Source: Gemmatimonadota bacterium (GTDB lineage: Bacteria; Gemmatimonadota; Gemmatimonadetes; Gemmatimonadales; GWC2-71-9). From it: a stretch of 64,000 bases of DNA. Positions 1 to 64,000 of the stretch are shown here, piece after piece. The notes below the pieces were generated by a model. It was not told where the DNA came from. It made no database searches and was given only the letters and a program-made list of their open reading frames with translations. The stretch spans positions 7,551 to 71,550 of the forward strand of contig JBDHHP010000001.1 in assembly GCA_039589275.1 (NCBI GenBank). The letters are read 5' to 3'. The position numbers were made by a program, and so were the translations under genes. Positions within the stretch are counted from its first letter, which is position 1, and each line of letters starts with the position of its first letter.

Positions 1-586
1 CTCGCGAAACGGCGTGTCGCCCCACGAGGACTCTCTCTCGTGCCTGCACACACGCCTCGTATAGCTCGTCCAGAGGCACGCGCTCTTCGTGAGCAGCAAC
101 CTGAAAGACGCTGTCGACCGACGTGTATACGATCCATGCACCTGACTCCAGGTGCGCTGACCCCAGCTCCTCAATGATCCCCACACCGGACGCAGCGCAG
201 TTTCCAATCACAGCCCGCCCCGTGAGCTCGACAAACGAATCGATCACCTCATCTGGAAAGCCCTGGGGGTAAGCTGGGAAGGGCTGCTCCAGCACAACCT
301 CGCAGATCTCCCAATGGCCTGCCGTGCTGTCCTTCCCGGCAGAGCGCGGCAGAGCGACGCCGTGAGCCGCCTTTGGATTGGAGCACTTCATCCCTGCCAG
401 TCTGCGGCAGCATCCGAGTCCCAGAGCCTCGAGGTGGGGCAAGTCGAATCCACCTACACTCTCGGCAAGGTTGCCCAGTGTGTTACTGCCGCAGTCGCCG
501 TAGTCTGACTGGTCGGGAGCCTCACCCATACCGACACCGTCTAGGACAATCAAGGCTACCCGTCCTGAAGCCCTGGACTTCAACAC
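1..586 (-). CDS. deoB: phosphopentomutase, N-terminal ~195 aa (3' end runs off the left edge)
   Basis: Hand translation of the minus strand gives ..GRVALIVLDGVGMGEAPDQSDYGDCGSNTLGNLAE..SAGKDSTAGHWEI..AWIVYTSVDSVFQVAAHEE.., the DeoB metal-site N-terminus. It is absent from the ORF track because there is no stop in the window. A GTG(586)/TTG(583) start overlaps the alr stop. Confidence 0.85.
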   Translation of the reverse strand, partial: MLKSRASGRVALIVLDGVGMGEAPDQSDYGDCGSNTLGNLAESVGGFDLPHLEALGLGCCRRLAGMKCSNPKAAHGVALPRSAGKDSTAGHWEICEVVLEQPFPAYPQGFPDEVIDSFVELTGRAVIGNCAASGVGIIEELGSAHLESGAWIVYTSVDSVFQVAAHEERVPLDELYEACVQARERVLVGRHAVSR

Positions 587-1653
587 GACGAATACTCTCG
601 GCTCAAGCGCCCCCGCAAACCGGTGAGGACCTCGTAGGAGATCGTCCCGGACCAACCCGCGAACTCGTCGACCGTGATCTCAGCTTCACCGTCCCGGCCG
701 ATGAGCGTCGCCACCTCCCCGACCTCGACCCAATCGCCATCCCGTCCCAGATCGACCATCACGAAGTCCATTGTGATGCGCCCTACGATGGGGTAGCGGC
801 TCCCCCGCAACAGCACCGATGCCTTCCCTTTTGCCGTCCATTTGACTCCATCGGCGTATCCGATCCCAAGCGTTACAACGGTGGTCTCGCACGGAGCAGC
901 CCACTCACCTCCGTAGCTCACGGTCGCACCCGGCGGGAGGCGGCGCTTGCTGACCACGGGCGATCGCACGCTGGCAACTGGTTTCGGCGCCGGGAGATCG
1001 GCACCGCAACGTCCGCCGTAGAGGAAGATCCCTGGTCGCGTTAGATCTAGCTTGTGCTCGAGCCGCCAGGACCCGGCGCTGTTCTGCGCGTGAACCAGGA
1101 TACCGTCGCGTCCAACTAATTCCAGTGCCTGCTCAAATCGCGACCACTGGGTGGCGACGCTATCTGGTACATCATCAGCGGCCAGGAAGTGGGTGAAGAT
1201 CCCTTCGAGGTGTTGTCTGTCGATGGAACCAAGGCATGCATCATCATGGCGCAAGCCGCAGCGCCCCATGCCCGTGTCGACCTCCAGGTGAAACGGCATG
1301 GCCCAGTCGTGCGCGACTGTGGGATCGTCGATCACGGCTCTCACGTCGAGGGCCTCGTAGATGGGGCGTTTAGCGAGGACTGCTGGAGTAAAGACGATGA
1401 TGGGCCGCTCGACGCCGGCGTCCCTGAGCTCTCGGGCCTCGTCGAGCGTGGCAACACCGTACCCCCAGGGATCTAGCGGATCGAGCGCTTTCACGGCTGC
1501 CAACGCTCCGAGACCGTAGGCGTCGGCTTTCACCATCGGGAGTAGTCGAGCCCCCGACGCAGCCTGCTGCACTGTGCGTGCATTGGCCGTCAGATTGGCT
1601 AGGTTTATCTCGACCCAAGCCCTGTCCCGGCTTTGCTTATCTACCAAGTTCAC
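580..1653 (-). CDS. alr: alanine racemase
   Basis: RAWVEINLANLTANARTV.., MVKADAYGLG (PLP lysine motif) and a C-terminal TISYEVLT. The track ORF extends to 1845. I prefer GTG at 1653 (ATG at 1701 is the alternative) because longer versions overlap divergent mazG. Confidence 0.9.
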   Translation of the reverse strand: MNLVDKQSRDRAWVEINLANLTANARTVQQAASGARLLPMVKADAYGLGALAAVKALDPLDPWGYGVATLDEARELRDAGVERPIIVFTPAVLAKRPIYEALDVRAVIDDPTVAHDWAMPFHLEVDTGMGRCGLRHDDACLGSIDRQHLEGIFTHFLAADDVPDSVATQWSRFEQALELVGRDGILVHAQNSAGSWRLEHKLDLTRPGIFLYGGRCGADLPAPKPVASVRSPVVSKRRLPPGATVSYGGEWAAPCETTVVTLGIGYADGVKWTAKGKASVLLRGSRYPIVGRITMDFVMVDLGRDGDWVEVGEVATLIGRDGEAEITVDEFAGWSGTISYEVLTGLRGRLSREYSSC

Positions 1654-1688
1654 AATCGGTAGCGCATAGTATCGGCGCGAATACGTAA

Positions 1689-2453
1689 ATGCAAGAACCA
1701 TCAGCGCTTGGACGCATCGTACATCTAGTTCGAGACCTCCGCAAAAGGTGCCCATGGGACGCCGCACAGACGCCTCAAAGCCTGCGTCCTTACCTGGTCG
1801 AGGAGGCCATGGAACTGGACCACGCCCTTGCATCCGACGACCCAAACGCCATCAGAACTGAGCTAGGTGACCTTCTGCTGCACTTGTCGTTTCAGATAGT
1901 GCTGGCCGAAGAACTGGACCGATTTGGTGCAGAGGACATCACTGGAACGATCGAACGCAAGATGTGGCGGCGTCATCCCCACCTGTTCGAGTTAGGCGAC
2001 GCGCCGGAAACGTGGGAGCAATCCAAGCTGAATGAACGCGGCAGCGACAGGCGCAGCGTCCTCGATGGCCTTCCCGCCTCACTCCCTGCGCTGATCATGG
2101 CAATGCGGCTTCAGGAACGGGCTGCGGGGGTTGGATTCGATTGGCCCGACGCCGAGGGGCCGCGAGAGAAAGTGCGAGAGGAAATCGACGAGCTGGAACG
2201 CGAGATTGGTCCCGAAGGAAATGCCCTGCGCATCGAAGAAGAGATCGGCGACTTGCTGTTTGCAGCAGTGAATTTGGCCCGGAAACTCAAGTGCGATCCC
2301 CGAGCCGCACTAGAGAAGGCGAACGCGAGATTCTTAGAGCGGTTCCGTGCGGTCGAGCAGCTCGCTCGGGAGCGAGGTATCGACGTTCCCACAGCTGGGC
2401 TCGATGTGCTGGATGGGCTCTGGGACGAGGTGAAAGGAACGTCAGGGATATAG
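1689..2453 (+). CDS. mazG: MazG nucleoside triphosphate pyrophosphohydrolase
   Basis: LRKRCPWDAAQTPQSLRPYLVEEAMEL plus a second EExxE-type repeat (EEIGDLLFAAVNLAR). This is the only plus-strand gene. Confidence 0.9.
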   Translation: MQEPSALGRIVHLVRDLRKRCPWDAAQTPQSLRPYLVEEAMELDHALASDDPNAIRTELGDLLLHLSFQIVLAEELDRFGAEDITGTIERKMWRRHPHLFELGDAPETWEQSKLNERGSDRRSVLDGLPASLPALIMAMRLQERAAGVGFDWPDAEGPREKVREEIDELEREIGPEGNALRIEEEIGDLLFAAVNLARKLKCDPRAALEKANARFLERFRAVEQLARERGIDVPTAGLDVLDGLWDEVKGTSGI

Positions 2454-3728
2454 CCGCGTCATTGTCCTGGGAAACGCGATCACCTCACGAATGTGGGGTA
2501 CTCCGCAAATCCAAGCCACCGTACGCTCGACGCCGAGTCCGTAACCCGAGTGCACGTAGGTGCCGTATTTCCTGAGGTCCAAGTACCAAATGTACGCCTC
2601 CTCAGGCAACCCCTCCTCCCGAATACGACCAAGCAGCAGGTCGTGGTCGTCTTCGCGTTGGCTTCCCCCAATGATCTCTCCGTATCCCTCCGGTGCCAAA
2701 CAGTCGTTACACAGGACGGTGTCTGGATTGCCGGGGTTCTGCTTCATATAGAAGGCCTTGGCAGCCCTGGGGTAGTTGTAGACGAAGACGGGCCGGTCCA
2801 AGTCCTGCGCCAGTCGAGTCTCGTCGTCGGCACCCAAGTCTTGCCCCCAGGTAACCTCAGTTCCCTGGGCCTTTAGAGTCTCCAACGCCTCGTCGTAGGA
2901 CATCCGGTGGAAGGGCGGGGCCACGCTCTCGAGCCGACCGGTGTCACGCTCGAGTGTCTCCAACTCCGGTCTGCAACGTTCCAGACAGCGTTCGACGATG
3001 TAGGAAACGTGGGCCTCCTGCAGCCGCATGTTGTCCTCGGAATCGTACCAGGCAACCTCAGGCTCGACCATCCAGAACTCGGTCAGATGGCGCCGGGTCT
3101 TCGATTTCTCGGCACGGAAGGTTGGACCGAAGCAGTAGACGCGTCCGAGGGACGCTGCTGCTGCTTCGAGGTAAAGCTGCCCCGTCTGCGCCAAATACGC
3201 GTTGCCGAGATCGAAGTACTCTGTTGCGAACAGGGTACCTGCGGATTCACCAATGGCACCGGTGAGAAGCGGTGTGTCCACCAGCACGAAATCGCGCTGA
3301 TAGAAGAAATCGCGAATAGCCTGTATGACTTCGTGGCGAACCTTCATTATCGCTGCCTGTCGCTTCGATCGCAGCCATAGGTGACGGTTCTCGAATAGGA
3401 AAGCGGTGCCGTGTTCTTTCTTGGAAATGGGGTAGTCGGTACTCGGTCCGAGTACCTGCACTGCCGAGACGCCGAGTTCAACCCCACCGGGAGATCGTCT
3501 GTCCTCTCTGACCTCCCCTATCACACTTACCGATGACTCGAGGGTGAGTGAGCTGAACGCATCCCAAGTAGGTCCATCAACATCCTGTTTCCCCACTACA
3601 CACTGCAGGTAGCCGGTACCGTCTCTCAGCACGGCAAACGCGATCTTGCCCCCGGACCGGGTCGTGGCGACCCATCCCGGCACGGTCACGCTCTCGCCTA
3701 TGTGGTCAGGTAGATCCTTGATTCTCAT
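2442..3728 (-). CDS. asnS: asparagine--tRNA ligase (short, archaeal/Thermus-type)
   Basis: 428 aa with an N-terminal OB fold and class IIb motifs FRAEKSKTRRHLTEFWMVEPEVAW and GYGLGVERTV. Confidence 0.85.
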   Translation of the reverse strand: MRIKDLPDHIGESVTVPGWVATTRSGGKIAFAVLRDGTGYLQCVVGKQDVDGPTWDAFSSLTLESSVSVIGEVREDRRSPGGVELGVSAVQVLGPSTDYPISKKEHGTAFLFENRHLWLRSKRQAAIMKVRHEVIQAIRDFFYQRDFVLVDTPLLTGAIGESAGTLFATEYFDLGNAYLAQTGQLYLEAAAASLGRVYCFGPTFRAEKSKTRRHLTEFWMVEPEVAWYDSEDNMRLQEAHVSYIVERCLERCRPELETLERDTGRLESVAPPFHRMSYDEALETLKAQGTEVTWGQDLGADDETRLAQDLDRPVFVYNYPRAAKAFYMKQNPGNPDTVLCNDCLAPEGYGEIIGGSQREDDHDLLLGRIREEGLPEEAYIWYLDLRKYGTYVHSGYGLGVERTVAWICGVPHIREVIAFPRTMTRLYP

Positions 3729-3752
3729 CTCTTGCCACGCCGTTCACTTCGT

Positions 3753-4088
3753 TCACGAGACAGCTTCGTCTGCCTTAGCCGCCAAGATGAAGTCGCTCTC
3801 GGTCAAGCCGTCGATCTTGTGCGTCCAGATCTTCAGTCCGACCCTACCCCACGTAAGGTTGATATCTGGATGATGACCCTGCTCTTCCGCAATCGTTCCA
3901 ACTTTGTTGGTGAACGCGAGTGCCCCTACAAAGTCATCGAACGAGTATTCCTTCTCGAGATGATGCTCGTCCACGACTCTCCATCCACCCCCGAGCTCAT
4001 TGAGCAACATCTCGAGGTCAGCACCCTTGAGAGCGGGCATTCCACCTCGGCACGGCACACATTGCTTCTTGGCGAGTTCACCTTTCAT
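3753..4088 (-). CDS. 4a-hydroxytetrahydrobiopterin (pterin-4a-carbinolamine) dehydratase
   Basis: 111 aa; FTNKVGTIAEEQGHHPDINLTWGRVGLKIWTHKIDGLTESDF is the PCD signature. Confidence 0.85.
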   Translation of the reverse strand: MKGELAKKQCVPCRGGMPALKGADLEMLLNELGGGWRVVDEHHLEKEYSFDDFVGALAFTNKVGTIAEEQGHHPDINLTWGRVGLKIWTHKIDGLTESDFILAAKADEAVS

Positions 4089-4173
4089 GCGGTCCCATCC
4101 TGTCCAGTGATTAACAGCAAACTGATCGCAGTATCCTAGACCCGCCCAGTCGTCGACGCAACCATACTCATCG

Positions 4174-6249
4174 TCACCCGACGCGGAACAGTTCCATGCC
4201 GCGCTCGTAGCGCCGCTCGATGCGCCTTCTCAGGGGCATGTGATTCGCCCCGGATAGATCGGCGTCTACCTCCATGATCTCTAAGGCCGCCCGGCGGGCG
4301 CTTTCGATCAAGTCGGCATCCTCGGCGAGGTCGGCGTAGCGCAGATTGAACCCTCCGGACTGTCGTACACCTGCCAACTCCCCGATACCCCGTTCCTGAA
4401 GATCCAGCTCGGCAATCCGGAATCCGTCAGACGTCCGGGCGAACCGTTTCAAACGGTCGACAGCTGGGGATTCGTCGGTTAGTAGCACGCAATGGCCTTC
4501 CTCCATACCTCTGCCGACTCTACCTCTTAGCTGATGCAGTTGCGCCAGCCCGAAACGCTCCGGATGCTCAATCAGCATTACGGTGGCATTGGGTACGTCG
4601 ATCCCGACCTCAATAACCGTCGTCGCGACCAGCACGTCGAGCGAGCCATCCCGGAACCGGCGCATGACCTCGTCCTTTTCATCTGCTTTCATTCGGCCAT
4701 GCACTAAGCCAACTGAGAACGGCTCGAGGCGATGCGACAACTCTTCGGCCATGGTGGTAGCAGCCTTGAGATCAACGCGTTCCGATTCCTCGATCACCGG
4801 ATAGACCACATATGCCTGGCGTCCGTACCCGCACTGATCCTTGACGAAATCGTATACCGCAGCGCGATCGCGGTTGGACCTGACACCCGTTCTAACGCGA
4901 GTCCGGCTCACCGGCTTTTGTTTCAGCGTCGAGATGTCCAAATCGCCGTAAAGAGTGAGCGCGAGCGTGCGCGGAATTGGAGTGGCTGACAGCAGCAAGA
5001 CATCAGGCGCTTCTCCCTTTTCAATCAACGCCGCACGCTGCTCGACACCGAAGCGGTGTTGTTCGTCTATTACCACCAGGCCTAGTTTTGCGAAATCCGT
5101 AGTCTCCTGAATGAGCGCGTGAGTACCGACCACCACCGCGGCCGACCCCTGCGCAATCCGCCCACGCACAGCTTTCTTTTCTCGCACACTGAGCCGTCCC
5201 ACCAGTATCTCTGGAGCCGTGTCCAGAGGAGCCAACAGACGGGCCAGCGTTTGCGCATGTTGCTCGGTGAGCAGCTCGGTAGGAGCCATGAAGACCGCCT
5301 GATACCCGTTCTCCACCGCAAGCAGCATCGCAAACAGGGCCACCACCGTCTTGCCGGTCCCCACATCACCCATTAGAAGGCGATGCATCCGCTCCCCGCC
5401 CGACATATCGAGCGTTATCTCTCGCACCGCCTTGACCTGGTCAACCGTTAGCTCGAAAGGCAGGTTCTGCTTCAGTGCGGTCGTCAACTGCTTCTTGATG
5501 TCAAAGCTGATGCCTTTCCGTGCAGTCTTTGCGAGCGTCTTCGCTCGGATCACCACTAGTTGGAGGTCGAACAACTCGTCGAAAGCAAGGCGTCTTCGCC
5601 CCATTTCAGCTTGTTGGGCTGACGCAGGTCGATGCAGAGCGGTCAACGCGTCTTTGAGTTTCGGCAGTTCCTCCCGCACACGTACTGCTGGCGGGAGCGA
5701 GTCCTCAACGCACTCAATCATCTGATCGAGGTGTGTAGACACGAGACGCCTGATCTGCCGATGGCTCAGTCCCTCGGTCGCTCCGTAGACCGGGAGAATC
5801 AGGCCACGCTCCATCACGTCGGACACCTCTTCATCACCAGCTTCGGCAAGCACTATTTGCTCCCGCGGACTGACCTGCCGACCGTGGTAGTACTTGACTG
5901 GCCCCGTCACCAGAAGCAGCTGGCCTTGCTTGATGACGCGGTCCAAATAGGCCTGGCCAGGCCATGCACACTCGATCACGCCCGAGGCGTCCTTGAGCAC
6001 GGCGCGAAACACCCTCAACCGTTTGCGTGTGGGTACTATGGCCTTCGAAACCACTCTTCCCACGAGCGTCACGTCTTCGTTTACCGTAGCCTTGGCAATC
6101 GGCGTGATCGAGGTGGCATCTACATAGCGATTTGGAGTGTGGTAGAGAAGATCCTCCACCGACTCTATTCCGATACGGGCAAACGCCTCCGCACGGCGGG
6201 GCCCTACGCCTTTGAGAAACTGTACCGGCGTGTCAAGTGTCTGCGCCAT
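4174..6249 (-). CDS. recG: ATP-dependent DNA helicase RecG
   Basis: 691 aa with a wedge domain, helicase motif I GDVGTGKT, DEQHRFG and QLHQLRGRVGRG. Confidence 0.95.
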   Translation of the reverse strand: MAQTLDTPVQFLKGVGPRRAEAFARIGIESVEDLLYHTPNRYVDATSITPIAKATVNEDVTLVGRVVSKAIVPTRKRLRVFRAVLKDASGVIECAWPGQAYLDRVIKQGQLLLVTGPVKYYHGRQVSPREQIVLAEAGDEEVSDVMERGLILPVYGATEGLSHRQIRRLVSTHLDQMIECVEDSLPPAVRVREELPKLKDALTALHRPASAQQAEMGRRRLAFDELFDLQLVVIRAKTLAKTARKGISFDIKKQLTTALKQNLPFELTVDQVKAVREITLDMSGGERMHRLLMGDVGTGKTVVALFAMLLAVENGYQAVFMAPTELLTEQHAQTLARLLAPLDTAPEILVGRLSVREKKAVRGRIAQGSAAVVVGTHALIQETTDFAKLGLVVIDEQHRFGVEQRAALIEKGEAPDVLLLSATPIPRTLALTLYGDLDISTLKQKPVSRTRVRTGVRSNRDRAAVYDFVKDQCGYGRQAYVVYPVIEESERVDLKAATTMAEELSHRLEPFSVGLVHGRMKADEKDEVMRRFRDGSLDVLVATTVIEVGIDVPNATVMLIEHPERFGLAQLHQLRGRVGRGMEEGHCVLLTDESPAVDRLKRFARTSDGFRIAELDLQERGIGELAGVRQSGGFNLRYADLAEDADLIESARRAALEIMEVDADLSGANHMPLRRRIERRYERGMELFRVG

Positions 6250-7175
6250 CAGTCCGAGAGCAGTCGCTCGGCGAATAGGTCTGGGTCGAAGACCTCGAGG
6301 TCACCCAGACCCTCGCCCACACCGATGAACCTGACTGGGACACCCAATTCCCGTCGCAGCGCGAGCAAGCTGCCGCCTTTCGCCGTTCCATCCAACTTGG
6401 TGACTATGAGACCCGTGAGCGGTACGGAGTTCGCAAAACTCAGCCCTTGCTGCACCGCGTTCTGCCCCACGGTTCCATCCAACACCAGCAGGCATTCATG
6501 GGGAGCACTGTCTCTCCTGCGCCCCACCACTCTCACTATCTTCTTCAACTCCTCCATCAGGTCTCCGTGCGTATGCAGCCGCCCAGCCGTGTCAATCAGG
6601 ACAACATCGACGCCGCGAGACGTCCCGGCCTCCACCGCGTCGAAGGCAACTGCTGCTGGATCGCCTCCTTGAGTTCCTGTCACACAGGAAACACCTAACC
6701 GGGACGCCCACTCGTTGAGCTGTTCAGGCGCGCCGGCCCGATAGGTATCGGCCGCTGCCAGCAGCACGCTCTTTCCCTGCCCCATCAGGCGATGAGCCAG
6801 CTTCGCGATTTGAGTGGTCTTACCAACGCCGTTAACACCCAACACCAATACCACGGCAGGACCTGCACCGTCTCCCAGGTTCAGCGAGTCATCGGGCCTA
6901 TAATCGTCGAACTGCCCGACGATTGTCGCCTTGAGCCAAGCTCGCATTGCGTCGGGTGTCTTTAGCTCGCCGCGGCGCAGCTTGTCTTCCAGCTGCTCGG
7001 CTAAATCGAGCGCCGACGCTCCAAAGTCGGCTTCCGCGAGGACGCGCTCCACGTCATCTAGGGAATCCCTATCCAAGCCCTTGACCAGAACCGATACGTC
7101 AGTCAGCGCTACTCGCTTTATCCGCTTCCAGAGTCCGCCTCTCAAGGCAGACCTCGCATGTGGCGCCATCCCCAC
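6249..7175 (-). CDS. ftsY: signal recognition particle receptor FtsY (short form, NG domain only)
   Basis: GVNGVGKTTQIAKLA, DTAGRLH and TKLDGTAKGG motifs. It has a 1-nt stop/start overlap with recG. Confidence 0.95.
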   Translation of the reverse strand: MGMAPHARSALRGGLWKRIKRVALTDVSVLVKGLDRDSLDDVERVLAEADFGASALDLAEQLEDKLRRGELKTPDAMRAWLKATIVGQFDDYRPDDSLNLGDGAGPAVVLVLGVNGVGKTTQIAKLAHRLMGQGKSVLLAAADTYRAGAPEQLNEWASRLGVSCVTGTQGGDPAAVAFDAVEAGTSRGVDVVLIDTAGRLHTHGDLMEELKKIVRVVGRRRDSAPHECLLVLDGTVGQNAVQQGLSFANSVPLTGLIVTKLDGTAKGGSLLALRRELGVPVRFIGVGEGLGDLEVFDPDLFAERLLSD

Positions 7176-8980
7176 TCGGCCGCTAACGCTAGGACGACAA
7201 CCACAAACAGCAGCCAGCGTTCACGGGCGAAGCGCTCCATCAGTGCCGAGGCCTGTGCCGTTCCCCCCGACCCGACTGCGACGCGACGCGGCAGATACTC
7301 AGCTGAATACTGCTCTACAACAGTCAGGCCGCTCGCTCCTGTCTCTCCTCGCACCCCCCATCTATACACCCCGGGTGGCAAGTGATGCGTGGCTTTACCT
7401 TGCGCGTCGAACCTGAGTAACGCGGTCGAGCCGGAATCGCCGGTGAGGGACGCGATGCTCACAAATGCCGAATCCGGCTGAGCCGTGGTCAGCCACTCGA
7501 ACACAATCGGCTGGTCCCGAACCGCCACCGCAGTCGCCTTGATGCGGCTCGCGGACAGCCTTGGCTCCGCTCCCAGCAACCAATCGATCCCGGCAGCAAG
7601 CAGAGTCCGATAAGCCTCGCGAGACGCACCGCCTCGAAACGCCCAACGCCAGAGCCCGGCGCCGGTGGTGGTCAGCAGCCGTACTCTGGCCGAGTCCCTT
7701 CCTATGAGAATGGGCCGACTGACTCCACGGCGTCCCAAACGTGCCGTTACCGCCGCCCAATCGGCATCCTCCGACCCGAGCTGCACCAAGCCTAGTAGAG
7801 GTGGCAAAGAGTCCCACTCCACCAGCCCGAGCTGGCCCGCGAGGGGAGACGGAGGAACCTGCGATCTGGGATACCAGTCACCGGTGGCATACCCGGTCTT
7901 ACTGCCCAATCCAGCGGGCCAACGCCACAGGGCCGGCGCTTCCGTCCCAAAACCCTGTGCCACTGCAGATTCAGCTCGAGTCGCCAGCAAGCCGGCACGG
8001 CTCGCTTCTCGCCGCACAACCCCCTCGATTATGGGCTCGAGTGAGTGCATGTCGATCCATTCGTCTGCAATAACGTGGGCGTATGCCTTGACGGTGGTCC
8101 CGACCAATTCGGTCAACTCAGAGACGAAGAACCTGCTTTCCCAGTCGGGTGAATCGGCCAGCATGACTACGGCCGGATGCTCCGTCACGGTTACGATGCG
8201 CTGGCGTTCGTCATCCTCCGGTACGGCGTCACCGTCCAGATTCACGCGTATGCCCAACACGTGGTCTCCGGCGCTCAATTGCCCCGGCCCAAAGGCCAGT
8301 GAGCGACGAGACACGCCGGGAGACATGGGGAGATCCACCTCACGAGCTGCCACGATCCTGTCGTCAGCCACGATCTCGATCTCTGCCCGTCTTGGAGCGT
8401 TCGTTCCCCAGACGCCGACCGTGATCTCGACTCGGACCGAATCACCTTGTTGGATTCTACGAGGAAGGCTGACGTCGAGAACCGCAGCATCGACCACGGT
8501 ATCGCGCGGAAGCACAACGAACCGAATGTCGGCGAGCAAGTCCGGCAGGATTGCACCCATGTCCTCCACCTCGCCGTCAGTCACGACGTGGATGGGACCC
8601 TCGGCTGCGCGGGCCACACGTAGAGCATTGCCCAGTCTGGTTGCGCCGGCCCGAGGCGGCTGAGTGTCGAACGGCGCGATCCACGAACCGAATCGGAGAA
8701 TCGTCCCATCCGGGCCGGCAAGAGCGCTTGCAGTGTCAATAGCAGCGCTCCAGTTGCCCCCGACACCCATGCTCAGGGATGCATCCAGTAGAACGACCGG
8801 CGCACCAATCGCCAACCTGCTGGCTCTCCCCGGATTCACCAGCAGCACCAGCAGCGCCGACACCCCTATCGTACGCAGCAGCGACATCGCGGCACCCTGC
8901 AGGCCCAGCTGCTCACGCCACAAGTACACGTACCCGGCCCAGACCGCTGTCACCAACGCGCCAACGACTACGATGAGCAT
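7142..8980 (-). CDS. membrane protein with an N-terminal double-TM (BatA-like) anchor, a degenerate vWA-like region and a C-terminal TM
   Basis: 612 aa. There are two N-terminal hydrophobic helices, then VVLLDASLSMG, and a C-terminal WLLFVVVVLALAAEW helix. I recognise no family more precisely. Confidence 0.55.
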   Translation of the reverse strand: MLIVVVGALVTAVWAGYVYLWREQLGLQGAAMSLLRTIGVSALLVLLVNPGRASRLAIGAPVVLLDASLSMGVGGNWSAAIDTASALAGPDGTILRFGSWIAPFDTQPPRAGATRLGNALRVARAAEGPIHVVTDGEVEDMGAILPDLLADIRFVVLPRDTVVDAAVLDVSLPRRIQQGDSVRVEITVGVWGTNAPRRAEIEIVADDRIVAAREVDLPMSPGVSRRSLAFGPGQLSAGDHVLGIRVNLDGDAVPEDDERQRIVTVTEHPAVVMLADSPDWESRFFVSELTELVGTTVKAYAHVIADEWIDMHSLEPIIEGVVRREASRAGLLATRAESAVAQGFGTEAPALWRWPAGLGSKTGYATGDWYPRSQVPPSPLAGQLGLVEWDSLPPLLGLVQLGSEDADWAAVTARLGRRGVSRPILIGRDSARVRLLTTTGAGLWRWAFRGGASREAYRTLLAAGIDWLLGAEPRLSASRIKATAVAVRDQPIVFEWLTTAQPDSAFVSIASLTGDSGSTALLRFDAQGKATHHLPPGVYRWGVRGETGASGLTVVEQYSAEYLPRRVAVGSGGTAQASALMERFARERWLLFVVVVLALAAEWGWRHMRGLP

Positions 8981-9073
8981 TACTCTACTTCTCGCAGAGT
9001 GAACCGGCGCTCACGCGCCCGCCCTCTGCGTGCTTGGCACGGTTGATTCGCACGAATTGTACTTAGCGAAGAA

Positions 9074-10363
9074 TCAGCGATCGACGGAAGCCGACACCAA
9101 ACCGGACCGGCCGTAATGCAGGAGGCGGCCAAACTGCTCCTTGATCGCCTGGAACTCGCCGCGGCGGTCGGCCGATACGGGTGCTCCAGGCTCTGTTCCC
9201 AACGTCCTCGGATCAATGTGCTTACCATTGCGAAGCAGCTCGTAATGAACGTGGGGTCCGCTGGCTAGCCCCGTCATCCCCACGTAACCAATGGTCTGTC
9301 CCTGCTCGACTCTCATGCCCGCTCTGATGCCTGGTCCGAGGCGGCTCATGTGGGCGTATCGCGTCTCCAGGCCGCCCGTGTTGTGGCGGATAGCCACCAT
9401 GATACCGTACGTGCCCCAACGGCCGGCACGAGTCACTGTCCCGTCACCGGTAGACTCGATGGGAGTGCCGGTTCTCGACGCGTAGTCGATCCCGTAATGG
9501 GGACGGTGGGTCTTGAGAACGGGATGGAATCGGCTTCTGGAATAGCGCGAGATCAAGCGGCCCAGCGGCACAGGTCGGATCTTGAGGGAGCGACGCAGCG
9601 AACGCCCGTCATCATCGTAGTAGGTGTTGCGACCGCGCTCGTCAGTCATCACGTATGCATAATGCTCCCTGCTGCCACGCGTTTCTATCTTGGCGGCCAG
9701 TACTCGGCCAAATCGCACGTCGCCGAACTGCGACGTCAGCCTTTCATAGGCAAACGCGAACTGGTCGCCCTCGTAGAAATCCCGATAGAAATCGATCACC
9801 CAGCCGTAAACGTTGTCTGCGAGATCCTCCACCATGTAATGGCGCTGACCACGCGGCAGGATCGAATCGGAGATTATGTCGTCCACAGCCTCATACATGG
9901 ACGAAGTAACGACACCCTCCGCCCGCATGACTTCCACCGACCAGGCAACATCTTCCGACGATCCCGTCCAACCACTCGCGGTGTCCCGCGCGATCGACAG
10001 GATTCTCTCGTCTCCGTACCGGAAATCTCCGACGCGCACTGTGATTCGATTCGGCGTGTCCTCACCATGGACATAGCGGAAGAGAAACACCTGGCCGGGA
10101 CGTATACGCCTTGGGTTGAGCCCATCCGCTGCGTTGACTACATCGACGAGCTGCGCTCCGTAGATGTTGTGGCGGCCGAGCAAGTGCGATAGGGTCTCGT
10201 TCTGATGTACGGTGTCAGCTCGATGGAAGTAGGCGGTTGTCACTAGCAAGGGGGCCGCAACGGGGAGCTGTCGAGACGAGAACGCGACGCTGGCGGTGAG
10301 AAGCACCGCCATTAGAACTGCGCTTCCAACCAGAATGGCTCGCACCACCCGGGGGCGCCTCAA
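9074..10363 (-). CDS. M23 family murein DD-endopeptidase (MepM/YebA-like: TM anchor, OapA/LysM-like region, M23 domain)
   Basis: HYGIDYA..GTPI and HVHYEL zinc-ligand motifs, with an N-terminal TM. The start overlaps the ftsZ stop by 4 nt. Confidence 0.85.
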   Translation of the reverse strand: MRRPRVVRAILVGSAVLMAVLLTASVAFSSRQLPVAAPLLVTTAYFHRADTVHQNETLSHLLGRHNIYGAQLVDVVNAADGLNPRRIRPGQVFLFRYVHGEDTPNRITVRVGDFRYGDERILSIARDTASGWTGSSEDVAWSVEVMRAEGVVTSSMYEAVDDIISDSILPRGQRHYMVEDLADNVYGWVIDFYRDFYEGDQFAFAYERLTSQFGDVRFGRVLAAKIETRGSREHYAYVMTDERGRNTYYDDDGRSLRRSLKIRPVPLGRLISRYSRSRFHPVLKTHRPHYGIDYASRTGTPIESTGDGTVTRAGRWGTYGIMVAIRHNTGGLETRYAHMSRLGPGIRAGMRVEQGQTIGYVGMTGLASGPHVHYELLRNGKHIDPRTLGTEPGAPVSADRRGEFQAIKEQFGRLLHYGRSGLVSASVDR

Positions 10364-11505
10364 TCCATCTGCCTCCGGATGAACGTGGGGATCTCCATTT
10401 CGGGAACCTCCGCCGGTGGCGGCACTGGCTGCGTTACGGACACATTGGAGTTGCCACCCGTCACTACTCTGGGCTTGGACCGCTGCGGAAACGGCAAAAC
10501 ACCCGGTGTAGTCACTCTGCCGAAGGGTCCTTCGTGCAGCCCCAGCGTCTGGTCGAAGCCGGTGGCGATAACGGTAACGCGAACCTCTCCATCCATGGCT
10601 GGGTCGGTAACCGCACCGAAGATGATCTCGGCCTGGTCGCCTGCTGCGTCGTGAATCACGTCGTTTATCTGGCTCACTTCACCCAAGGTGAGATCCTCGC
10701 CACCCGTAATATTGACCAACACGCCGGCGGAACCATTTATCTGGACATCGTCGAGCAATGGGCTCGAGATGGCCTGCTGCGCCGACTCTAGCGCCCGATC
10801 CTCACCACGCGCAGCCCCCATCCCCATCAACGCGGATCCGCCATTCTGCATGACGGTGCGGACATCCGCAAAGTCAACGTTGACCAGGCCGGTGATGCTT
10901 ATCAGCGACGAGATGCCCTGCGTGGCATGCAACAACACTTCGTCGGCCTTCTTCAGAGCATCCTGAAAGGTCACGTTCTTGTTTACCACCGAGAGTAGAC
11001 GCTCGTTCGGCACGATAATCATTGTGTCGACATGCTTTGCCATCTCGGTTATCCCGAGTTCGGCCTGACGCATTCTCTTCTTTCCCTCGAACAGAAACGG
11101 TCGAGTGATGATTCCGACGGTGAGCGACCCCACATCGCGTGCAAGTTGCGCTATGATGGGTGACGCCCCCGTCCCGGTTCCCCCGCCCATGCCGCAGGTC
11201 ACGAAGACAAGGTCCGCTCCCTCCAGCACGTTGAGAACGTCATCCCGGTTCTCTTCGATTGCCTGGCGACCGATCTCCGGCCGTGCTCCGGCCCCGAGCC
11301 CGCGCGTCAACTTCTTGCCGATCTGCACCTTGAGGTCAGCCTTGTTCTTCATGAGGGCTTGCGAGTCCGTGTTCACTGAGATGAACTCCACCCCCGTGAG
11401 GTGCTCGTCGATCATCCGATTGACCGCGTTCCCACCACCGCCGCCCACCCCCACGACCTTCATACGCGCGTTTTGCGCAACTGTCTCTTCGAGTTCAAAG
11501 ACCAT
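10360..11505 (-). CDS. ftsZ: cell division protein FtsZ
   Basis: VVGVGGGGGNAVNRMI and GMGGGTGTGASP tubulin signature, with a C-terminal IPTFIRRQ peptide. Confidence 0.98.
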   Translation of the reverse strand: MVFELEETVAQNARMKVVGVGGGGGNAVNRMIDEHLTGVEFISVNTDSQALMKNKADLKVQIGKKLTRGLGAGARPEIGRQAIEENRDDVLNVLEGADLVFVTCGMGGGTGTGASPIIAQLARDVGSLTVGIITRPFLFEGKKRMRQAELGITEMAKHVDTMIIVPNERLLSVVNKNVTFQDALKKADEVLLHATQGISSLISITGLVNVDFADVRTVMQNGGSALMGMGAARGEDRALESAQQAISSPLLDDVQINGSAGVLVNITGGEDLTLGEVSQINDVIHDAAGDQAEIIFGAVTDPAMDGEVRVTVIATGFDQTLGLHEGPFGRVTTPGVLPFPQRSKPRVVTGGNSNVSVTQPVPPPAEVPEMEIPTFIRRQMD

Positions 11506-11527
11506 GGGTCCCTCTCGAGCCCTCAGT

Positions 11528-12760
11528 TTAGAAGAAATCCTGCAACCAACGCTTTATCGGGGTTAGAAAACCATTCAATCCTACACCTCCGAATGACTTG
11601 CCACCGATCAGCTGCCTGGCACCGTACAAGGCCAATCCCACCGGCACCGCATAGCGCGGCGCCTGCACGTTGTCGACCAGACCGGTGATGCGACGGTCCG
11701 GAACTCCTTTGCGCACCGGCATCGCAAACACCTCACGCGCCAACTCTACGACTCCGATCATCTGCGCGCCGCCGCCCGTCAGGATCGCGCCCGCGGGCAG
11801 GCGCCCCGCGAATTCGGTGCTCTCAATCCGCTCCAACACCATTCCCAAGATCTCGTCGAGTCTCTGATGAATGATGTGGGCCAACAACTCCCGCTTGACC
11901 GGTCTGGTACCCTGGCCCGGCGTACCCGGCAGCTCAATCTCCTCATTGGGATCGACAAGGGGAGTGTAAGCCACACCCCAACGCTCTTTCAGTCGCTCCG
12001 CGTCAGCCTGTGTGACGCTTAGGCCCTGCACGATGTCGCCGGTCACGTGAACGCCCGCGTACGGAAGCGACGCCAGATGGCGCAGCTTGCCGTCGTGGAA
12101 CACGGCCACCGTGGTCGACCCACCGCCCAACTCGAGGAGGGCGCAACCGATTTCCTTCTCGTCTGCCGTAACCGTGGCCGAGGATGCAGCCAATGACTCC
12201 AGCACGAGCTCCGCCACCCTATATCCTGCACGCTCAACCGATTTCCGAAGGTTCTGGGCTGCCTTGTTCTGCACGGCGACCAAGCACATCTCCACTTCGA
12301 GCCGCAGTCCCGCCATCCCGACCGGATCGCTGATTCCGCCTTGGCTGTCGACCTTGTACTCCTGCGGAATGAAGTGCAGCAGCTCGAAGTCGTCTCCAAG
12401 ACTCACCGCTTTGGCCACTTCGTCAACCCTTAGAACGTCTGATCGCGAGATTTCCTCGCTCGCGACTGATGCCAGCCCGGTAGAGATCCGCGTCTGAACG
12501 TGGTCTCCCGCAATACCGCAAAACACGGATCGCACATCAACTCCCGCCATCCGTTCGGCATCTTTCATTGCTTGCTTTATCGAGCGTGTGGTCTCCTCGA
12601 TGTCGCGGACCAACCCGCGTTTCACGCCAGTGGTTCGCGCCAACCCAACTCCGAGGACCTTGGCACCTGGCCTGGCGGCATCACCAGTGACCTCAGCAAT
12701 GACGGCGCAGGTCTTCGAGCTTCCCAGATCCAACCCGGCTACCAATTGACCGTGACTCAT
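11528..12760 (-). CDS. ftsA: cell division protein FtsA
   Basis: Actin-like fold (GLDLGSSKTCAVIAE, LELGGGSTTVAV), positioned between ftsQ and ftsZ. Confidence 0.95.
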   Translation of the reverse strand: MSHGQLVAGLDLGSSKTCAVIAEVTGDAARPGAKVLGVGLARTTGVKRGLVRDIEETTRSIKQAMKDAERMAGVDVRSVFCGIAGDHVQTRISTGLASVASEEISRSDVLRVDEVAKAVSLGDDFELLHFIPQEYKVDSQGGISDPVGMAGLRLEVEMCLVAVQNKAAQNLRKSVERAGYRVAELVLESLAASSATVTADEKEIGCALLELGGGSTTVAVFHDGKLRHLASLPYAGVHVTGDIVQGLSVTQADAERLKERWGVAYTPLVDPNEEIELPGTPGQGTRPVKRELLAHIIHQRLDEILGMVLERIESTEFAGRLPAGAILTGGGAQMIGVVELAREVFAMPVRKGVPDRRITGLVDNVQAPRYAVPVGLALYGARQLIGGKSFGGVGLNGFLTPIKRWLQDFF

Positions 12761-13437
12761 GCTCCGCTCAACCTAACAAAGACCTTGTGCGCAAACCGAG
12801 CATCCAGCCGATCGAACCTGTGTCCGCCTGCCCGTAGATGCCGTCTCACAGCCTCAATAGCCACGATCTCGGAGACCGTTGGCACGCCTCCGAGTATTAC
12901 GCTTTCCTTCTCCAACTCCAAGATCACAGCGTCCCCCTCGCCACGCCGGGCATACGATACCTGACCAAACAGCAGCGAGTCGGCGGCCCTAACGGCAGCG
13001 AGCGATCTCATCACCAGTGAATCCGCACGCTCCACCAAGGGCAGGTCGAATCCAGTGGCCGTCGGATCGTACGCAAGTGGGTGCGCGTCACCATCCAGGG
13101 CAATTAGTCCGTCACTCCCCGGCAAGAACGCCACCGGTGGCTTCTCCCGCACCATAATTCTAAGTGTACCCGGCAAACGGCGCTCGACCCGTGCTGCGAG
13201 AACTCCAGGGATTCCCTGCGCCCGCTCCTCCAGGTCACCTGTTGCCTGAAACAGATCCCGCTCGTCGGCCAGGTCGAGGCTGGCCAGAACACTCTCAGGA
13301 TCCAGGAAACTCACGCCTACGAGTTCCACCTGCCTGACTCTGAAGAATCCGGTCAGTCTCAGGGCGCTTGGCAGCATGAAAAGGCTCGCCGCAATGGCCG
13401 CCCCAGCAATCCCCAACAGTAGGCGACCGCGGGTCAC
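12757..13437 (-). CDS. ftsQ: cell division protein FtsQ
   Basis: 226 aa with an N-terminal TM and a POTRA-like region; dcw position between murC and ftsA with 4-nt overlaps on both sides. Confidence 0.8.
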   Translation of the reverse strand: MTRGRLLLGIAGAAIAASLFMLPSALRLTGFFRVRQVELVGVSFLDPESVLASLDLADERDLFQATGDLEERAQGIPGVLAARVERRLPGTLRIMVREKPPVAFLPGSDGLIALDGDAHPLAYDPTATGFDLPLVERADSLVMRSLAAVRAADSLLFGQVSYARRGEGDAVILELEKESVILGGVPTVSEIVAIEAVRRHLRAGGHRFDRLDARFAHKVFVRLSGA

Positions 13438-14813
13438 GCCGCAGCCCCGCCTATTATGCGCAGCAACTCGGACCCCACTTCAGTAATGTCTCCAGCCCCC
13501 AACGTTAGGACAACGTCTCCTTCCTGCAATAGCTGCTCAACACTCCGGGGTACCGCCCGCCGGTCGCCAACCCACTCGACGACCCCTCCAGCCCGCCGCA
13601 CCGCCTTGGCCACGAGCTTCCCCGTCACCCCCGGGATCGGCGCCTCGCGGGCCGGGTATATCGGCAGGACCACCGCCAAGTCCGCCACCGACAACACGAT
13701 GCCCAAGGCCGCGCTCTGAGCTTTGGTGCGGCTGTAGAGGTGTGGCTGAAACACCGCGACTATGCGGCGTCCCGGAAACCGCTGTCGCGCCGCTCCCAAG
13801 GTGGCAGCTACCTCGGTCGCATGGTGCGCGTAATCGTCCACCACCGTGATGCCGCGGGCGGTGCCCAGAACCTGGAAACGACGGGAGACGCCGACGCCGC
13901 CCCTCAGACTGGCTGCGGCTGTGGCAACATCTTCCTCGAGGGTAAAGACCACGCCCAGTGCCATGGCCGCATTCCGCAGGTTGTGGACACCGGGCACCTG
14001 CAAGCTCAGATCAACCGTGTCACCCGACGGGGTCGAGAGACGGGCGGTGCTCCCCGGCTGCCCGTGGTTGAGCTCAGTCAGCCGGAAATCTGCCTTAGGG
14101 GTAACACCGACCTTCCAGGTGGGTACGTCGAGCCTGGCGCTGACTCTCACTGCACCTCGATCGTCAGCACCAACCAGTGCTCGACTAGCCCTACCGGCGA
14201 ATTCCACGAAAGCGCTCTCAAGCGCTTCAGTGGTACCGTAGCACTCCAGGTGATCTGCCTCGACGTTGTTGATTACCGCGACGTCGGGATGTAACTCGAG
14301 GAAGGAGCGATCGTACTCGTCGGCCTCCACCACGTAGAGATCCGAATCACCTACGATGGCGTTTCCGTCCCAATCTTCCACGCGCCCTCCGACTATACCT
14401 GTCGGATCTCTTCCAACGGATTGGAGTGCCACCGTGATCATGGCGGTTGTGGTCGTCTTGCCGTGCGTGCCCGCTACTGCAATGGTCCTGCCGTGCCGCA
14501 CCACCTCCGCCAAAGCCGCTGCCCGCTTGATCACTGGAATGCCAGCGCTTCGCGCCGCTTCCAGCTCGGCGTGGTTCTCGGGCACTGCTGCCGTGTAGAC
14601 GAGAGCTTTGACGCCTTCAACGTGATCGGCGGCGTGGCCGTCGAGCACGGAAATCCCCCTGGCAGCTAGGTCCGCCGCCCCGGCAGGATTGGCATCACAT
14701 CCGGAGATCGCCACCCCTCGGCTCCTGGCGATAAATGCCAGGGCACTCATCCCCGCACCGGCTATCCCCATGAAGTGGATGGGTCGGGGATCGTCCGGGA
14801 TGAACAGTGACAT
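13434..14813 (-). CDS. murC: UDP-N-acetylmuramate--L-alanine ligase
   Basis: HFMGIAGAGMSALA and AVAGTHGKTTTTAM Mur ligase motifs. Confidence 0.95.
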   Translation of the reverse strand: MSLFIPDDPRPIHFMGIAGAGMSALAFIARSRGVAISGCDANPAGAADLAARGISVLDGHAADHVEGVKALVYTAAVPENHAELEAARSAGIPVIKRAAALAEVVRHGRTIAVAGTHGKTTTTAMITVALQSVGRDPTGIVGGRVEDWDGNAIVGDSDLYVVEADEYDRSFLELHPDVAVINNVEADHLECYGTTEALESAFVEFAGRASRALVGADDRGAVRVSARLDVPTWKVGVTPKADFRLTELNHGQPGSTARLSTPSGDTVDLSLQVPGVHNLRNAAMALGVVFTLEEDVATAAASLRGGVGVSRRFQVLGTARGITVVDDYAHHATEVAATLGAARQRFPGRRIVAVFQPHLYSRTKAQSAALGIVLSVADLAVVLPIYPAREAPIPGVTGKLVAKAVRRAGGVVEWVGDRRAVPRSVEQLLQEGDVVLTLGAGDITEVGSELLRIIGGAAA

Positions 14814-14863
14814 TGGCGGGCAGCAATTTAAGAGAAACGCGAAAGTTGCGAAAGGCCTTACAC

Positions 14864-15952
14864 TTAGCTCACTATGGTCAGAAGATGAGAGGCGATATTT
14901 CGAGCCGCTTCGGGTTTTCCTCGGGCTCTCGCGGCGCCTCTCATCTGAGCGGTGCGCCCAGGGTCTTCGAGCAGACCGAAAATCACGGCCCGAAGGCTCT
15001 GAGGCGTTAGCTGTGACTGTTCGAGCACGATAGCTGCCCCGGCTTGGGCCAGAGCCTTAGCGTTCTTGGTCTGATGGTCCGCCGCGGCTCCTGGAAGAGG
15101 AACATAGATGGCCGGCAGACCCCAAGCGCACAATTCTGCCGTCGTCATGGCGCCAGCGCGTGCTACCACGACGTCACTCACGGCATAACCTGCGGCGATC
15201 GGGTCCCAGAAGTCTCGCACGAACCGGTGCGGGGGACGATGATAGCCGGCGTACTCCCGCCACGTTGTCCGTCCCGTGCTCCACAGCAAGACCGTTTGAT
15301 CGAAACACCCCTCGTCCACGAGGGTCTTGACGGCGCTGTTCACGGCACTCGCGCCCTGGCTACCGCCCATCACGAACAGCACCTTTGCCTGCCGCGGTAT
15401 GCTCAGCTGGTCCCGTGCGGCCGCCCGATCTCCTGTCTCCGGGGGCCGCGCGATGGGATTGCCGGAGGGGTGAACCGCGGTTATCGGCCCCGGCTTGAGA
15501 TGCGCGCGTGCCTCTGGGAAGCCCAGGTGTATTTGGCTCGCCCTACGAGCGAGGAGTCGGGTTGTCATTCCCGGATATGCATTCTGTTCCTGCAGCGCTA
15601 TCGGTACGCCACGCCTCGAAGCCTGAAACAGAACCGGACCCGACACGTAACCGCCCGTTCCGACGACCAAGACCGGCCGCTCCTCACGCAATAGGCGGTT
15701 GCACTCGCGAGCCAGGCGCCAGACGAGGGCGGGCCACTTGAAATTGCGCCACCAGGCGCGACGGTGGATCGGTTCAAGCGGTAACAGGTGGTAACGATAG
15801 CTGCGTTGTGGGAGTATCGACGCTTCGACGCCGCGGCGGGCACCAATGAGCACCGGCTCCACAGAGCGGTCCAGCTCAACAAGCGCATCAGCCAGCGCGA
15901 GCGCCGGCATCAGATGACCACCCGTGCCGCCACCCGCCAGCAGAACCCTCAC
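14864..15952 (-). CDS. murG: undecaprenyldiphospho-muramoylpentapeptide beta-N-acetylglucosaminyltransferase
   Basis: LLAGGGTGGHLMPALALA and RAGAMTTAEL motifs. Confidence 0.95.
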   Translation of the reverse strand: MRVLLAGGGTGGHLMPALALADALVELDRSVEPVLIGARRGVEASILPQRSYRYHLLPLEPIHRRAWWRNFKWPALVWRLARECNRLLREERPVLVVGTGGYVSGPVLFQASRRGVPIALQEQNAYPGMTTRLLARRASQIHLGFPEARAHLKPGPITAVHPSGNPIARPPETGDRAAARDQLSIPRQAKVLFVMGGSQGASAVNSAVKTLVDEGCFDQTVLLWSTGRTTWREYAGYHRPPHRFVRDFWDPIAAGYAVSDVVVARAGAMTTAELCAWGLPAIYVPLPGAAADHQTKNAKALAQAGAAIVLEQSQLTPQSLRAVIFGLLEDPGRTAQMRGAARARGKPEAARNIASHLLTIVS

Positions 15953-17088
15953 AGGTTCGACTCCCGGCGCGTCCCTTTAGCGGCGATGTTCATGAGCACT
16001 CCCACCGCCGTCAAAGAGACGATGAGATTCGAGCGGCCGAACGACACAAAGGGAAGAGGCAGCCCCGTTGCAGGTACCAGCGACAGAGTCACTGCAATAT
16101 GGAGGAGCGCCGTGAGGCCGATGAGGGCCGTCAGCCCGACGCCGAGGAACATTCCGAAGCGATCGCGCGCTGCGCGCGCGATGCGGAATCCTATCATCAT
16201 GAACGCGGCGTAGAGCAGCAGGAATACCGTGACACCGACAAATCCCCACTCCTCACCGATCGTGCTGAAAATGAAATCGGAGTATGCGTAAGGAAGGTAT
16301 CCGAGCTTCTGCAGGCCCTCGCCCAAGCCTGCCCCAAACACACGACCAGATCCGAAACCGATCAGTGACTGGCTGATCTGCCAACTCTCTTCGGCCAGGT
16401 CTCCTCCTGGACTCAGGAAGTTCACCATCCTCTGCAACCGGTATTGGGCGCTGGCAATCGAGTGCAGCACAAAAGGCAGAGCGACGACCGCCACCACCAA
16501 GAAGTGACCGATCTTGGCTCCGGCCGTGAACAGGACGATGGCAGCCAACAGTAGCGCGACGCTCGCCGTTGATAGATCTGGCTCCAGCAGGATGAGTGAG
16601 GAGACCGGTACAAGGACTACTACAAACGGCAGGAGGCCTCGCTTGAACCCGCGCAGTGCGTCGCCCTTCTTCGCAGCCAACATCGCGGTCCAGACTACGA
16701 TGGCGAACTTGGCGAATTCCGATGGCTGAATCGTCGCGAAACCGAGAGACATCCATCTTCTGGCTCCATTGCGCTCGATTACGATCGCGTCAGCCATGGG
16801 CAGCAGCAGAATCACCAGGGCGACTGCGGCGACTGCCAACAACGGCCACGCCTGGCGCTGCCACAAGTGATAGTCGATCCGTGAGACTACCAGCATCACG
16901 CCAATCCCGACGACCGCCCCGATCAACTGACGCTGAGCGTAGATGCTCCCAGCACCGCCTCGCTGGATGGCCCAGATGCTCGACGCTCCATAGACCGCAA
17001 CGACGCCGAAGGCCGCCAGCATGACGGCGATTATACCAACCAACCGGCCTTCCCAGAGCGAACTGGAAGCCGTGACGCCGCCCCTCAC
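15949..17088 (-). CDS. ftsW: peptidoglycan glycosyltransferase FtsW (SEDS family)
   Basis: 10-TM SEDS protein (SEFAKFAIVVW, PYAYSDFIFSTIGEEWG) in the dcw position. Confidence 0.92.
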   Translation of the reverse strand: MRGGVTASSSLWEGRLVGIIAVMLAAFGVVAVYGASSIWAIQRGGAGSIYAQRQLIGAVVGIGVMLVVSRIDYHLWQRQAWPLLAVAAVALVILLLPMADAIVIERNGARRWMSLGFATIQPSEFAKFAIVVWTAMLAAKKGDALRGFKRGLLPFVVVLVPVSSLILLEPDLSTASVALLLAAIVLFTAGAKIGHFLVVAVVALPFVLHSIASAQYRLQRMVNFLSPGGDLAEESWQISQSLIGFGSGRVFGAGLGEGLQKLGYLPYAYSDFIFSTIGEEWGFVGVTVFLLLYAAFMMIGFRIARAARDRFGMFLGVGLTALIGLTALLHIAVTLSLVPATGLPLPFVSFGRSNLIVSLTAVGVLMNIAAKGTRRESNL

Positions 17089-18431
17089 ATCATCTCCACC
17101 AAGCTACTGAATCGCTCGCCCCGCTCCTCATAGCTCGTAAACTGGTCGAAGCTGGCGCAGGCGGGAGAAAGGAGCACCGCGTCGCCTCGCCGCGACAGAG
17201 ATGCCGCCGTTGCCACGGCCTCGTCAAACGGTTCAACTGCATGGAACGGCCAGGCATCACGCAGCGACGACGCGATCACCTCCCTCGCTTCACCGTAGGC
17301 CACGATGCAGCGGCACTCAGGACTCACGGCTCGCTTCAGCTTCGAATAGTCGTCCCCTTTCGGCCGCCCCCCCACAATCCACACAAACCGGCGATCCATC
17401 GCGGCCATTGCCACTGACGCCGAAGCGATGTTCGTTGCCTTCGAGTCATTGATCCACAGCACCCCTGCAACTTCCTTCACCGGTTCCAAACGATGGCGTA
17501 GCGGCCGGAAAGACCGAATGCTCTCAGCCACTGTCTCGACCGTGACGCCGGTTGCGGTCACGGCCAAGGCAGCGGCGAGTGCATTCGATACGTTGTGATC
17601 ACCCAGAAGCGCAAGCTCCGACCGCTCGGCCAAGGTCTCACCAAGCAGTACCAGCCTGCTGGTGCTCCGATCGTACCACCCATCCGCTTCCCCACTCAAC
17701 TTCCAATGCAGCCGAACTCCCAACGCACCTTTCGCCAAGTCCAGCACAGCGCCGTCATCGCCGTTCAACACCCATACAGAGTCCGGTGACCCGTTACGGA
17801 ATAGGTTCTTCTTGTCGGCATAGTACTCCTCTGAGTTCTCGTAGCGGTCCAGGTGATCGGGTGCCAGATTGGTCAGCACTCCGATGTCCGGGTCGAGATG
17901 CGGTGCGTCATGCAGCTGGAACGACGACGCCTCGACCGCCACCCAATCCGGCCGTGTCGATAGTCCAGCTACTTCTATGAGGGGGAATCCGATATTCCCT
18001 GCAGCCACCGCATTCACCCCGGCCTGCTGCAGGATATGCGCGATCAGCGCGGTGGTTGTGGTTTTGCCGTTAGTCCCCGTAACTACGATCAGTCGGACGT
18101 CCGGCAACATCATGGCCGCGAGGTCGAGTTCGGCGAGGATCTCGCGCTGAGCACGGCGCGCCAGATCCAGTGCCGGCGCATCGGGCGGAACGCCCGGTGA
18201 TGTGATCACTGCGGCCGACCGGCTTATCCGATCGAAATCGTGGCGCCCCAACTCAACATCGACACCTGTGCCAGCGAGTCCGTCTCGCGCCGCGCCTAGG
18301 CTGCCAGTGCCAGCGCTGTCCGATGCGTATACTCGCAGACCCTGCGATGCCAAGAACCGAGCAGCTGCGACTCCACTCCTACCCAATCCAACAACGGCAA
18401 TCTCGCCATTCCTCCAGGCGGCCGGAATCAT
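17085..18431 (-). CDS. murD: UDP-N-acetylmuramoylalanine--D-glutamate ligase
   Basis: IAVVGLGRSGVAAARFL and VTGTNGKTTTTAL. The track ORF (to 18779) is an artefactual extension. ATG at 18431 gives an ATGA overlap with the mraY stop. Confidence 0.93.
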   Translation of the reverse strand: MIPAAWRNGEIAVVGLGRSGVAAARFLASQGLRVYASDSAGTGSLGAARDGLAGTGVDVELGRHDFDRISRSAAVITSPGVPPDAPALDLARRAQREILAELDLAAMMLPDVRLIVVTGTNGKTTTTALIAHILQQAGVNAVAAGNIGFPLIEVAGLSTRPDWVAVEASSFQLHDAPHLDPDIGVLTNLAPDHLDRYENSEEYYADKKNLFRNGSPDSVWVLNGDDGAVLDLAKGALGVRLHWKLSGEADGWYDRSTSRLVLLGETLAERSELALLGDHNVSNALAAALAVTATGVTVETVAESIRSFRPLRHRLEPVKEVAGVLWINDSKATNIASASVAMAAMDRRFVWIVGGRPKGDDYSKLKRAVSPECRCIVAYGEAREVIASSLRDAWPFHAVEPFDEAVATAASLSRRGDAVLLSPACASFDQFTSYEERGERFSSLVEMM

Positions 18432-19549
18432 CTGATCTTGAGGGTCGCCAGTGCCACGAGAGCACAGATCACGGCGAGAATGTAGAAACGCGTCACTACC
18501 TTCGACTCCGCCCAGCCAAGTTGCTCGAAGTGATGGTGCATCGGCGCCATGCGAAACACACGGTGCTGCCGCGCATACTCGAGACCGTGTCGCCTCTTCC
18601 GCAGGCGGAACACCGAGGTCTGGATTATCACAGAGAGGGTCTCCGCCGCAAATACTCCGCCGATCAGTAGCAGCAGGAACTCCGACTTGAGCAGTATCGC
18701 GACCGTTCCAAATGCGCCGCCGATAGCTAGACTGCCAGTATCTCCCATGAATACCTCGGATGGGTGCGCATTGTACCAAAGAAAGCCCAGCGCAGCTCCC
18801 ATCAACGCGGCGCAGAAGACGGCCAGCTCGCCGGCGCCATTGAGGTAGTACACGAACAAATACTGAGTGTAGTCGAAGCGACCAAAGATATAGGCGAAGA
18901 TGGCAAATGCGGCCGCGGCAATCACAGTGAGTCCCGCAGCCAGCCCATCCAGTCCGTCTGTGAGATTAACGGCGTTGCTGCTACCCGTTACCACCACGGT
19001 CACGAAAGCCACATACAGCATCGGGTGTAGAGACACCAGCAGATACTTGAAGAACGGAAGCGTGGTGGAACTGGCCGGCAGGTCCTCCACTACCGGCCAC
19101 AATAGCAGGTACGTACCCAATGCCAGACCGAATGTGACCTGGCCGACGATCTTGTGTCGAGCGACGAGCCCGCGGGCTTTGCCCTGAACCACCTTCAAGT
19201 AGTCATCCACGAACCCAATCGCACCCATCCACAGGGTCGCGGCAGCGGCAACGACAACGTATTGACTGTCTAGACGAGCCCATAGAAGCGTTGGCACGAC
19301 TGTACAGGCCAGCACTATGAGCCCACCCATCGTGGGCGTTCCTCGCTTGGAGTGGTGTGATGCCGGCCCGTCTGTGCGTATCACCTGTCCAACGCCCTTC
19401 TGCTTCAGTCTCCTGATGATCGCAGGCCCGACGATGAACGCCAGCAATATGGCCGTCACCGTTGCCCCTGCGGCTCGGAAAGAGATGTAGTTGAAGACGT
19501 TGAACCCAAAGAACTCTGAGGTCAGTGGAGTCAAGAGATGGTAGAGCAC
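18428..19549 (-). CDS. mraY: phospho-N-acetylmuramoyl-pentapeptide transferase
   Basis: KRGTPTMGG, NAVNLTDGLDGLA and MGDTGSLAIGG motifs. Confidence 0.97.
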   Translation of the reverse strand: MLYHLLTPLTSEFFGFNVFNYISFRAAGATVTAILLAFIVGPAIIRRLKQKGVGQVIRTDGPASHHSKRGTPTMGGLIVLACTVVPTLLWARLDSQYVVVAAAATLWMGAIGFVDDYLKVVQGKARGLVARHKIVGQVTFGLALGTYLLLWPVVEDLPASSTTLPFFKYLLVSLHPMLYVAFVTVVVTGSSNAVNLTDGLDGLAAGLTVIAAAAFAIFAYIFGRFDYTQYLFVYYLNGAGELAVFCAALMGAALGFLWYNAHPSEVFMGDTGSLAIGGAFGTVAILLKSEFLLLLIGGVFAAETLSVIIQTSVFRLRKRRHGLEYARQHRVFRMAPMHHHFEQLGWAESKVVTRFYILAVICALVALATLKIR

Positions 19550-19563
19550 GGTAACCGGTCGCC

Positions 19564-20904
19564 TTAGTTGCTAGACGTGATAAAGGGAACTGCGCGCTCC
19601 ATGTGAACGCCATGCGATCCTTTCACCAGCACGATCTCATCGCCTTCGAGCAGCGGCGCAACGGCTTGGCCCAGGGCTGCGGCATCTGGGGCCGTCACCA
19701 AACGGTCTCCCAGCTCGTCCGCGTACTTCGCGAAAGCGGGGACGAAGTCTCCCGTCACGGCGACCATATGTGGATCGACCGCCATAACCGCGTCGGCCAT
19801 GCGGGCATGCAGAGCGCTGGCCTGGTCGCCCAGCTCCAGCATCGTGCCAAGTACAGCCACGATTCTGCGGCCTCCGCGAATGGACTCCGCGGTCTCGAGC
19901 AGCGCGAGCAGCGACTCTGGATTCGCATTGTATGCGTCGTGAAGCAGTATGCCCCGACCGTTAGGGATAGCTTCACATCGACCTGCAGGTAGAGACACAT
20001 TCCCCAATGCGGGGCCAACGTCTGCGATATCCAGTTCGAGTTGCAGTGCGACCGCTACCGTCAGGATGGCGTTGTCGATCTGATGCCTGCCAAGCAGGGG
20101 CAGATCGATTCGCACCCTGTCGAACACGAACCAGCCACAACCTGACTCCGTCAGTCCATACTCCTCGGGCCGCACGTCCGCAACGTCACTCATTCCAGCC
20201 GTCACGACGTGCGTCGCCGCCTGTCCAGCATATTCGGCCAACGCAGGTGGGTCGACTCCGACAACCGCAGTGTCAACACCGTCGAGCAGCGATACTTTTT
20301 CTCGCAGGACACCCTCGAGCGACTGGAAGCCCTCGAGATGCCCTGAACCCACGTTGGTCACGAGCCCCAGGGTCGGCTCTATGATATCGCGGAGTCGCGA
20401 GATCTCGCCCGGCAGATTCGCGCCTGCCTCGACCACCAAAGCTTCGCAGTCTCTTGGAGCGTCGAGGATCGTTAGGGGCACTCCAATCAGATTGTTCAGG
20501 TTTTCCGTCGTGGCATGCACGGTCCACTCGGTCGCCAGTGCACACCGCAGCATTTCCTTGGTCGAGGTCTTTCCATTGGTGCCGGTGATGCCTACCACTG
20601 GCCCCTGGATCTCACGCCTGCGCTCCCTCGCCAACTTGCCAAGAGCAGCAATCGTATCTTCCACCTCGTACAGTGCCAGACCATCGACTGATGCAGTACC
20701 GTAACGCACAACGGCCCCCAGGGCACCAGCATCTCGGGCGTTCTGCAGGAACCGGTGTCCGTCGAAGTGCTCACCCTCCAATGCAACGAACAGGGAACCA
20801 GAATCGAGACTCCGGGTGTCGGTGCTTATTGACGTAAAGCACACATCTGTGAGACAGTCGGTTTCCAGTGCGGCTGCAACGCGAGCAGCGGGCCAGGGCG
20901 TCAT
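19564..20904 (-). CDS. murF: UDP-N-acetylmuramoyl-tripeptide--D-alanyl-D-alanine ligase
   Basis: GITGTNGKTSTKEM, Mur ligase fold, dcw position. Confidence 0.93.
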   Translation of the reverse strand: MTPWPAARVAAALETDCLTDVCFTSISTDTRSLDSGSLFVALEGEHFDGHRFLQNARDAGALGAVVRYGTASVDGLALYEVEDTIAALGKLARERRREIQGPVVGITGTNGKTSTKEMLRCALATEWTVHATTENLNNLIGVPLTILDAPRDCEALVVEAGANLPGEISRLRDIIEPTLGLVTNVGSGHLEGFQSLEGVLREKVSLLDGVDTAVVGVDPPALAEYAGQAATHVVTAGMSDVADVRPEEYGLTESGCGWFVFDRVRIDLPLLGRHQIDNAILTVAVALQLELDIADVGPALGNVSLPAGRCEAIPNGRGILLHDAYNANPESLLALLETAESIRGGRRIVAVLGTMLELGDQASALHARMADAVMAVDPHMVAVTGDFVPAFAKYADELGDRLVTAPDAAALGQAVAPLLEGDEIVLVKGSHGVHMERAVPFITSSN

Positions 20905-22358
20905 GACCTGTCCGCCACTGCCGATCGGACAATGGAGGGCTCGTCGAACGGCAGCTTTTCGGTGCCGACGAGCTGATACGCTTCGTGTCCCTTACCCAAC
21001 AGCAAGAGACAATCGCCGGGACCCTGCAGGGACACTGCTTTGTGGATCGCCTCCTCGCGATCCAGGATACGGAGGTAGGGAGCAGCCCCGATACCCACTT
21101 CGATGTCGTCCATGATCGACTCGGGGTCCTCAGAGCGGGGGTTGTCCATGGCGATCACCACCAGGTCGGATCCTGTGGCCGCGATTCGACCCATCTCCGG
21201 TCGCTTGTCCCGATCCCGATCCCCGCCGCACCCAAACAGTACCGTCAGCTTTCCCGGCGTGATCTCACGCACCGCTCTGATCGCGCGCTCGAAGCCGTCA
21301 GGAGTGTGGGCGTAGTCGCGCAGCACATTGAACTCGGCTGTGGCCAGTAGTTCCATACGCCCGGGTACCTGAGGAGCGTCTACCATCCTGGCACATATCT
21401 CCCCCGGGTCGAGGCCGATCGCCCACGCGGCCGCTGCAGCCGCGGTCGCGTTGCTGACATTGTATTCACCAATCAGGGGAATTTGGGTGCTCCGCTCCGC
21501 ACCGCCAAACGAGATGACGACATCGGCACCGTTCTCAGACAAGGCCTCGTCAATCACACGGACCTCCGCCTCCTGTGCCCGGCCGTAATACACACGCCGC
21601 ACCCCGCCATGTTGAGGCATACCTCGCCACACCGGATCGTCGGCATTCACCAGCTCCATTCCATCCCGCTCCAGCAGCTGCGACAGTCTCATCTTCGCGG
21701 CCGCATACGACTCCAGGTTCCCGTGATAATCCAGGTGCTCGTGCGTCAGGTTGGTGTAGATTGCCGACCTGAAGCGAACGGCCTCGAGCCGCCGCTGATC
21801 CAGCCCATGCGATGATGCCTCGAGCGCAACGTGCCTGACCCCGCGTGCACTCAGGTCCGCCAGAACGGCCTGGAGCTCCACCGGCCCTGGGGTGGTGAGC
21901 GAACCATATCCTTCGAGTCGGTCACCACGACCGTCCAGGGCACCTAGAGTCCCCAGGGACGCCGCTGTCTGGTCTGAGTTCAGCAGATGGCGCAGGATCG
22001 ATACAGTGGTGGACTTGCCGTTTGTGCCTGTAACACCTATCAGCTGCATTGACTCGGCCGGCCTGCCAAACCACTCGCGAGCAGCGATGCCCGCCGCCAC
22101 TCGGCTTTCGTCGACGACCACCTGCGGTAAAGCGTGCTTGGTACGACGCAGCACAAGCGCGGCGCCGGCGCCCCTCGTTATTGCATCTGCCAGGTAAGCA
22201 TGGCCGTCTTGGGTCACTCCCTGGATCGCGCAGAACAGGTTTCCGGACACCACGTGGCGTGAATCCTCGACAACACCCGTCAGCTCGACCGTCTCCGATG
22301 GCTCCTCGACCAACACATCAGCCTGCTTCAGTGCTTCGACTACCATCCCGAGGTTCAT
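20901..22358 (-). CDS. murE: UDP-N-acetylmuramoyl-L-alanyl-D-glutamate--2,6-diaminopimelate ligase
   Basis: GVTGTNGKSTT and a DNPRSE motif typical of meso-DAP-adding MurE. Confidence 0.93.
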   Translation of the reverse strand: MNLGMVVEALKQADVLVEEPSETVELTGVVEDSRHVVSGNLFCAIQGVTQDGHAYLADAITRGAGAALVLRRTKHALPQVVVDESRVAAGIAAREWFGRPAESMQLIGVTGTNGKSTTVSILRHLLNSDQTAASLGTLGALDGRGDRLEGYGSLTTPGPVELQAVLADLSARGVRHVALEASSHGLDQRRLEAVRFRSAIYTNLTHEHLDYHGNLESYAAAKMRLSQLLERDGMELVNADDPVWRGMPQHGGVRRVYYGRAQEAEVRVIDEALSENGADVVISFGGAERSTQIPLIGEYNVSNATAAAAAAWAIGLDPGEICARMVDAPQVPGRMELLATAEFNVLRDYAHTPDGFERAIRAVREITPGKLTVLFGCGGDRDRDKRPEMGRIAATGSDLVVIAMDNPRSEDPESIMDDIEVGIGAAPYLRILDREEAIHKAVSLQGPGDCLLLLGKGHEAYQLVGTEKLPFDEPSIVRSAVADRS

Positions 22359-24289
22359 TCGGGAATCCCACCCAGCTCACGAGCCACAACCTTCACCACC
22401 GTGCCCGGGGGAACCGGCGTTCCCGCCGCTGGATCCGAGGTCACCACAACGCCCCAACCCGACGGCTGCATCTTGAGTCCGGCCTTGTGCAGGCGACCCG
22501 CCGCCACTCTGAGCGTGAGTCCGTTCAGCTCGGGCACTGCATGGGGAGCGCCGGAATCCGTCACTGCTGGAACAAGAGGCCATGCGAATACACGCCTGGG
22601 GGGAGGCTCTCGGTCGGATGACACCGGGAGGGCCGGCGCCTCAACGCCCGCAAGGAGCCCTCGATCAAGGGCCCCGGTCTCCGCGGCGAGCACCTGTTGC
22701 AAGACAGCCCGAGTCACAGGCGCCGCCGTTACGCCACCGTAGTGCCCAACTGGGTTGTCCAGCTTCACGACTGTTACCAGCTGTGGGCGGTCGGCCGGGA
22801 ACAACGATGTGAAGCTGGCAGTGTAGGAATTGGGAACATATCCGCCCGGCCCGGCTCGCCACGCAGTCCCGGTCTTTCCAGCAACCTCGTACCCGCGCAT
22901 TGCCGCCGTCTCACCGGTTCCGCCAGGGTAGACAACACCCCGCAGAGCCGTTCGCAGCTGTGTGGCTGCCTCGGGCAGTACGGCCCGCCGCACCGGAGCG
23001 GGTTCGTGCTCATAAACCGTCGCGCCGCCGGCGTGTTCCACCCTCTTGATGAGCGTAGGTCGCATCAGCAAGCCGTCGTTGGCGATCCCGGCGTAGGCTT
23101 GAGCTAGCTGCAAGGGCGTGACGTTCAGCTCATAGCCCATGGCCATGCTCTCTCCCGTGATTCCACTCCAGTCCTTCGGCGGCTTGAGTACGCCGGACGC
23201 CTCACTGGGGAATTCAACCGCCGTCGGTGTGCCCAGGCCGAAGCCCCGCAACATGGAATACTGCGCCTCCGGTGAAAGACGCCTGGCAAACTTCACGATC
23301 CCTATGTTACTCGACTGCTCTATGATCTGTTGAAGCGTGAGCCATCCGTTCGGGTGAACGTCGGTGATGGTGCGGTGAGCGGTTACATAGGTTCCGTTTT
23401 CAGTCCAGATCGAGTCGTCAAGAGAAGCCTTTTCCTCCACCAGCAGTGCGGCGGCGGCGAAGACCTTGGCGGTCGACCCCGGCTCAAAAACCGAGTTGAA
23501 CGCGCTTGCAGTACTACTTCCATCGACCGTATGCGAGGCGACCGCGAGTATCTCTCCGGTCTGCGGATCCAACACCACGACGTCGCCGGATTCCGCAGCG
23601 TACTCCGCTATGGCGTCGTCCAGCGCGTCCTCGACGATCTCCTGGAGCGCAGCATCGATCGTCAGATAGACATCGAGACCCGGATTCGGTAAGGAGCCCA
23701 AACGCCCTGGCGACTCGTACCGACGTCCTTGTCGGTCCCTTATCACTACGCCACTGCCGGGTGTGCCTGCGAGCAGGGTGTCGAGCACGCTCTCGACCCC
23801 GCCGGCTCGGCGTCCGTCAGCGGCAGGTCTGCCCAGAATCGTCCGCGCCAAACCCGGGTCAGGATAGAACCGCTGCAGCTCGCCCGTCAGGTGCACACCC
23901 TGCACGACGCGGAGAGCCTGTACCTGTTCTGATGTGAAACCCCCACCAAAATAGGCGTAGCGTTGCCGCAGCTGTCGGAGGACGACCCTGCGTGACAGGC
24001 CAAGCTGCGAAGCGATGGCCTCCGCATCTCGTTCCAGATTGACTAATTCGTTGGCGGCAACGCCGACATTAAAGACCTCGATGGTCTGCGCCAGGACGAT
24101 GCCGTTACGATCGTAGATTGTGCCGCGCGGCGCCGGGAGCTCTACTTGCTCGGTACGTTGCGCTCGTGCTGTGGCGGCGTGCTGCGCACCCATTAGGAGC
24201 TGGACCTGTGCCGCGCGCGCGAGCACGATACCGATTCCCAACGCGAAAGCAAGCTGGACGGCGCGCAGGCGAACGACCGGTTTAGCCAC
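22355..24289 (-). CDS. ftsI: class B penicillin-binding protein FtsI with a C-terminal PASTA domain
   Basis: N-terminal TM, transpeptidase motifs (STAKVF, SSN, KTGTA) and a C-terminal VPELNGLTLRVAAGRLHKAGLKMQPSGWGVVVTSDPAAGTPVPPGTVVKVV (PASTA-like). Confidence 0.92.
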   Translation of the reverse strand: MAKPVVRLRAVQLAFALGIGIVLARAAQVQLLMGAQHAATARAQRTEQVELPAPRGTIYDRNGIVLAQTIEVFNVGVAANELVNLERDAEAIASQLGLSRRVVLRQLRQRYAYFGGGFTSEQVQALRVVQGVHLTGELQRFYPDPGLARTILGRPAADGRRAGGVESVLDTLLAGTPGSGVVIRDRQGRRYESPGRLGSLPNPGLDVYLTIDAALQEIVEDALDDAIAEYAAESGDVVVLDPQTGEILAVASHTVDGSSTASAFNSVFEPGSTAKVFAAAALLVEEKASLDDSIWTENGTYVTAHRTITDVHPNGWLTLQQIIEQSSNIGIVKFARRLSPEAQYSMLRGFGLGTPTAVEFPSEASGVLKPPKDWSGITGESMAMGYELNVTPLQLAQAYAGIANDGLLMRPTLIKRVEHAGGATVYEHEPAPVRRAVLPEAATQLRTALRGVVYPGGTGETAAMRGYEVAGKTGTAWRAGPGGYVPNSYTASFTSLFPADRPQLVTVVKLDNPVGHYGGVTAAPVTRAVLQQVLAAETGALDRGLLAGVEAPALPVSSDREPPPRRVFAWPLVPAVTDSGAPHAVPELNGLTLRVAAGRLHKAGLKMQPSGWGVVVTSDPAAGTPVPPGTVVKVVARELGGIPE

Positions 24290-24292
24290 TGA

Positions 24293-24580
24293 TCATCGTT
24301 CCTCGTATCCAGGCGTCTGCAGGATTATCATTTGGCTGTCAGCTGGCAAGCGAAGCCCCAGCGATTCCGCCTTCGGAACCAGGATCGCTCTGCTCTCTGC
24401 TCGCCGAATCCGCCTGACCAGGTCGTTGCGCATCGATTTGAGTACGAGATGGCGTTCGCGCACTTCAGCCAGTTCCCTCGCATTCACGTATCCAGCGGTG
24501 TCACGAGTAATGACCCACGCCGCAACCGCGAGCGCGAAGAGCAGCCAGAGCATAAACCAAATCCTACCCTTTAGCCTCAT
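24293..24580 (-). CDS. ftsL: cell division protein FtsL-like
   Basis: 95 aa, single TM then coiled coil, located between rsmH and ftsI. Confidence 0.7.
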   Translation of the reverse strand: MRLKGRIWFMLWLLFALAVAAWVITRDTAGYVNARELAEVRERHLVLKSMRNDLVRRIRRAESRAILVPKAESLGLRLPADSQMIILQTPGYEER

Positions 24581-25487
24581 CAGCTTTCCTGAAGACCCTC
24601 AGCTTCGCGCTCCGAGAGCGCGGGTTCTCGGCCACCTCGTCAGCCGAGGGACGAATGGGCTTGCGTGGGCGTGCGGAACCCAGTTTCCGGCCGCGGCAGG
24701 TGCAGATCGGGGTTTGAGGCGGGCAAACGCAGTCCCGTGCCCAGTCGCGGAACATCCTCTTCACGACACGGTCCTCTCCCGAATGGTAGCTGATGACCGC
24801 GATGATCCCACCGTCCTCGAGCGCCTCCAGAACAGAGGGTAGCGCCAGCTCCAACTGTCTGATTTCTTCGTTCAATGCGATGCGGATTGCTTGAAACAAC
24901 CGCGCGAAATCACCGGGCCCACTGCGGGGGCCGAGCGTCTCACGAATGGCGTTCACCAAATGGTCGCTGGTCGCGAACAGGCTGTTCGCACGCCGTCGAA
25001 CCACTGCCGCCGCTAGGCGAGGGGCCTTGCGTTCGTCACCGTATTCTCTGAATACCCTCTCCAATTCCCGCTCATCCAGTGAGTTCAGGAGCTCCGCCGC
25101 GGTGACATCTGAGCGAACTGACATGCGCATGTCGAGCGGCGCACCGGGTCTGAAGGAGAAGCCGCGCTCCGTCGAATCTAACTGGTGTCCGGACACTCCC
25201 AGGTCGAACAGTGTGAAATCGGGTCCAAATGCCGCGATCGCGGCCAGGGATTCAGGACTGCCGAAGCTAGCATTCAGCCACTGCGTGGGGGATTGGGAGA
25301 TGCGCGCGCGGGCGGCGGCGATCGCATCAGGATCTCTGTCGATGGCGAGGAGCTCGATATCAGATCGGTCGAGCCGGGCGGCATGACCACCCCCCCCCAC
25401 TGTGCAGTCGACGATTCGGCGCCGGCCCTCTGCCAGGCGGACGACCTCCTCAACCAGCACCGGTATGTGGAATGCAGTCCCACTCAT
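24564..25487 (-). CDS. rsmH: 16S rRNA (cytosine1402-N4)-methyltransferase
   Basis: HIPVLVEEV, DCTVGGGGHA, FDLGVSGHQLD and ISYHSGEDR motifs. It is the first gene of the dcw cluster here (no mraZ). Confidence 0.95.
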   Translation of the reverse strand: MSGTAFHIPVLVEEVVRLAEGRRRIVDCTVGGGGHAARLDRSDIELLAIDRDPDAIAAARARISQSPTQWLNASFGSPESLAAIAAFGPDFTLFDLGVSGHQLDSTERGFSFRPGAPLDMRMSVRSDVTAAELLNSLDERELERVFREYGDERKAPRLAAAVVRRRANSLFATSDHLVNAIRETLGPRSGPGDFARLFQAIRIALNEEIRQLELALPSVLEALEDGGIIAVISYHSGEDRVVKRMFRDWARDCVCPPQTPICTCRGRKLGSARPRKPIRPSADEVAENPRSRSAKLRVFRKADEAKG

Positions 25488-25501
25488 GGCAGAAAAGAGG
25501 G

Positions 25502-25530
25502 AGGCCCCGCATGCATCGCAGGCGGGGCCT
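25502..25530 (-). terminator. GC-rich hairpin (9-bp stem AGGCCCCGC/GCGGGGCCT, 11-nt loop) followed on the minus strand by CCCTCTTTTCT
   Basis: Read directly from the sequence. It lies between the 3' end of tRNA-Asp and the rsmH start codon (25487). Confidence 0.55.
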
Positions 25531-25554
25531 AAATGAGTCTTCTAGCTGTTGCCA

Positions 25555-25628
25555 CGGGGCTGACGGGACTCGAACCCGCGGCCTCCGGTGTGACAGACCG
25601 GCACTCTAACCAACTGAGCTACAGCCCC
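25555..25628 (-). tRNA. tRNA-Asp (anticodon GTC)
   Basis: The reverse complement GGGGCTGTAGCTCAGTTGGTTAGAGTGCCGGTCTGTCACACCGGAGGCCGCGGGTTCGAGTCCCGTCAGCCCCG folds as a cloverleaf: 7-bp acceptor, anticodon stem CCGGT/ACCGG, loop CTGTCAC. CCA is not encoded. Confidence 0.93.
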
Positions 25629-25679
25629 CAAATTGCACAGCTAAGCAATGTAGAGGGGACTGTGCCCGCAAACAAGCTC

Positions 25680-27428
25680 CTAACCGCCTGGCGGGCAGAA
25701 AGACGCCCGGAACTGCTCGGGACGACCGGCCAACTGCTGTAGATAACCCAACAACTGTCCTGCTGTCTCCTCCGATACCGAGCGCCCTATGTTGAGCGCC
25801 TCCGTCGCCCTGCGCAAGTAGTTTTGATACTCGGGCAACATCCGGCACGACTGCGACTCCATGATCTGTTGATCCAGCGGGGTCGCTTTGAAGAACAGAG
25901 CAAACCCGAGCCAGAAGTTGACCTGAGTGGTGAGCAGCCCCCTGGGATCATTCGCCAGAGACTTTTCGGCCCAAGCGATGCCGAGGTCTAAGTCCACCTG
26001 AGGTTGGATGATCTTCTGGGCGCCCTTGAGATACTCCAGGCCAACAGCCGTCATGACGTTGCTGTCGCCGGGAGTGGCGGCCAGAATCTCCCCCAGCATT
26101 CCATCGATCCTGTCAATCGCTGCCGTATCAAGCGGAGAGAGTGTGTCGACAGTCAACGCCTCACCCAAAGCGGTCACTACCTTGAGCTTGGCTGGGATGT
26201 TGTCGGGGCTCAGCTCAACCAGCCGCTCATAGGCCTCGAGCGATCCGGCTGCATCCTGTTGGGCCTCCAGCAGAACCGCCCTGGACTGCCAAAGCCAGAT
26301 TGCGTCCGGCAGGTGCTGCACGCCCTCCTCTGTCCAGTAGAGCATGGCGGCCGTGTCTGCGACTTCCGTCGCCAGACCGAACACACCGCGGTAGAACTCC
26401 GCATTACCGACTAGCGCCGAGTCGAGCTCATACTGCCGAGTGCTGGCTCCAAGCGCACAATCCCAGTCCTCTCCCTCCAGACAGGCTCTGACCTTGAGCT
26501 CCACGAACCGCAGATTCTCCGGGTCGCGGGCCAGGCCGTCATCGAGGACCTGCCGGGCTTCATCATAGTTGCCTGTAACAACATATCCCGAGGCGGTCGC
26601 GAAGCGCATGTCTGCGTCATTCGGGTTTGCATCCAGCTGACGAGCGAAGGCCCTGACGGCACCGGCCGTGTCTCCGGCTCGCTGATACTGGCGCGCCAGT
26701 TCCTCCCAGGCGCGCATGTAGAGCGAGTCGCCAGCAGCGGCCTTCTCGTATGCCCAAACCAGGCTGTCGGACGGTTGCCGGGTCGCCTCGAATACGTACG
26801 AGAGACACAGCGCCGAAGACGGATGGTTCTCATAGATCTGGAACGCTCGCTCGGCACGGTCGCGCGCGCCCCTGAAGTCAGAGCGGTCGCGCCGCTTGGT
26901 ACAGTCCTTCGCGAAATCCGCCGCTCTTACCTGGTTCTCGAGCGAATCCGCCACACGGTCAGCAAACTCACGTGGCGGATCGCCGGGTTGACCTTGAACA
27001 GTCATCCAACCCGAGAGGCCTGATCGGCTCATGTCCACCATGCGATATGTCGCCATCGGAGTGGCATCGTTCCGCCAGAAGGTACCGTAGACGAAACCGT
27101 GCGCCTGTAGCGACCGTGCAACCTGCTCCACCATCTCGGGACCGAGAATGGTGCTCTCTGGAAAGCCGGAACTCACGAAGAGTTCGTGCACTTTGTCGCT
27201 ACCTATGACCTGCCACTTATGCCGGAACTTGTTTTGCGCCCGTTGGCGCAGTTGGTGCGTCATCTCATGGACGTAGACTGTGTCCTGACCCTGTGCCGGC
27301 TGCGGGGTCAGAATGAGAATGCGGTCGTGTGAGCGCTCTTGCGCACGCGCAGTTGGCGGCAATGCTAGCCAAGCGAGTAACGCTAGCGGGACGATCACAG
27401 CGCGAAGGTGCGTGGTAGTAGACTGCAC
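25680..27428 (-). CDS. secreted TPR-repeat protein
   Basis: Signal-peptide-like VIVPLALLAWLALPPTARAQ, then multiple TPR-like helical repeats. The track ORF (to 27626) runs through tRNA-Val, so the start must lie below 27500. GTG at 27428 is my best guess. Confidence 0.7.
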   Translation of the reverse strand: MQSTTTHLRAVIVPLALLAWLALPPTARAQERSHDRILILTPQPAQGQDTVYVHEMTHQLRQRAQNKFRHKWQVIGSDKVHELFVSSGFPESTILGPEMVEQVARSLQAHGFVYGTFWRNDATPMATYRMVDMSRSGLSGWMTVQGQPGDPPREFADRVADSLENQVRAADFAKDCTKRRDRSDFRGARDRAERAFQIYENHPSSALCLSYVFEATRQPSDSLVWAYEKAAAGDSLYMRAWEELARQYQRAGDTAGAVRAFARQLDANPNDADMRFATASGYVVTGNYDEARQVLDDGLARDPENLRFVELKVRACLEGEDWDCALGASTRQYELDSALVGNAEFYRGVFGLATEVADTAAMLYWTEEGVQHLPDAIWLWQSRAVLLEAQQDAAGSLEAYERLVELSPDNIPAKLKVVTALGEALTVDTLSPLDTAAIDRIDGMLGEILAATPGDSNVMTAVGLEYLKGAQKIIQPQVDLDLGIAWAEKSLANDPRGLLTTQVNFWLGFALFFKATPLDQQIMESQSCRMLPEYQNYLRRATEALNIGRSVSEETAGQLLGYLQQLAGRPEQFRASFCPPGG

Positions 27429-27499
27429 CGCTACGGTCCTCCGGTTGAAGACTCTTGTTGTCAACAAAACCTGTGCCTCCACCACCCTTATACCCCACA

Positions 27500-27574
27500 T
27501 GGGCGAAGAGGGATTCGAACCCCCGACTTCCTGCTTGTAAGGCAGGCGCTCTGAACCAACTGAGCTATTCGCCC
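27500..27574 (-). tRNA. tRNA-Val (anticodon TAC)
   Basis: The reverse complement GGGCGAATAGCTCAGTTGGTTCAGAGCGCCTGCCTTACAAGCAGGAAGTCGGGGGTTCGAATCCCTCTTCGCCCA has anticodon stem CCTGC/GCAGG and loop CTTACAA. Confidence 0.93.
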
Positions 27575-27585
27575 GTTCGGTTCGG

Positions 27586-27774
27586 TCACAGTGCAAGGCC
27601 CAATGGGAACAGCACGCAATACCCAAGCACTAGCAGGACCGGAGCCACCGTGGTATTGCCGCCCGCCAGCAGGAGGTAGCCGACACCTACTGCCGCCACG
27701 GCACCGCCCAGCAGGACAAAGTTCCTGCCGCGGAAGTGGAGACGAGCAGGCGAACCACCCTTAGACATAGACAC
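27586..27774 (-). CDS. small two-TM membrane protein (DUF3098-like by eye)
   Basis: 62 aa with a basic N-terminus, then two hydrophobic helices (FVLLGGAVAAVGVGYLLLAG; VAPVLLVLGYCVLFPLGLAL). Confidence 0.5.
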   Translation of the reverse strand: MSMSKGGSPARLHFRGRNFVLLGGAVAAVGVGYLLLAGGNTTVAPVLLVLGYCVLFPLGLAL

Positions 27775-27801
27775 AGAGCCTAACCGGAAGTTCCATATGC
27801 G

Positions 27802-28590
27802 TCAAGCACTTGCGTGCCATTCGGGTGGAACTTCCCAGCCCTCATCCAGCGCCGCTCGTCGCTCTCTGTCGCGCCGCTTACGCCACCACCACAGGCTCAC
27901 CAACACCAGGCCCAAGAGCGACCAGAATACACTCAGCGACCCAAACAGCAAGACCCACCCGTAGCGCCGGCGCAACTCCTGCCGCCACAGTTCTTCAAAC
28001 TGCCCAAACGTCATCTGGTACGTGACTCTGAGGGTCCGATCGAAATCGACCGACTGGGACAGATTGGATATCAGAGGCTCCAGGCCCCGGTCGCCTCCGA
28101 GGCGCTCCAGCAACAAGACTGCAGTGGTCGCAAGAGCATAGGCGGTCTCTGCCCGCGCGGCTCCGGCGCGCAGATCGCCATTGAGCTGACGCAGCGTCGG
28201 CGTCGAGCCTCTCAGCAAAGCCCAGTTCACTCGCAGAGCCTGCAGCCGGCCCCACTCCCCAGCGGCCCGCGCCGCATAGCCTTCGTCGAACCACAGCGGG
28301 ACGCGGCGTACCCTGCTGTGCAGTACGAGATGCGCTAGTTCGTGCTGCAGCACGCGACGGACATTGTTTTCCAACTTGAGCACGATGGTGTTGGATCCTG
28401 GAAAAGCTGCTCCACCACCCCAATCGGGCAACCTGCCTCTGGTGATTGAATCAAACCTTTCATCAGTGGCAGCGAGTATGACTCTAATCGGCCGATCCGT
28501 GGCGCTAGGAATACCCGGCCAGGAAGCTATTTCATCGGCCATTTCCGCCAGTACGGTGGCCGCCGATTCTTCGCCCGGCCAGAATACCAC
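27802..28590 (-). CDS. gluzincin-type metallopeptidase-like protein (Peptidase_MA_2-like) with a C-terminal TM anchor
   Basis: HELAH (HExxH) followed by WFDEGYA (third-ligand Glu motif), a C-terminal helix and an RKRRDRERR tail. GTG start at 28590; see the finding on a possible upstream extension. Confidence 0.65.
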   Translation of the reverse strand: MVFWPGEESAATVLAEMADEIASWPGIPSATDRPIRVILAATDERFDSITRGRLPDWGGGAAFPGSNTIVLKLENNVRRVLQHELAHLVLHSRVRRVPLWFDEGYAARAAGEWGRLQALRVNWALLRGSTPTLRQLNGDLRAGAARAETAYALATTAVLLLERLGGDRGLEPLISNLSQSVDFDRTLRVTYQMTFGQFEELWRQELRRRYGWVLLFGSLSVFWSLLGLVLVSLWWWRKRRDRERRAALDEGWEVPPEWHASA

Positions 28591-28649
28591 CGTGACCCTA
28601 CCGACAGTGATAGCTGCGGGATCCTGCGTCGCGAGAGCGAGAGCCAGTG

Positions 28650-29516
28650 CTACTGCGAGCGTGGTGGCTCCCGTCCCTGTGCGACGAGTTCTAGCGTTTC
28701 CTTACAGCGCTTGCCCCACGGGTTGAACTTGTTGGCCTTGTAGCCGTCAGACCAAGTAGCGCTCGCTCCTTTGCGGTCTCCGGCAAACCATCGCGCCCTT
28801 CCGAGCTCGTAATACGCCTCTATGAGATTGGGGCCAAGCCGCAGCGTTTTCTCGAAGAAAGTCTGGGCATCTTCGAACATCTCGCGCTCTTGGTAAACTA
28901 GACCTAGGTAGAAATGCGCGTAGAGCGTGGCCTTCTTGTCATTGTCAAGCCGGATTGCCTTGGAGAGATGTTCAATAGCCTCGCCAAAAATCCCTTTCTT
29001 GAGGCAGATGTATCCAACGTTGATGCGCGCTAGTGAATTTGCCGGTTCCTTCATTAGAACTTGCTGGAAGGTCGCGAGGGCATCGTCGTAGTCTTCGTTC
29101 AGCATTTGCGCCCAGCCGAGCAGCGATTCCGCTTGCACGTCGCCGGGGGACAGCGAAAGCGCCTTCTTCAATGCTTGAAATGCACCAGGGTAGTCACCCA
29201 GGGAGATGAGACTCCAACCCTTCTCGATGAAGGTCGAGGCACCTATGTGGTCCACCCGAACCGCCGGTACCGCTCCAGTGAACTCGGGAGCACGCTCGCC
29301 GCTTTCGTTCTGGGACAGTTCCTTGTACTTCTCGACCAGGATCCGGATGTCCTCCTTCAGCATCGTGAGGTCGGTGATCCCCTGATCTACCGTCTTGAAC
29401 AGCGTGATGATGTCACGCTTGACAGCTTCACGCTGGTCCGCCCCCGACACGGACGCGATCCGCCCGGTTATCTCGTCATACGATGCCCGTAAGGGCGAGA
29501 CGATAGGCTCACTCAT
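28650..29516 (-). CDS. coiled-coil plus TPR-repeat protein (last gene of the che/mgl operon)
   Basis: 288 aa; the C-terminal two thirds are canonical TPRs (e.g. AFQALKKALSLSPGDVQAESLLGWAQM). 8-nt overlap with cheW. Confidence 0.8.
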   Translation of the reverse strand: MSEPIVSPLRASYDEITGRIASVSGADQREAVKRDIITLFKTVDQGITDLTMLKEDIRILVEKYKELSQNESGERAPEFTGAVPAVRVDHIGASTFIEKGWSLISLGDYPGAFQALKKALSLSPGDVQAESLLGWAQMLNEDYDDALATFQQVLMKEPANSLARINVGYICLKKGIFGEAIEHLSKAIRLDNDKKATLYAHFYLGLVYQEREMFEDAQTFFEKTLRLGPNLIEAYYELGRARWFAGDRKGASATWSDGYKANKFNPWGKRCKETLELVAQGREPPRSQ

Positions 29517-29985
29517 TTCGTATCTCCGCCATCAAACTTCGCAGCGCGACTCGTTGATCCGTAGCTAGCAGCTTCGCCACCGCCAACAGAATCACTGTGC
29601 GTTCTCCCAACGTGAGAATACCACTGATGCAATCTGCGGCAAGGCCCTTAACGATCGCAGGTGGCGCGGCCACGCTTTCCGCCGACGCCTTGAGAACCTC
29701 CAGCACGGCGTCCACCACCAGCCCGATTTTGCCATCGTCCCACTGCACTATCGCAATCCGTGTCCCTTCGTCGATTGACCCAGGCAGCTCCAACCGCTCT
29801 CGGAGATCCACCACCGGAATTACTTCATCTCCGTGCTTCAGCATGCCGACGAGGTAGTCCGGAGCCTTTGGCAGTGGGTTCGGCTCTTCGTACCTGAGTA
29901 TCCGCTCTACCTCGAACACATTGAAGGCGAACTCATGGCCGCCGAGACGAAACGTGACGAGCTGGACCTCATCGGCGATGTTCAT
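29509..29985 (-). CDS. cheW: chemotaxis coupling protein CheW
   Basis: 158 aa; QLVTFRLGGHEFAFNVFEVERIL..VGMLKHGDEVIPVVDLRERL is typical of a CheW domain. Confidence 0.9.
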   Translation of the reverse strand: MNIADEVQLVTFRLGGHEFAFNVFEVERILRYEEPNPLPKAPDYLVGMLKHGDEVIPVVDLRERLELPGSIDEGTRIAIVQWDDGKIGLVVDAVLEVLKASAESVAAPPAIVKGLAADCISGILTLGERTVILLAVAKLLATDQRVALRSLMAEIRNE

Positions 29986-30409
29986 TACCTAGCTCCGCTC
30001 CTCCTGCAACCAGTCTCTCAGCCAACACCTCCAAATCGACAATCGGAATCAGCTCGCCTTCGTGCTGTACCACACCGGAAGCCCATGGAAGTTGCCAGGT
30101 TTCCGGAACCGGGCGCGGGTCCTCCCGCACCAACTCTTCAGCATCGTCGACCACGAAAGCAACCATAGCACCGGAACACCGCGCGAGTACAACCATGCCG
30201 TGACTGGTATCTGACGCAGCATCGTCCTCAATGAGAGCAGCTAACTGTACCAACGGCACAACACGCTGCTTGATCGGCGTCACTCCCATTACAGCAGGAT
30301 GTGAACCGGGAGCGTCCAGTCTCTCGAATTCCTCTACGACCTCGACTACTTGGTCGACTCTCAGGCCTAGCCACCTGTCGCCCAATCGCACCCTGAGGTA
30401 CTCTGTCAA
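29969..30409 (-). CDS. divergent CheW-like coupling protein
   Basis: YLRVRLGDRWLGLRVDQVVEV..GVVQHEGELIPIVDLEVL. The track ORF (to 30691) overlaps cheB, so I place the start at TTG 30409, 2 nt after the cheB stop. Confidence 0.75.
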   Translation of the reverse strand: MTEYLRVRLGDRWLGLRVDQVVEVVEEFERLDAPGSHPAVMGVTPIKQRVVPLVQLAALIEDDAASDTSHGMVVLARCSGAMVAFVVDDAEELVREDPRPVPETWQLPWASGVVQHEGELIPIVDLEVLAERLVAGGAELGNEHRR

Positions 30410-30411
30410 GT

Positions 30412-31485
30412 TCAGCTCACTCCGTGGAGTGCTCGTTGTATCGCACTCGCTACCTGCTGCAGCGGTACGATTTCGGTCGCCCCGCCGAGCTCGGCTGCTG
30501 CCTTGGGCATGCCAAACACCACTGACGTTCCCCTGTCCTGGGCTATCCCTGTTCCCCCAGCATCTCGAATCGCACGCAATCCCGCGGCTCCATCCCGACC
30601 CATTCCCGTGAGAACTACCCCGACGGACCTCGAAGCGAACCTCGTCGCAACGGACCTGAATAGCGGGTCTGCCGCCGGTCTCACACCCCACAATGGCGCT
30701 TCCCGGTTCAGGTGGATTCGCAGGGCACCCTCGGTGGCAACAAGCATGTGATAGTCTCCCGGTGCCACCAGAGCCGTGTCCGATTCGATTCTCATGCCGT
30801 CTTCGGCCTCGTCTACTGTCAAAGCGCTCAGCTCATCCAGTCGTTGCGCGAGGCTGCGTGTGAACCCGCCAGGCATGTGCTGCACGATAAGCGCAGCATA
30901 GCCGACGCCCACCGGAAGCTGCGGCACGATTTCCACTAGAGCACGGGGACCACCGGTACTCGCGGCGATCACGAGCACTCGCGTCACGTCCGCGGTCACG
31001 GCTGACCGTCGTAGCGCCGTTCTCGGCGGCTCCAAAGCTGGACGAATCGGTCGGGTCCGGTCCAACACTACTGAGTCCGCCGCATCCAGCGCACGAAGGA
31101 CCGCCACTACCATTAGCGCCAGCCCCTCGGGTTCTCCGCCGGTCGGCTTGGCCACAACTTCCACTGCGCCCAGCTCTAGAGCACGGACTGCGGCGTCGGC
31201 TCCGGGACGCCCATAGGCACTCACGACCACGATGGGCCTAGCGCACTCCCGCATTATTCTCGCGATGGCCCGGAGCCCGTCCAGCCTAGGCATCTCGATG
31301 TCCATGGTCACTAGGTCCGGATTCAATCCCCGGATCTTCTCGATGGCGTCCAGGCCGTCGCACGCCGACCCTGCGAGCCGAAACCGCCCGGACTGTGACA
31401 CAGCGTCACCCAGCACACGCCGCATGAACGCACTGTCATCAACCACCAGAACGGTGGGTTGTCGCTCAGAGTTCGATCGGCTCAC
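30412..31485 (-). CDS. cheB: protein-glutamate methylesterase/glutaminase CheB (REC plus methylesterase)
   Basis: VLVVDDSAFMR..VTMDIEMP receiver, and a catalytic Ser/His/Asp context (ASTGGP, VQHMPGGFT, GMGRDGA). Confidence 0.95.
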   Translation of the reverse strand: MSRSNSERQPTVLVVDDSAFMRRVLGDAVSQSGRFRLAGSACDGLDAIEKIRGLNPDLVTMDIEMPRLDGLRAIARIMRECARPIVVVSAYGRPGADAAVRALELGAVEVVAKPTGGEPEGLALMVVAVLRALDAADSVVLDRTRPIRPALEPPRTALRRSAVTADVTRVLVIAASTGGPRALVEIVPQLPVGVGYAALIVQHMPGGFTRSLAQRLDELSALTVDEAEDGMRIESDTALVAPGDYHMLVATEGALRIHLNREAPLWGVRPAADPLFRSVATRFASRSVGVVLTGMGRDGAAGLRAIRDAGGTGIAQDRGTSVVFGMPKAAAELGGATEIVPLQQVASAIQRALHGVS

Positions 31486-31960
31486 TACCCACCGTGCGTA
31501 CAGTCACAACACCACGCTCCCCGTCCAGCCAAACCGAGCGGCTCTTCTCACCTCCGACGGCCTCTCCTACTATGGGTACCGATACGCCGCGCAAACTCGA
31601 CCTGCAAGCGACAACGTTCCGCTCTCCAATGTGAACCGCTCCGGCCGCGAGCAGGTCCGCGAACATACTGGCACCGCCAACCAAGCGACATGTGATCCGC
31701 TCCTGCGCTGCGCCCTTCTCGCACATTGCACCCACCAGCCACGGGACGGCAGTGTCGGCGGACCTAATGGGATTGCTCGTGTCCCTGGATAGAGACCGCG
31801 ATGGCAACAAAACGTGCGCCAAGCCGCACACTCTCGCCTCACGATCGTCCAGGATTACCGCCACACAGCTTCCGAGGCCGAGAGCTGTGAGGGTCTCACC
31901 GCTGTCGGTCACGGCCATGGCACCGAGCCTGACCAGGATCTCCTCGCCACCAGCGTTCAC
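31466..31960 (-). CDS. cheD: chemoreceptor glutamine deamidase CheD
   Basis: 164 aa; ALGLGSCVAVIL (catalytic Cys), GLAHVLLP. Confidence 0.9.
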   Translation of the reverse strand: MNAGGEEILVRLGAMAVTDSGETLTALGLGSCVAVILDDREARVCGLAHVLLPSRSLSRDTSNPIRSADTAVPWLVGAMCEKGAAQERITCRLVGGASMFADLLAAGAVHIGERNVVACRSSLRGVSVPIVGEAVGGEKSRSVWLDGERGVVTVRTVGSEPIEL

Positions 31961-32778
31961 GGTCGACGGTATATGCGTTCTCTCGGGTTCTCGAGGATGA
32001 GGCGCGTCCTCAGTACGCCTAGCAGAGTCTCGCTTTTTCCCAATACCAAGTATCCGTCGCGACGCAGGGCGGCGATGAAACCGGAGATAAGCCGATCTTG
32101 AGTCACTCGGTCAAAGTATATCAATACGTTGCGACAGATGATCAGGTCGTACGGCGGTGCGGGCGGCGGATCCTTAATCACGTCGTGTTTGCCAAACACA
32201 ACCAGATCGCGCACGCCCTGGTCGATGGTGCGGGGGCTCGCTCGACTGAAGTAGCGCTCAACTAGGTCCGCGGGCATCTCTTCGAACGCCGACTCGTTGT
32301 ACACACCTCGCTGAGCTCGATCCAGGCAAGCTCCGTCGAGATCAGTCGCATCGATTCGCACGGCCTCAGGGCGGGTTCCGGATTGCCGTGCCAACTCCGA
32401 GATTAGTATCGCCAACGTGTAAGGCTCTTCGCCGGACGCGCAGCCAGCCGACCAGCATCTCAACTCGCGGGGCCCCTCGCCCCACAGCGCTGACAAAGCT
32501 GTGTTCTTAAGAGCATCCCACGTTTCCCGATTGCGAAAGAACTTAGTGACGTTGATGGTCAGTGCATCGAGCAACTTATCGTATTCGGCTCTGTCCCGTT
32601 CCAACACGTCCGCGTAGGCCTCGTACGTGTTCACTTCGCACGCACGCATACGCACGGCGAGGCGACGTCTCAGGCAACTCTCTTTGTAAGCATCGAATCC
32701 AAAGCGACGTTCCCGGGCAATTTTCTCGACCAACTGGACGAGGTTGGGATCGCGCTCGGCCGGATTACGTGAGGGCAC
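31957..32778 (-). CDS. cheR: chemotaxis protein methyltransferase CheR
   Basis: TNVTKFFRN and the SAM-binding WSAGCASGEEPYTLA, RNVLIYF. Confidence 0.95.
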   Translation of the reverse strand: MPSRNPAERDPNLVQLVEKIARERRFGFDAYKESCLRRRLAVRMRACEVNTYEAYADVLERDRAEYDKLLDALTINVTKFFRNRETWDALKNTALSALWGEGPRELRCWSAGCASGEEPYTLAILISELARQSGTRPEAVRIDATDLDGACLDRAQRGVYNESAFEEMPADLVERYFSRASPRTIDQGVRDLVVFGKHDVIKDPPPAPPYDLIICRNVLIYFDRVTQDRLISGFIAALRRDGYLVLGKSETLLGVLRTRLILENPRERIYRRP

Positions 32779-34384
32779 TCACGGTATCCAGATTCGTTCG
32801 AGCCAGCTCGTGCTTCGGGTTGAGTTCCAGCGCTTTGCTCCAATACTCGGCAGCCAGTTCTCGGTCGAGTCGCTTATACGCGATGTTCCCCAGCTTGAAA
32901 TAGACGTCGTCGCCTAGCTCCGGCTGCAACTTGCACGCTCGATGATACGAGTCCCAGGCCTCATCATACCGACCTGCTCGATAGTGGATATCTCCGAGGT
33001 TCTTTGACAGTTGCGGTACGGACGGCTCGTCTGCGATGGCCACTTTGAGAACCTCCTCTGCCTCCTCTACACGACCCAGCAGCTCCAGCAAGGCGCCGAG
33101 GTTATTCCGCAGCACTGCGTGCTCTGGGTAGCGCTCCAAGCCTTCTCTCAACACCGCCTCCGCCTGGTCGTAATCCTCCTGGCATCCCGCTGTCAGTGAA
33201 CGCGCCCAGTACCAGATCTCACTCAGTAGCTGCTCGCCCGCTACCTCCCGCGCGCGGTCGAGCCGTCCAGCAGCGACCTCGAAGTCCCCCCGTCGTAGAG
33301 CCACGACGCCCCATCCAGTGAGGATGTGTCGGTCCCTACGCGCCCTGGTTGCTGCCTCGGCGTAGTGTGCCTCGGCATCCTCGAGCAGACCCGCTTTCTC
33401 GCAACTCAGTGCCAGGTTGTACAGCACTGACGGCCGCGATCCGCCGCGCTCGACGGCTACCTTGAAAGCGTCCATTGCCTGCTGCCATTGGGCCTGCCGA
33501 AAATGGATCAACCCGAGGTAAAACGAGGCACCGCCATCCGACGGTCGCAGCTCGACGACGCGCCTGAACTCCCGCATCGACTCGTCAAGCATGCCGGTGC
33601 GGTAGAACGCTATCCCGAGATTACGGTGCTCGTCGACTCGGACATCCGGAACCTCCGGCTCCCGCTCCGTCTCCTTGCGACCCGAGGCGTGCACGAACCC
33701 CGCAGTAATGAGGCCGTAGAGCGCCTTGCCCACGTCGAACTCAACCATCCCGGTCTCCTCGACGATCATGGCAACCTCACGGGTTCCGTCCAGAAAAGGT
33801 ACAAGACGTTGCTGCTCTTCCGACAGCGTCACACTCGATGATTCCAGATGGTCCTCGTCCAACTCGAAGACGATGTCGAGTGAGGGGATCTTCTTTTCGA
33901 TCTGGCTCCACTCGTCAACTCGACGGGCGCCTTCGAGCAGCAGAGCCTCCGGATCAATGGAAACCAGAAAATCCTGACGGTGGGGCCGTACATCACTCTC
34001 AAACGTGAAGCTCCCCCGTCTCCAGGTGAAGAGGAAGTACACGGCCTCCTCGATCTGGACACGCATGTAGTGCTCCAGTTCGGACTGCGATATAGCACCT
34101 GTGTCCACCAGGATCTCGCCGAACTTCTTGTCCCGGTCGTGGTCCTGCAAACGGATGGCCTCGTCGAGCTGGCCTTGGTTTATTCTGCCACTCTTGAACA
34201 GGATGTCGCCCAGGCGGTCCCGGCGGTTCACCACTGTTGCGTAGATGATCCTCCCGGCATCGAAGAAGATGTAGCCCAGGCTGGACCGGTCGGTAATCGA
34301 AAGGCAGCCTGTCTTACGTCCCAGCGACAGCAGTTGGAGGACGTCTGGCAGTGAAGCTTCCTTGAGACTACCCTTTATCGCCAC
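32765..34384 (-). CDS. PATAN (DUF4388, PatA-N-terminal-like) domain plus TPR-repeat protein
   Basis: N-terminus MAIKGSLKEASLPDVLQLLSLGRKTGCLSITD..GYIFFDAGRIIYA with a helical insert; the C-terminal ~280 aa are TPRs. Paralogue of 38534-39691. Confidence 0.8.
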   Translation of the reverse strand: MAIKGSLKEASLPDVLQLLSLGRKTGCLSITDRSSLGYIFFDAGRIIYATVVNRRDRLGDILFKSGRINQGQLDEAIRLQDHDRDKKFGEILVDTGAISQSELEHYMRVQIEEAVYFLFTWRRGSFTFESDVRPHRQDFLVSIDPEALLLEGARRVDEWSQIEKKIPSLDIVFELDEDHLESSSVTLSEEQQRLVPFLDGTREVAMIVEETGMVEFDVGKALYGLITAGFVHASGRKETEREPEVPDVRVDEHRNLGIAFYRTGMLDESMREFRRVVELRPSDGGASFYLGLIHFRQAQWQQAMDAFKVAVERGGSRPSVLYNLALSCEKAGLLEDAEAHYAEAATRARRDRHILTGWGVVALRRGDFEVAAGRLDRAREVAGEQLLSEIWYWARSLTAGCQEDYDQAEAVLREGLERYPEHAVLRNNLGALLELLGRVEEAEEVLKVAIADEPSVPQLSKNLGDIHYRAGRYDEAWDSYHRACKLQPELGDDVYFKLGNIAYKRLDRELAAEYWSKALELNPKHELARTNLDTVSALT

Positions 34385-36339
34385 TAGGTCAGCTCCTCGA
34401 CAAGCCTCTCGGCAGGATCTGGCCAGTTCCAGATCATCTTCTCTCGGCTCTGGAGAGCGCCCGCAGGACTCACCACAACACCACTGGTTCTGAGCCCCGC
34501 CGAACTCCGTCGAGCTCTGGGTAGCGCTCCCTCGATCAGTTCTCGCGCAAGGCCCGCGCTCGGCGGAGCAGCTCGAGCGTCCGCCGCATCGAGTACGCGT
34601 TGCACCAAGCCCGTCACAGCTCGAACCGAGTCGGCGGGACGATCAGCCAAGTAGTCCACGAGCTCGGGATCAGCCTCCGCCGCAACGCCACCCATCATCC
34701 GCTGCACCATAGACGATCTGAATTCCCGATCCGGTGAAAGCAACACGAAGCTATCCGCCCCTCGGATGCGAGACATCAGCTGTTCCGATAGGCCTGCTAG
34801 TTCGTCAGGCGGAGCATTGGAGGTGAGCACTAGCGGCTTGCCCTCCCCCAGTAGCGTGTCGACCAGGCCAGCGAGTTCTTGTTGCGCGGACTCGGTCCCC
34901 GCCAACAGCTGCACGTCATCGATCAACAGGGCCTTGCTGCTTTGGAACAGCGATCGCAGTTCGGAGACCCGGTCGTCTCGCTCTGCCTCCGCTGTCATGT
35001 CGCGGAATTCCCGTGCAGACACGCAAGTCACACCGGAGCCAAGCGCAGAGGTCAGCGCGTTCCCAGTTGCGTGAAGCAGATGTGTCTTGCCGACACCCGT
35101 CCGCCCGATCACGATGATCACGTTGCGGGAACCCTGATCCTCCAGCCCTCGCATCGCCTCGTCAGTCCGCCTGTTCACTGCGCTGCCGATATAGTTATTG
35201 AATGTCCAAGCGGGAGATGGACCAGGCAACGACTCTGTCTGCGGAGCCAGCGTGTCAGCAAGTACCTGCGCTTCGGAAACGCGGTCCGGGTCCCTAAACA
35301 GTGGATCGTCGGCACGGACGGGATCGACTTCACTGACCGATTTCCTCAAGGTCACGAGCCGCTCGGCGTCCCGCTCGAATTCCTCCAGGGCTGCCTCCAC
35401 CGGAATCGGTGTACCTTGATCCAACAAACCCTCCAACCTGGCAGTATCAATTCCTTTTCTTCCCCAGCGCCGTATGGCTTCGGTGAGTTCGGCTTCCCAT
35501 GCAGTTACTTGCTGCTGGACCGTGACGCTCACCTCGGAAAGGAAATCAGCAAACTCATCCTCGCTAGCTTGATGCCGGGCCGTGATTAACGACGGCCTCG
35601 GGCTGGCATCAATCGCTAGCGCCTCGCCTTCCAACAAAGACCTGGCCCCCTCCGGTGTGAGAGGACTTTCGCTCACCGCATCCAGAGCTATCAGCCGGTT
35701 GAGTAGCGACACCAGCTCTCGAGTATTCGTGATGTCGAATTCCGCGACCACCGAAAGGACTGACTCATCCAGGCCGGTCGCTCGCGCGCTAGCCCTGCCC
35801 TGCAGCACACCGAGACGCGTTTCGTAGTCGGGAGCGCCCATCTCGACCACAAGCCCGGCGTCGATGAGTGACGCCAGGGACGAATCGAAGTTGTCGATGT
35901 CTCGGGGAGCACAACGACCTGCGAGCAGGAGGTGCCGGCCGCTCGACTGAGCCTGTTGTATGAGCTTGGCGAGTTCAGTCTGGACGTCGCGCCGCCGGTC
36001 CAACAGATGCGCATCGTCGATCAACAATACGTCCGCCTCCGCCAGCCTGTGTCTGAAAGCGTCGGCCTGCCCAGCGGAAGCGGCAGCGCTGAAGGCTTCT
36101 GCCATCCGATCAGGAGTCACGTACTCGATCGAGCGCGGCGGATCTGACTGCGACGCTTTCAGACCAACTGCCATGAGCAGATGGGTCTTGCCAACGCCCT
36201 CGCCTCCATAGAGATACAAGGGGTTATACATGCCACTAGGGCGGGCAGCAACCGCCCCCGCTGCAGTAGCCGCCAGCTCGTTGCCACTCCCCACAACGAA
36301 CGTGTCGAAACTGAACTTGGGGTTCAGTTCTCCTGTCAC
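34384..36339 (-). CDS. tandem DnaA-domain-III-like AAA+ ATPase (two modules, no DnaA domains I/II/IV)
   Basis: Module 1: [73 protein letters not shown]. Module 2: [64 protein letters not shown]. 4-nt overlap with the mglA stop and 1-nt overlap with the next start. Confidence 0.8.
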
Positions 36340-36935
36340 GTCGGAGTCTCCTCGCTCAGTTTCTTCAGCACCAGTTCCGATACCCCCTTCAACGTCTCGA
36401 ACACACCTGCTCCGTTCAGGGCGTCAGCCGGAAAACTCGGAGCGTCACGAAAATTCAGAGCATCGTCCATCTCGTCGGGTGTCAGGATGAGATCGGACGG
36501 CAGGTCCTGTTTGTTGTATTGCAGCACCACCGGCACCCCACGCACATCGACCGCCTGCTCGAGGAGGTTCTCCTGCAGGTTTTGCAGGCTCTCGATGTTC
36601 TCGTCCAATTGACGCGCCTGGCTGTCAGCTACGAAGACGACGCCATCGGCACCCTGGAGAACCAGCTTGCGAGTAGCGTTGTAGTAGACCTGTCCCGGCA
36701 CAGTGTATAGCTGGAAGCGCGTGGTGAAGCCAGAGATTTGCCCGAGTTCCAAAGGTAGGAAATCGAAGAACAGGGTGCGGTCGGTCCGGGTCGCAAGAGA
36801 CACCATCCTTCCGCGGCGCGTTTCCGGCACGCGACCGTAGATGTACTGTAGGTTCGTCGTCTTGCCAGACCTCCCGGGCCCGTAATAGACGATCTTGCAG
36901 GTGATTTCCCGGGTGGTGAAGTTCACTAACGGCAT
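36336..36935 (-). CDS. mglA: MglA-family Ras-like small GTPase
   Basis: Colinear with Myxococcus MglA as I recall it: [62 protein letters not shown]. Confidence 0.93.
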
Positions 36936-36938
36936 GAT

Positions 36939-37409
36939 TTACCGCCCAAAAAGTGACGCCAAGCTCTCGTTGAGCTCGCGCTCGAAGTTCGCGCTAATAA
37001 CGGCCTTCTGGGGAATCCCTTGCGGACACGCCTCGTTGAGCTCCCGAGCAAGATCCTCGAAGAACAGCTGCACTAGACCTACAGATGACTCCGATCCGTA
37101 GACGACGAGTGCAAGCAGACGTCCACGCGGTGTGTCGGTCTCCGAAAGAAACACCCCGTGTCTTGCTCCTTGGTGATTCAGCGCCCTGAAGCCGTTTTCC
37201 CCGATCGCACTTGCGATCTCTCTAGTAGAGGAGACGATCGCGGCCCCCAAGGCAGCGGCAGCCATGATATCCACCGCACGGGTGAAGCCGTGCTGGGCCA
37301 AGACCTGGCCCGATGGAGTCATGATGAGAGTCAGCCGCGCGTCGGCCTCGGTAACGAAGCGCTCCAGGGGCTCCATCATCCAGGGTTCCACCGCCCGCGT
37401 CTGCTTCAC
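36939..37409 (-). CDS. mglB: MglB (roadblock/LC7 GTPase-activating protein)
   Basis: 156 aa; IGENGFRALNHQGARHGVFL..SSVGLVQLFFEDLARELNE and an extended C-terminal helix resemble Myxococcus MglB. It lies immediately upstream of mglA, as in the mglBA operon. Confidence 0.85.
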   Translation of the reverse strand: MKQTRAVEPWMMEPLERFVTEADARLTLIMTPSGQVLAQHGFTRAVDIMAAAALGAAIVSSTREIASAIGENGFRALNHQGARHGVFLSETDTPRGRLLALVVYGSESSVGLVQLFFEDLARELNEACPQGIPQKAVISANFERELNESLASLFGR

Positions 37410-37753
37410 GGCACCAGCTCCGCTGCGTGCAGCATCTCGAGTCTCACCAGCCCGACATTCACGTCCTTGTCGGCTACGACTACGATCACCACGTCTGCTG
37501 CGGGCATTACAAGAAGCGTCCCGTTGGCTGCCTGCAGTTGGACGAAGTGCGGCACGCCGACCCCCGTGGCATAACAGGCTCGGGACATTCGCCCGGCGAA
37601 GCTGGCGGCCAACGCCGCCACCGCGTCACCACGAATGTTCTCCATCACCGCGTCCGCCACGATCAACCCGTCATCGCCGGTGACCACCAAAGCCCCGCGG
37701 ACTCCGCTGATTCGTGTGACCCGATCGAGGGCCTGCTTGATTGCCTGAGTCAC
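37406..37753 (-). CDS. roadblock/LC7 domain protein (second MglB paralogue, MglC-like size)
   Basis: 115 aa; ISGVRGALVVTGDDGLIVADAV..LLVMPAADVVIVVVADKDVNVGLVRLEM is the roadblock pattern. ATGA overlaps on both sides. Confidence 0.8.
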   Translation of the reverse strand: MTQAIKQALDRVTRISGVRGALVVTGDDGLIVADAVMENIRGDAVAALAASFAGRMSRACYATGVGVPHFVQLQAANGTLLVMPAADVVIVVVADKDVNVGLVRLEMLHAAELVP

Positions 37754-38577
37754 AACTCTTGCTCTGCGAGCCAGTCCTTGGCGGTATCGGCGGCGCGCTG
37801 CGCCATGACCGCCAGCCTGCCGGCGGGCACGCTGCGATCTCTTGCCACCAACATCAGACCGTCCTTAGACGGACGACTCACATGGACGTTCCCGCTCGCA
37901 CCCTCCGCGGCCACCCACTCCCAAGAGCCCATTCCCAGTATGCGCGTGGTGCGCGCCGCCTCGTGAACGGCGCCCGTCACGAAGGCCGCCACGTCGTCCG
38001 AGACGTCTGCACCGGTCGCATCTCGAATACCTCCCGCTAGCACCAACCCTCTGGCGTCGAACATGAGTAGGCCGTGGTCGGCCCCCGCTAGACCCGCAAA
38101 CACCCTTGACTGGCGGACCTCTGCCTCGACTTCCGAGGTCTCGACTGCTTCCCTGACCACGTGTAACGCCTCGACCACGCTGGAATCAGTGGGGTCCGCC
38201 GCCAACGCCGTCTCGAGGTGCTCCAACGCTCCATCCAGGTCACCCCAACGGAAGCTCAGGAAGCCTAGGCCCTTATGAGCTCCCAGGTGTCGTGCGTCTT
38301 TCTCGATAGCCGCATACCATTCGTCACGAGCTTGCTGCAGGTGGCCCATGTCGACGAGCACGCGTGCGTACAGGTCATTTGCGTCGGCGAGGTCGGTATG
38401 ACGTTCCAAGCCCGCGACGGCTACTTTTGCGGCCAGGTACAACTGCCCCCTGGATCGCAGTGACTCCCCCAAATCGAGAAAGACCAAGCTGTCCGGATCA
38501 CGGGCGAGTTCGGCACTCAACGTGCGGACTTCGTCAACCAACGGGGCCTCCGAGCATACCGTCCAGCTTGCCCACAA
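37750..38577 (-). CDS. TPR plus C-terminal roadblock/LC7-like domain protein
   Basis: N-terminal TPRs (LVFLDLGESLRSRGQLYLAAKVAVAGLERH..) and a C-terminal HGLLMFDARGLVLAGG..GNVHVSRPSKDGLMLVARDRSVPAGRLA. TTG start at 38577 (alternative TTG at 38541). Confidence 0.7.
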   Translation of the reverse strand: MWASWTVCSEAPLVDEVRTLSAELARDPDSLVFLDLGESLRSRGQLYLAAKVAVAGLERHTDLADANDLYARVLVDMGHLQQARDEWYAAIEKDARHLGAHKGLGFLSFRWGDLDGALEHLETALAADPTDSSVVEALHVVREAVETSEVEAEVRQSRVFAGLAGADHGLLMFDARGLVLAGGIRDATGADVSDDVAAFVTGAVHEAARTTRILGMGSWEWVAAEGASGNVHVSRPSKDGLMLVARDRSVPAGRLAVMAQRAADTAKDWLAEQEL

Positions 38578-39691
38578 TCGTGAGCGCCTGATTCACTTGC
38601 TCCACCTCTTCTGGATCCTGTTCGGCGTGTTCACCATGCTTGATCCATCGCTGCCACCACTCGACCGCCTCATGGTAGCGCCCTTGGAGTGCGAGCGCGT
38701 TACCCAACAGCCGGTGCGCCGGAACTAGCATGGGATCGATGCGCAGTGCTCGACGCAGGTGCTGCTCGGCAGAATTCACGCGCTTCTCCATCAGGTCCGC
38801 ACGCCCAAGCATGAGGTGCACGTCCGGGTCATGCGGCGCCGCCGCGCGGGCCGTTTCAGCGCACACCCTCGCCGACCCAGGATCTCCACCCTCTAGGGCC
38901 TCCTGCGCCTGACCGAGGGCCATCTCGACCTGCTCCCGGCCCTCGTCAACAACTGGCGCCGCGACCGGCTGCTCCTCGAGCTGCAAGATGCCGGCACTTT
39001 CCAGACCAAACACTGCCTTGGCAACGTCGAACTCAGATCGACCGAGATCAGCCGAGATGCCCCGCACGTCGCGCTCGTGGTCGACGGCTGCCATTATCTC
39101 CCATTCGAGCGGGAGCAGGTCGAGGTAATCCTCCTGGGTCACCTGGTTCTGTGAGGCGAACCGCGGGATCACACCGAGGTGCGGAATCTTGCTCTCAATG
39201 CGCGACCACTCATCGATACGGCGCGCTCCTTCCATCAGCAGCGATTCCGTAGGTATGCGCACTCGGGCCTCGTTGGGCAGTTCGGTGGACTCCCCTTCAA
39301 CGAAGGAGAAATACCCTTCGCGCCAACCTACGAGCTCGAAAACGACCTCCTCCACCTGGCCCCTGACTTGTCGTTCGAGATCCCGCTGCGAAAGCGCGCC
39401 GATGTCCACCAGGATGGCGCCGAGCTTGCGCTCGTCACCTGCAAGCTGCATGTCGCGAGCGCGATTCAGGTCGGCCTCGCTAGTTCTGCCGGATTGCACC
39501 AACATCTGGCCCAGTAGGTGAGGGTTGCTTTCGATCTCCGCGTTTACGACCGCTCCTCGTTCAAAGTACACGTTTCCACTATTCTGCCGCAGCTTCGAGG
39601 TTACCGTGAGCTTGCCAGTCTTTCGACTGAGGTCGAGCAACTGGAATACGTCGTGAATTCCGAGTTCTTTGAGGGGACCCTCAATCGCCAT
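38534..39691 (-). CDS. PATAN (DUF4388) domain plus TPR-repeat protein
   Basis: MAIEGPLKELGIHDVFQLLDLSRKTGKLTVTS..GNVYFERGAVVNA with C-terminal TPRs. ATG at 39691 lies 2 nt after the upstream stop; the longer track ORF is rejected. Confidence 0.8.
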   Translation of the reverse strand: MAIEGPLKELGIHDVFQLLDLSRKTGKLTVTSKLRQNSGNVYFERGAVVNAEIESNPHLLGQMLVQSGRTSEADLNRARDMQLAGDERKLGAILVDIGALSQRDLERQVRGQVEEVVFELVGWREGYFSFVEGESTELPNEARVRIPTESLLMEGARRIDEWSRIESKIPHLGVIPRFASQNQVTQEDYLDLLPLEWEIMAAVDHERDVRGISADLGRSEFDVAKAVFGLESAGILQLEEQPVAAPVVDEGREQVEMALGQAQEALEGGDPGSARVCAETARAAAPHDPDVHLMLGRADLMEKRVNSAEQHLRRALRIDPMLVPAHRLLGNALALQGRYHEAVEWWQRWIKHGEHAEQDPEEVEQVNQALTIVGKLDGMLGGPVG

Positions 39692-39693
39692 GG

Positions 39694-42363
39694 CTACGCA
39701 ACCTTGGACCGAAAGATGTGCTTGAGATCGAGGGCCGAGCGGGCGTGCTTCCGCGCCTCGCGAGCAAGAGAACCGTCGGGCTCGAGGCCCATTACTAGCT
39801 CCCACTCCCTCAAGGCCTCAGTGTAACGGCGCAGTCTGGCGGCCGCGATGCCTCGGTAGAAATGCGCGCCCACGTGCCCGTCGTCAAAGGTCAGCACACG
39901 TTCAAACGCCTCAATCGCTTGCTCAGCCTTTCCACCGTCCAACAGCGACCGCCCCAAGGCAAGCAGGGCTTCCGTGTCGGACGGATCGGTCTTCAGTGCC
40001 TCAACCAGTAGATTGACCGCCATTCGCGGCAGCTTGCTTAGTCGATAGACCCGAGCCAGCGCGAGCGACGCCTCCGTCAGAGTTGGCAGTATCTCTAACG
40101 CCGCCCGATAAGACCTTTCCGCTGCTTTGAGATCGTTCCGCGCCTCGTACAGGCGTCCCAAGTCGACTTGGACCTGGGCGAAGCGCGGCTCGAGATCCAG
40201 AGCACCCTCGTAAGCCTGCTGGGCAGCATCGACATCCCCCATATCCGCGGCTATGTCACCCACAAGCTTCAGGATGTCCGCGCGCTGCGGAGCCCTGCTG
40301 CGCGCTCGATCCAAGTACTCCAGGGCGCTGGCCGGATCACCGGCCGCGAGCCGGGCTTCCGCCAATGATACGAGCACGTCGGCGTTGTCCGGGTTTTCCT
40401 CTGCCAATGAGGTCGCGTCATCAACCGCTTCGGCGCCCCGGCCCAGCGCAAGAAGCTGTCGGACCTCACCCAGCCGTGCGTCGAGGCGTTGCGGCGAATG
40501 AGAGCGCGCCGCCCGGTATCGCTCGAGCGCTTCGCCGTGGAGCCCTCGACGGTCATAGATATCACCTGACAATACGTTCATTTCGACCGGATCAGCGCCC
40601 CGTCCCACAGCCCTATCGGACTCAGCCGCCGCTAGGTCTAGCAGGCCTTTGTCGAGATAATCCCGCGCCAGCGCGAGTGGATCGGTGGGGCCAGAGGGTG
40701 GCTCACGCAACGGCGCTTTGTCTAACTCAGCAAACATGTCGTCGATGAGCGACTGATCGAACTCAATTGGATGTACCGCATCGGCTGCGACATCGGCTGA
40801 AATCTCCGGCACTACGGCGATGCCTGGATCCTCAGATTGCAGATCGATGGAGAGCCGGAACTTCTGCGGCACGTAGTAGGGATCAAGGGACTGCGCCCGT
40901 GTGACCGTTCGTAGAGCTCCGTCAAAGTCGCCCAGTCTCGATAGCGCGAAGCTGAGGTTGTAGTGGTTTTCGGCGGAGTCCGGGTCGGTCTCTACCGCTC
41001 TCGCAAAGGCGTTGCGGGCGTCCTTGGGACGTCCCAATTCGTTGAGTACGAGACCGATGCCGTTCCAAGCACCAGCGACGGGATTCCGCTCCAGTACCTT
41101 ACGGTAGGTCTCAAGCGCGAGCTGGAACCGGCGCAGTTTGAACAGAAGCAGGCCGAGATTCAGTTGGGGTGTCGTCGATGCCGGGTCCCGGCTGACAGCT
41201 CTCTTGAACTCAGATACCGCTTGCTCGTGTTGACCGCCCTGCGCCAAAACGACCGCCAGATTGCTGTGCGGCAGCGCATATCCGTCGTCGTTCTCGATCG
41301 CCTTCAAGTACGACTCTTTGGCATCTTCAAACCGGCCGAGCTGATGCAGCACCACGCCCCGTTCATTCCAGAACTTGGACGATTCGGGCACGTCGCGAAC
41401 CAACCCTTCATACAAGTCCAATGCTGCTGCGTGGTCTCGCTGCAGCAGGAAGACTTCCGCCATCCCCTGCTCTACCATGCGACGGTCTTCGCCCCGGTCT
41501 AACGCGAGCCGGTACTCCCGCAATGCCTCTTTGTAGTAGCCCTGTCGTCGAAATGCCAAGCCCAGGCTATGGTAAGCGAGCGCCTCCCGCCCAGCGTCTG
41601 AGCCTTCCGAGTTGGGCGCCTCCCACATGGCGCTCCTTCGATCGCCCGTCACCCGTTCGAGCGAGAGGTTCGTCTGCGCACGGCCATAGGTCGGGTTCAG
41701 CTGAATTGCGCGTTTGGTGGCAGCCCTCGCGTCTTCGTGGCGTCCGACATCACCGAACACGAAGGCGAGCAGGTAGTGCGCTTCAGCGTTGTCGGGATTC
41801 AGCTGAACTGCGCGTTCCAATGCATCCAGCGCTTCGGAGTTGAGACCCTGATTGTACAGTACTTCCCCAAGATAGAAGTGCACGACACTACTGTCCGGCT
41901 CCAACCCACAGGCTCTTTCGAGCCATTCGGTTGCCGTCTCGAGGTGACCGAGCTTCTTCTCCGCCAGCGCAATCTGTACGATCGCCGCGACGTTGTCCGG
42001 ATCCCTGGTGAGAAACGCCTGGAACTCGCTAGCTGCGGCGTCGTATTGTGCCAGCGCACTGTAGGCGCGGCCGAGCTCCCAACGCTTCTCGCTGCTCTCA
42101 GGATCAGATCGGAGCGCTGCGCGCAGCTCTTGCACTCTTCGATCGTAGTGCCCCGATCGTCGATAGGCGAATTCGAGATTTCGCTCCGCCACGGTCATCC
42201 GAGGGTCTAGCGCCAGCGCGTGGGAGAACTGCTCAACTGCTTCGGCAGTGAGGCCTTTTTGGCAGTACAAAACACCCAGGTTGTTGTGAGCGCCCGCATC
42301 AGAGGGGTCGATGCGTCGAGCCAGGCTCCGCAGCGTATCGCGATCCTGCTCCGTCAGGGCCAC
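39694..42363 (-). CDS. large TPR-repeat protein (889 aa, two TPR arrays separated by a ~60-aa acidic linker)
   Basis: More than 20 recognisable TPR units (e.g. AEAHYLLAFVFGDVGRHEDARAATKRAIQLNP). No other domain is recognisable. Confidence 0.85.
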   Translation of the reverse strand: MALTEQDRDTLRSLARRIDPSDAGAHNNLGVLYCQKGLTAEAVEQFSHALALDPRMTVAERNLEFAYRRSGHYDRRVQELRAALRSDPESSEKRWELGRAYSALAQYDAAASEFQAFLTRDPDNVAAIVQIALAEKKLGHLETATEWLERACGLEPDSSVVHFYLGEVLYNQGLNSEALDALERAVQLNPDNAEAHYLLAFVFGDVGRHEDARAATKRAIQLNPTYGRAQTNLSLERVTGDRRSAMWEAPNSEGSDAGREALAYHSLGLAFRRQGYYKEALREYRLALDRGEDRRMVEQGMAEVFLLQRDHAAALDLYEGLVRDVPESSKFWNERGVVLHQLGRFEDAKESYLKAIENDDGYALPHSNLAVVLAQGGQHEQAVSEFKRAVSRDPASTTPQLNLGLLLFKLRRFQLALETYRKVLERNPVAGAWNGIGLVLNELGRPKDARNAFARAVETDPDSAENHYNLSFALSRLGDFDGALRTVTRAQSLDPYYVPQKFRLSIDLQSEDPGIAVVPEISADVAADAVHPIEFDQSLIDDMFAELDKAPLREPPSGPTDPLALARDYLDKGLLDLAAAESDRAVGRGADPVEMNVLSGDIYDRRGLHGEALERYRAARSHSPQRLDARLGEVRQLLALGRGAEAVDDATSLAEENPDNADVLVSLAEARLAAGDPASALEYLDRARSRAPQRADILKLVGDIAADMGDVDAAQQAYEGALDLEPRFAQVQVDLGRLYEARNDLKAAERSYRAALEILPTLTEASLALARVYRLSKLPRMAVNLLVEALKTDPSDTEALLALGRSLLDGGKAEQAIEAFERVLTFDDGHVGAHFYRGIAAARLRRYTEALREWELVMGLEPDGSLAREARKHARSALDLKHIFRSKVA

Positions 42364-42367
42364 GAGG

Positions 42368-42988
42368 TCACCCCACCTGGATGACTCGGAGAATCGCTTT
42401 GAGCGACGCCAGATCAGGCAACAGCAGGAAGTGACCCTTCAGCTTCCGATCTGCTTCCTCGAAGTGGAAGTCTGTCTCGACGCAGAAGACGTAGTCGCGA
42501 TCGCGCCCAAAACTCAGGTGCGCAGTGGTCACAACGGCCGTGGCAACGTCGATAGCGAGACTGGGCACCGACGGCAGGAGCATCATCCCCATGAAATCCG
42601 ACAGAGCGTTCATGTATGCCCCACCCAGAATGTTGCCAGCCTCTTTGAGGCTCGAGCGCTCCAATTCACCGAACTCCACAGTCGCACCCGGCTCGCGTTT
42701 GAGCAGCAGGTCGCACAAGAGGCGTGCGTTGTCATCGGGAAACATCAAGAGAGTGCGACCCGTGAGGTCGCCCAGCATGTGCATCAAAACGGCCGCGACC
42801 ACCTCGTCGGAGACCAGCAGCAACTCGGATAGACCATCAATGTCTGTGACCGTTATCTCCGGAACGCTGATCATGATGCGCCTGTCGGTCAGCTGTGACA
42901 GCGCGGTAGCCGCGTGTCCAGCACCGATGTTCGCCACTTCTTTGAGAGCATCCATCTGCAGCGCTTCGAGACCGTTCATATCTTCCAT
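42368..42988 (-). CDS. cheC: CheC-family CheY-P phosphatase
   Basis: 206 aa; MDALKEVANIGAGHAATALSQL and a second SLKEAGNILGGAYMNALS repeat. Confidence 0.88.
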   Translation of the reverse strand: MEDMNGLEALQMDALKEVANIGAGHAATALSQLTDRRIMISVPEITVTDIDGLSELLLVSDEVVAAVLMHMLGDLTGRTLLMFPDDNARLLCDLLLKREPGATVEFGELERSSLKEAGNILGGAYMNALSDFMGMMLLPSVPSLAIDVATAVVTTAHLSFGRDRDYVFCVETDFHFEEADRKLKGHFLLLPDLASLKAILRVIQVG

Positions 42989-43001
42989 AGAACTCTCCTA
43001 C

Positions 43002-44864
43002 CTACACCAGCCCACCGGCATCTAGTATCAACGCTGGCGTACCGTCGCCTAGGATCGTGGCGCCGCTGAAGATCGGCAGCGCGCCCGTGGGTGAATCAAA
43101 ACTCTTGACCACAATCTCTTGCTGTCCAGTGAGCGCGTCGACTACCAAACCCGACCGCCGCTCTCCGATCTGGACAACCACAACCGGCTTCCGGGCCGGA
43201 CCCTGACCCGGAATTCCCATGATCTCTCGCAGATCGACTAATGGGATCATGTCGCCCCGAAACAGCATTGCGTCCTCTCCTTGTAGACGCGTCACGGCCG
43301 CCGGCTCCAAATCTACGGTTTCCGCAACATGCGTGACGGGAAGAAGATAGTGCTCGGCTCCGACCTGAGTTGTGAGCGCCCGTACAATCGCCAACGTGGT
43401 AGGAAGCCTGAGTGTGAACGTGGTGCCCTCCCCTGACACGCTCCGCACCGTGAGGCCGCCGCCGAGCGACCGCAGCCGAGTGGCTACCACGTCGATTCCC
43501 ACTCCCCTACCCGAGACGTCAGAGACCTCTACCGCTGTGCTGAACCCAGGCCGGGCCAGGAGCCGCAGCAGGACCTCGTCGTTCAGTGCGTCAACCTCAC
43601 TGCCCACCAAACCGCGTTCCTTGGCAGCCTGGAGGACCCTGGTTCGGTCGATCCCCCTCCCATCGTCGCTCACGTGAATTGCTACTGTCGCCTTCTCCCT
43701 GATCGCCGAAAGCACGATGCGGCCGGCCTTGGGTTTACCCGCAGCTTCGCGGTCACCTGGCGGCTCGATACCGTGGTCCACAGCGTTGCGGAGCATGTGC
43801 ACGAGTGGATCGCCGATTTCGTCCAGAATCGACCGATCGAGCTCGATTTCTTTGCCCTCTACCCAGAAGTCAATGGTCTTGCCAAGCTGCCGCGCGGCAT
43901 CTCTCACTAGGCGCGGAAAGCGATCAAACACCTGCCACACCGGAGTCATTCGAGCTTCGATGATCTCCGACTGTAGCTGAGATGTGAGATAGGAGACCTT
44001 GAGACTCACGTCCTCAAGTTCCGGGTCGCCTCTCTTCGCGGAGACCGACGCCAGCCGGTCCTTTACCGTCACTAGCTCACCCACGAGGTTCATCATGGTA
44101 TCGACCCGGCGCAGATCGACTCGAATGTGCTTGGTCCGCCCGTCGAGGAGCTCGGCGACACCTGTGGCGTCCTCAGCGCCACCGACCACCACTTGCTCCA
44201 CGTCCCCGGCAGCCTCGATCTCGGCCTCGATCTCGGTATTGTCTACTTTCGCATCGAGCCTGAACTCGAACTTGCCGTCGAAGTCTTCCGACTCGATGGT
44301 CGCGGATGGGGGGCGTACGGCACTCACTTCCCCTAGTCGGCGGGCCCGACTCAGCACGACCATCACACGCGCGCCCTTGAGCGTGGCGTCACGATCGATG
44401 ACCACGCGGACTAGTGTGCCTGCACCTCTTGCTTGTTCTGGCTCTGATGGCGCGACACGGCGGGCCCGAGGCTGAGCGGGCGTCAGCGCGCGAACGGTTC
44501 GGTCGAGCGCGCCCAGTACTTCGGAGGAATCCAGTTCGCCTTTGCGGCCCGCGACCGATGCCTCCACTACCTGGTCCAGTTGGTCGGCGGCCTGAAACAG
44601 TAGCTCAAACAGCTCGTCCGAAGGTGGCTGTTTGCCGCTGCGCAGGATGTCTAGGAGGTCTTCCATGCTGTGGGCCAGGTCAGTCACGGCCTGATAGCCC
44701 ATGGTTGCGGCCATTCCCTTGATGGTATGTACGGCACGGAACACACCACTCACGGGTTCGCTAGCAGTTGGTTCGCGCTCCCACTCTAGGAGCTGCTGGT
44801 TGATTGCGCCTAGGTGTTCCCGACTTTCCGCTAGGAATAGCTCAGCATACTGTGAGGGGTCCAT
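43002..44864 (-). CDS. cheA: chemotaxis histidine kinase CheA (Hpt, P2-like, dimerisation, HATPase and CheW-like domains)
   Basis: FRAVHTIKGMAATMGY (Hpt His), HMLRNAVDHGIE, DDGRGID, GRGVGIDVV and a C-terminal CheW-like domain. ATG at 44864 lies just after the cheY stop. Confidence 0.95.
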   Translation of the reverse strand: MDPSQYAELFLAESREHLGAINQQLLEWEREPTASEPVSGVFRAVHTIKGMAATMGYQAVTDLAHSMEDLLDILRSGKQPPSDELFELLFQAADQLDQVVEASVAGRKGELDSSEVLGALDRTVRALTPAQPRARRVAPSEPEQARGAGTLVRVVIDRDATLKGARVMVVLSRARRLGEVSAVRPPSATIESEDFDGKFEFRLDAKVDNTEIEAEIEAAGDVEQVVVGGAEDATGVAELLDGRTKHIRVDLRRVDTMMNLVGELVTVKDRLASVSAKRGDPELEDVSLKVSYLTSQLQSEIIEARMTPVWQVFDRFPRLVRDAARQLGKTIDFWVEGKEIELDRSILDEIGDPLVHMLRNAVDHGIEPPGDREAAGKPKAGRIVLSAIREKATVAIHVSDDGRGIDRTRVLQAAKERGLVGSEVDALNDEVLLRLLARPGFSTAVEVSDVSGRGVGIDVVATRLRSLGGGLTVRSVSGEGTTFTLRLPTTLAIVRALTTQVGAEHYLLPVTHVAETVDLEPAAVTRLQGEDAMLFRGDMIPLVDLREIMGIPGQGPARKPVVVVQIGERRSGLVVDALTGQQEIVVKSFDSPTGALPIFSGATILGDGTPALILDAGGLV

Positions 44865-44866
44865 CC

Positions 44867-45229
44867 CTACCCAAGCACCCGCTGCACTGCCTCCAAGACA
44901 CGGGAGGGCTGAAAGGGTTTCACAACGAAGTCCTTTGCCCCTGCCTGAATGGCCTCGACCACCAGGGCTTGCTGGCCCATTGCACTGCACATCAGAATGC
45001 GCGCGTCCGGATCCTGACCAATGATCTCGCGCACAGCGTCTATACCACCCATATCCGGCATGACTATGTCCATAGTGACGAGGTCTGGCCTGAGCTGTCT
45101 GAACTTCTCTACAGCCTGGACCCCCGTCTCAGCCTCGCCGACCACCTCGTATCCGGCCTGACTGAGGATATCGCTTATCATAGTCCGCATGAAGATGGCG
45201 TCATCGCAGACAAGCACTGTATGGCTCAC
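44867..45229 (-). CDS. cheY: chemotaxis response regulator CheY
   Basis: 120 aa; VLVCDDAIFMR, VTMDIVMPDMGG, FVVKPF. Confidence 0.95.
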   Translation of the reverse strand: MSHTVLVCDDAIFMRTMISDILSQAGYEVVGEAETGVQAVEKFRQLRPDLVTMDIVMPDMGGIDAVREIIGQDPDARILMCSAMGQQALVVEAIQAGAKDFVVKPFQPSRVLEAVQRVLG

Positions 45230-45238
45230 GCACCCTCC

Positions 45239-45673
45239 CTAAGCAGCCATTATCGGGCTGAGTAAAGTGTCCACATCGAGAAGCACAAAAGACAATCCGG
45301 CATGGCGGCCAACTGCCAAGACGAGCCGCGGATCCAACCCCGGAAGGTCAGCCCGTTCGGTGAGACCTTCCCGCGCGACCGTCACCAGATCGAGCACGGC
45401 ATCCACGGCGAAACCGACGGATTTGTTGCAGACATCGAACACAACAATCGGGCTGTCCTCGCTGCCCGGTGGGAATCCGAGGGTGGTCCGCCCGTCAACC
45501 ACGGTAATCAGACTGCCCCGCGCATTGATGAGGCCTCTCACTGAGGCCGCCGCTCCCGGTATCCGGGTAGCAGGCTGCGCGGACAGAATCTCCCGAACCA
45601 GGGTCGCCTCAGCCGCGAATACGCGATCGGCTACTCGGAAAGCCAGGACCCGTACAGTCGCGAAGTCGGCCAT
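45239..45673 (-). CDS. cheW: chemotaxis coupling protein CheW (first gene of the che block)
   Basis: VLAFRVADRVFAAEATLVREIL..RGLINARGSLITVVDGR. ATG at 45673 lies 1 nt after the rluD stop. Confidence 0.88.
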   Translation of the reverse strand: MADFATVRVLAFRVADRVFAAEATLVREILSAQPATRIPGAAASVRGLINARGSLITVVDGRTTLGFPPGSEDSPIVVFDVCNKSVGFAVDAVLDLVTVAREGLTERADLPGLDPRLVLAVGRHAGLSFVLLDVDTLLSPIMAA

Positions 45674-45674
45674 C

Positions 45675-46682
45675 TTATCTGAAAAAGCCAAGATAGTCGA
45701 GGGGATTATCGCGAGCAAGCAAATCCGCATCGGGCATCAGCTCAGCCAATACGGGCCTTAGATCGCCAGGCCATTCGGCACTGAAAACGCACGCATCACC
45801 CGTTAACGGGTGTACGAGACTCAGGCGAGCCGCGTGCAGCGCCTGCCTCGGGACCAACCTCTCAATCGACTGTGCTCGTGATTGCTGAGCCCCAGTCACG
45901 CGCTTGTGACCTCCGCCGGAGTACACCGGATCTCCCACGACCGGATGTCCTATGTGGTGTAGGTGGACCCGGATCTGGTGGGTGCGCCCGGTTGCCAATC
46001 TGATTCTGACCAGGTCGCAAACATCGAAACGCGCTATCGCCTCCACGTGAGTCAAAGCCGGTCTTCCCGTAGCGAGCACCGCCATGCGTTTGCGATCGCG
46101 CGGATTGCGCGCGATGGGAGCGTCTACATCCATGGGTTGGGCCAGATGTCCCCAAGCCAAGGCGGCGTAGATCCTTTCCACCTGCCGTTCGCTGAGCGCT
46201 CTGGCAATCCTCCGGTGCACCGCTTCCGTCTTGGCCAGTACCATCAAGCCTGATGTGTCCTTGTCTAGCCTGTGGACTATGCCTGGCCGTCCCTCGCCAC
46301 CGCCGGCCAGATGGGTCCCGCGCGCCGCCAGGACATTGAGTAGGGTGTCGTTCCAATGTCCGGGTGCGGGATGAACGACCAGTCCCGCCGGCTTGTCGAG
46401 TACGAGAAGCGCGTCGTCTTCGAATACGACACCAACCGCGGCATCATGGGGCTGAAGCACACGTGGCTGAGCCGCCTCCTCTGGAATGCGCACGTGGATC
46501 CGATCACCCAAGTCGAGCGTGCGCGAGGCCCGAGCTAGTTCATCATTGACCCGAACGTTTTTTGCGGCGATGAGACGGGCGGCCTGGGTCCGAGAGAGCG
46601 AGAGTTGGTCTGCGAGGAAGCGATCGAGTCGCTCGGTAGATGGGACACAGACTTGGAACTCGTGGACTCTCTCCACGGCCAT
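45675..46682 (-). CDS. rluD: 23S rRNA pseudouridine synthase, RluD family
   Basis: S4 domain (RLDRFLADQL) and HRLDKDTSGLMVLAK catalytic Asp motif. ATG at 46682; the track ORF extension overlaps lspA. Confidence 0.92.
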   Translation of the reverse strand: MAVERVHEFQVCVPSTERLDRFLADQLSLSRTQAARLIAAKNVRVNDELARASRTLDLGDRIHVRIPEEAAQPRVLQPHDAAVGVVFEDDALLVLDKPAGLVVHPAPGHWNDTLLNVLAARGTHLAGGGEGRPGIVHRLDKDTSGLMVLAKTEAVHRRIARALSERQVERIYAALAWGHLAQPMDVDAPIARNPRDRKRMAVLATGRPALTHVEAIARFDVCDLVRIRLATGRTHQIRVHLHHIGHPVVGDPVYSGGGHKRVTGAQQSRAQSIERLVPRQALHAARLSLVHPLTGDACVFSAEWPGDLRPVLAELMPDADLLARDNPLDYLGFFR

Positions 46683-46692
46683 AGAGCCCAGG

Positions 46693-47217
46693 TTATGGAG
46701 CGGCTTCGGCAGGGTTGGCGGACTCGCGAGCCGAGTCCTCTTCTTGCTTCCCCTCCGACCAGAGGACGAGCGCGAGAGCGATAGCTCCGCAGCTGACGGC
46801 CATGTCGGCCACGTTGAACGTGGGCCAGTGGAACTTGCCGATCCAGACGTCGATGAAATCGACCACACCGCCAGCGCTAGTGATTCGATCGATGAGGTTG
46901 CCGACGGCACCACCGCAGACTAGGCCGAGAGTAATGAGTCGGAAATGATGAGTGGCAGCAGTCTGACGAACCATGGCACCCAACACAACGAGAGCAACAA
47001 TGGCCAACGCCATGAATACCCAGCGCGAGTAGGCTCCTACGTGGATGCCGAACGCCGCTCCTGGGTTGTAGACCAACCGGAGTGTGAGCCAATCGCCGAT
47101 TACCGGAACTGACCCTGCGGACAGCTGGGCGACCGCAATTCGCTTGGTGATGAAGTCCAACACCACCACGCCGCAAGCTACCCACCAAAAGAGTTGCCGA
47201 CTGCTACTGCTTTGCAT
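46693..47217 (-). CDS. lspA: lipoprotein signal peptidase (signal peptidase II)
   Basis: 174 aa, 4 TM; NPGAAFG, GGAVGNLIDR and FNVADMAV motifs. Confidence 0.93.
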   Translation of the reverse strand: MQSSSSRQLFWWVACGVVVLDFITKRIAVAQLSAGSVPVIGDWLTLRLVYNPGAAFGIHVGAYSRWVFMALAIVALVVLGAMVRQTAATHHFRLITLGLVCGGAVGNLIDRITSAGGVVDFIDVWIGKFHWPTFNVADMAVSCGAIALALVLWSEGKQEEDSARESANPAEAAP

Positions 47218-47584
47218 CTTCCTCTTGAGCCTTGCATTTGATACAAAGCCGAGCGTGTGGCAAAGCGTCTAACCGCTCGTACGCGATCTCATCGCCGCAT
47301 TCGTGACACTTGCCAAACTGCGCTGGATCGCGGTACAGACGTCGCAGAGCTTCGTTAACGTGCCACAGGTAACGACCTTCCTTGGAGGCAAAGAGGAACT
47401 GCTTCTCGCGCTCCATGGCGTCGGTCCCCTGGTCCGCCATGTGAAAGGAGTATGCCGACAGATCGCCGTCGGAACTCTGCAGGGTCCCACTGAACTGCTC
47501 ATCGTAGTACCCCAGTTCTTTCATCACACGGTCTCGCTCTTCGAGCAACCGCTTCTCGAGATGGGCCAACTGCTTCTTATTCAT
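47204..47584 (-). CDS. DksA/TraR-family C4 zinc-finger protein (B. subtilis YlyA-like position)
   Basis: CHECGDEIAYERLDALPHARLCIKC (CxxC-17-CxxC). Confidence 0.85.
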   Translation of the reverse strand: MNKKQLAHLEKRLLEERDRVMKELGYYDEQFSGTLQSSDGDLSAYSFHMADQGTDAMEREKQFLFASKEGRYLWHVNEALRRLYRDPAQFGKCHECGDEIAYERLDALPHARLCIKCKAQEEDAKQ

Positions 47585-47622
47585 GACTTCTGTTCTTCCA
47601 CCGCTGTTACCGTGACTGTTTA

Positions 47623-50600
47623 TTACGAACTGCCGTCGTGCTGCTTCAACGAGATCAAAACCTGACGATCCCCAATGCCGACGGGTTCTTGGACGTCCGG
47701 GTCCGGAAGATCCTCTCCGATCTCGAACCGTCGCGCCAGCGTTTCTTGCGCAATGAACGAGCGATGGGCCTCGGCAGCTGCCTGGACCCCGTCATCTCCG
47801 GATAGTCCCAAGAGGATCCGTGAATCGTAACTATAACCCGCCTCTTTGCGTAGTCTCTGGATTCGGTTCACGAGCTCTCGGGCGGTCCCCTCTAATTCCA
47901 ATTCTCGCGTCAGATGGGGGTCGAGAGCGGCAACGAACGGCCCGTTGCTTTGCACTAACCAATCCGTCTGGACTTCACGCTCGACCACGATATCCTCTGG
48001 TCGGAACCGGAAAACCCTCCCGCCAACCTCCATTTCCACATCCACCCCAGCCTCCAACGCCCGCAGTTGTCTGGGTTCAAGTGCGACCGCGGCCTCGGCG
48101 GCTGCCGGCGTCTCTTTAGCGTACGTCTTACCCAAAGTACGGAAGTTGGGCTTTGCCTTTAACTTCACCAAGCTCTCGTCCGACTCGACGACAGAGATCT
48201 TCCGGACGTTTACCTCCGCCGCAAGCAGGTCGAGCAGTTCATCGAATTCCGCACCGCGAGATGCACCCGGAACGGCCACCTTCATAGCTGCTAGAGGCTG
48301 CCGCACCCGAAGCCCACCGGATTCACGAGCAGAGCGCGCCAGCCAAGCCAAATCTCGGATCGCTTCCATGGCCCGATCGAGCCCCTCAGACCACCGACCG
48401 CCGTTTTGCGGGAACCGGGCCAGGTGCACCGATTCACCCGTGAGCCGACGATGGATTGCATCGCTTAGGAAGGGTGCGGCAGGAGCCAGCAGCCGCGCCA
48501 CTGTAACCAGAGCCTCGTGTAGCGTCGCCAAGGCGGCCGGATCAGCCGTGGCGTCGGGCGCCCAGAAACGCGCTCTGTTCACGCGCACATACCAATTGGA
48601 CAGATCTGAGTCACAGAACTCCATGATCGCCCGGACGCCGCTCGTAACGTCATACGCCGACCAAGCCCGGATGACCTCGTCGATCAGCACGTCCAGGCGG
48701 CTGAGCAGCCACCGATCGGCCACGGCCCGAGTATCCCAGGCAGGCGCATCCGCGCTGTCCCAATTCTCCGCGTAGAGCGCGAAGAACCCGTAGGTGTTTC
48801 GCAGTTGGTTGAGGAACCCCTGCGCCATCTCTGGAATACCTTTGGGATCAAACCGCTTGGGAAGCCACACCTGGCTCCCGGCCAGCAGATACAGCCGAAC
48901 CGCATCGGCCCCGTATTCCTCTACTGGATCCATGGGGTCGACCACGTTGCCGCGGCTCTTCGACATCTTGCGGCCCTCTGCGTCCAGCAGTAGGCCATTC
49001 ACGATCACATTCCGATACGCCGTGCTGTCACCTACCCCAGTGGCGATTGCGAGCAGCGAGTAGAACCATCCCCGCGTCTGATCCAGGCCCTCACAGATGT
49101 AGTCGGCTGGAAAATGGCGCTCGAACTCGTCCCGATTCTCAAACGGATAGTGCCATTGAGCGAACGGCATCGCCCCTGAATCAAACCAGGCATCGATCGT
49201 CTCGCGCTCACGGCGCATGGTACCGTCGCACTCACGGCACGAAAAGGTATGGGAATCTATGAAGGGCTTGTGTGGGTCGAAGTCCGCAGGTAGAGGTTCC
49301 CCCTTCAGCTCGGCCAGTTGCTCGAACGAACCCACGACCTCTCGATGTGATTCGTCAAGATCACATGTCCAAACGGGAATAGGCGTGCCCCAGTAACGAT
49401 CACGGGACAGGGCCCAGTCCACGTTGTTCTCCAACCACTCGCCGAACCTACCGGAACCAACCTCCGGTGGGTTCCAGTTCACGTCCCGATTGAACTCGAT
49501 CATCCGCTTGGCGAACGCAGTGGTGCGCACGAACCAAGATCGCCTAGCGTAGTAGATCAGCGGCGAAGCGCAACGCCAGCAGAATGGGTAGCTGTGCTCG
49601 TAACCCTCGGGCTGATAGCGACCGAACAGCTTGCCCTCCGTCTCTATTCGCTGGGCGATGACCGGGTTTGCTTCAAACACCGTCTTACCGTTGATGGCGT
49701 CCCACGTGGTTCCAACGAATCTCCCGGCCGTGTCGACAGGATTGACGAAGGCGATTCCCTCCCTCTGCAGCACGCCGTAGTCATCAGCGCCAAACGCAGG
49801 TGCGATGTGGACTAGGCCAGTCCCCTCCTCACTGGTCACGAAGTCGCCCGCGACAACTCTGAACGCTTTGCTGACATCTACCGACACGGCATCGAGCAAT
49901 TGTCGGTAGCGCCAACCCACCAGCTCACTCCCGCGATACTCGGCCATGACCGGATATCGGCCAAGCGGATCGCCGCGTGTCGCGCCGGGTACAACCGTGA
50001 ACTCTGCGATGGACTTCTCCACGATCACACGCTTACCCTCGACATCCAACTCGACGTAAGTGAGGTGGGGATTCACCGCGATCGCCACGTTCGAGGGCAA
50101 CGTCCAAGGAGTTGTCGTCCACACCAGTAGAAACCGTTCGCCATCAGCCACCTGGAACAGGGCGTATATGGAGGGGCTCTTGTGGGTGTCGTAGCCCAAC
50201 GCCAACTCGTGGCTTGAAAGGGTCGTCCCGCAACGAATGCAGTACGGCAAGACCTTGTATCCTTGGTAGAGCAGATCCTTTTCAGCCAGCTGCTTCAGCA
50301 GCCACCAGACACTCTCTACGTAGTCTTCGGTGTACGTTACGTATGGCCGATCGTAATCCAACCAGTATCCGATCCGCTCGGACAGCGATTCCCATTCTGA
50401 CTTGTAGCGGAACACGCTTTCACGACACTTCTCGTTGAACTCGGCAACTCCGAGCGCTTCGATATCGGCTTTGCCGTTGATCTTCAGCTCTCTCTCCACT
50501 TCGATCTCCACTGGGAGACCGTGTGTGTCCCAGCCGGCGATCCGAGTCACCGACTCACCGAGCATAGTGTGATACCGGCAGATCAGGTCTTTGATGGTTC

Positions 50601-50784
50601 GGGCAAAGACATGGTGAACGCCGGGACGTCCGTTCGCCGTGGGTGGCCCTTCGTAGAATACGTATGGCTCTCCATCTCGGGTTGCTTCCAGCGTCTGGCG
50701 GAAGAGCCCTTCCGACTTCCAGACCTGGAGCAACTCGTGTTCGAGATCACTCGAGCTTGTGTTGGTCAGAGGCTCGTAGTGCAT
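47623..50784 (-). CDS. ileS: isoleucine--tRNA ligase (type 2, long C-terminal domain)
   Basis: 1053 aa; PPTANGRPGVHHVF (HIGH), KMSKSRGN (KMSKS), CP1 editing domain. Confidence 0.97.
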   Translation of the reverse strand: MHYEPLTNTSSSDLEHELLQVWKSEGLFRQTLEATRDGEPYVFYEGPPTANGRPGVHHVFARTIKDLICRYHTMLGESVTRIAGWDTHGLPVEIEVERELKINGKADIEALGVAEFNEKCRESVFRYKSEWESLSERIGYWLDYDRPYVTYTEDYVESVWWLLKQLAEKDLLYQGYKVLPYCIRCGTTLSSHELALGYDTHKSPSIYALFQVADGERFLLVWTTTPWTLPSNVAIAVNPHLTYVELDVEGKRVIVEKSIAEFTVVPGATRGDPLGRYPVMAEYRGSELVGWRYRQLLDAVSVDVSKAFRVVAGDFVTSEEGTGLVHIAPAFGADDYGVLQREGIAFVNPVDTAGRFVGTTWDAINGKTVFEANPVIAQRIETEGKLFGRYQPEGYEHSYPFCWRCASPLIYYARRSWFVRTTAFAKRMIEFNRDVNWNPPEVGSGRFGEWLENNVDWALSRDRYWGTPIPVWTCDLDESHREVVGSFEQLAELKGEPLPADFDPHKPFIDSHTFSCRECDGTMRRERETIDAWFDSGAMPFAQWHYPFENRDEFERHFPADYICEGLDQTRGWFYSLLAIATGVGDSTAYRNVIVNGLLLDAEGRKMSKSRGNVVDPMDPVEEYGADAVRLYLLAGSQVWLPKRFDPKGIPEMAQGFLNQLRNTYGFFALYAENWDSADAPAWDTRAVADRWLLSRLDVLIDEVIRAWSAYDVTSGVRAIMEFCDSDLSNWYVRVNRARFWAPDATADPAALATLHEALVTVARLLAPAAPFLSDAIHRRLTGESVHLARFPQNGGRWSEGLDRAMEAIRDLAWLARSARESGGLRVRQPLAAMKVAVPGASRGAEFDELLDLLAAEVNVRKISVVESDESLVKLKAKPNFRTLGKTYAKETPAAAEAAVALEPRQLRALEAGVDVEMEVGGRVFRFRPEDIVVEREVQTDWLVQSNGPFVAALDPHLTRELELEGTARELVNRIQRLRKEAGYSYDSRILLGLSGDDGVQAAAEAHRSFIAQETLARRFEIGEDLPDPDVQEPVGIGDRQVLISLKQHDGSS

Positions 50785-51614
50785 CAGTCCATCCGCTCCA
50801 GTACTCCGCTGACGAGCCGAGTGAGACTGGGTTCAGCAGCCTGGGCGGTCGCTATGATCTCGTCGATGTCCGCGGGCTCCAAAGCGTCGGGCAAGCACAT
50901 GTCGGTAACAATGGAGACCCCGACCGCGCGCATGCCAGCGTGTACGGCGACTATCACCTCCGGAACGGTCGACATACCCACAACGTCGGCCCCAATTGCC
51001 CTCAAGAACCGGTATTCAGCGGCCGTCTCGAGATTCGGACCTGTAACGGCCACATAGACTCCCTCTCTAAGCGTGATCTTCAAATCCGTGGCTACCAGCC
51101 GTGCGATCTCGCGCAGCCCAGCATCGTACGGCTGCGACATGTCCGGGAACCGTGGACCCAGCGATTCGTCGTTGGGACCAACCAAGGGGTTGTCTCCCAG
51201 TAGGTTTATGTGGTCCGATATGAGAACCAGCTCCCCGGCATTCCACAGGTGATGCATCCCACCGCAGGCGTTGGACACCACCAGGCTCCCTGCCCCCAAA
51301 GCCCGCATCACGCGCACCGGAAACGTGATTTGTTGCATTGTATAACCCTCGTAGCGATGGAAGCGACCCTGCATCGCCACAACGGTCTTCCCACCCAACG
51401 CACCGATTAGCAGTCTCCCAGCATGTGTCTCCACTGTCGAAAGTGGAAAACCCGGAATCTGCTCATAACCGATCTCTGACTGCACATCGATTTCGCTAGC
51501 CAAGCCGCCGAGCCCCGTCCCCAGAATCAAGGCGACTTCAGGCATGGCGTCCGATTGCCTGCGTACGGCCTCTACCGCCCTCTGAATACCTTCGCTGCTG
51601 TGGTACTCGGCCAT
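50784..51614 (-). CDS. punA: purine nucleoside phosphorylase (trimeric PunA type)
   Basis: LILGTGLGGLA, ETHAGRLLIGALGGKTVVAMQGRFHRYEGY, GPRFPDMS, VGMSTVPEV. Confidence 0.92.
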   Translation of the reverse strand: MAEYHSSEGIQRAVEAVRRQSDAMPEVALILGTGLGGLASEIDVQSEIGYEQIPGFPLSTVETHAGRLLIGALGGKTVVAMQGRFHRYEGYTMQQITFPVRVMRALGAGSLVVSNACGGMHHLWNAGELVLISDHINLLGDNPLVGPNDESLGPRFPDMSQPYDAGLREIARLVATDLKITLREGVYVAVTGPNLETAAEYRFLRAIGADVVGMSTVPEVIVAVHAGMRAVGVSIVTDMCLPDALEPADIDEIIATAQAAEPSLTRLVSGVLERMD

Positions 51615-52105
51615 CAGGTGCCCGGCGGACTGCCGTCCCTCTCATAATCCGCCAGAGCGTCGAGCTCCGCCATCTGGCGATCGAGTAGTCGGCGAAAGGC
51701 GGCCAGATATCCGTTGAACTGGTTCTGCGCTTCCGCCAGGTCGCGCCTGACGCCTACCTCTCGGTCGCGTGATTCCCGCACGATGTCGTCGGCGCGCGAT
51801 TTAGCTTCCCTGATTATCAGCTCGGCTTCTTGCGATGCTGTCTGCTGGGTTCCTTCCCTCAGTTGCTGCGCCATCATCACCGCATCGTTGATCGCCTTCT
51901 CGCGCTCTCGTAGGGATTTCAGCTGCTCCCTGAGGTTTTGTACCCGGTCCTCTAGAGTGAGGCGTTCCTTCAGGAGACGCTCCATTTCCTCCGCTACCCG
52001 GCCCCTGAAGTCCTCCACACTTGACGGCGCATACCCCCACATCGAACGGCTGAACTCCTGGGCGCGCACGTCGATAGGTGTTAACCGGAATTCTCCTTCA
52101 GTCAT
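51614..52105 (-). CDS. divIVA: DivIVA domain protein
   Basis: LTPIDVRAQEFSRSMWGYAPSSVEDF followed by a long coiled coil. Confidence 0.88.
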   Translation of the reverse strand: MTEGEFRLTPIDVRAQEFSRSMWGYAPSSVEDFRGRVAEEMERLLKERLTLEDRVQNLREQLKSLREREKAINDAVMMAQQLREGTQQTASQEAELIIREAKSRADDIVRESRDREVGVRRDLAEAQNQFNGYLAAFRRLLDRQMAELDALADYERDGSPPGT

Positions 52106-52791
52106 CTCGGACGTTCTCCAAACAAGACCGTACCCAATCGTAGCAAAGTGGCACCTTCGGCCACTGCTGCTCTGTAGTCACCCGACATTCCCATGGACAG
52201 CTCATTAGACTCATGCCCACTGGACTGCAGCGCATCCCGCAATCCTCGCAACGACGCGAACACCTCACGTTGCATGTCCTCATCGTCGGTGAACGGAGCC
52301 ATCGTCATCAGGCCTTTGAGCCGGAGCGCGGGGCAGCTCGGTAGATACTCCACGATCTCTTCCAGTTCTTCCGGCGGACATCCGCTCTTCTGGCTTTCCC
52401 CAGCTACATTGACCTGCACCAAGACGTCGATCGAGGCAGCTCCAACTGCGCGTTGCAGGGCATCGGCAAGTCGAACCGAGTCGAGCGAGTGTATCATCTG
52501 GAACCGTCCGGGTACGAACTTGGCTTTGTTGGTCTGCAGGTGCCCAATGAGGTGCCAGTTCAGTCCCAGATCGGGAATGACATCCTGCTTACCAAGCGCT
52601 TCTTGGACCCGGTTCTCACCCACGTCTGTGATCCCAGCCGCGAGCGCCGCCGAAACGGCGGCTGCGGAGTGCCCCTTCGTGACCGCGACTATCTTGACCT
52701 CATGATTCAGCCCTTCGCCAGCTTGAATGCGGGCGATCTCCTCGCGCACACGCACGAGGTTGCCTGGGAGGGCTGCAAAGTCCATAGCCAT
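52102..52791 (-). CDS. yggS: YggS/YlmE-family pyridoxal-phosphate homeostasis protein
   Basis: 229 aa; KIVAVTKGH (PLP Lys), GENRVQE, HLIGHLQTNK, SMGMSGDY. Confidence 0.92.
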   Translation of the reverse strand: MAMDFAALPGNLVRVREEIARIQAGEGLNHEVKIVAVTKGHSAAAVSAALAAGITDVGENRVQEALGKQDVIPDLGLNWHLIGHLQTNKAKFVPGRFQMIHSLDSVRLADALQRAVGAASIDVLVQVNVAGESQKSGCPPEELEEIVEYLPSCPALRLKGLMTMAPFTDDEDMQREVFASLRGLRDALQSSGHESNELSMGMSGDYRAAVAEGATLLRLGTVLFGERPR

Positions 52792-52841
52792 TTATTGTAG
52801 CGGTGCCAACGCCCTGCTACAAGTGAAGCAATCCCTAGCGT

Positions 52842-55274
52842 TTACGAGTCCGGCTGTGGGACGGTTGAGTCAGAGGGCGCTAAGCCAACCGTATCGAACG
52901 TGCCCGGCTGTGGGCGATCGACCAGGGGAGCGAGCTGAGGGCTGAAGATGGCTGCCAGATGCAAGCCGCGGCGGAAGTTCTCCACTGCCCGTTCTGCATC
53001 ACCCAGGACCGTGTAGGCCTGACCCAACGCGTAGAACGGGTAGCTCAAGTTTGTGGCGATGTTGCGGTTGGTGGGGTCCAGCATCAGGGTATCCGCGTCA
53101 AACAGGTTGCCATAGCGGTAAATGTCCCATGCCAGCGAATCCGTGCGTCGCAGATCGACGGGCATGCTGAGGATACCCGGCGCCAGCCGCGTCGAGTCCG
53201 GCTCTTCAGCCACGTTCAAGCGCACGGCCAGCGCTTCCTGAGTCAGGTACTGGTCGAGCTGGGCGTAGTTGCCGCCGCCGACCGTGAGCGAGAAGTAAAT
53301 GGGCCGGCGCTGCCAGTTTTCCTGGATCAGTCGAAGTGTAAGCACGTCATGGACATAGAACGGAGTCCCCGCCGGGTAGACCTTGTCTATCCTCCCCGGC
53401 GCGAACCTCACCGGTGAAGGCAAGAGCTGGGCTTGGAGCGTGCCGATCTGCTCATCTGTCATGGAGTGCAACTGCGGGGGTAGCTCTTCAGGCGCGAGGT
53501 GAGCGTACCAGGGTGCCTGTTCAGGGATAAACCGTCGCACCGGGTTGTCTCGCAGCTGACGCAAGTACCAATCCGTGTTGCCCAGCGAGAGGTTCACTAC
53601 AGATACGTCACGCCTTATCTCCTCTGCCTCTTGGAGATACCACAACGGGAATGTGTCATTGTCACCGTTGGTGAACACGATCCCGTATGGTTCTGCAGTC
53701 TGCAGCAGGTTGTACGCGAAATCGCGCGCCAGCGTTGCCTCGGGTCCGTGCCTGCGGCTGGCCGCCCTGAAGTTGAGCACAAATGGCAGTAGTGCTACCA
53801 TCAGCACCGATCCAGCAACGACAGTCAACACTGGACCCTTGAGGAACACGAGCTTTGCCCGGAGCCGCCCGTAGAGACCTGCGAGTCCCACTCCCAGGAA
53901 GAGGCCCCACACCTGAAACGAGACAGTGAAGAAGTAGTCGCGCTCACGTACCTCGTGCATCTCCATACTCTGGAATCGATCCCAACCGAGTGAGTACCCA
54001 GGCTTGAAGTTCATGTAGCCCATCAGCGCCGGGCCCGTGGTGACGAACAGCAAGACCAGAAACCAGAACGCCGACCGATCTCTCTCCCAGACGATCGAGG
54101 CCCCGAAAATGCCCAGTACCGTGAACAGCAAGGTGAAGGGCATACGAATGCCAGCGAAAACCGGTTCAGTGGGAGCGAGGCCGTTGGACCACTGCCAATC
54201 GAAGTACTGCAGGTAGTTCTGGACCTGCAGCATGATCAGTGTGAGTGACCTACCGGGATTGCCAGCCCCCGATGGGTAGATGGGGTTATCCCATGGGGAC
54301 CGAGGTGGGTACTGCTTGCGGGCAATCACCTCCCACAGATTAGTCCATGTTGACGGGTCCGCCTCGTTGATGAACGGGCCCACATTGGCCCGGAAGTAGA
54401 GAAACAGATAGGTCGATGCGCCGATCGCAGCTATGCCGAGAAGAGTGAGCGCGAACCTCGCGCCACCCACCGTGCCCGCATATATGAATGCAGTCGCGAA
54501 GACGATCCCGCCCAGTAACAGCAGAGACGTGTTCCCGAGTCCCGTACCCACAAGCAACGCCCAAGTGCCGGTCAACACGGCCCACTGTCCCCACTCCACC
54601 TTCCTGTCTTCCTCGCGCTCGAGCGGGTGATTCTTGATGACATGGGCCATGTACCCGATCAATGCAGGGCCGATCAGCAATCCTAGCAGGTGGTTGCCCA
54701 ACGACACGGCCGCCAGGTACATGATTAGCAGCAGGATGTGCGGGGCCCACGGTTCGCCTCGGTGCTTGCGCCAGAGCCACGCCAGCCACCCGGAGGCCGC
54801 GATGCTAAGCGTGGACACCATGTAGACTTCTGTCTCGTTTGAATTCTGCCATACCGTGAAAGCGAAGGCAGAGGCCAGAGCCGCCGCGACTCCCCCTCCG
54901 ATCGTGAATACGCGGTCCCGTGACGCCTCGTCAGCGCTCCCTCCTCGCAGCACTTGGACAACCAGAATGAAGAAGAAAGCCGCTGCAGCGGCGCTGAAGA
55001 CCGCTGTCATGAGATTGGTTCGGTAGGCAAACTCTCCGATCGGCACTAGAGTCGCCCACACGTTGGCCATAAGCGTGAACAGCGGCGTACCAGGTGGATG
55101 AGGAATACCGAGGATCTTGGCTGTGGCGATGAACTCACCCGCGTCCCAAAACGTGACTGTGGGTGCGAGCGTGAAGACGTAGCCTGCTAGTATGACCGCG
55201 AACACCGCGACGGCCGCCTTGTACGGCGGTTTCGGCGCGGTTACTGATGCTTCGGTGGCTGTTGGAGTGCTCAT
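52842..55274 (-). CDS. DUF2723 (TMEM260/PMT-like) polytopic membrane glycosyltransferase-like protein with a C-terminal soluble domain
   Basis: 810 aa; FWDAGEFIATAKILGIPHPPGTPLF near the N-terminus and ~12 predicted TM helices. Confidence 0.75.
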   Translation of the reverse strand: MSTPTATEASVTAPKPPYKAAVAVFAVILAGYVFTLAPTVTFWDAGEFIATAKILGIPHPPGTPLFTLMANVWATLVPIGEFAYRTNLMTAVFSAAAAAFFFILVVQVLRGGSADEASRDRVFTIGGGVAAALASAFAFTVWQNSNETEVYMVSTLSIAASGWLAWLWRKHRGEPWAPHILLLIMYLAAVSLGNHLLGLLIGPALIGYMAHVIKNHPLEREEDRKVEWGQWAVLTGTWALLVGTGLGNTSLLLLGGIVFATAFIYAGTVGGARFALTLLGIAAIGASTYLFLYFRANVGPFINEADPSTWTNLWEVIARKQYPPRSPWDNPIYPSGAGNPGRSLTLIMLQVQNYLQYFDWQWSNGLAPTEPVFAGIRMPFTLLFTVLGIFGASIVWERDRSAFWFLVLLFVTTGPALMGYMNFKPGYSLGWDRFQSMEMHEVRERDYFFTVSFQVWGLFLGVGLAGLYGRLRAKLVFLKGPVLTVVAGSVLMVALLPFVLNFRAASRRHGPEATLARDFAYNLLQTAEPYGIVFTNGDNDTFPLWYLQEAEEIRRDVSVVNLSLGNTDWYLRQLRDNPVRRFIPEQAPWYAHLAPEELPPQLHSMTDEQIGTLQAQLLPSPVRFAPGRIDKVYPAGTPFYVHDVLTLRLIQENWQRRPIYFSLTVGGGNYAQLDQYLTQEALAVRLNVAEEPDSTRLAPGILSMPVDLRRTDSLAWDIYRYGNLFDADTLMLDPTNRNIATNLSYPFYALGQAYTVLGDAERAVENFRRGLHLAAIFSPQLAPLVDRPQPGTFDTVGLAPSDSTVPQPDS

Positions 55275-55300
55275 AGTCGTGGAGTCGGCAATTGTCTGTT

Positions 55301-56104
55301 CTAGGCTGGAGAAGCCTCACCAGGAGCATCGGAGAGCGCAAGGGCCGAGCGACTCCTGCCAGCCACCACCTGGCGTACTTGGTCGGCGTTCACGCCGCGG
55401 CGGAGCAGCCCCCGAATGGCGATGGAGATCCTGGATGTCTCTTCCGATACGACGACAACCACGGCATCCGTTTCCTCCGACAACCCAAGTGCGGCCCTGT
55501 GCCGGGTACCTAGCGTCTTATCCGACACGGGGAACTGGGTCAGAGGAAGTACACAACCGGCGGCAACGATCTGGCTGCCTCTCACGATCACTGCGCCATC
55601 GTGCAGCGGCGAATACGGCGTGAATACGGTGGCTAAGAGGTCGGCGGATACGTTCGCCTCCATTTCGGTACCGGTCTCGGCGTAGTCGTTCAGGGAAACC
55701 TCACCTTCCACCGCTATGATCGCGCCTGTTCCGTTGCGCGATAGGCGACTGACCGCTTCGGCTATCTGATCGCCCACGGCCGTCTGATCCGTGGATGTGA
55801 GCAGCTGGATGGCACGTGTCCGCCCCAACCGCCCCAACGCTTGCCGTAGCTCGGGCTGGAACACCACTACGGCTGCAAACGCACCGTAAGTGAACACCAG
55901 CCCAAGCAAGGTCGATATCATGTCGAGCTTGAGCAGCACCGCCGCAAAGTACACCAACACCAGCGACAGCAGTCCCAACAGAATCTGCAGGGCCCGAGTG
56001 CCTGCGAGCAGCAGCAGAATCCGGTATATGACATATGCGACGATGAGAATCTCGATCACGTCGCGAACGCCCGGGATGAGGAACGGAAGGGAGTCGAGAG
56101 GCAT
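55301..56104 (-). CDS. cdaA: diadenylate cyclase CdaA (3 TM plus DAC domain)
   Basis: GTGAIIAVE, SPLHDGAVIV and LGTRHRAALGLSEETDAVVVVVSEETSRISIA. ATG at 56104 overlaps the folP stop by 1 nt. Confidence 0.9.
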   Translation of the reverse strand: MPLDSLPFLIPGVRDVIEILIVAYVIYRILLLLAGTRALQILLGLLSLVLVYFAAVLLKLDMISTLLGLVFTYGAFAAVVVFQPELRQALGRLGRTRAIQLLTSTDQTAVGDQIAEAVSRLSRNGTGAIIAVEGEVSLNDYAETGTEMEANVSADLLATVFTPYSPLHDGAVIVRGSQIVAAGCVLPLTQFPVSDKTLGTRHRAALGLSEETDAVVVVVSEETSRISIAIRGLLRRGVNADQVRQVVAGRSRSALALSDAPGEASPA

Positions 56105-57272
56105 CAGTTGCTCCTGATGGCTGCAGCCACTTTGAGTGCCTGCTTCACCTGGCCGACCGCGTGTACCCGGAATAGGGCCGCACCCAGCACGAAGGCGGCA
56201 ACGCACAGGTGAGCGGTGCTTTCATCCCGTTTGGTGACATCTCGTCCCGTCACCGCGCCCAGCAGCCGCTTGCGTGATGGACCAATCATCACCGGGTATC
56301 CAAGCGAGGCCAGCGCAGGTATGCCGTTGATCGCCGCAAACGACTGACTAGGATCTTTGGAGAACCCGATACCTGGATCGACGGCTATGCTGTCACGCCG
56401 CACTCCACTTGCGAGCGCGCGATCGAGCGATCGGGTCAGTTCGTGCACCATTTCGGCTACGACGTCGTGGTATGAAGCGTGGTTGTAAGTGGCCATGTCG
56501 CTGAAGCTGCCACGCGAGTGCATCAGAACGAGCCCGGCGCCGCGCTCGGCACAGACGCTGGCAATCTGCGGATCCAGCCGCAGCCCCGATACGTCGTTGA
56601 CGACCCAGGCACCATTGTCGAGCGCCAACTCTGCAGTTTCCGACTTGACAGTGTCAACGCTTATGGGCACCGAAGGATGACGCCGCACCAGTTCAGTGAG
56701 CACCGGCGCCAAGCGACCCCATTCTTCTGCGACCGAGACAGACTCCGGCCGTCCGGGTCGGCTCGATTCGGCCCCGACGTCGAGCATATCGGCGCCTGCG
56801 TCCAGCATCTCATCGGCCCGACGCAGGGCGGCCTCAGGCTCAAGGCACTCACCGCCGTCGCTGAATGAATCCGGTGTGATATTGAGGATACCCACCACTA
56901 CAGGACCATCCAGACCGACTGATCCCCTCGCAGTCATCCACGCAAGCGGCACCTCTTGACTGCTGGCGAGGTACGTGCCGATCTCATCGGTGAGCGTCGT
57001 GGGAATGGCCTCGGCTGCCGCGCGCGTCATGCCGGCCACGCGGGCGGCAGATCCGGAAACCAACACCCAGCCCTCACCGGACAGGCAATCCACGCCGGCA
57101 AGGCGCGCCGCCTCCGCTAACGCTTCTTGGCCGTCTTGATTGGGTGTTTCGAGGATTAAGGCAATGGGTCGTAAGCCCTGGGCGACAGCAATGGCTCTAG
57201 ATTCGTCCACCCCCCGCCGCACCAGCGCATCCCGAAGCGATATCGGGTCGCGCGAAGCAAGCGGGGTTAGCG

Positions 57273-57276
<4 letters not shown>
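56104..57276 (-). CDS. folP: dihydropteroate synthase with a ~125-aa N-terminal extension
   Basis: GILNITPDSFSDGG, DVGAESSRPG, ISVDT and GIGFSK motifs start only at about residue 130. Confidence 0.9.
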
Positions 57277-59258
<1,982 letters not shown>

Positions 59259-59259
59259 T

Positions 59260-59817
59260 CTACTCCTTCAAGCTCGCAATGAACGGCAAGTGTCGAAAAT
59301 CTTCAGCGAAATCTAGGCCGTACCCGACCAGAAACTTCTTCGGCGCGTCGAAACCCACGAACCTCGGTTGCAACTGAGGTTCGGCTAGTCTCTTGTGTAA
59401 CAGAGTACAAATCTCCAAGCTCGCTGGTTCCCTCGTTTCAAAGATGCGCGTCAAGTGGTTCAAGGTCGCACCCGAGTCGACGATGTCCTCGACAAAGAGT
59501 ACGTGTTTGCCCACCAAATCCGTTTCCGGATCATACAGCAGCCGTACATGACCGCTAGACTTCGTGCTGTCACCGTAGGAAGCAGCCACCACGAAATCCC
59601 AGCGATGCGGCCGCGGGATCCACCTCACGAGATCACTCATGAAGACGACGCTGCCTTTGAGTAATCCAACCAGCAGCAGTTCTCCCGACTGGTAGTATTC
59701 CCCTACCTCCCTGCCAAGTTCCTTCACGCGCCGCTGAATCGTGGCTTCATCGAACACGACCTCGCCAAACTCAGCGCCGCCAGCTACGCTCTCAATGTCC
59801 GGTCGCTCTGGCATCAA
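59260..59817 (-). CDS. hpt: hypoxanthine phosphoribosyltransferase
   Basis: VLFVEDIVDSGATL PRPP motif; tilS-hpt-ftsH order. Confidence 0.93.
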   Translation of the reverse strand: MMPERPDIESVAGGAEFGEVVFDEATIQRRVKELGREVGEYYQSGELLLVGLLKGSVVFMSDLVRWIPRPHRWDFVVAASYGDSTKSSGHVRLLYDPETDLVGKHVLFVEDIVDSGATLNHLTRIFETREPASLEICTLLHKRLAEPQLQPRFVGFDAPKKFLVGYGLDFAEDFRHLPFIASLKE

Positions 59818-61207
59818 GCCTCACCGCAGGATCTCCGACGCTCGGTACCGATGCCGCCGATCGGCAGATGCCAGGAATCCAGATTATGTCTCTACGTCTC
59901 ACCACCACCGGGTAGCGGTGTCTGTCCCGCGTTGGGACACGTCCCTCCATCAACAGTCGGCGCACCTTGCGTCGGCCGACACCACCCAAGGGAAGCATCT
60001 TGTCTCCAGCTCTCGGAACCCGGATTCCGCCGGCGCCCGGTGTCACCCAGGTAGTGAGCGAACACCGCTGGATCGCTGCGGCCGGCTCCACCCGCCAGCG
60101 GAACTCCCAGCCGGGCCAGTGCACACAACCTCCTTCGCCCACCCCCCAACCAGATTCGAGGTCCGCAGCCACGGATTGCCCAGCTGGCGTTTCGGGCTTG
60201 ATGAGCAGATCTCCGAAGACAAGCTCCGCCTCCCAGCCCGAGCCAAGCTGAAGTACGCGGCCGCTCGAACCGTCCGTCGCAAACGTCAGTAGCTCTGCTG
60301 CGCGTCGCCGCCCCAGCCGACACCCCACTTCCCTTGCAGCGGCACGTAAGAGCACTAATGACAACATCTTATCATATCGTTGCAGCGCTGCTCTAGCAAC
60401 CTCAACACAGTCATCAGCCACCCGCAACCGGAGTTCCGGAAGCGACCGCAGGGCGGCGCTCCACGCTGAGCGCTGCAGGTCCGCATCATAGGCTACACTC
60501 AGCAATCGGTCTTCCAGATCGACGCCGGACCGCTGTCTCAAGAGCGGAAGAACCGTATGCCGGATCCAGGCGCGATCATGCTTTTGATCTTCGTTCGCCG
60601 GATCGCAGAAGAGCCCCGGGCGACCACAATCCTGAGGGTATTTAGAGTCGAGCCAGTCAACCAGCTCGGAACGCGTGAAGGGTAGCAGCGGACGCACCAG
60701 TCCGCGCGGCCCTTTGCCTGGAATTCCCGCCAAACCAAAAACCCCACTGCCCCGTAAAAACCGGTATAGCACGGTCTCGATCTGGTCGTTCCTGTGGTGA
60801 GCAGTAACCAAGTATCGAGCGCCCTCTTGCACCTGTATCGATCGCAGAGCCCCGTAACGCTCAATCCGCGCCTTCGTTTCCGAGGCGTCACCTCCAAGCC
60901 CCAGCCTAGCGATATGACACGGCATTCCGTGTAGCTCGGCCCATTGGGATACGGCATCGGGCACGCGGGCTGTGACGGGCTGAATTCCGTGTTCAACATG
61001 GGCGACAGCGAGGCTCAGTCCGAACTGCGGCGCGACGAGCTGCATTAGATTGAGCAACGCAATCGAGTCGGGCCCACCGCTGACCGCCAACAATGCGAGC
61101 CCTGGGACCTCGAACATCCGAGTCTCGGCGAGGTGATCGGCAAGTCGAAGCTGGAGGTCTCGCGCCACTTGTCTAATCGATGCCCTCAGTGGCCCGCTTG
61201 CGTGCAT
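59792..61207 (-). CDS. tilS: tRNA(Ile)-lysidine synthetase
   Basis: LLAVSGGPDSIALL PP-loop. The start is uncertain: ATG 61207 overlaps the upstream gene by 35 nt, and ATG 61117 is the alternative. Confidence 0.9.
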   Translation of the reverse strand: MHASGPLRASIRQVARDLQLRLADHLAETRMFEVPGLALLAVSGGPDSIALLNLMQLVAPQFGLSLAVAHVEHGIQPVTARVPDAVSQWAELHGMPCHIARLGLGGDASETKARIERYGALRSIQVQEGARYLVTAHHRNDQIETVLYRFLRGSGVFGLAGIPGKGPRGLVRPLLPFTRSELVDWLDSKYPQDCGRPGLFCDPANEDQKHDRAWIRHTVLPLLRQRSGVDLEDRLLSVAYDADLQRSAWSAALRSLPELRLRVADDCVEVARAALQRYDKMLSLVLLRAAAREVGCRLGRRRAAELLTFATDGSSGRVLQLGSGWEAELVFGDLLIKPETPAGQSVAADLESGWGVGEGGCVHWPGWEFRWRVEPAAAIQRCSLTTWVTPGAGGIRVPRAGDKMLPLGGVGRRKVRRLLMEGRVPTRDRHRYPVVVRRRDIIWIPGICRSAASVPSVGDPAVRLDARATGH

Positions 61208-61664
61208 CAGCTAGATAGCCGGGTTTCAGTCCCAGGAGATTCGAGATCTTCCGCATCAAGTAACTTTCATGTTTCGCCAGCTCACCGTCAGCATAGACCA
61301 CCCGCCACATCACCTCCGCCAGCACCATCTTCTGGCCCACATCGTACCGGTCGGCGATCAGTCGCGTGAATTGGTACAGATCGACGGATTTGCGGCGCTC
61401 CTCCTCAGCGAGGCCAATCAACTCCTCCACCGTGTCCGCCGCTAGATCAAAGTGACGAACCAGCGCCTCTTCAATGTGTTCCCGTTCTTCCTGGGCAAAC
61501 TCATCATCGGCGTAAGCCAGCTCCAATAGCAGCGCGCACGCGGCCAATGCGGCGGGGTCCTTTGCAGCACGGTCATTCGCCTGTTCGCTGCCCTCGGTTG
61601 TTGGCGCTGGCGTCGGCTCGAGGTTCTTGGAGAAGAAGGACTTTATCGCGTCAAGCATCCTCAC
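61173..61664 (-). CDS. TerB-like (tellurite-resistance/DjlA-N-like) protein
   Basis: 163 aa; LLELAYADDEFAQEEREHIEEAL and VVYADGELAKHESYLMRKI repeated acidic helices. Confidence 0.6.
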   Translation of the reverse strand: MRMLDAIKSFFSKNLEPTPAPTTEGSEQANDRAAKDPAALAACALLLELAYADDEFAQEEREHIEEALVRHFDLAADTVEELIGLAEEERRKSVDLYQFTRLIADRYDVGQKMVLAEVMWRVVYADGELAKHESYLMRKISNLLGLKPGYLADARKRATEGID

Positions 61665-61713
61665 CCGCCTGTCGTGATTGGTACTTGGGTCGTGAACGGT
61701 GACTGCTACTCCG

Positions 61714-63162
61714 TCACAGATAGGGACTAAGCAGTCGCGCCACCCCGTCTCTCAGTCGGACCGGTACGCTGCGGCCATCCACCGCGGCCTGTGTTGTCTG
61801 ACTGGCCCGGGCGACCTTGTCAGCAGCCAGCTGGGTCATGGATCGAGCCAGTTCCCGGTCGTAACACTCCACGTTGAACTCAAAATTCAATCGCAGACTG
61901 CGTGGATCCCAATTGGCCGAGCCGATCAGCGTCCACAGATCGTCTACCACCATGAGCTTCGTGTGATCGAATGGCGGAGGCGTCAGAAAGACGCGGCAGC
62001 CGCGTTCCAGAAGTTGCCACAACAGAGCCGTGGACGCCCAGGCAACCAATGGCTGGTTGTTTACCGAAGGCAGGACAATATCCACCTCGACGCCTCGCAT
62101 CGCTGCCACGGCCAGAGCGCTGATCAGATCGCGATCGGGTAGGAAGTACGGCGTCACGATGCAGATCCGATACTCGGCGGTCTGCACTCCCCCCAGCAGA
62201 GTCAGGCGCATCTTGTCGAAGTCTTCCCCCGGACCGTCCGGGATCCCTCTGGCAATGACTGCTCCAACCTCCTCCAATCGGGGAAACCACAGATCCCCGC
62301 CGAGAGCCTCCTTGGTGGAAAAAGCCCAATCCTCCGCGAACACCCACATGAGTTGTTGCACAACCGGACCTTCAACCTTGAACTGGAGGTCCTGGATGGG
62401 CCGGCGAGGACCCTTAGCCAAGACGTGACCGTCGCGCACGTTCATGCCGCCCGTGAACGCGACCCCACCATCGGCCACGAGGATTTTGCGGTGGTTGCGC
62501 AGGTTAAAGAACGGCATCCGCCAAGGGAGAATCGCCTGCATGAAACGGGCGACCCTCACTCCCCTCTTACGCAACTGTCCGACCATAGATGGCCATGAAT
62601 ATCGCGCACCAATCGAATCGATCAGGACGCGCACCGCCACGCCCCGATTCACGGCGCGCTGCAGCGCGTCAGCAAAGGTCTCTCCCGTTTCGTCGTGATC
62701 GAAGATGTACGTTGAGAAGGCCAACGATCGCTCCGCACTGTCGATCGTTTCGAGCATAGCAGGAAAAGCCGCATCCCCGTTCTGCAGCGGTTCCACGTGG
62801 TTGCCCGCAGTCAGGGGACTGTCGGTGACCTGGCCAACCACTCGCGCCAGAGCCCCGAGGTGCCCACTGGCCTCCATCAGCTCAACCCCTACGGCGCGCC
62901 AGTCAGTGCCTGCATCTCTATCGCCGAGTCCTACCGGTAGCCCAGCTCGCAGAGCCTTCGCTCGACGCTCAATTCGGTTTATGCCCAATAGCACGTAGAG
63001 CACCGGTCCAACGATAGGCACGAGCCAGATCACGCCGACCCACCCCAAAGCGGCTCGAGAGTCACGCTTGCGCATTACTGCGTGTGCTGAAGCAATCACC
63101 GCCAGAAGCGCAGAAAGAGTGGCAATGATCGCCGGCCGGAGTTGTTCCAGAACGGACAACAT
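61714..63162 (-). CDS. cls: cardiolipin synthase (two PLD/HKD motifs, N-terminal TM pair)
   Basis: HRKILVADG and HTKLMVVDD HKD motifs, with the N-terminal WLVPIVGPVLYVLLGINR typical of ClsA. Confidence 0.9.
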   Translation of the reverse strand: MLSVLEQLRPAIIATLSALLAVIASAHAVMRKRDSRAALGWVGVIWLVPIVGPVLYVLLGINRIERRAKALRAGLPVGLGDRDAGTDWRAVGVELMEASGHLGALARVVGQVTDSPLTAGNHVEPLQNGDAAFPAMLETIDSAERSLAFSTYIFDHDETGETFADALQRAVNRGVAVRVLIDSIGARYSWPSMVGQLRKRGVRVARFMQAILPWRMPFFNLRNHRKILVADGGVAFTGGMNVRDGHVLAKGPRRPIQDLQFKVEGPVVQQLMWVFAEDWAFSTKEALGGDLWFPRLEEVGAVIARGIPDGPGEDFDKMRLTLLGGVQTAEYRICIVTPYFLPDRDLISALAVAAMRGVEVDIVLPSVNNQPLVAWASTALLWQLLERGCRVFLTPPPFDHTKLMVVDDLWTLIGSANWDPRSLRLNFEFNVECYDRELARSMTQLAADKVARASQTTQAAVDGRSVPVRLRDGVARLLSPYL

Positions 63163-63164
63163 TT

Positions 63165-63887
63165 CTAGAGATCCAACTCCAACGGAGCATCGAGCGAAGC
63201 GCCTACCGGTTCGACGAGATCAACCCCTTCATTCCCGGGTCTACTGACGAGAGGGCTCACGGGATAACCCGTCATTCGTTCCGGGGGATAGGTGCCAAGG
63301 AGTTGCCTCGCCAGGGCCCGGTCGAGAGGACCGGGACAAAGCCAGTCATCGAAGTCACCCGGCTCGATGATTACCGGCATTCGGTCGTGTACCGGTCTCG
63401 TCAACGTATTGGGAGAGGTCGTGATAACGGCGCAGGATTCAATGCTACTGGCACCAGCCTTGAGCCCACCCCACCGGTCCCACAGCCCAGCGAGAGCAAA
63501 CAGTGTGTCACCCCGCATGCGGAAGAAGTACGGTTGCTTCCCACCAGGGACCTTCTGCCACTCATAAAAACCGCTCGCAGGAATCAGGCAGCGTCGCTGT
63601 CTAAAGGAATCGCGGAACGTTGGTTTGTCTGCAACCGTTTCGGCGCGTGCGTTGATGGTGCGTGCTCCGAAATCGCTGGAGTGCGCCCAGTGAGGTATCA
63701 ACCCCCAACGGAAGACCGCTGCTTCGCGGTTATCGTCGCGGCCACACCTGATGCCCGGTACTGCGTCGGTTGGAGCGATGTTGTATCTCGGGGAGAGATC
63801 GAAGACTCGCCTGACTTCGTCCAGCGACAGGCGAAACAGACGAGCGACCTCGTCGGGAGTTGCATAGAGAGCGTAGCGACCACACAT
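63165..63887 (-). CDS. yedK: SOS-response-associated peptidase (SRAP/YedK family, abasic-site crosslinking)
   Basis: MCGRYAL N-terminus, NARAETV, PASGFYEW. Start set at ATG 63887 so that Cys is residue 2. Confidence 0.85.
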   Translation of the reverse strand: MCGRYALYATPDEVARLFRLSLDEVRRVFDLSPRYNIAPTDAVPGIRCGRDDNREAAVFRWGLIPHWAHSSDFGARTINARAETVADKPTFRDSFRQRRCLIPASGFYEWQKVPGGKQPYFFRMRGDTLFALAGLWDRWGGLKAGASSIESCAVITTSPNTLTRPVHDRMPVIIEPGDFDDWLCPGPLDRALARQLLGTYPPERMTGYPVSPLVSRPGNEGVDLVEPVGASLDAPLELDL

Positions 63888-64000
63888 GAGATATTGGTAT
63901 TCACTCAACGCAGAAATCTACTGCTGCACCGACCGATCGCCATGTGAGCGGGAGGTATCGGGAACCCCCTCGGATTGTTGATTTCCGAGCCAGTATCATG

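Follow-up and report, generated by a model that had tools for sequence, protein, structure and literature searches.

A conserved chemosensory operon of Gemmatimonadota with an embedded MglA/MglB, PATAN-TPR and tandem DnaA-like ATPase module

The window is the whole 64,000-nucleotide stretch analysed (Gemmatimonadota bacterium assembly GCA_039589275.1, contig JBDHHP010000001.1, positions 7,551 to 71,550). Open reading frame listing and translation delineated an unbroken chain of 18 tightly packed genes on its minus strand (28650-45691), comprising cheW-cheY-cheA-cheC, then genes for a TPR protein of 889 aa, a PATAN-TPR protein, a TPR-roadblock fusion, a roadblock protein, MglB, MglA, a tandem DnaA-domain-III ATPase and a further PATAN-TPR protein, and finally cheR-cheD-cheB-cheW-cheW and a gene for a TPR protein of 288 aa. 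The original prediction, an 18-gene chemosensory operon with an embedded MglA/MglB module, was confirmed, with every family call backed by profile, structure and PDB searches; profile searches assigned the central genes to the MglA, roadblock and PATAN families. Features are listed from cheW1 downstream.

45239..45691, minus strand: cheW1, CheW adaptor, 150 aa from TTG 45691 (Pfam CheW 86 bits)
44867..45229, minus strand: cheY, single-domain response regulator, 120 aa (Response_reg 106 bits)
43002..44864, minus strand: cheA, histidine kinase, 620 aa, refined start (Pfam; NCBIfam CheA 457 bits)
42368..42988, minus strand: cheC, CheY-P phosphatase family, 206 aa (Pfam CheC 75 bits)
39694..42363, minus strand: TPR889, large TPR scaffold, 889 aa (TPR families 200-266 bits)
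38534..39691, minus strand: PATAN1-TPR, 385 aa, refined start (DUF4388 109.5 bits)
39371..39514, minus strand: MshEN-like helical insert of PATAN1, residues ~60-107 (NCBIfam NF053729 26 bits)
37750..38520, minus strand: TPR-roadblock fusion, 256 aa (TPR matches; Robl_LC7 18.8 bits)
37406..37753, minus strand: stand-alone roadblock protein, 115 aa (Robl_LC7 45 bits)
36939..37409, minus strand: mglB, roadblock fold, MglB (GAP) family, 156 aa (Robl_LC7 29 bits)
36336..36935, minus strand: mglA, Group-1 Ras-like GTPase, 199 aa
34384..36339, minus strand: AAA2x, tandem DnaA-domain-III AAA+ ATPase, 651 aa (Bac_DnaA 224 bits in two stretches)
32765..34384, minus strand: PATAN2-TPR, 539 aa, 1-nt overlap with the ATPase stop codon (DUF4388 126.6 bits)
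34055..34216, minus strand: MshEN-type predicted c-di-GMP-binding insert of PATAN2, residues 57-110 (NCBIfam NF053729 43.1 bits)
31957..32778, minus strand: cheR, receptor methyltransferase (CheR 170 bits, plus CheR_N)
31466..31960, minus strand: cheD, receptor deamidase / CheC partner (CheD 83 bits)
30412..31485, minus strand: cheB, receiver domain and methylesterase (CheB_methylest 209 bits, Response_reg 71 bits)
29969..30391, minus strand: cheW2, ~140 aa (CheW 67 bits at ORF residues 97-225)
29509..29985, minus strand: cheW3, 158 aa (CheW 108 bits)
28650..29516, minus strand: terminal TPR protein, 288 aa (TPR families)

Start codons were refined against the gene calls of two relatives. The chain itself stood, but the longest open reading frames proved too long for CheA, PATAN1, the TPR-roadblock fusion and CheW2, the 240-aa frame of the last being an over-extension (orthologue length 142 aa). 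The cheW1 start originally placed at 45673 is ambiguous, 45691 and 45730 being alternatives; the choice was made by orthologue length, and cheW1 runs over the stop codon of rluD, which lies upstream. With refined starts, genes were separated by gaps of 9, 2, 13, 4, 2, 13, 3 and ~20 nt (the last shrinking to 2 nt should cheW2 begin at an alternative TTG, 30409) or overlapped by 4, 4, 4, 1, 14, 4, 20, 17 and 8 nt, and the four 4-nt overlaps reported earlier (37750-37753, 37406-37409, 36336-36339 and 31957-31960) are real. No promoter or terminator signals above chance were detected within the operon. The reported absence of pilus and flagellar genes from the window was borne out, and no MCP gene was found there either.

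Sequence comparison assigns the che part to the flagellar type of Thermotoga and Bacillus. CheY matched T. maritima CheY (1tmy) across residues 2-118 (E 6e-50); it was nearly invariant, scoring 220-232 bits in all orthologous loci; CheC matched T. maritima CheC (1xkr) at E 4e-29. CheA has the Pfam domain order Hpt-P2-dimerisation-HATPase-CheW and carries no receiver domain.

MglA is a canonical Group-1 member, in which the P-loop, TDRTLFF and TVPGQ motifs were all recovered as predicted; it matched M. xanthus MglA over its full length (E 1.4e-74) and T. thermophilus MglA (5e-67). MglB matched its M. xanthus (6h5b, E 3e-10) and T. thermophilus (2.5e-5) counterparts. The best PDB match of the 115-aa roadblock protein was Robl_LC7 7f8m (1.5e-4), with MglB at 4e-3. 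The TPR-fused roadblock domain scores below the Pfam Robl_LC7 cut-off of 23; it was matched by the NCBIfam MglB model (E 2.8e-4, residues 152-251), aligned with the 115-aa roadblock family in hhalign (probability 94.7%, E 6e-8), and gives a clear Pfam roadblock match in the Gemmatimonadaceae orthologue. The view that the extra roadblock proteins have no characterised counterpart had to be dropped, since MglC of Myxococcus, a roadblock paralogue of MglB, is a characterised analogue (PMC4719450, PMC7949163). MglA-PATAN linkage in Gemmatimonas aurantiaca has also been tabulated already (Wuichet and Sogaard-Andersen 2014, Table S2), although that entry, unlike the present operon, includes neither che genes nor the ATPase.

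The ATPase comprises two modules, a helical linker (~262-364) and a conserved C-terminal tail. It matched DnaA domain III in the PDB at 6e-39, and its AF2 model (pLDDT 82.5) superposed on B. subtilis DnaA domain III with TM 0.93 and rmsd 1.8 A; profile and PDB searches found no DnaA domain I or IV. Walker A and B are invariant in both halves, and the very DnaA-like N-terminal half also keeps the sensor-II NxRELxxxLNR motif.

Pfam TPR matches were obtained in five operon proteins. Both PATAN proteins carry a predicted MshEN-type c-di-GMP-binding insert, for which the curated NF053729 cut-off is 38. The PATAN2 insert (RLGDILFKSGRINQGQLDEAIRLQ, 6 residues, KFGEILVDTGAISQSELEHYMRVQ) exceeds this, is conserved among orthologues and matched T. 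thermophilus PilF (6f8l, 1.7e-7) and V. cholerae MshEN (5htl, 1.2e-5) with both binding motifs aligned. The PATAN1 insert falls below the cut-off; in alignments its first motif is degenerate and its second is conserved in most orthologues.

Conservation was assessed in 15 Gemmatimonadota genomes besides the window's own. Every locus on a long enough contig, whether from Gemmatimonadales, Gemmatimonadaceae or other Gemmatimonadota, has the identical 18-gene order, at an ATPase identity of only 34-49%. The arrangement is thus not peculiar to this genome and is more than chance; the operon is anciently fixed in Gemmatimonadota. It sits within a conserved yggS-divIVA-ileS-lspA-rluD ... rsmH-ftsI-mur-ftsA-ftsZ neighbourhood, parted from the dcw cluster by two tRNA genes and two other genes; at least one flanking gene was visible on the contig in 13 of the 15 other genomes, and the flanking genes were shared where contigs reach them.

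Beyond these loci, the tandem ATPase is kept together with a PATAN-TPR protein, the large TPR protein or both in lineages that lack che, mglA/B or both sets, which marks these parts as a separable core. The embedded module does lie between cheC and cheR as claimed, but it is not indivisible. PATAN2 directly follows the ATPase in orthologous loci and also where all che and mgl genes have been lost, and a colinear TPR889 orthologue (27% identity, E 5e-94) lies directly upstream of the tandem ATPase in a locus without either gene set. Two lineages lack che and mgl genes and hold the ATPase-PATAN pair alone in the same rluD/peptidase slot; in locus L084, two bactofilin genes lie close to a TPR-ATPase pair. 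In a separate lineage (L087), che genes adjoin TPR-PATAN-ATPase, a linkage kept independently. The terminal TPR protein, whose N-terminal ~90 aa gave no TPR match, had been grouped with the che genes; it travels instead with the embedded module, being kept with the remaining genes in L013, where cheB, cheW2 and cheW3 are lost, and having a homologue after ATPase-PATAN in L086, which lacks che/mgl genes.

Literature searches found no characterised orthologous locus, nor any account of this operon or the ATPase association. Together with the family and synteny results, this makes it fair to describe the DNA as a che set hard-wired, at the genetic level, to an MglA module. In the proposed chemosensory-to-GTPase switch, genetic linkage was upheld by synteny and profiles; a route from CheY~P to MglA is suggested by co-linearity. 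The output, originally left open, is no longer fully so, type IV pili being indicated by several independent leads. In Synechocystis, PATAN domains bind PilB1 and PilC (bioRxiv 10.1101/2021.06.11.447907), and in Myxococcus MglA drives pilus formation together with the TPR protein SgmX (PMC7519303, PMC7668184). Three Fermentibacteria-type genomes encode, between pilD and pilB, fusions of DnaA-like ATPase domains with MshEN, and in L089, whose contig reaches further, pilT, pilC and pilS are found as well; the fused ATPase domains show no specific closeness to the Gemmatimonadota ATPases over real DnaA, so the link is a parallel rather than shared ancestry. Seven cluster-bearing loci have isolate names starting SMAG_, which we take to be soil MAGs. 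A soil argument can be added, which compares different genome sets: pilus genes of Gemmatimonadota occur in all environments except marine, and few soil genomes carry flagellar genes (PMC10581226).

We tentatively favour a reading in which chemosensory and c-di-GMP inputs converge on an MglA polarity switch that in turn works on type IV pili. The operon interleaves a complete Che pathway (CheA, three CheW, CheY, CheC, CheD, CheR, CheB), whose receptors are encoded elsewhere, with a putative polarity module of MglA, the GAP-family MglB, two more roadblock proteins, the large TPR scaffold, two PATAN-TPR adaptors and the tandem ATPase. Receptor arrays would control CheA; by analogy with Myxococcus FrzX~P, CheY~P may then target the MglB/roadblock complex, changing where and when MglA is GTP-bound. 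MglA-GTP on the TPR scaffold could engage, through the PATAN adaptors, the pilus motor (PilB/PilC) at one pole. The PATAN insert would supply the second input by binding c-di-GMP, and the ATPase, with PATAN2 and the large TPR protein, may serve as an ATP-driven assembly or release element. Against this reading count the lack of any receiver domain in the embedded module able to take a signal from CheA, and the finding that no Gemmatimonadota locus examined holds pilus genes; moreover, as che, mgl and ATPase-PATAN/TPR are separable, co-linearity need not mean one pathway.

The type of the che genes keeps a flagellar output as a live rival, and the CheY similarity to T. maritima, with CheC and CheD of the same type, fits it. 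The Che proteins would here control a single polar flagellum as usual, while the flagellum, the chemoreceptor array or both would be positioned or licensed at the correct pole by MglA/MglB and the roadblock, TPR, PATAN and ATPase proteins, which would be functional analogues of ParC/ParP, PpfA or FlhF/FlhG. Che operons that encode a positioning ATPase are well known, as with ParC in Vibrio and PpfA in Rhodobacter. Cultured G. phototrophica and G. groenlandica bear one polar flagellum, and CheA rises with fli genes (PMC9862903). We nevertheless consider this main rival unlikely, because flagellar genes are patchy in the phylum (PMC10581226) whereas the cluster is in every examined Gemmatimonadota locus with a contig long enough to cover it, the seven SMAG_ isolates included; known partners of PATAN, MshEN and MglA all point to pili; and Pfam found no ParA/MinD or FlhF/FlhG-type gene among the operon genes.

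Quite improbable, in our estimate, is a cell-cycle or cell-pole identity device, in which the DnaA/Hda-like double ATPase, PATAN-TPR and large TPR proteins mark or mature a pole, possibly tied to replication status, division or budding, and MglA/B and Che are later additions reading the landmark. The DnaA-like N-terminal ATPase half, the pair standing alone in the rluD/peptidase slot, the division-gene surroundings and the bactofilin genes of L084 would suit it; yet the ATPase lacks the DNA-binding domain IV and domain I and shows no tie to clamp or DnaA, and the housekeeping neighbourhood, from whose dcw part the intervening genes divide the operon, may reflect simple vertical inheritance. 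Least credible is a frozen juxtaposition of two or three independent units (Che; MglA/B-roadblock; ATPase-PATAN-TPR) that share a transcript but exchange no signal. The occurrence of the units apart in some lineages, the losses in L013 and the missing receiver domain agree with it, but the che / module / che / TPR order and overlapping stop/start codons persist across deep divergence, a pattern difficult to account for unless co-expression is selected, and L087 keeps che beside TPR-PATAN-ATPase independently. For the Gemmatimonadota, we infer that the probable role of this operon is to steer motility machinery at the pole, with type IV pili the likeliest candidate.

The operon consists of 18 consecutive minus-strand genes running from 45691 down to 28650, as established by ORF listing and translation, with start codons adjusted by the gene calls in two relatives. 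The family labels given to these genes in the original prediction were upheld by Pfam, NCBIfam and PDB sequence searches, including placement of the central genes in the MglA, roadblock and PATAN families (DUF4388 and, outside the TPR fusion, Robl_LC7 above cut-offs). From 45691 downwards the gene blocks are:

First che block, minus strand: cheW, cheY, cheA, cheC (Pfam, NCBIfam and PDB searches)
Central block, part 1, minus strand: TPR protein of 889 aa (TPR889), PATAN-TPR protein of 385 aa (PATAN1), TPR-roadblock protein of 256 aa, roadblock protein of 115 aa
Central block, part 2, minus strand: MglB-like roadblock protein of 156 aa, MglA of 199 aa, two-module ATPase of 651 aa (34384-36339), PATAN-TPR protein of 539 aa (PATAN2)
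Second che block and end, minus strand: cheR, cheD, cheB, cheW, cheW, TPR protein of 288 aa

With adjusted starts, intergenic spacing across the operon is at most approximately 20 nt, and other neighbour pairs overlap by 1-20 nt. The tight packing originally predicted stands and its four 4-nt start/stop overlaps were all found, while its figures of gaps of 13 nt or less and overlaps of 1-44 nt gave way to those above. The widest spacing separates cheB and cheW2, and is 2 nt if an alternative TTG at 30409 is the start. A promoter and terminator scan of 27600-47500 returned counts at or below shuffle expectation, with none above chance in the operon; as these counts are no higher than in shuffles, the scan is uninformative on transcription units.

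G+C content of the window is 58-63% (2-kb windows), its credible large genes are without exception on the minus strand, and its GC skew stays below zero from end to end; the entire 64 kb is a single co-directional block. Genes and features around the operon are:

Upstream, co-directional and nearly without gaps: tilS, ftsH, folP, cdaA, a gene for a TMEM260-like protein, yggS, a DivIVA-like ORF, then genes for a purine nucleoside phosphorylase, ileS, a DksA/TraR zinc-finger protein, lspA and rluD
55301-56206, minus strand: cdaA
52842-55274, minus strand: 810-aa protein with a TMEM260-like O-mannosyltransferase domain, adjoining cdaA
51614-52105, minus strand: 163-aa ORF with a DivIVA-like N-terminus; a Pfam DivIVA gene occupies this place in orthologous loci
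Downstream, in order: MA-family peptidase, tRNA-Val, TPR protein of approximately 600 aa, tRNA-Asp, then the division/cell-wall cluster (rsmH and ftsI through ftsQ, ftsA, ftsZ)
27500-27574, minus strand: tRNA-Val(tac), and 25555-25628, minus strand: tRNA-Asp(gtc), among the MA peptidase gene, the ~600-aa TPR gene and rsmH
7142-8980, minus strand: 612-aa ORF between ftsY and an M23 peptidase gene, with no Pfam or NCBIfam match

The stop of rluD overlaps cheW1. ORFs between ftsI and ftsQ are taken to be mur genes, judged by position alone. An Rfam search of the window returned nothing beyond the two tRNAs; a 648-aa ORF at 25680-27626 covers tRNA-Val, so the true start of this TPR gene must lie below 27500, and its orthologues are 576-601 aa. 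Since the diadenylate cyclase gene cdaA is present, a second cyclic-dinucleotide system is encoded approximately 10 kb from the operon. The DivIVA-like ORF together with yggS, ileS, lspA, rluD and the downstream dcw cluster is reminiscent of the extended division neighbourhood in Firmicutes.

Gene neighbourhoods were compared in 15 genomes besides that of the window: a complete Gemmatimonadota chromosome, a Gemmatimonadaceae MAG, 12 genomes from a genome-collection scan and one further MAG. The scan, carried out with an alignment of the ATPase, gave 13 tandem matches among those listed, all in Gemmatimonadota; one of the 13 loci is the complete chromosome already counted, hence 12 more genomes. 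Its search patterns were Walker motifs, the 600 candidates listed are mostly real dnaA genes, and it says little outside the phylum. Full-length relatives of the double ATPase (~640-660 aa) number in the hundreds, and all named ones belong to Gemmatimonadota. The original prediction turned on the arrangement recurring in related genomes, and the 18-gene order was found to be identical in all compared loci with a long enough contig (15 genomes); the ATPase of the Gemmatimonadaceae MAG is only ~36-37% identical to that of the window. At least one of the flanking genes (rluD, MA peptidase gene) was reached in 13 of the 15 genomes and was each time the same gene as in the window. Synteny of the operon far exceeds chance.

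Double-ATPase genes at 28-33% identity to that of the window were found in reduced gene contexts:

L085, 8045-11736, and L088, 6892-10460: only the ATPase and a PATAN-TPR protein, in the same slot between ileS-rluD and the MA peptidase as the 18-gene operon
L086: ATPase, PATAN-TPR protein and a homologue of the 288-aa TPR protein
L084, 3765-12701, Gemmatimonadota MAG: colinear TPR889 orthologue directly upstream of the double ATPase, without che or mgl genes
L087: cheW-cheY-cheA-cheW-cheC, then TPR, PATAN and ATPase genes, without mglA/B or roadblock genes

In another Gemmatimonadota MAG (L013, 9208-11353), the terminal TPR gene comes immediately after cheR and cheD, with no cheB and neither downstream cheW gene; the locus otherwise keeps the full operon set. 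The reduced contexts identify the double ATPase with PATAN and/or large TPR proteins as the persistent core, and the MglA/B-roadblock set and the Che set are, judged by gene content, add-ons kept by most of the phylum. The ATPase and PATAN-TPR pair in the L085/L088 slot would represent either large-scale loss or an ancestral minimal state. Two bactofilin genes lie a few genes upstream of the TPR-ATPase pair of L084, and the gene next after the pair encodes a 200-aa protein without a family match, which was considered as a hidden MglA or PATAN and rejected, having no similarity to either and no Pfam match.

The ATPase matches PF00308 (224 bits) in two stretches, and the chain starts directly at DnaA domain III. 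Its AF2 model (pLDDT 82.5) contains two confident AAA+ modules with a helical linker between them, of which the N-terminal module superimposes on B. subtilis DnaA domain III (8bv3) at 1.8 A (TM 0.93). In neither half does Walker A, Walker B or the sensor-II arginine vary. At residues ~150-160, both box-VII arginines of the N-terminal half are replaced in the window and its closest relatives (SSLASLI versus ERLxxRL), and the C-terminal half retains a single one (SRI). Catalytic competence may not be equal in the two halves. A C-terminal tail (RTSG...S.EK..W.WP..R..E) is conserved and predicted to be disordered. Pfam gave no Bac_DnaA_C or domain-I match, and PDB matches were confined to domain III. 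Identity with the replication initiator DnaA was rejected on the absence of domains I and IV and on TIGR00362, which scored 335.8 bits, under its cut-off of 343.9 despite two domains; Hda, which is a single domain III bearing a clamp-binding motif at its N-terminus, was rejected on the tandem architecture and on TIGR03420 (158 bits, under its cut-off of 194.8). In a neighbour-joining tree, 67 real DnaA domains formed one clade that excluded the domains of the Gemmatimonadota double ATPase and of the Fermentibacteria-type fusions described below.

The two PATAN proteins match DUF4388 (PF14332) with 126.6 and 109.5 bits (cut-off 25). Approximately 160 protein residues match the 122-position profile, which reveals a helical insertion. 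In both PATAN domains this insertion matches NCBIfam NF053729, a 53-residue MshE-related c-di-GMP-binding domain, with 43.1 bits for PATAN2 (above the cut-off of 38) and 26 bits for PATAN1 (below it). The PATAN2 insert reads RLGDILFKSGRINQGQLDEAIRLQ, 6 residues, KFGEILVDTGAISQSELEHYMRVQ. In the PDB search it aligned with V. cholerae MshEN 5htl over both motifs (1.2e-5) and with T. thermophilus PilF 6f8l (1.7e-7); NF053729 and the PDB search alone reported the inserts, the Pfam MshEN model PF05157 giving no report at E <= 0.01. The strict MshEN motif is RLGxx(L/V/I)(L/V/I)xxG(L/V/I)(L/V/I)xxxxLxxxLxxQ, present twice with a 5-residue spacer (PMC5013675). RLG and Q are kept in both motifs of PATAN2 orthologues, that of L085, which lacks che and mgl genes, included; relative to the strict motif, the spacer has 6 residues, motif 1 has Arg at position 11 in the window, and the glycine varies among orthologues. 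The PATAN2 insert is assigned as an MshEN-type, predicted c-di-GMP-binding domain. In MshE, PilB and PilF ATPases the two tandem ~24-residue motifs (RLGxx...Q) lie at the N-terminus of the secretion ATPase (PMC5013675), whereas the shared motif pair of PATAN2 lies inside the PATAN domain.

MshEN-type modules also accompany non-replicative DnaA-domain-III ATPases, single or tandem, in type IV pilus clusters of Fermentibacteria type, a label that rests on a single named homologue, P0420:

L089, 2359-13973: Fermentibacteria-type type IV pilus cluster
L090, 5797-15198: Fermentibacteria-type type IV pilus cluster
L091, 5800-17268: Fermentibacteria-type type IV pilus cluster

The clusters encode three proteins of ~400-2000 aa in which one or two DnaA-like AAA+ modules are fused to MshEN, and also one MshEN-only protein. 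Unlike in the operon, MshEN is here fused to the ATPase, the fusion genes sit between pilD and pilB (with pilT, pilC and pilS next in L089, where the contig extends), and there are no che, mgl or PATAN genes. Assignment of the fusion ATPases to the Gemmatimonadota subfamily was not accepted as proven, per-domain identity being 0.33 and 0.28 to the Gemmatimonadota halves versus 0.40 to real DnaA; a ranking of whole-protein matches that suggested a common subfamily was set aside because two domains per target inflate the scores. The link between ATPase and MshEN in pilus operons is a recurring association, with common descent not proven. A literature search found no description of MshEN-DnaA-like fusion proteins in pilus clusters.

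Among the genes of the central block, MglA aligns with M. xanthus MglA at E 1.4e-74 (residues 1-194) and with T. thermophilus MglA at 5e-67. Its P-loop (GPGRSGKT), intrinsic arginine (TDRTLFF) and glutamine motif (TVPGQ) are all present, as originally predicted. Group-1 MglA proteins have an intrinsic arginine finger beside the G2 threonine and a G3 motif of TVPGQ, not DxxGQ (PMC4316618), and by these motifs the GTPase is unambiguously a Group-1 MglA. The mglB gene ends 3 nt before the start of mglA; its 156-aa product (Robl_LC7 29 bits versus a cut-off of 23; E 3e-10 to M. xanthus MglB) belongs to the MglB/roadblock-LC7 family and is the predicted GAP of MglA. The TPR-fused roadblock domain is below the Pfam threshold, matches the 115-aa roadblock family in a profile-profile comparison (probability 94.7%), and has an orthologue in another genome with a clear Pfam roadblock match. 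TPR889 matches only generic TPR models in Pfam and NCBIfam, SgmX itself not being among the compared models and sequences.

The che set is complete (CheA with P2, CheW, CheY, CheB, CheR, CheC and CheD). CheA has the domain order Hpt-P2-dimerisation-HATPase-CheW and no receiver domain, and CheY and CheC are closest to T. maritima proteins; by gene content and sequence, class-specific profiles aside, the set is assigned to the F1 type (Thermotoga/Bacillus-like). Pfam searches of all operon genes found no dual-receiver protein and no MCP. No MCP, flagellar or pilus gene occurs among the scanned window ORFs of at least 200 aa (seven dcw ORFs, 13434-22358, lie outside the scan), and for the scanned ORFs the predicted lack of pilus and flagellar genes holds. 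Since CheR, CheB and CheD act on receptors, the receptors must be encoded elsewhere. ParC/ParP and PpfA are nucleotide-dependent array-positioning or polarity modules embedded in che operons, and use ParA/MinD-type ATPases; the operon has no ATPase of that family by Pfam, its only one besides CheA being the DnaA-like ATPase.

The Frz-MglA/MglB/RomR/MglC system of M. xanthus shares with the operon a Che-type pathway, a Group-1 MglA, an MglB-family protein, extra roadblock proteins (the analogue being MglC), TPR effectors like SgmX and an expected role in polarity control of a polar motility machine. Frz acts on MglA through response regulators (PMC3441718). The Myxococcus pathway genes are unlinked (PMC4316618), whereas those of Gemmatimonadota are interleaved in one operon. 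The operon does not match the Frz type, having no FrzE-type CheA-receiver fusion, dual-receiver FrzZ, RomR/RomX or receptor gene; unlike Frz, its Che set includes CheC and CheD and is Thermotoga/Bacillus-like, and the Myxococcus polarity module, in turn, has no tandem DnaA-like ATPase. The original prediction knew of no characterised counterpart for the ATPase and the three roadblock proteins; this holds for the ATPase and fails for the roadblock proteins, MglC being a roadblock-domain paralogue and working partner of MglB (PMC4719450, PMC7949163). Cyanobacterial Tax/Pix systems with PatA-type (PATAN-REC) regulators likewise link a chemosensory pathway to PATAN genes, and there PATAN serves as the output, binding PilB1 and PilC in Synechocystis (bioRxiv 10.1101/2021.06.11.447907). 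They lack the MglA/B, roadblock and ATPase components of the operon, whose PATAN domains are fused to TPR and not to a receiver, so that direct phosphorylation by CheA is not possible. Relative to DnaA and Hda, with which it shares DnaA-type AAA+ modules, the ATPase carries two modules per chain, joined by a linker and ending in a conserved tail, lacks domains I and IV, and has a context of signalling genes in place of a replication origin.

The best-supported model, to which we give slightly less than even credence, is a putative switch in which chemosensory and c-di-GMP inputs would act on MglA polarity, and MglA in turn on a type IV pilus motor. In Myxococcus, the leading pole is marked by MglA-GTP, which stimulates type IV pili together with the TPR protein SgmX (PMC7519303, PMC7668184), and MshEN is a c-di-GMP sensor of PilB/MshE-type motors (PMC5013675). 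Among Gemmatimonadota, pilus genes occur in every environment but marine, and flagellar genes have a scattered distribution and are seldom found in soil genomes (PMC10581226); the isolate names of seven cluster-bearing loci begin with SMAG_, read here as soil MAGs, in a genome set that differs from that of PMC10581226. These distributions bear on the main rival, ordinary flagellar chemotaxis with a pole-organising module, which is favoured by the strong likeness of CheY and CheC to those of Thermotoga and by the polar flagellum that cultured Gemmatimonas carry (PMC9862903), and which we consider unlikely.

The persistence of the ATPase core without che or mgl genes is compatible with a role of that core in the cell cycle or in pole identity, which we regard as rather improbable. 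Simple juxtaposition of the che and central modules would accommodate their separability in the reduced loci, and is set against an order shared by 15 genomes; it is the reading to which we give least weight. [quoted passage not shown]

In Myxococcus and Bdellovibrio, mglA is not near its signalling partners, and some Group 1 and 5 mglA genes adjoin PATAN genes (Wuichet & Sogaard-Andersen 2014, PMC4316618); Table S2 of that work lists G. aurantiaca GAU_1115 as 'MglB>MglA>' and GAU_1409 as 'PATAN>MglA>-PATAN>'. Our literature search found no paper on a che-embedded operon of this kind, a double DnaA-like ATPase or an MshEN insert in PATAN and, in keeping with the novelty originally claimed, no characterised orthologous locus. 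All parts of the operon but the ATPase are of known families, in a logic like that of Frz-MglA, and the ATPase is apparently undescribed.

Myxococcus is the only case in which the route from chemosensory pathway to MglA is understood; its genes are dispersed there, and genetic work was what linked them. In the present locus the candidate circuit lies complete in one conserved operon of a different, environmentally abundant phylum, covering kinase, response regulator, GAP-family and roadblock proteins, GTPase, scaffolds and a predicted second-messenger sensor, and provides a compact, testable parts list for the connection between Che proteins and the GTPase, for which G. aurantiaca T-27 (GAU_1115, GAU_1409) and other cultured Gemmatimonas offer an experimental entry point. 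The operon further singles out a non-replicative DnaA-like double ATPase as a candidate component of bacterial polarity or pilus control. If the more general statement is true, the ATPase fold of a replication initiator would have been re-used as a signalling or assembly switch, and chemical gradients, c-di-GMP and GTPase polarity would all converge on one device.

Follow-up and report, generated by a model that had tools for sequence, protein, structure and literature searches.

What does a protein built from two DnaA-type ATPase domains do between the gene of a polarity GTPase and that of a PATAN-TPR protein, in the middle of a chemosensory operon? We discuss this question for a gene, hereafter DnaA2x, in a window of Gemmatimonadota DNA, the window being the whole 64,000-nt stretch analysed.

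The DnaA2x gene and its operon

DnaA2x belongs to an operon of about 20 genes in the order cheW-Y-A-C, TPR, PATAN, two Roadblock genes, mglB, mglA, DnaA2x, PATAN-TPR, cheR-D-B-W-W, TPR and peptidase (Table 1). The operon contains no receptor (MCP) gene, and no pilus genes are present within the window, where the DnaA2x gene sits between divIVA and the dcw cluster. The ORF opens with a GTG codon, with a GAGGAG Shine-Dalgarno sequence 8 nt upstream, and at the junction with mglA (...ACGTGACAGGAG) the letters GTGA are common to the mglA TGA stop and this GTG start. At the other end (...CTGACCTAGTGGCG), the G of the TAG stop is the first G of the PATAN-TPR GTG, which has a GAGGAG 8 nt upstream as well. 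These junctions confirm the overlaps of 4 nt with mglA and 1 nt with the PATAN-TPR gene that were reported in an initial annotation of this DNA. The GTG start is supported by the N-terminal conservation of the homologues from residue 1, and the public gene call begins 36 residues too late. For the upstream PATAN-TPR gene the start is likely the MAIEG methionine; homologues match its long ORF from about residue 38 onwards.

Two ATPase modules of the DnaA clade

The initial annotation described two DnaA domain-III modules in tandem and no DNA-binding domain, and the Pfam search bears this out: PF00308 (Bac_DnaA) hits the protein in two places (E=1.9e-66; 223.7 bits, the cutoff being 23), while neither PF08299 (Bac_DnaA_C) nor DnaA_N matches. 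Module 1 aligns without gaps to residues 111-334 of B. subtilis DnaA domain III (8bv3; phmmer E=6e-39), and module 2 aligns end to end with a Bacillaceae DnaA domain III at 27% identity (E=4e-31). The profile scores decide for the DnaA clade proper rather than Hda or IstB, since TIGR00362 (DnaA) gives 199.8 and 139.5 bits for the two modules, whereas the Hda model (TIGR03420) gives 86.6 and 75.8, under its cutoff, and IstB models score far lower than DnaA models on both. The AlphaFold2 (AF2) model superposes on 8bv3 with a target TM of 0.92 and an rmsd of 1.9 A (Foldseek). DnaA2x is thereby confirmed as two DnaA-type ATP-binding engines with neither domain I nor domain IV. The proposed pseudo-dimer is not predicted as a rigid intramolecular unit: two AF2 runs reach a pTM of only 0.42-0.44, though each module is confident, and they give no fixed arrangement of module 1 and module 2, so that an intramolecular composite site is not predicted either.

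DnaA2x defines, with its relatives, a large and unpublished family in Gemmatimonadota. More than 120 clusters at 90% identity are all about 645-662 aa long, and the plan of module 1, helical linker, module 2 and disordered tail is common to some 80 clusters at 50% identity. We distinguish group A (close relatives, including the window), group B (Longimicrobiales-type) and group C (a third lineage). Many members carry an automatic name that would make them a degenerate or alternative chromosomal replication initiator, with JGI and NCBI pipelines calling relatives 'chromosomal replication initiator protein DnaA' or 'DnaA/Hda family protein', and the summed TIGR00362 score of 335.8 bits comes near the cutoff of 343.9. 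However, this sum adds two domain-III matches, domains I and IV being absent, and many members do without the arginine finger. The gene is not beside dnaN either, although the same scans showed canonical dnaA-dnaN-gyrB in other bacteria, and in a complete chromosome it lies at 4.29 Mb of 5.51 Mb. We therefore regard an initiator as very improbable.

Table 1. Features of DnaA2x and its operon, in positions of the window
Feature	Position	Strand	Evidence
DnaA2x, whole ORF	34384..36339	-	651 aa; PF00308 twice, no PF08299
Module 1, aa 1-228, DnaA AAA+ domain IIIa+IIIb	35656..36339	-	gap-free B. subtilis DnaA alignment; TIGR00362 199.8 bits; pLDDT ~90
Module 1 Walker A GGEGVGKT, aa 45-52	36184..36207	-	K51 and T52 in 120/120 close relatives
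Flexible segment aa 240-261, module 1 to linker	35557..35622	-	pLDDT <50 in both AF2 runs; not conserved
Conserved helical linker aa 262-364	35248..35556	-	AF2 helices 262-294 and 314-338, pLDDT 75-90; conservation
Module 2, aa 377-604, second DnaA AAA+ domain, all motifs	34528..35211	-	Bacillaceae DnaA alignment; TIGR00362 139.5 bits
Module 2 Walker A GRTGVGKT, aa 412-419	35083..35106	-	K418 kept throughout groups A and C, absent from group B
Basic disordered tail aa 605-651 (47 aa)	34387..34527	-	pLDDT 31-54, pI 10.6; signature at 34387-34449
mglA, 199 aa, stop overlaps DnaA2x start	36336..36935	-	small-GTPase matches; 75-89% identity in 23 syntenic loci
mglB-like Roadblock protein, 156 aa	36939..37409	-	PF03259; weak NF052242 MglB match; synteny
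Two more Roadblock genes: 115 aa; 275 aa with N-terminal TPR	37406..38577	-	PF03259 and TPR; synteny
Upstream PATAN(DUF4388)-TPR	38534..39691	-	PF14332 E=1.4e-31
Downstream PATAN(DUF4388)-TPR, 539 aa	32765..34384	-	PF14332 E=7e-37 and TPRs
Upstream operon half	39694..45730	-	Pfam, synteny
cheW	45239-45730	-	Pfam, synteny
cheY	44867-45229	-	Pfam, synteny
cheA	43002-44864	-	Pfam, synteny
cheC	42368-42988	-	Pfam, synteny
889-aa TPR protein	39694-42363	-	Pfam, synteny
Downstream operon half: cheR, cheD, cheB, two cheW, TPR (288 aa), peptidase, TPR (648 aa)	25680..32778	-	Pfam, synteny
Peptidase_MA_2 with C-terminal membrane helix	27802-28590	-	Pfam, synteny

Conservation of the catalytic residues

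Alignments to DnaA domain III show that the motifs first listed for both modules were read correctly. Module 1 keeps Walker A (GEGVGKT), Walker B (LLIDD) and sensor-2, with the ATP-binding residues K51, T52, D108, D109 and R207 intact, while the sensor-1 Asp is replaced by Arg142 and the arginine finger by Leu158. Module 2 has GVGKT (K418), LLIDD (D474, D475), sensor-1 N508, arginine finger R524 and sensor-2 R573. The catalytic asymmetry suggested at the outset is thus found in the residues, and its pattern varies between lineages. Across groups A, B and C, the module 1 Walker A Lys, Walker B DD and sensor-2 Arg show little or no variation; K51 in particular is present in 74/74 group B and 11/11 group C proteins. 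Module 2 of group B is devoid of Walker A, Walker B and lid, and yet keeps R520 and R524 in 74/74; neither group B nor group C shows any variation at the box VII arginines. Constraint on the arginine fingers is relaxed in group A (an Arg in 64/120 for module 1, in 90/120 for module 2, and in neither for 20/120), although the ATP-binding residues stay invariant.

Linker and C-terminal tail

Residues 229-376, described earlier as an acidic helical linker, hold 30 D+E against 15 K+R (pI 4.4), but acidity is shared by the protein as a whole, with a pI of 4.7. The linker has no Pfam match and carries the motif DEFxDFL...W...RW..(E/K)G(Y/F)xTxxLE, which group C proteins repeat as W-x-x-KGF-x-T-x-x-L. 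As to the tail, also without a Pfam match, the claim that it has no domain IV signature stands, but it is not featureless: it is basic, predicted to be disordered apart from a short terminal helix (642-650, AF2), and ends in a near-invariant EK-x-x-W-x-WP...R-x-x-EE peptide found in nearly all tandem family members, and W639 is unchanged throughout the three groups. A conserved motif in a predicted disordered tail is typical of a docking peptide. The codons of the last Glu-Glu are also the Shine-Dalgarno sequence of the PATAN-TPR gene, and some of the conservation seen in the tail may accordingly reflect the nucleotide sequence.

The basic tail could also suit a nucleic-acid tether, in which ATP-dependent, DnaA-like filaments on ssDNA or RNA would anchor a chemosensory or polarity complex of the cytoplasm to the nucleoid. 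The initiator-type fold seen in the superposition on 8bv3, the helices predicted by AF2 at the initiator-specific insertion site of both modules, and the lack of an MCP gene in the operon are consistent with it, as is R116 of the ssDNA-contacting B motif (B. subtilis K222), where a basic residue is retained in 110/120 proteins. Nevertheless there is no domain IV for duplex DNA, the hydrophobic ssDNA-contact position (I190 of B. subtilis DnaA) carries His, Asn or Gln in DnaA2x relatives, and the protein as a whole is strongly acidic. We regard a tether as quite improbable.

Gene neighbourhood across lineages

All 24 group A loci show the same che-TPR-PATAN-Roadblock-mglB-mglA-DnaA2x-PATAN/TPR-che operon as far as their contigs extend. 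mglA lies upstream of DnaA2x in 23 of the 24, that is, in every one retaining upstream sequence; the order mglB-mglA-DnaA2x holds in all 22 that reach far enough, the two others being cut by contig ends; and PATAN-TPR comes directly downstream in every locus extending past DnaA2x. Group B retains no more of this operon than DnaA2x followed by PATAN-TPR, in 76 of 80 loci, 74 of which also have the peptidase, again after the PATAN-TPR gene; the remaining four have no PATAN-TPR, and three of these are on contigs ending at or soon after DnaA2x. Group C has cheW-Y-A-C, TPR, PATAN and then DnaA2x, or TPR and then DnaA2x, and one of its loci (L252) has the TPR neighbour and no recognisable PATAN. Neither mglA nor mglB is adjacent in group B or C. 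The family's most constant neighbour is the downstream PATAN-TPR; where complete gene pairs were inspected, the gap between DnaA2x and PATAN was mostly 2-12 nt. DnaA2x itself evolves fastest of the operon genes (34-55% identity against 75-89% for MglA).

These neighbourhoods bear on the initial proposal that DnaA2x is a partner specific to MglA, an effector or regulator of its GTPase cycle. The link holds in the close relatives, where the two genes are translationally coupled in the window and the gene order never departs from that given above, but it is missing beside the group B and group C genes. An MglA-specific function therefore cannot be ancestral or defining, and may be a lineage-specific addition; as an account of DnaA2x we hold it to be unlikely. 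The constant neighbour is, by the same evidence, the PATAN and/or large TPR protein. Reports of a DnaA-type ATPase paired with MglA were unknown to the initial annotation, and in the literature searched no paper joins such an ATPase to MglA, PATAN or MshEN.

Secondary IstB_IS21 and nSTAND matches, and a weak, P-loop-only PADLOC match (mad8, 42.5 bits, no significant stretch), might suggest an IstB-like helper of a mobile element or an ATPase of anti-phage defence. DnaA models far outscore IstB, however, a transposase is not found nearby, and the chromosomal position next to rluD is fixed across the phylum. This reading is effectively refuted by synteny, and we leave it next to no probability.

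Hda is a precedent for a regulator made of domain III only, and DnaA2x could likewise join or cap filaments of DnaA-ATP, or supply DnaA-ATP with an arginine finger, coupling initiation to the polarity or chemosensory state. The very high similarity to canonical DnaA domain III (on average 39.6% identity for module 1, and up to 50-55% for group C modules), the conserved basic residue at R116, the invariant box VII arginines of groups B and C and the location between divIVA and the dcw cluster all speak for such a role. Against it, there is neither a QL[SP]LPL-type clamp-binding motif nor domain I, the Hda model scores below cutoff, and the I190 position is not kept. Moreover, the conserved neighbours are signalling proteins and never dnaN, dnaA or other replication genes, groups B and C have not retained the dcw adjacency, and distantly related DnaA-III modules, fused to MshEN (P0150, P0162 and neighbours), occur inside type IV pilus clusters (pilD...pilB-pilT-pilC) of two assemblies. 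We consider an Hda-like regulator rather improbable.

Proposed role

We propose, with about an even chance of being right, that DnaA2x is a non-initiator DnaA paralogue acting as a switch gated by ATP, or as an assembly scaffold, in a PATAN/TPR signalling pathway with polar or motility output, plausibly type IV pili. The link to pili draws on the MshEN-fused DnaA-III modules of the pilus clusters and on a report that the PATAN domain binds PilC and the N-terminal region of PilB (bioRxiv 10.1101/2021.06.11.447907). In the window's lineage this pathway would be wired to a Che-type chemosensory system and the MglA/MglB polarity GTPase. The ATP site of module 1 does not vary in any lineage, which would make this module the nucleotide sensor, and module 2 would give an arginine finger to the ATP site at a DnaA-like head-to-tail interface, within or between chains, since its finger is invariant in groups B and C even where, in group B, it has lost its own P-loop and lid. 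The nucleotide state may then govern oligomerisation or the exposure of linker and tail, and the C-terminal peptide may dock onto the neighbouring PATAN and/or TPR protein. The relaxed arginine-finger and sensor-1 residues of the window's subgroup suggest slow hydrolysis, which would be switch-like and not motor-like. Together, the PATAN/TPR, MglA and chemotaxis-like neighbours suggest that a DnaA engine has been reused for cell-polarity or motility signalling.

Comparison with known systems

Compared with DnaA, both DnaA2x modules have IIIa and the lid IIIb, with Walker A/B, sensor-2 and box VII in register. DnaA2x differs in having no domains I/II and no domain IV for DnaA-box binding, in carrying two modules per chain with a linker and tail of its own, in the missing sensor-1 Asp and arginine finger of module 1, and in a signalling context instead of dnaN/oriC. 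Hda/HdaA (TIGR03420) is also derived from DnaA domain III and without a DNA-binding domain; it acts via protein-protein contacts, and its arginine finger is functionally important. Unlike DnaA2x, Hda consists of one module, about 230-250 aa long, and carries a clamp-binding motif at its N-terminus; DnaA2x scores well below its DnaA-model level on Hda models and has a context not related to replication. The tandem (type II) AAA+ proteins p97/Cdc48, NSF and ClpB likewise have two AAA+ modules per chain, one often catalytically weakened, but they belong to the classic AAA+ clade with closed hexameric rings and pore loops, and Foldseek gives TM 0.22-0.29 and rmsd ~25-32 A over the whole chain. The initiator-specific insertion of DnaA-clade modules favours open spirals.

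In gene content there is a likeness to Myxococcus xanthus MglA/MglB/RomR-Frz and the cyanobacterial PATAN regulators, where chemosensory, GTPase/Roadblock GAP, TPR and PATAN genes also come together; the characterised systems control pilus-based motility and polarity (PMC4316618; bioRxiv 10.1101/2021.06.11.447907), but an AAA+ or DnaA-like component was not found described for them in the literature searched. The MshEN-DnaA-III fusions differ from DnaA2x in their N-terminal MshEN domains and very long coiled-coil-like spacers, are without its linker and tail signatures, and lie between pilD and pilB, not beside PATAN. What they share with it is a context of motility and signalling and DnaA-type modules that lack domain IV, of which some of the fusion proteins have two.

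Domain content and clade of the DnaA2x protein

Based on Pfam, the DnaA2x protein carries two Bac_DnaA domains: PF00308 matches it twice (E=1.9e-66, 223.7 bits against a cutoff of 23), at residues 5-166 and about 377-540. PF08299 (DnaA domain IV) gives no match at E<=0.01, DnaA_N (PF11638, domain I) gives none, the protein beginning directly with a domain-III strand, and the tail has no Pfam match at E<=10, with residues 605-640 predicted to be disordered. The initial annotation, which had read two DnaA domain-III-like modules and a tail without domain-IV signature, is thus borne out. With domains I and IV both missing, a role as replication initiator is very improbable. Residues 111-334 of B. 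subtilis DnaA are matched by module 1 without gaps, and a Bacillaceae DnaA domain III is matched by module 2 over its full length (E=4e-31). In module 1, Walker A, Walker B and the sensor-2 arginine are retained, but residue 142 is Arg instead of the sensor-1 aspartate, and Leu158 stands where the arginine finger would be; module 2 has all motifs, including R524. Alignments and residue counts of both modules agree with the motifs first tabulated from the sequence alone. The linker had also been described as acidic, which it is, although this is nothing special to it, the whole protein being acidic too.

The AF2 model of DnaA2x has a mean pLDDT of 81.5, and Foldseek matches it to 8bv3_A (crystal structure of B. 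subtilis DnaA domain III) with a target TM of 0.92 and an rmsd of 1.9 A, and to 2z4r with a target TM of 0.87. The fold is of the DnaA type, lid included, and the helices of the initiator-specific insertion are present in the model at 76-88/92-101 in module 1 and at 442-454/458-466 in module 2. The relative position of the modules is left unfixed by AF2 even with a 119-sequence alignment (pTM 0.42).

As for the clade, the whole protein scores 335.8 bits for TIGR00362 (DnaA equivalog), below the cutoff of 343.9, as the sum of two domain-III matches, 199.8 bits for module 1 (against 86.6 for Hda) and 139.5 for module 2 (against 75.8 for Hda). The IstB, DnaC and ZapE models score the modules much below the DnaA model, and those for IstB/DnaC stay below cutoff (NF038214, 94.4 bits against 200; DnaC, 23.8 against 357). 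Both modules hence fit DnaA far better than Hda or IstB, in accordance with the placement initially made. Hda-like control of the true DnaA, the main rival reading, draws on how DnaA-like the modules have remained, but sits badly with the Hda model TIGR03420, for which DnaA2x sums to 158.2 bits against a cutoff of 194.8, and with a regular-expression search that finds no QL[SP]LPL-like beta-clamp-binding motif in the protein, N-terminus included. When a sample of 24 members of the family is compared with 27 canonical DnaAs of many phyla, the mean identity to canonical domain III is 39.6% for module 1 and 32.9% for module 2; between the modules themselves it is 32.4%. The canonical DnaAs nearest to module 1, where their source is named, come from other phyla. 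In a neighbour-joining tree, the first modules of all proteins separate from the second ones, which would fit a single ancient duplication; with a bootstrap of only 0.23-0.30 this is not claimed.

Gene boundaries

The ORF of 651 aa is recovered as initially called, with a GTG start. Read directly, this start and the mglA stop TGA share the sequence GTGA, which a ribosome-binding site GAGGAG precedes by 8 nt, and at the other end the last base of the TAG stop is the first of the GTG of the PATAN-TPR gene, also preceded by GAGGAG, so that the overlaps proposed on both sides hold. The start is further backed by the family alignment, in which homologues are conserved from residue 1 of the protein on. 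The public gene call for DnaA2x, P0001 (615 aa, JGI 3300041077), starts at Met37, 36 residues too late, which leaves a 104-nt gap after mglA and removes the conserved first strand.

In both cases the GAGGAG of the downstream gene sits in the last Glu-Glu codons of the gene before it, namely mglA and DnaA2x, so that the C-terminal '...EEL' may be conserved in part through translational coupling rather than for protein function.

Features and loci with their coordinates (the first seven in the window, the others on their own contigs)
Feature	Coordinates	Strand	Source or remark
Operon of about 20 genes	25680-45730	(-)	window
Peptidase_MA_2 gene	27802-28590	(-)	window
PATAN-TPR gene after DnaA2x	32765-34384	(-)	window; 1-nt overlap with the DnaA2x stop
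DnaA2x	34384-36339	(-)	window; GTG at 36339
GAGGAG in the last Glu-Glu codons of DnaA2x and of mglA	34387-34395; 36340-36357	(-)	window
Segment omitted by P0001	36232-36339	(-)	window
cheY (120 aa); cheA Met43	44867-45229; 44864		window
Group C che cluster, AAA_22 and long CheW genes (L251)	3743-5493
Group C che cluster, AAA_22 and long CheW genes (L254)	4339-6011
MshEN-fusion locus (L257)	1-25923		GCA_030620115.1 JAUXFG010000024.1
MshEN-fusion locus (L260)	1-17239		JGI 3300068090
DnaA-like ORF (L052)	5902-8157		Thermoplasmata archaeon MAG

The DnaA2x family and its three lineages

A word-indexed search with DnaA2x yields more than 120 clusters at 90% identity, all of 636-662 aa and covering the whole query; their source names, where given, are Gemmatimonadota 'ATP-binding protein', 'DnaA/Hda family protein' and 'chromosomal replication initiator protein DnaA'. 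Searched exhaustively by phmmer with module 1, 1.84 billion representatives yield about 80 clusters (50% identity) in which there are two DnaA-III stretches from residue 1 on. About 60 representatives are matched in the expected order by custom HMMs, one each for module 1, the linker, module 2 and the tail, on which the homology of the linker rests. The linker, for which two long helices are confidently predicted, has the signature DEFxDFL...W...RW..(E/K)G(Y/F)xTxxL. The tail is basic, predicted to be disordered, and ends in [SP]xEKxxWxWPxxxxRxxEE, with the second tryptophan invariant in all lineages examined; no Pfam family matches either region. The window protein is a typical member, having the two DnaA-III modules, the linker motif and the C-terminal EKxxWxWP...RxxEE peptide. 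We therefore propose DnaA2x as a large, conserved and undescribed family with the order module 1 - linker - module 2 - tail. In public annotation, hundreds of its genes are wrongly named 'chromosomal replication initiator protein DnaA'.

The members fall into three lineages. Group A is Gemmatimonadales-type and includes the window protein; its P-loops, Walker B motifs and sensor-2 arginines are invariant in both modules, sensor-1 is variable, and the arginine fingers are relaxed, with Arg in module 1 of 64 out of 120 sequences, in module 2 of 90, and in neither module of 20. Group B is mostly Longimicrobiales, and module 1 is fully canonical in every one of the 74 genomes analysed, while in module 2 Walker A, Walker B and the lid are gone but the two box VII arginines remain (74/74). 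Group C is a low-GC lineage, labelled by its depositors as Candidatus Cloacimonetes in one case and Gemmatimonadetes in the others, with both modules fully canonical and 50-55% identical to clostridial DnaA domain III. The three groups share the ATP site of module 1; they also share, with exceptions in group A, the module 2 arginine finger. Such a residue pattern would be expected if module 2 completes the ATP site at a DnaA-like head-to-tail interface. The three groups make up a natural variant series, with both modules active, with module 2 as arginine-finger donor only, or with arginine fingers lost, and could help to dissect how DnaA-type interfaces work.

Two other proteins are worth recording. 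P0148 (673 aa, on an ENA contig of 2.6 kb) has two DnaA-III modules followed by Bac_DnaA_C (PF08299, E=4e-24); it is a different tandem form and might be a duplicated-engine initiator. At the archaeal locus L052, a 752-aa ORF without DnaA domain IV signature matches the DnaA-like query with 34% identity in the best segment.

Genomic neighbourhood

The window operon lies on one strand and begins with cheW, cheY, cheA, cheC and the genes of an 889-aa TPR protein and a PATAN-TPR protein; it continues with a TPR-Roadblock protein, a Roadblock protein, mglB, mglA, DnaA2x and a second PATAN-TPR protein, and ends with cheR, cheD, cheB, two cheW, a TPR protein, a Peptidase_MA_2 protein and another TPR protein. 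Upstream are yggS, divIVA, pnp, ileS, lspA and rluD, and downstream mraW and ftsI, the cluster abutting the dcw cell-division cluster. In group A, all 24 loci (GTDB species representatives) keep the operon order wherever the contig extends, and the PATAN-TPR gene is next to DnaA2x in every locus extending past it. DnaA2x is the least conserved gene in these comparisons (34-55% identity, against 75-89% for MglA).

Group B, with 80 loci, occupies the same chromosomal place after rluD. DnaA2x is accompanied by PATAN-TPR in 76 of them, and in 74 of those by the peptidase too, while che genes or mglAB are adjacent to DnaA2x in none of the 76. The PATAN-TPR gene is not found in the other four loci, in three of which the contig ends at or soon after DnaA2x. 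For group C, whose context comes from exact look-ups, one arrangement has cheW-cheY-cheA-AAA_22-cheW-cheC, a TPR protein of about 820 aa and a PATAN protein of about 245 aa before DnaA2x, without mglAB, and another has an 867-aa TPR protein directly upstream and no recognisable PATAN; on the whole, a PATAN and/or large TPR neighbour is present in three group C loci. Among 96 complete gene pairs measured, the distance from the DnaA2x stop to the PATAN-TPR start is mostly 2-12 nt in the pairs inspected. A genome scan with generic DnaA peptide patterns from the group C alignment returned almost only canonical dnaA loci; L045 and L047, which seemed to be longer matches, are ordinary dnaA-dnaN-gyrB loci.

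Since mglAB is not adjacent in groups B and C, the coupling to mglA noted initially is real but lineage-specific, kept in the group A operon, and the constant partner of DnaA2x is a PATAN and/or large TPR protein. A strictly MglA-specific role, to which the group A operon lends itself, cannot be ancestral, and we regard it as unlikely. The neighbourhood also bears on Hda-like control: dnaN is beside DnaA2x in none of about 110 loci, replication genes never adjoin it and its conserved neighbours all encode signalling proteins, so that this role appears improbable too. Synteny excludes a function in defence or transposition, and so do the PADLOC matches, which are weak and confined to the P-loop.

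Several further observations concern these clusters. The rluD-linked site holds the full che-mgl cluster in Gemmatimonadales-type genomes and only the DnaA-like, PATAN-TPR and Peptidase_MA_2 genes in Longimicrobiales-type ones (L091-L170), a difference that stems from a large insertion or else a large deletion, the chromosomal site being fixed. The gene of the Peptidase_MA_2 protein, which has an HExxH motif and a hydrophobic helix at its C-terminus, follows PATAN-TPR in groups A and B alike, and the two may be functionally one unit. The window operon has CheA, CheY, CheC, CheD, CheR, CheB and three CheW, and no gene for a methyl-accepting receptor among its about 20 genes. Its longest cheA ORF (662 aa) overlaps cheY, and Met43 is more likely the start than that of the longest ORF. 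Absent from this operon are the AAA_22 P-loop protein (272 aa) and the unusually long CheW (284-310 aa) that lie between cheA and cheC in the group C clusters. In addition, a contig labelled 'uncultured Acidimicrobiia bacterium' (L023, CAXMUQ010000073.1) has a complete Gemmatimonadota-type operon, with the order kept and 40-78% identity; it is probably mis-binned and less likely the result of transfer.

Relatives in type IV pilus clusters

The MshEN domain, which makes up the N-terminus of PilB/MshE ATPases, binds cyclic-di-GMP. Two large proteins, P0150 (1990 aa) and P0162 (1876 aa), are shown to join an N-terminal MshEN domain to two DnaA-III modules, and on the whole the MshEN fusions in pilus clusters have sizes of 398-1990 aa and one or two such modules. 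The contigs of P0150 and P0162 carry pilD, three or four MshEN and/or DnaA-III proteins, a TonB_C protein and pilB, and one of them continues with pilT, pilC, pilS and pilR. The window itself has no pilus genes.

No mention of MshEN-DnaA fusions is found in the literature searched. The PATAN domain is reported to bind PilC and the N-terminal part of PilB, and PATAN-GspE_N fusions have been noted in the same study (bioRxiv 10.1101/2021.06.11.447907); some MglA genes are known to lie near PATAN genes, an ATPase partner not being mentioned (Wuichet and Sogaard-Andersen, PMC4316618). Because DnaA-type modules, PATAN, MshEN/PilB and MglA fall in one network, a pilus or polarity output is our favoured guess.

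Possible function and comparison with known systems

From sequence and genomic context only, we infer that DnaA2x is most likely an ATP-gated switch or scaffold, the leading one among the readings considered, though as a general statement we give it about even odds. Module 1 would be the nucleotide sensor, with a trans-acting arginine supplied by module 2; the linker and the tail peptide would engage the PATAN/TPR partners, and in the window lineage the Che and MglA/MglB inputs would have been added. A wider proposal, which we offer as tentative and rather doubtful, is that DnaA-type AAA+ modules make up an unrecognised class of regulators for polarity and the type IV pilus, a head-to-tail, ATP-dependent polar scaffold or timer through which signals from Che, MglA and PATAN/TPR would reach the pilus motor; its origin would be an exaptation of the initiator's oligomerisation engine, leading then to tandem DnaA2x in Gemmatimonadota and a related lineage and to MshEN-DnaA fusions elsewhere.

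If the role suggested for DnaA2x is true, cell-polarity or motility signalling has taken over the ATP-dependent oligomerisation of the initiator, and the MglA and PATAN pathways, whose outputs are poorly understood outside Myxococcus and cyanobacteria, have an unexpected ATPase component. A full-text literature search finds the DnaA2x family described nowhere, and no DnaA-type ATPase reported for pathways of MglA, PATAN or the pilus, in line with the earlier impression that a DnaA-type ATPase combined with MglA was undescribed. The AAA+ domain of DnaA is regarded as dedicated to replication initiation and, via Hda, to its control. Here, two copies of it are reused beside PATAN/TPR, Che and MglA signalling genes in a large conserved family, with relatives fused to MshEN in pilus clusters. 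Compared with known systems, DnaA-domain-III paralogues that act without DNA-box binding are of a kind already known, and what is new in DnaA2x is its architecture and its biological context.
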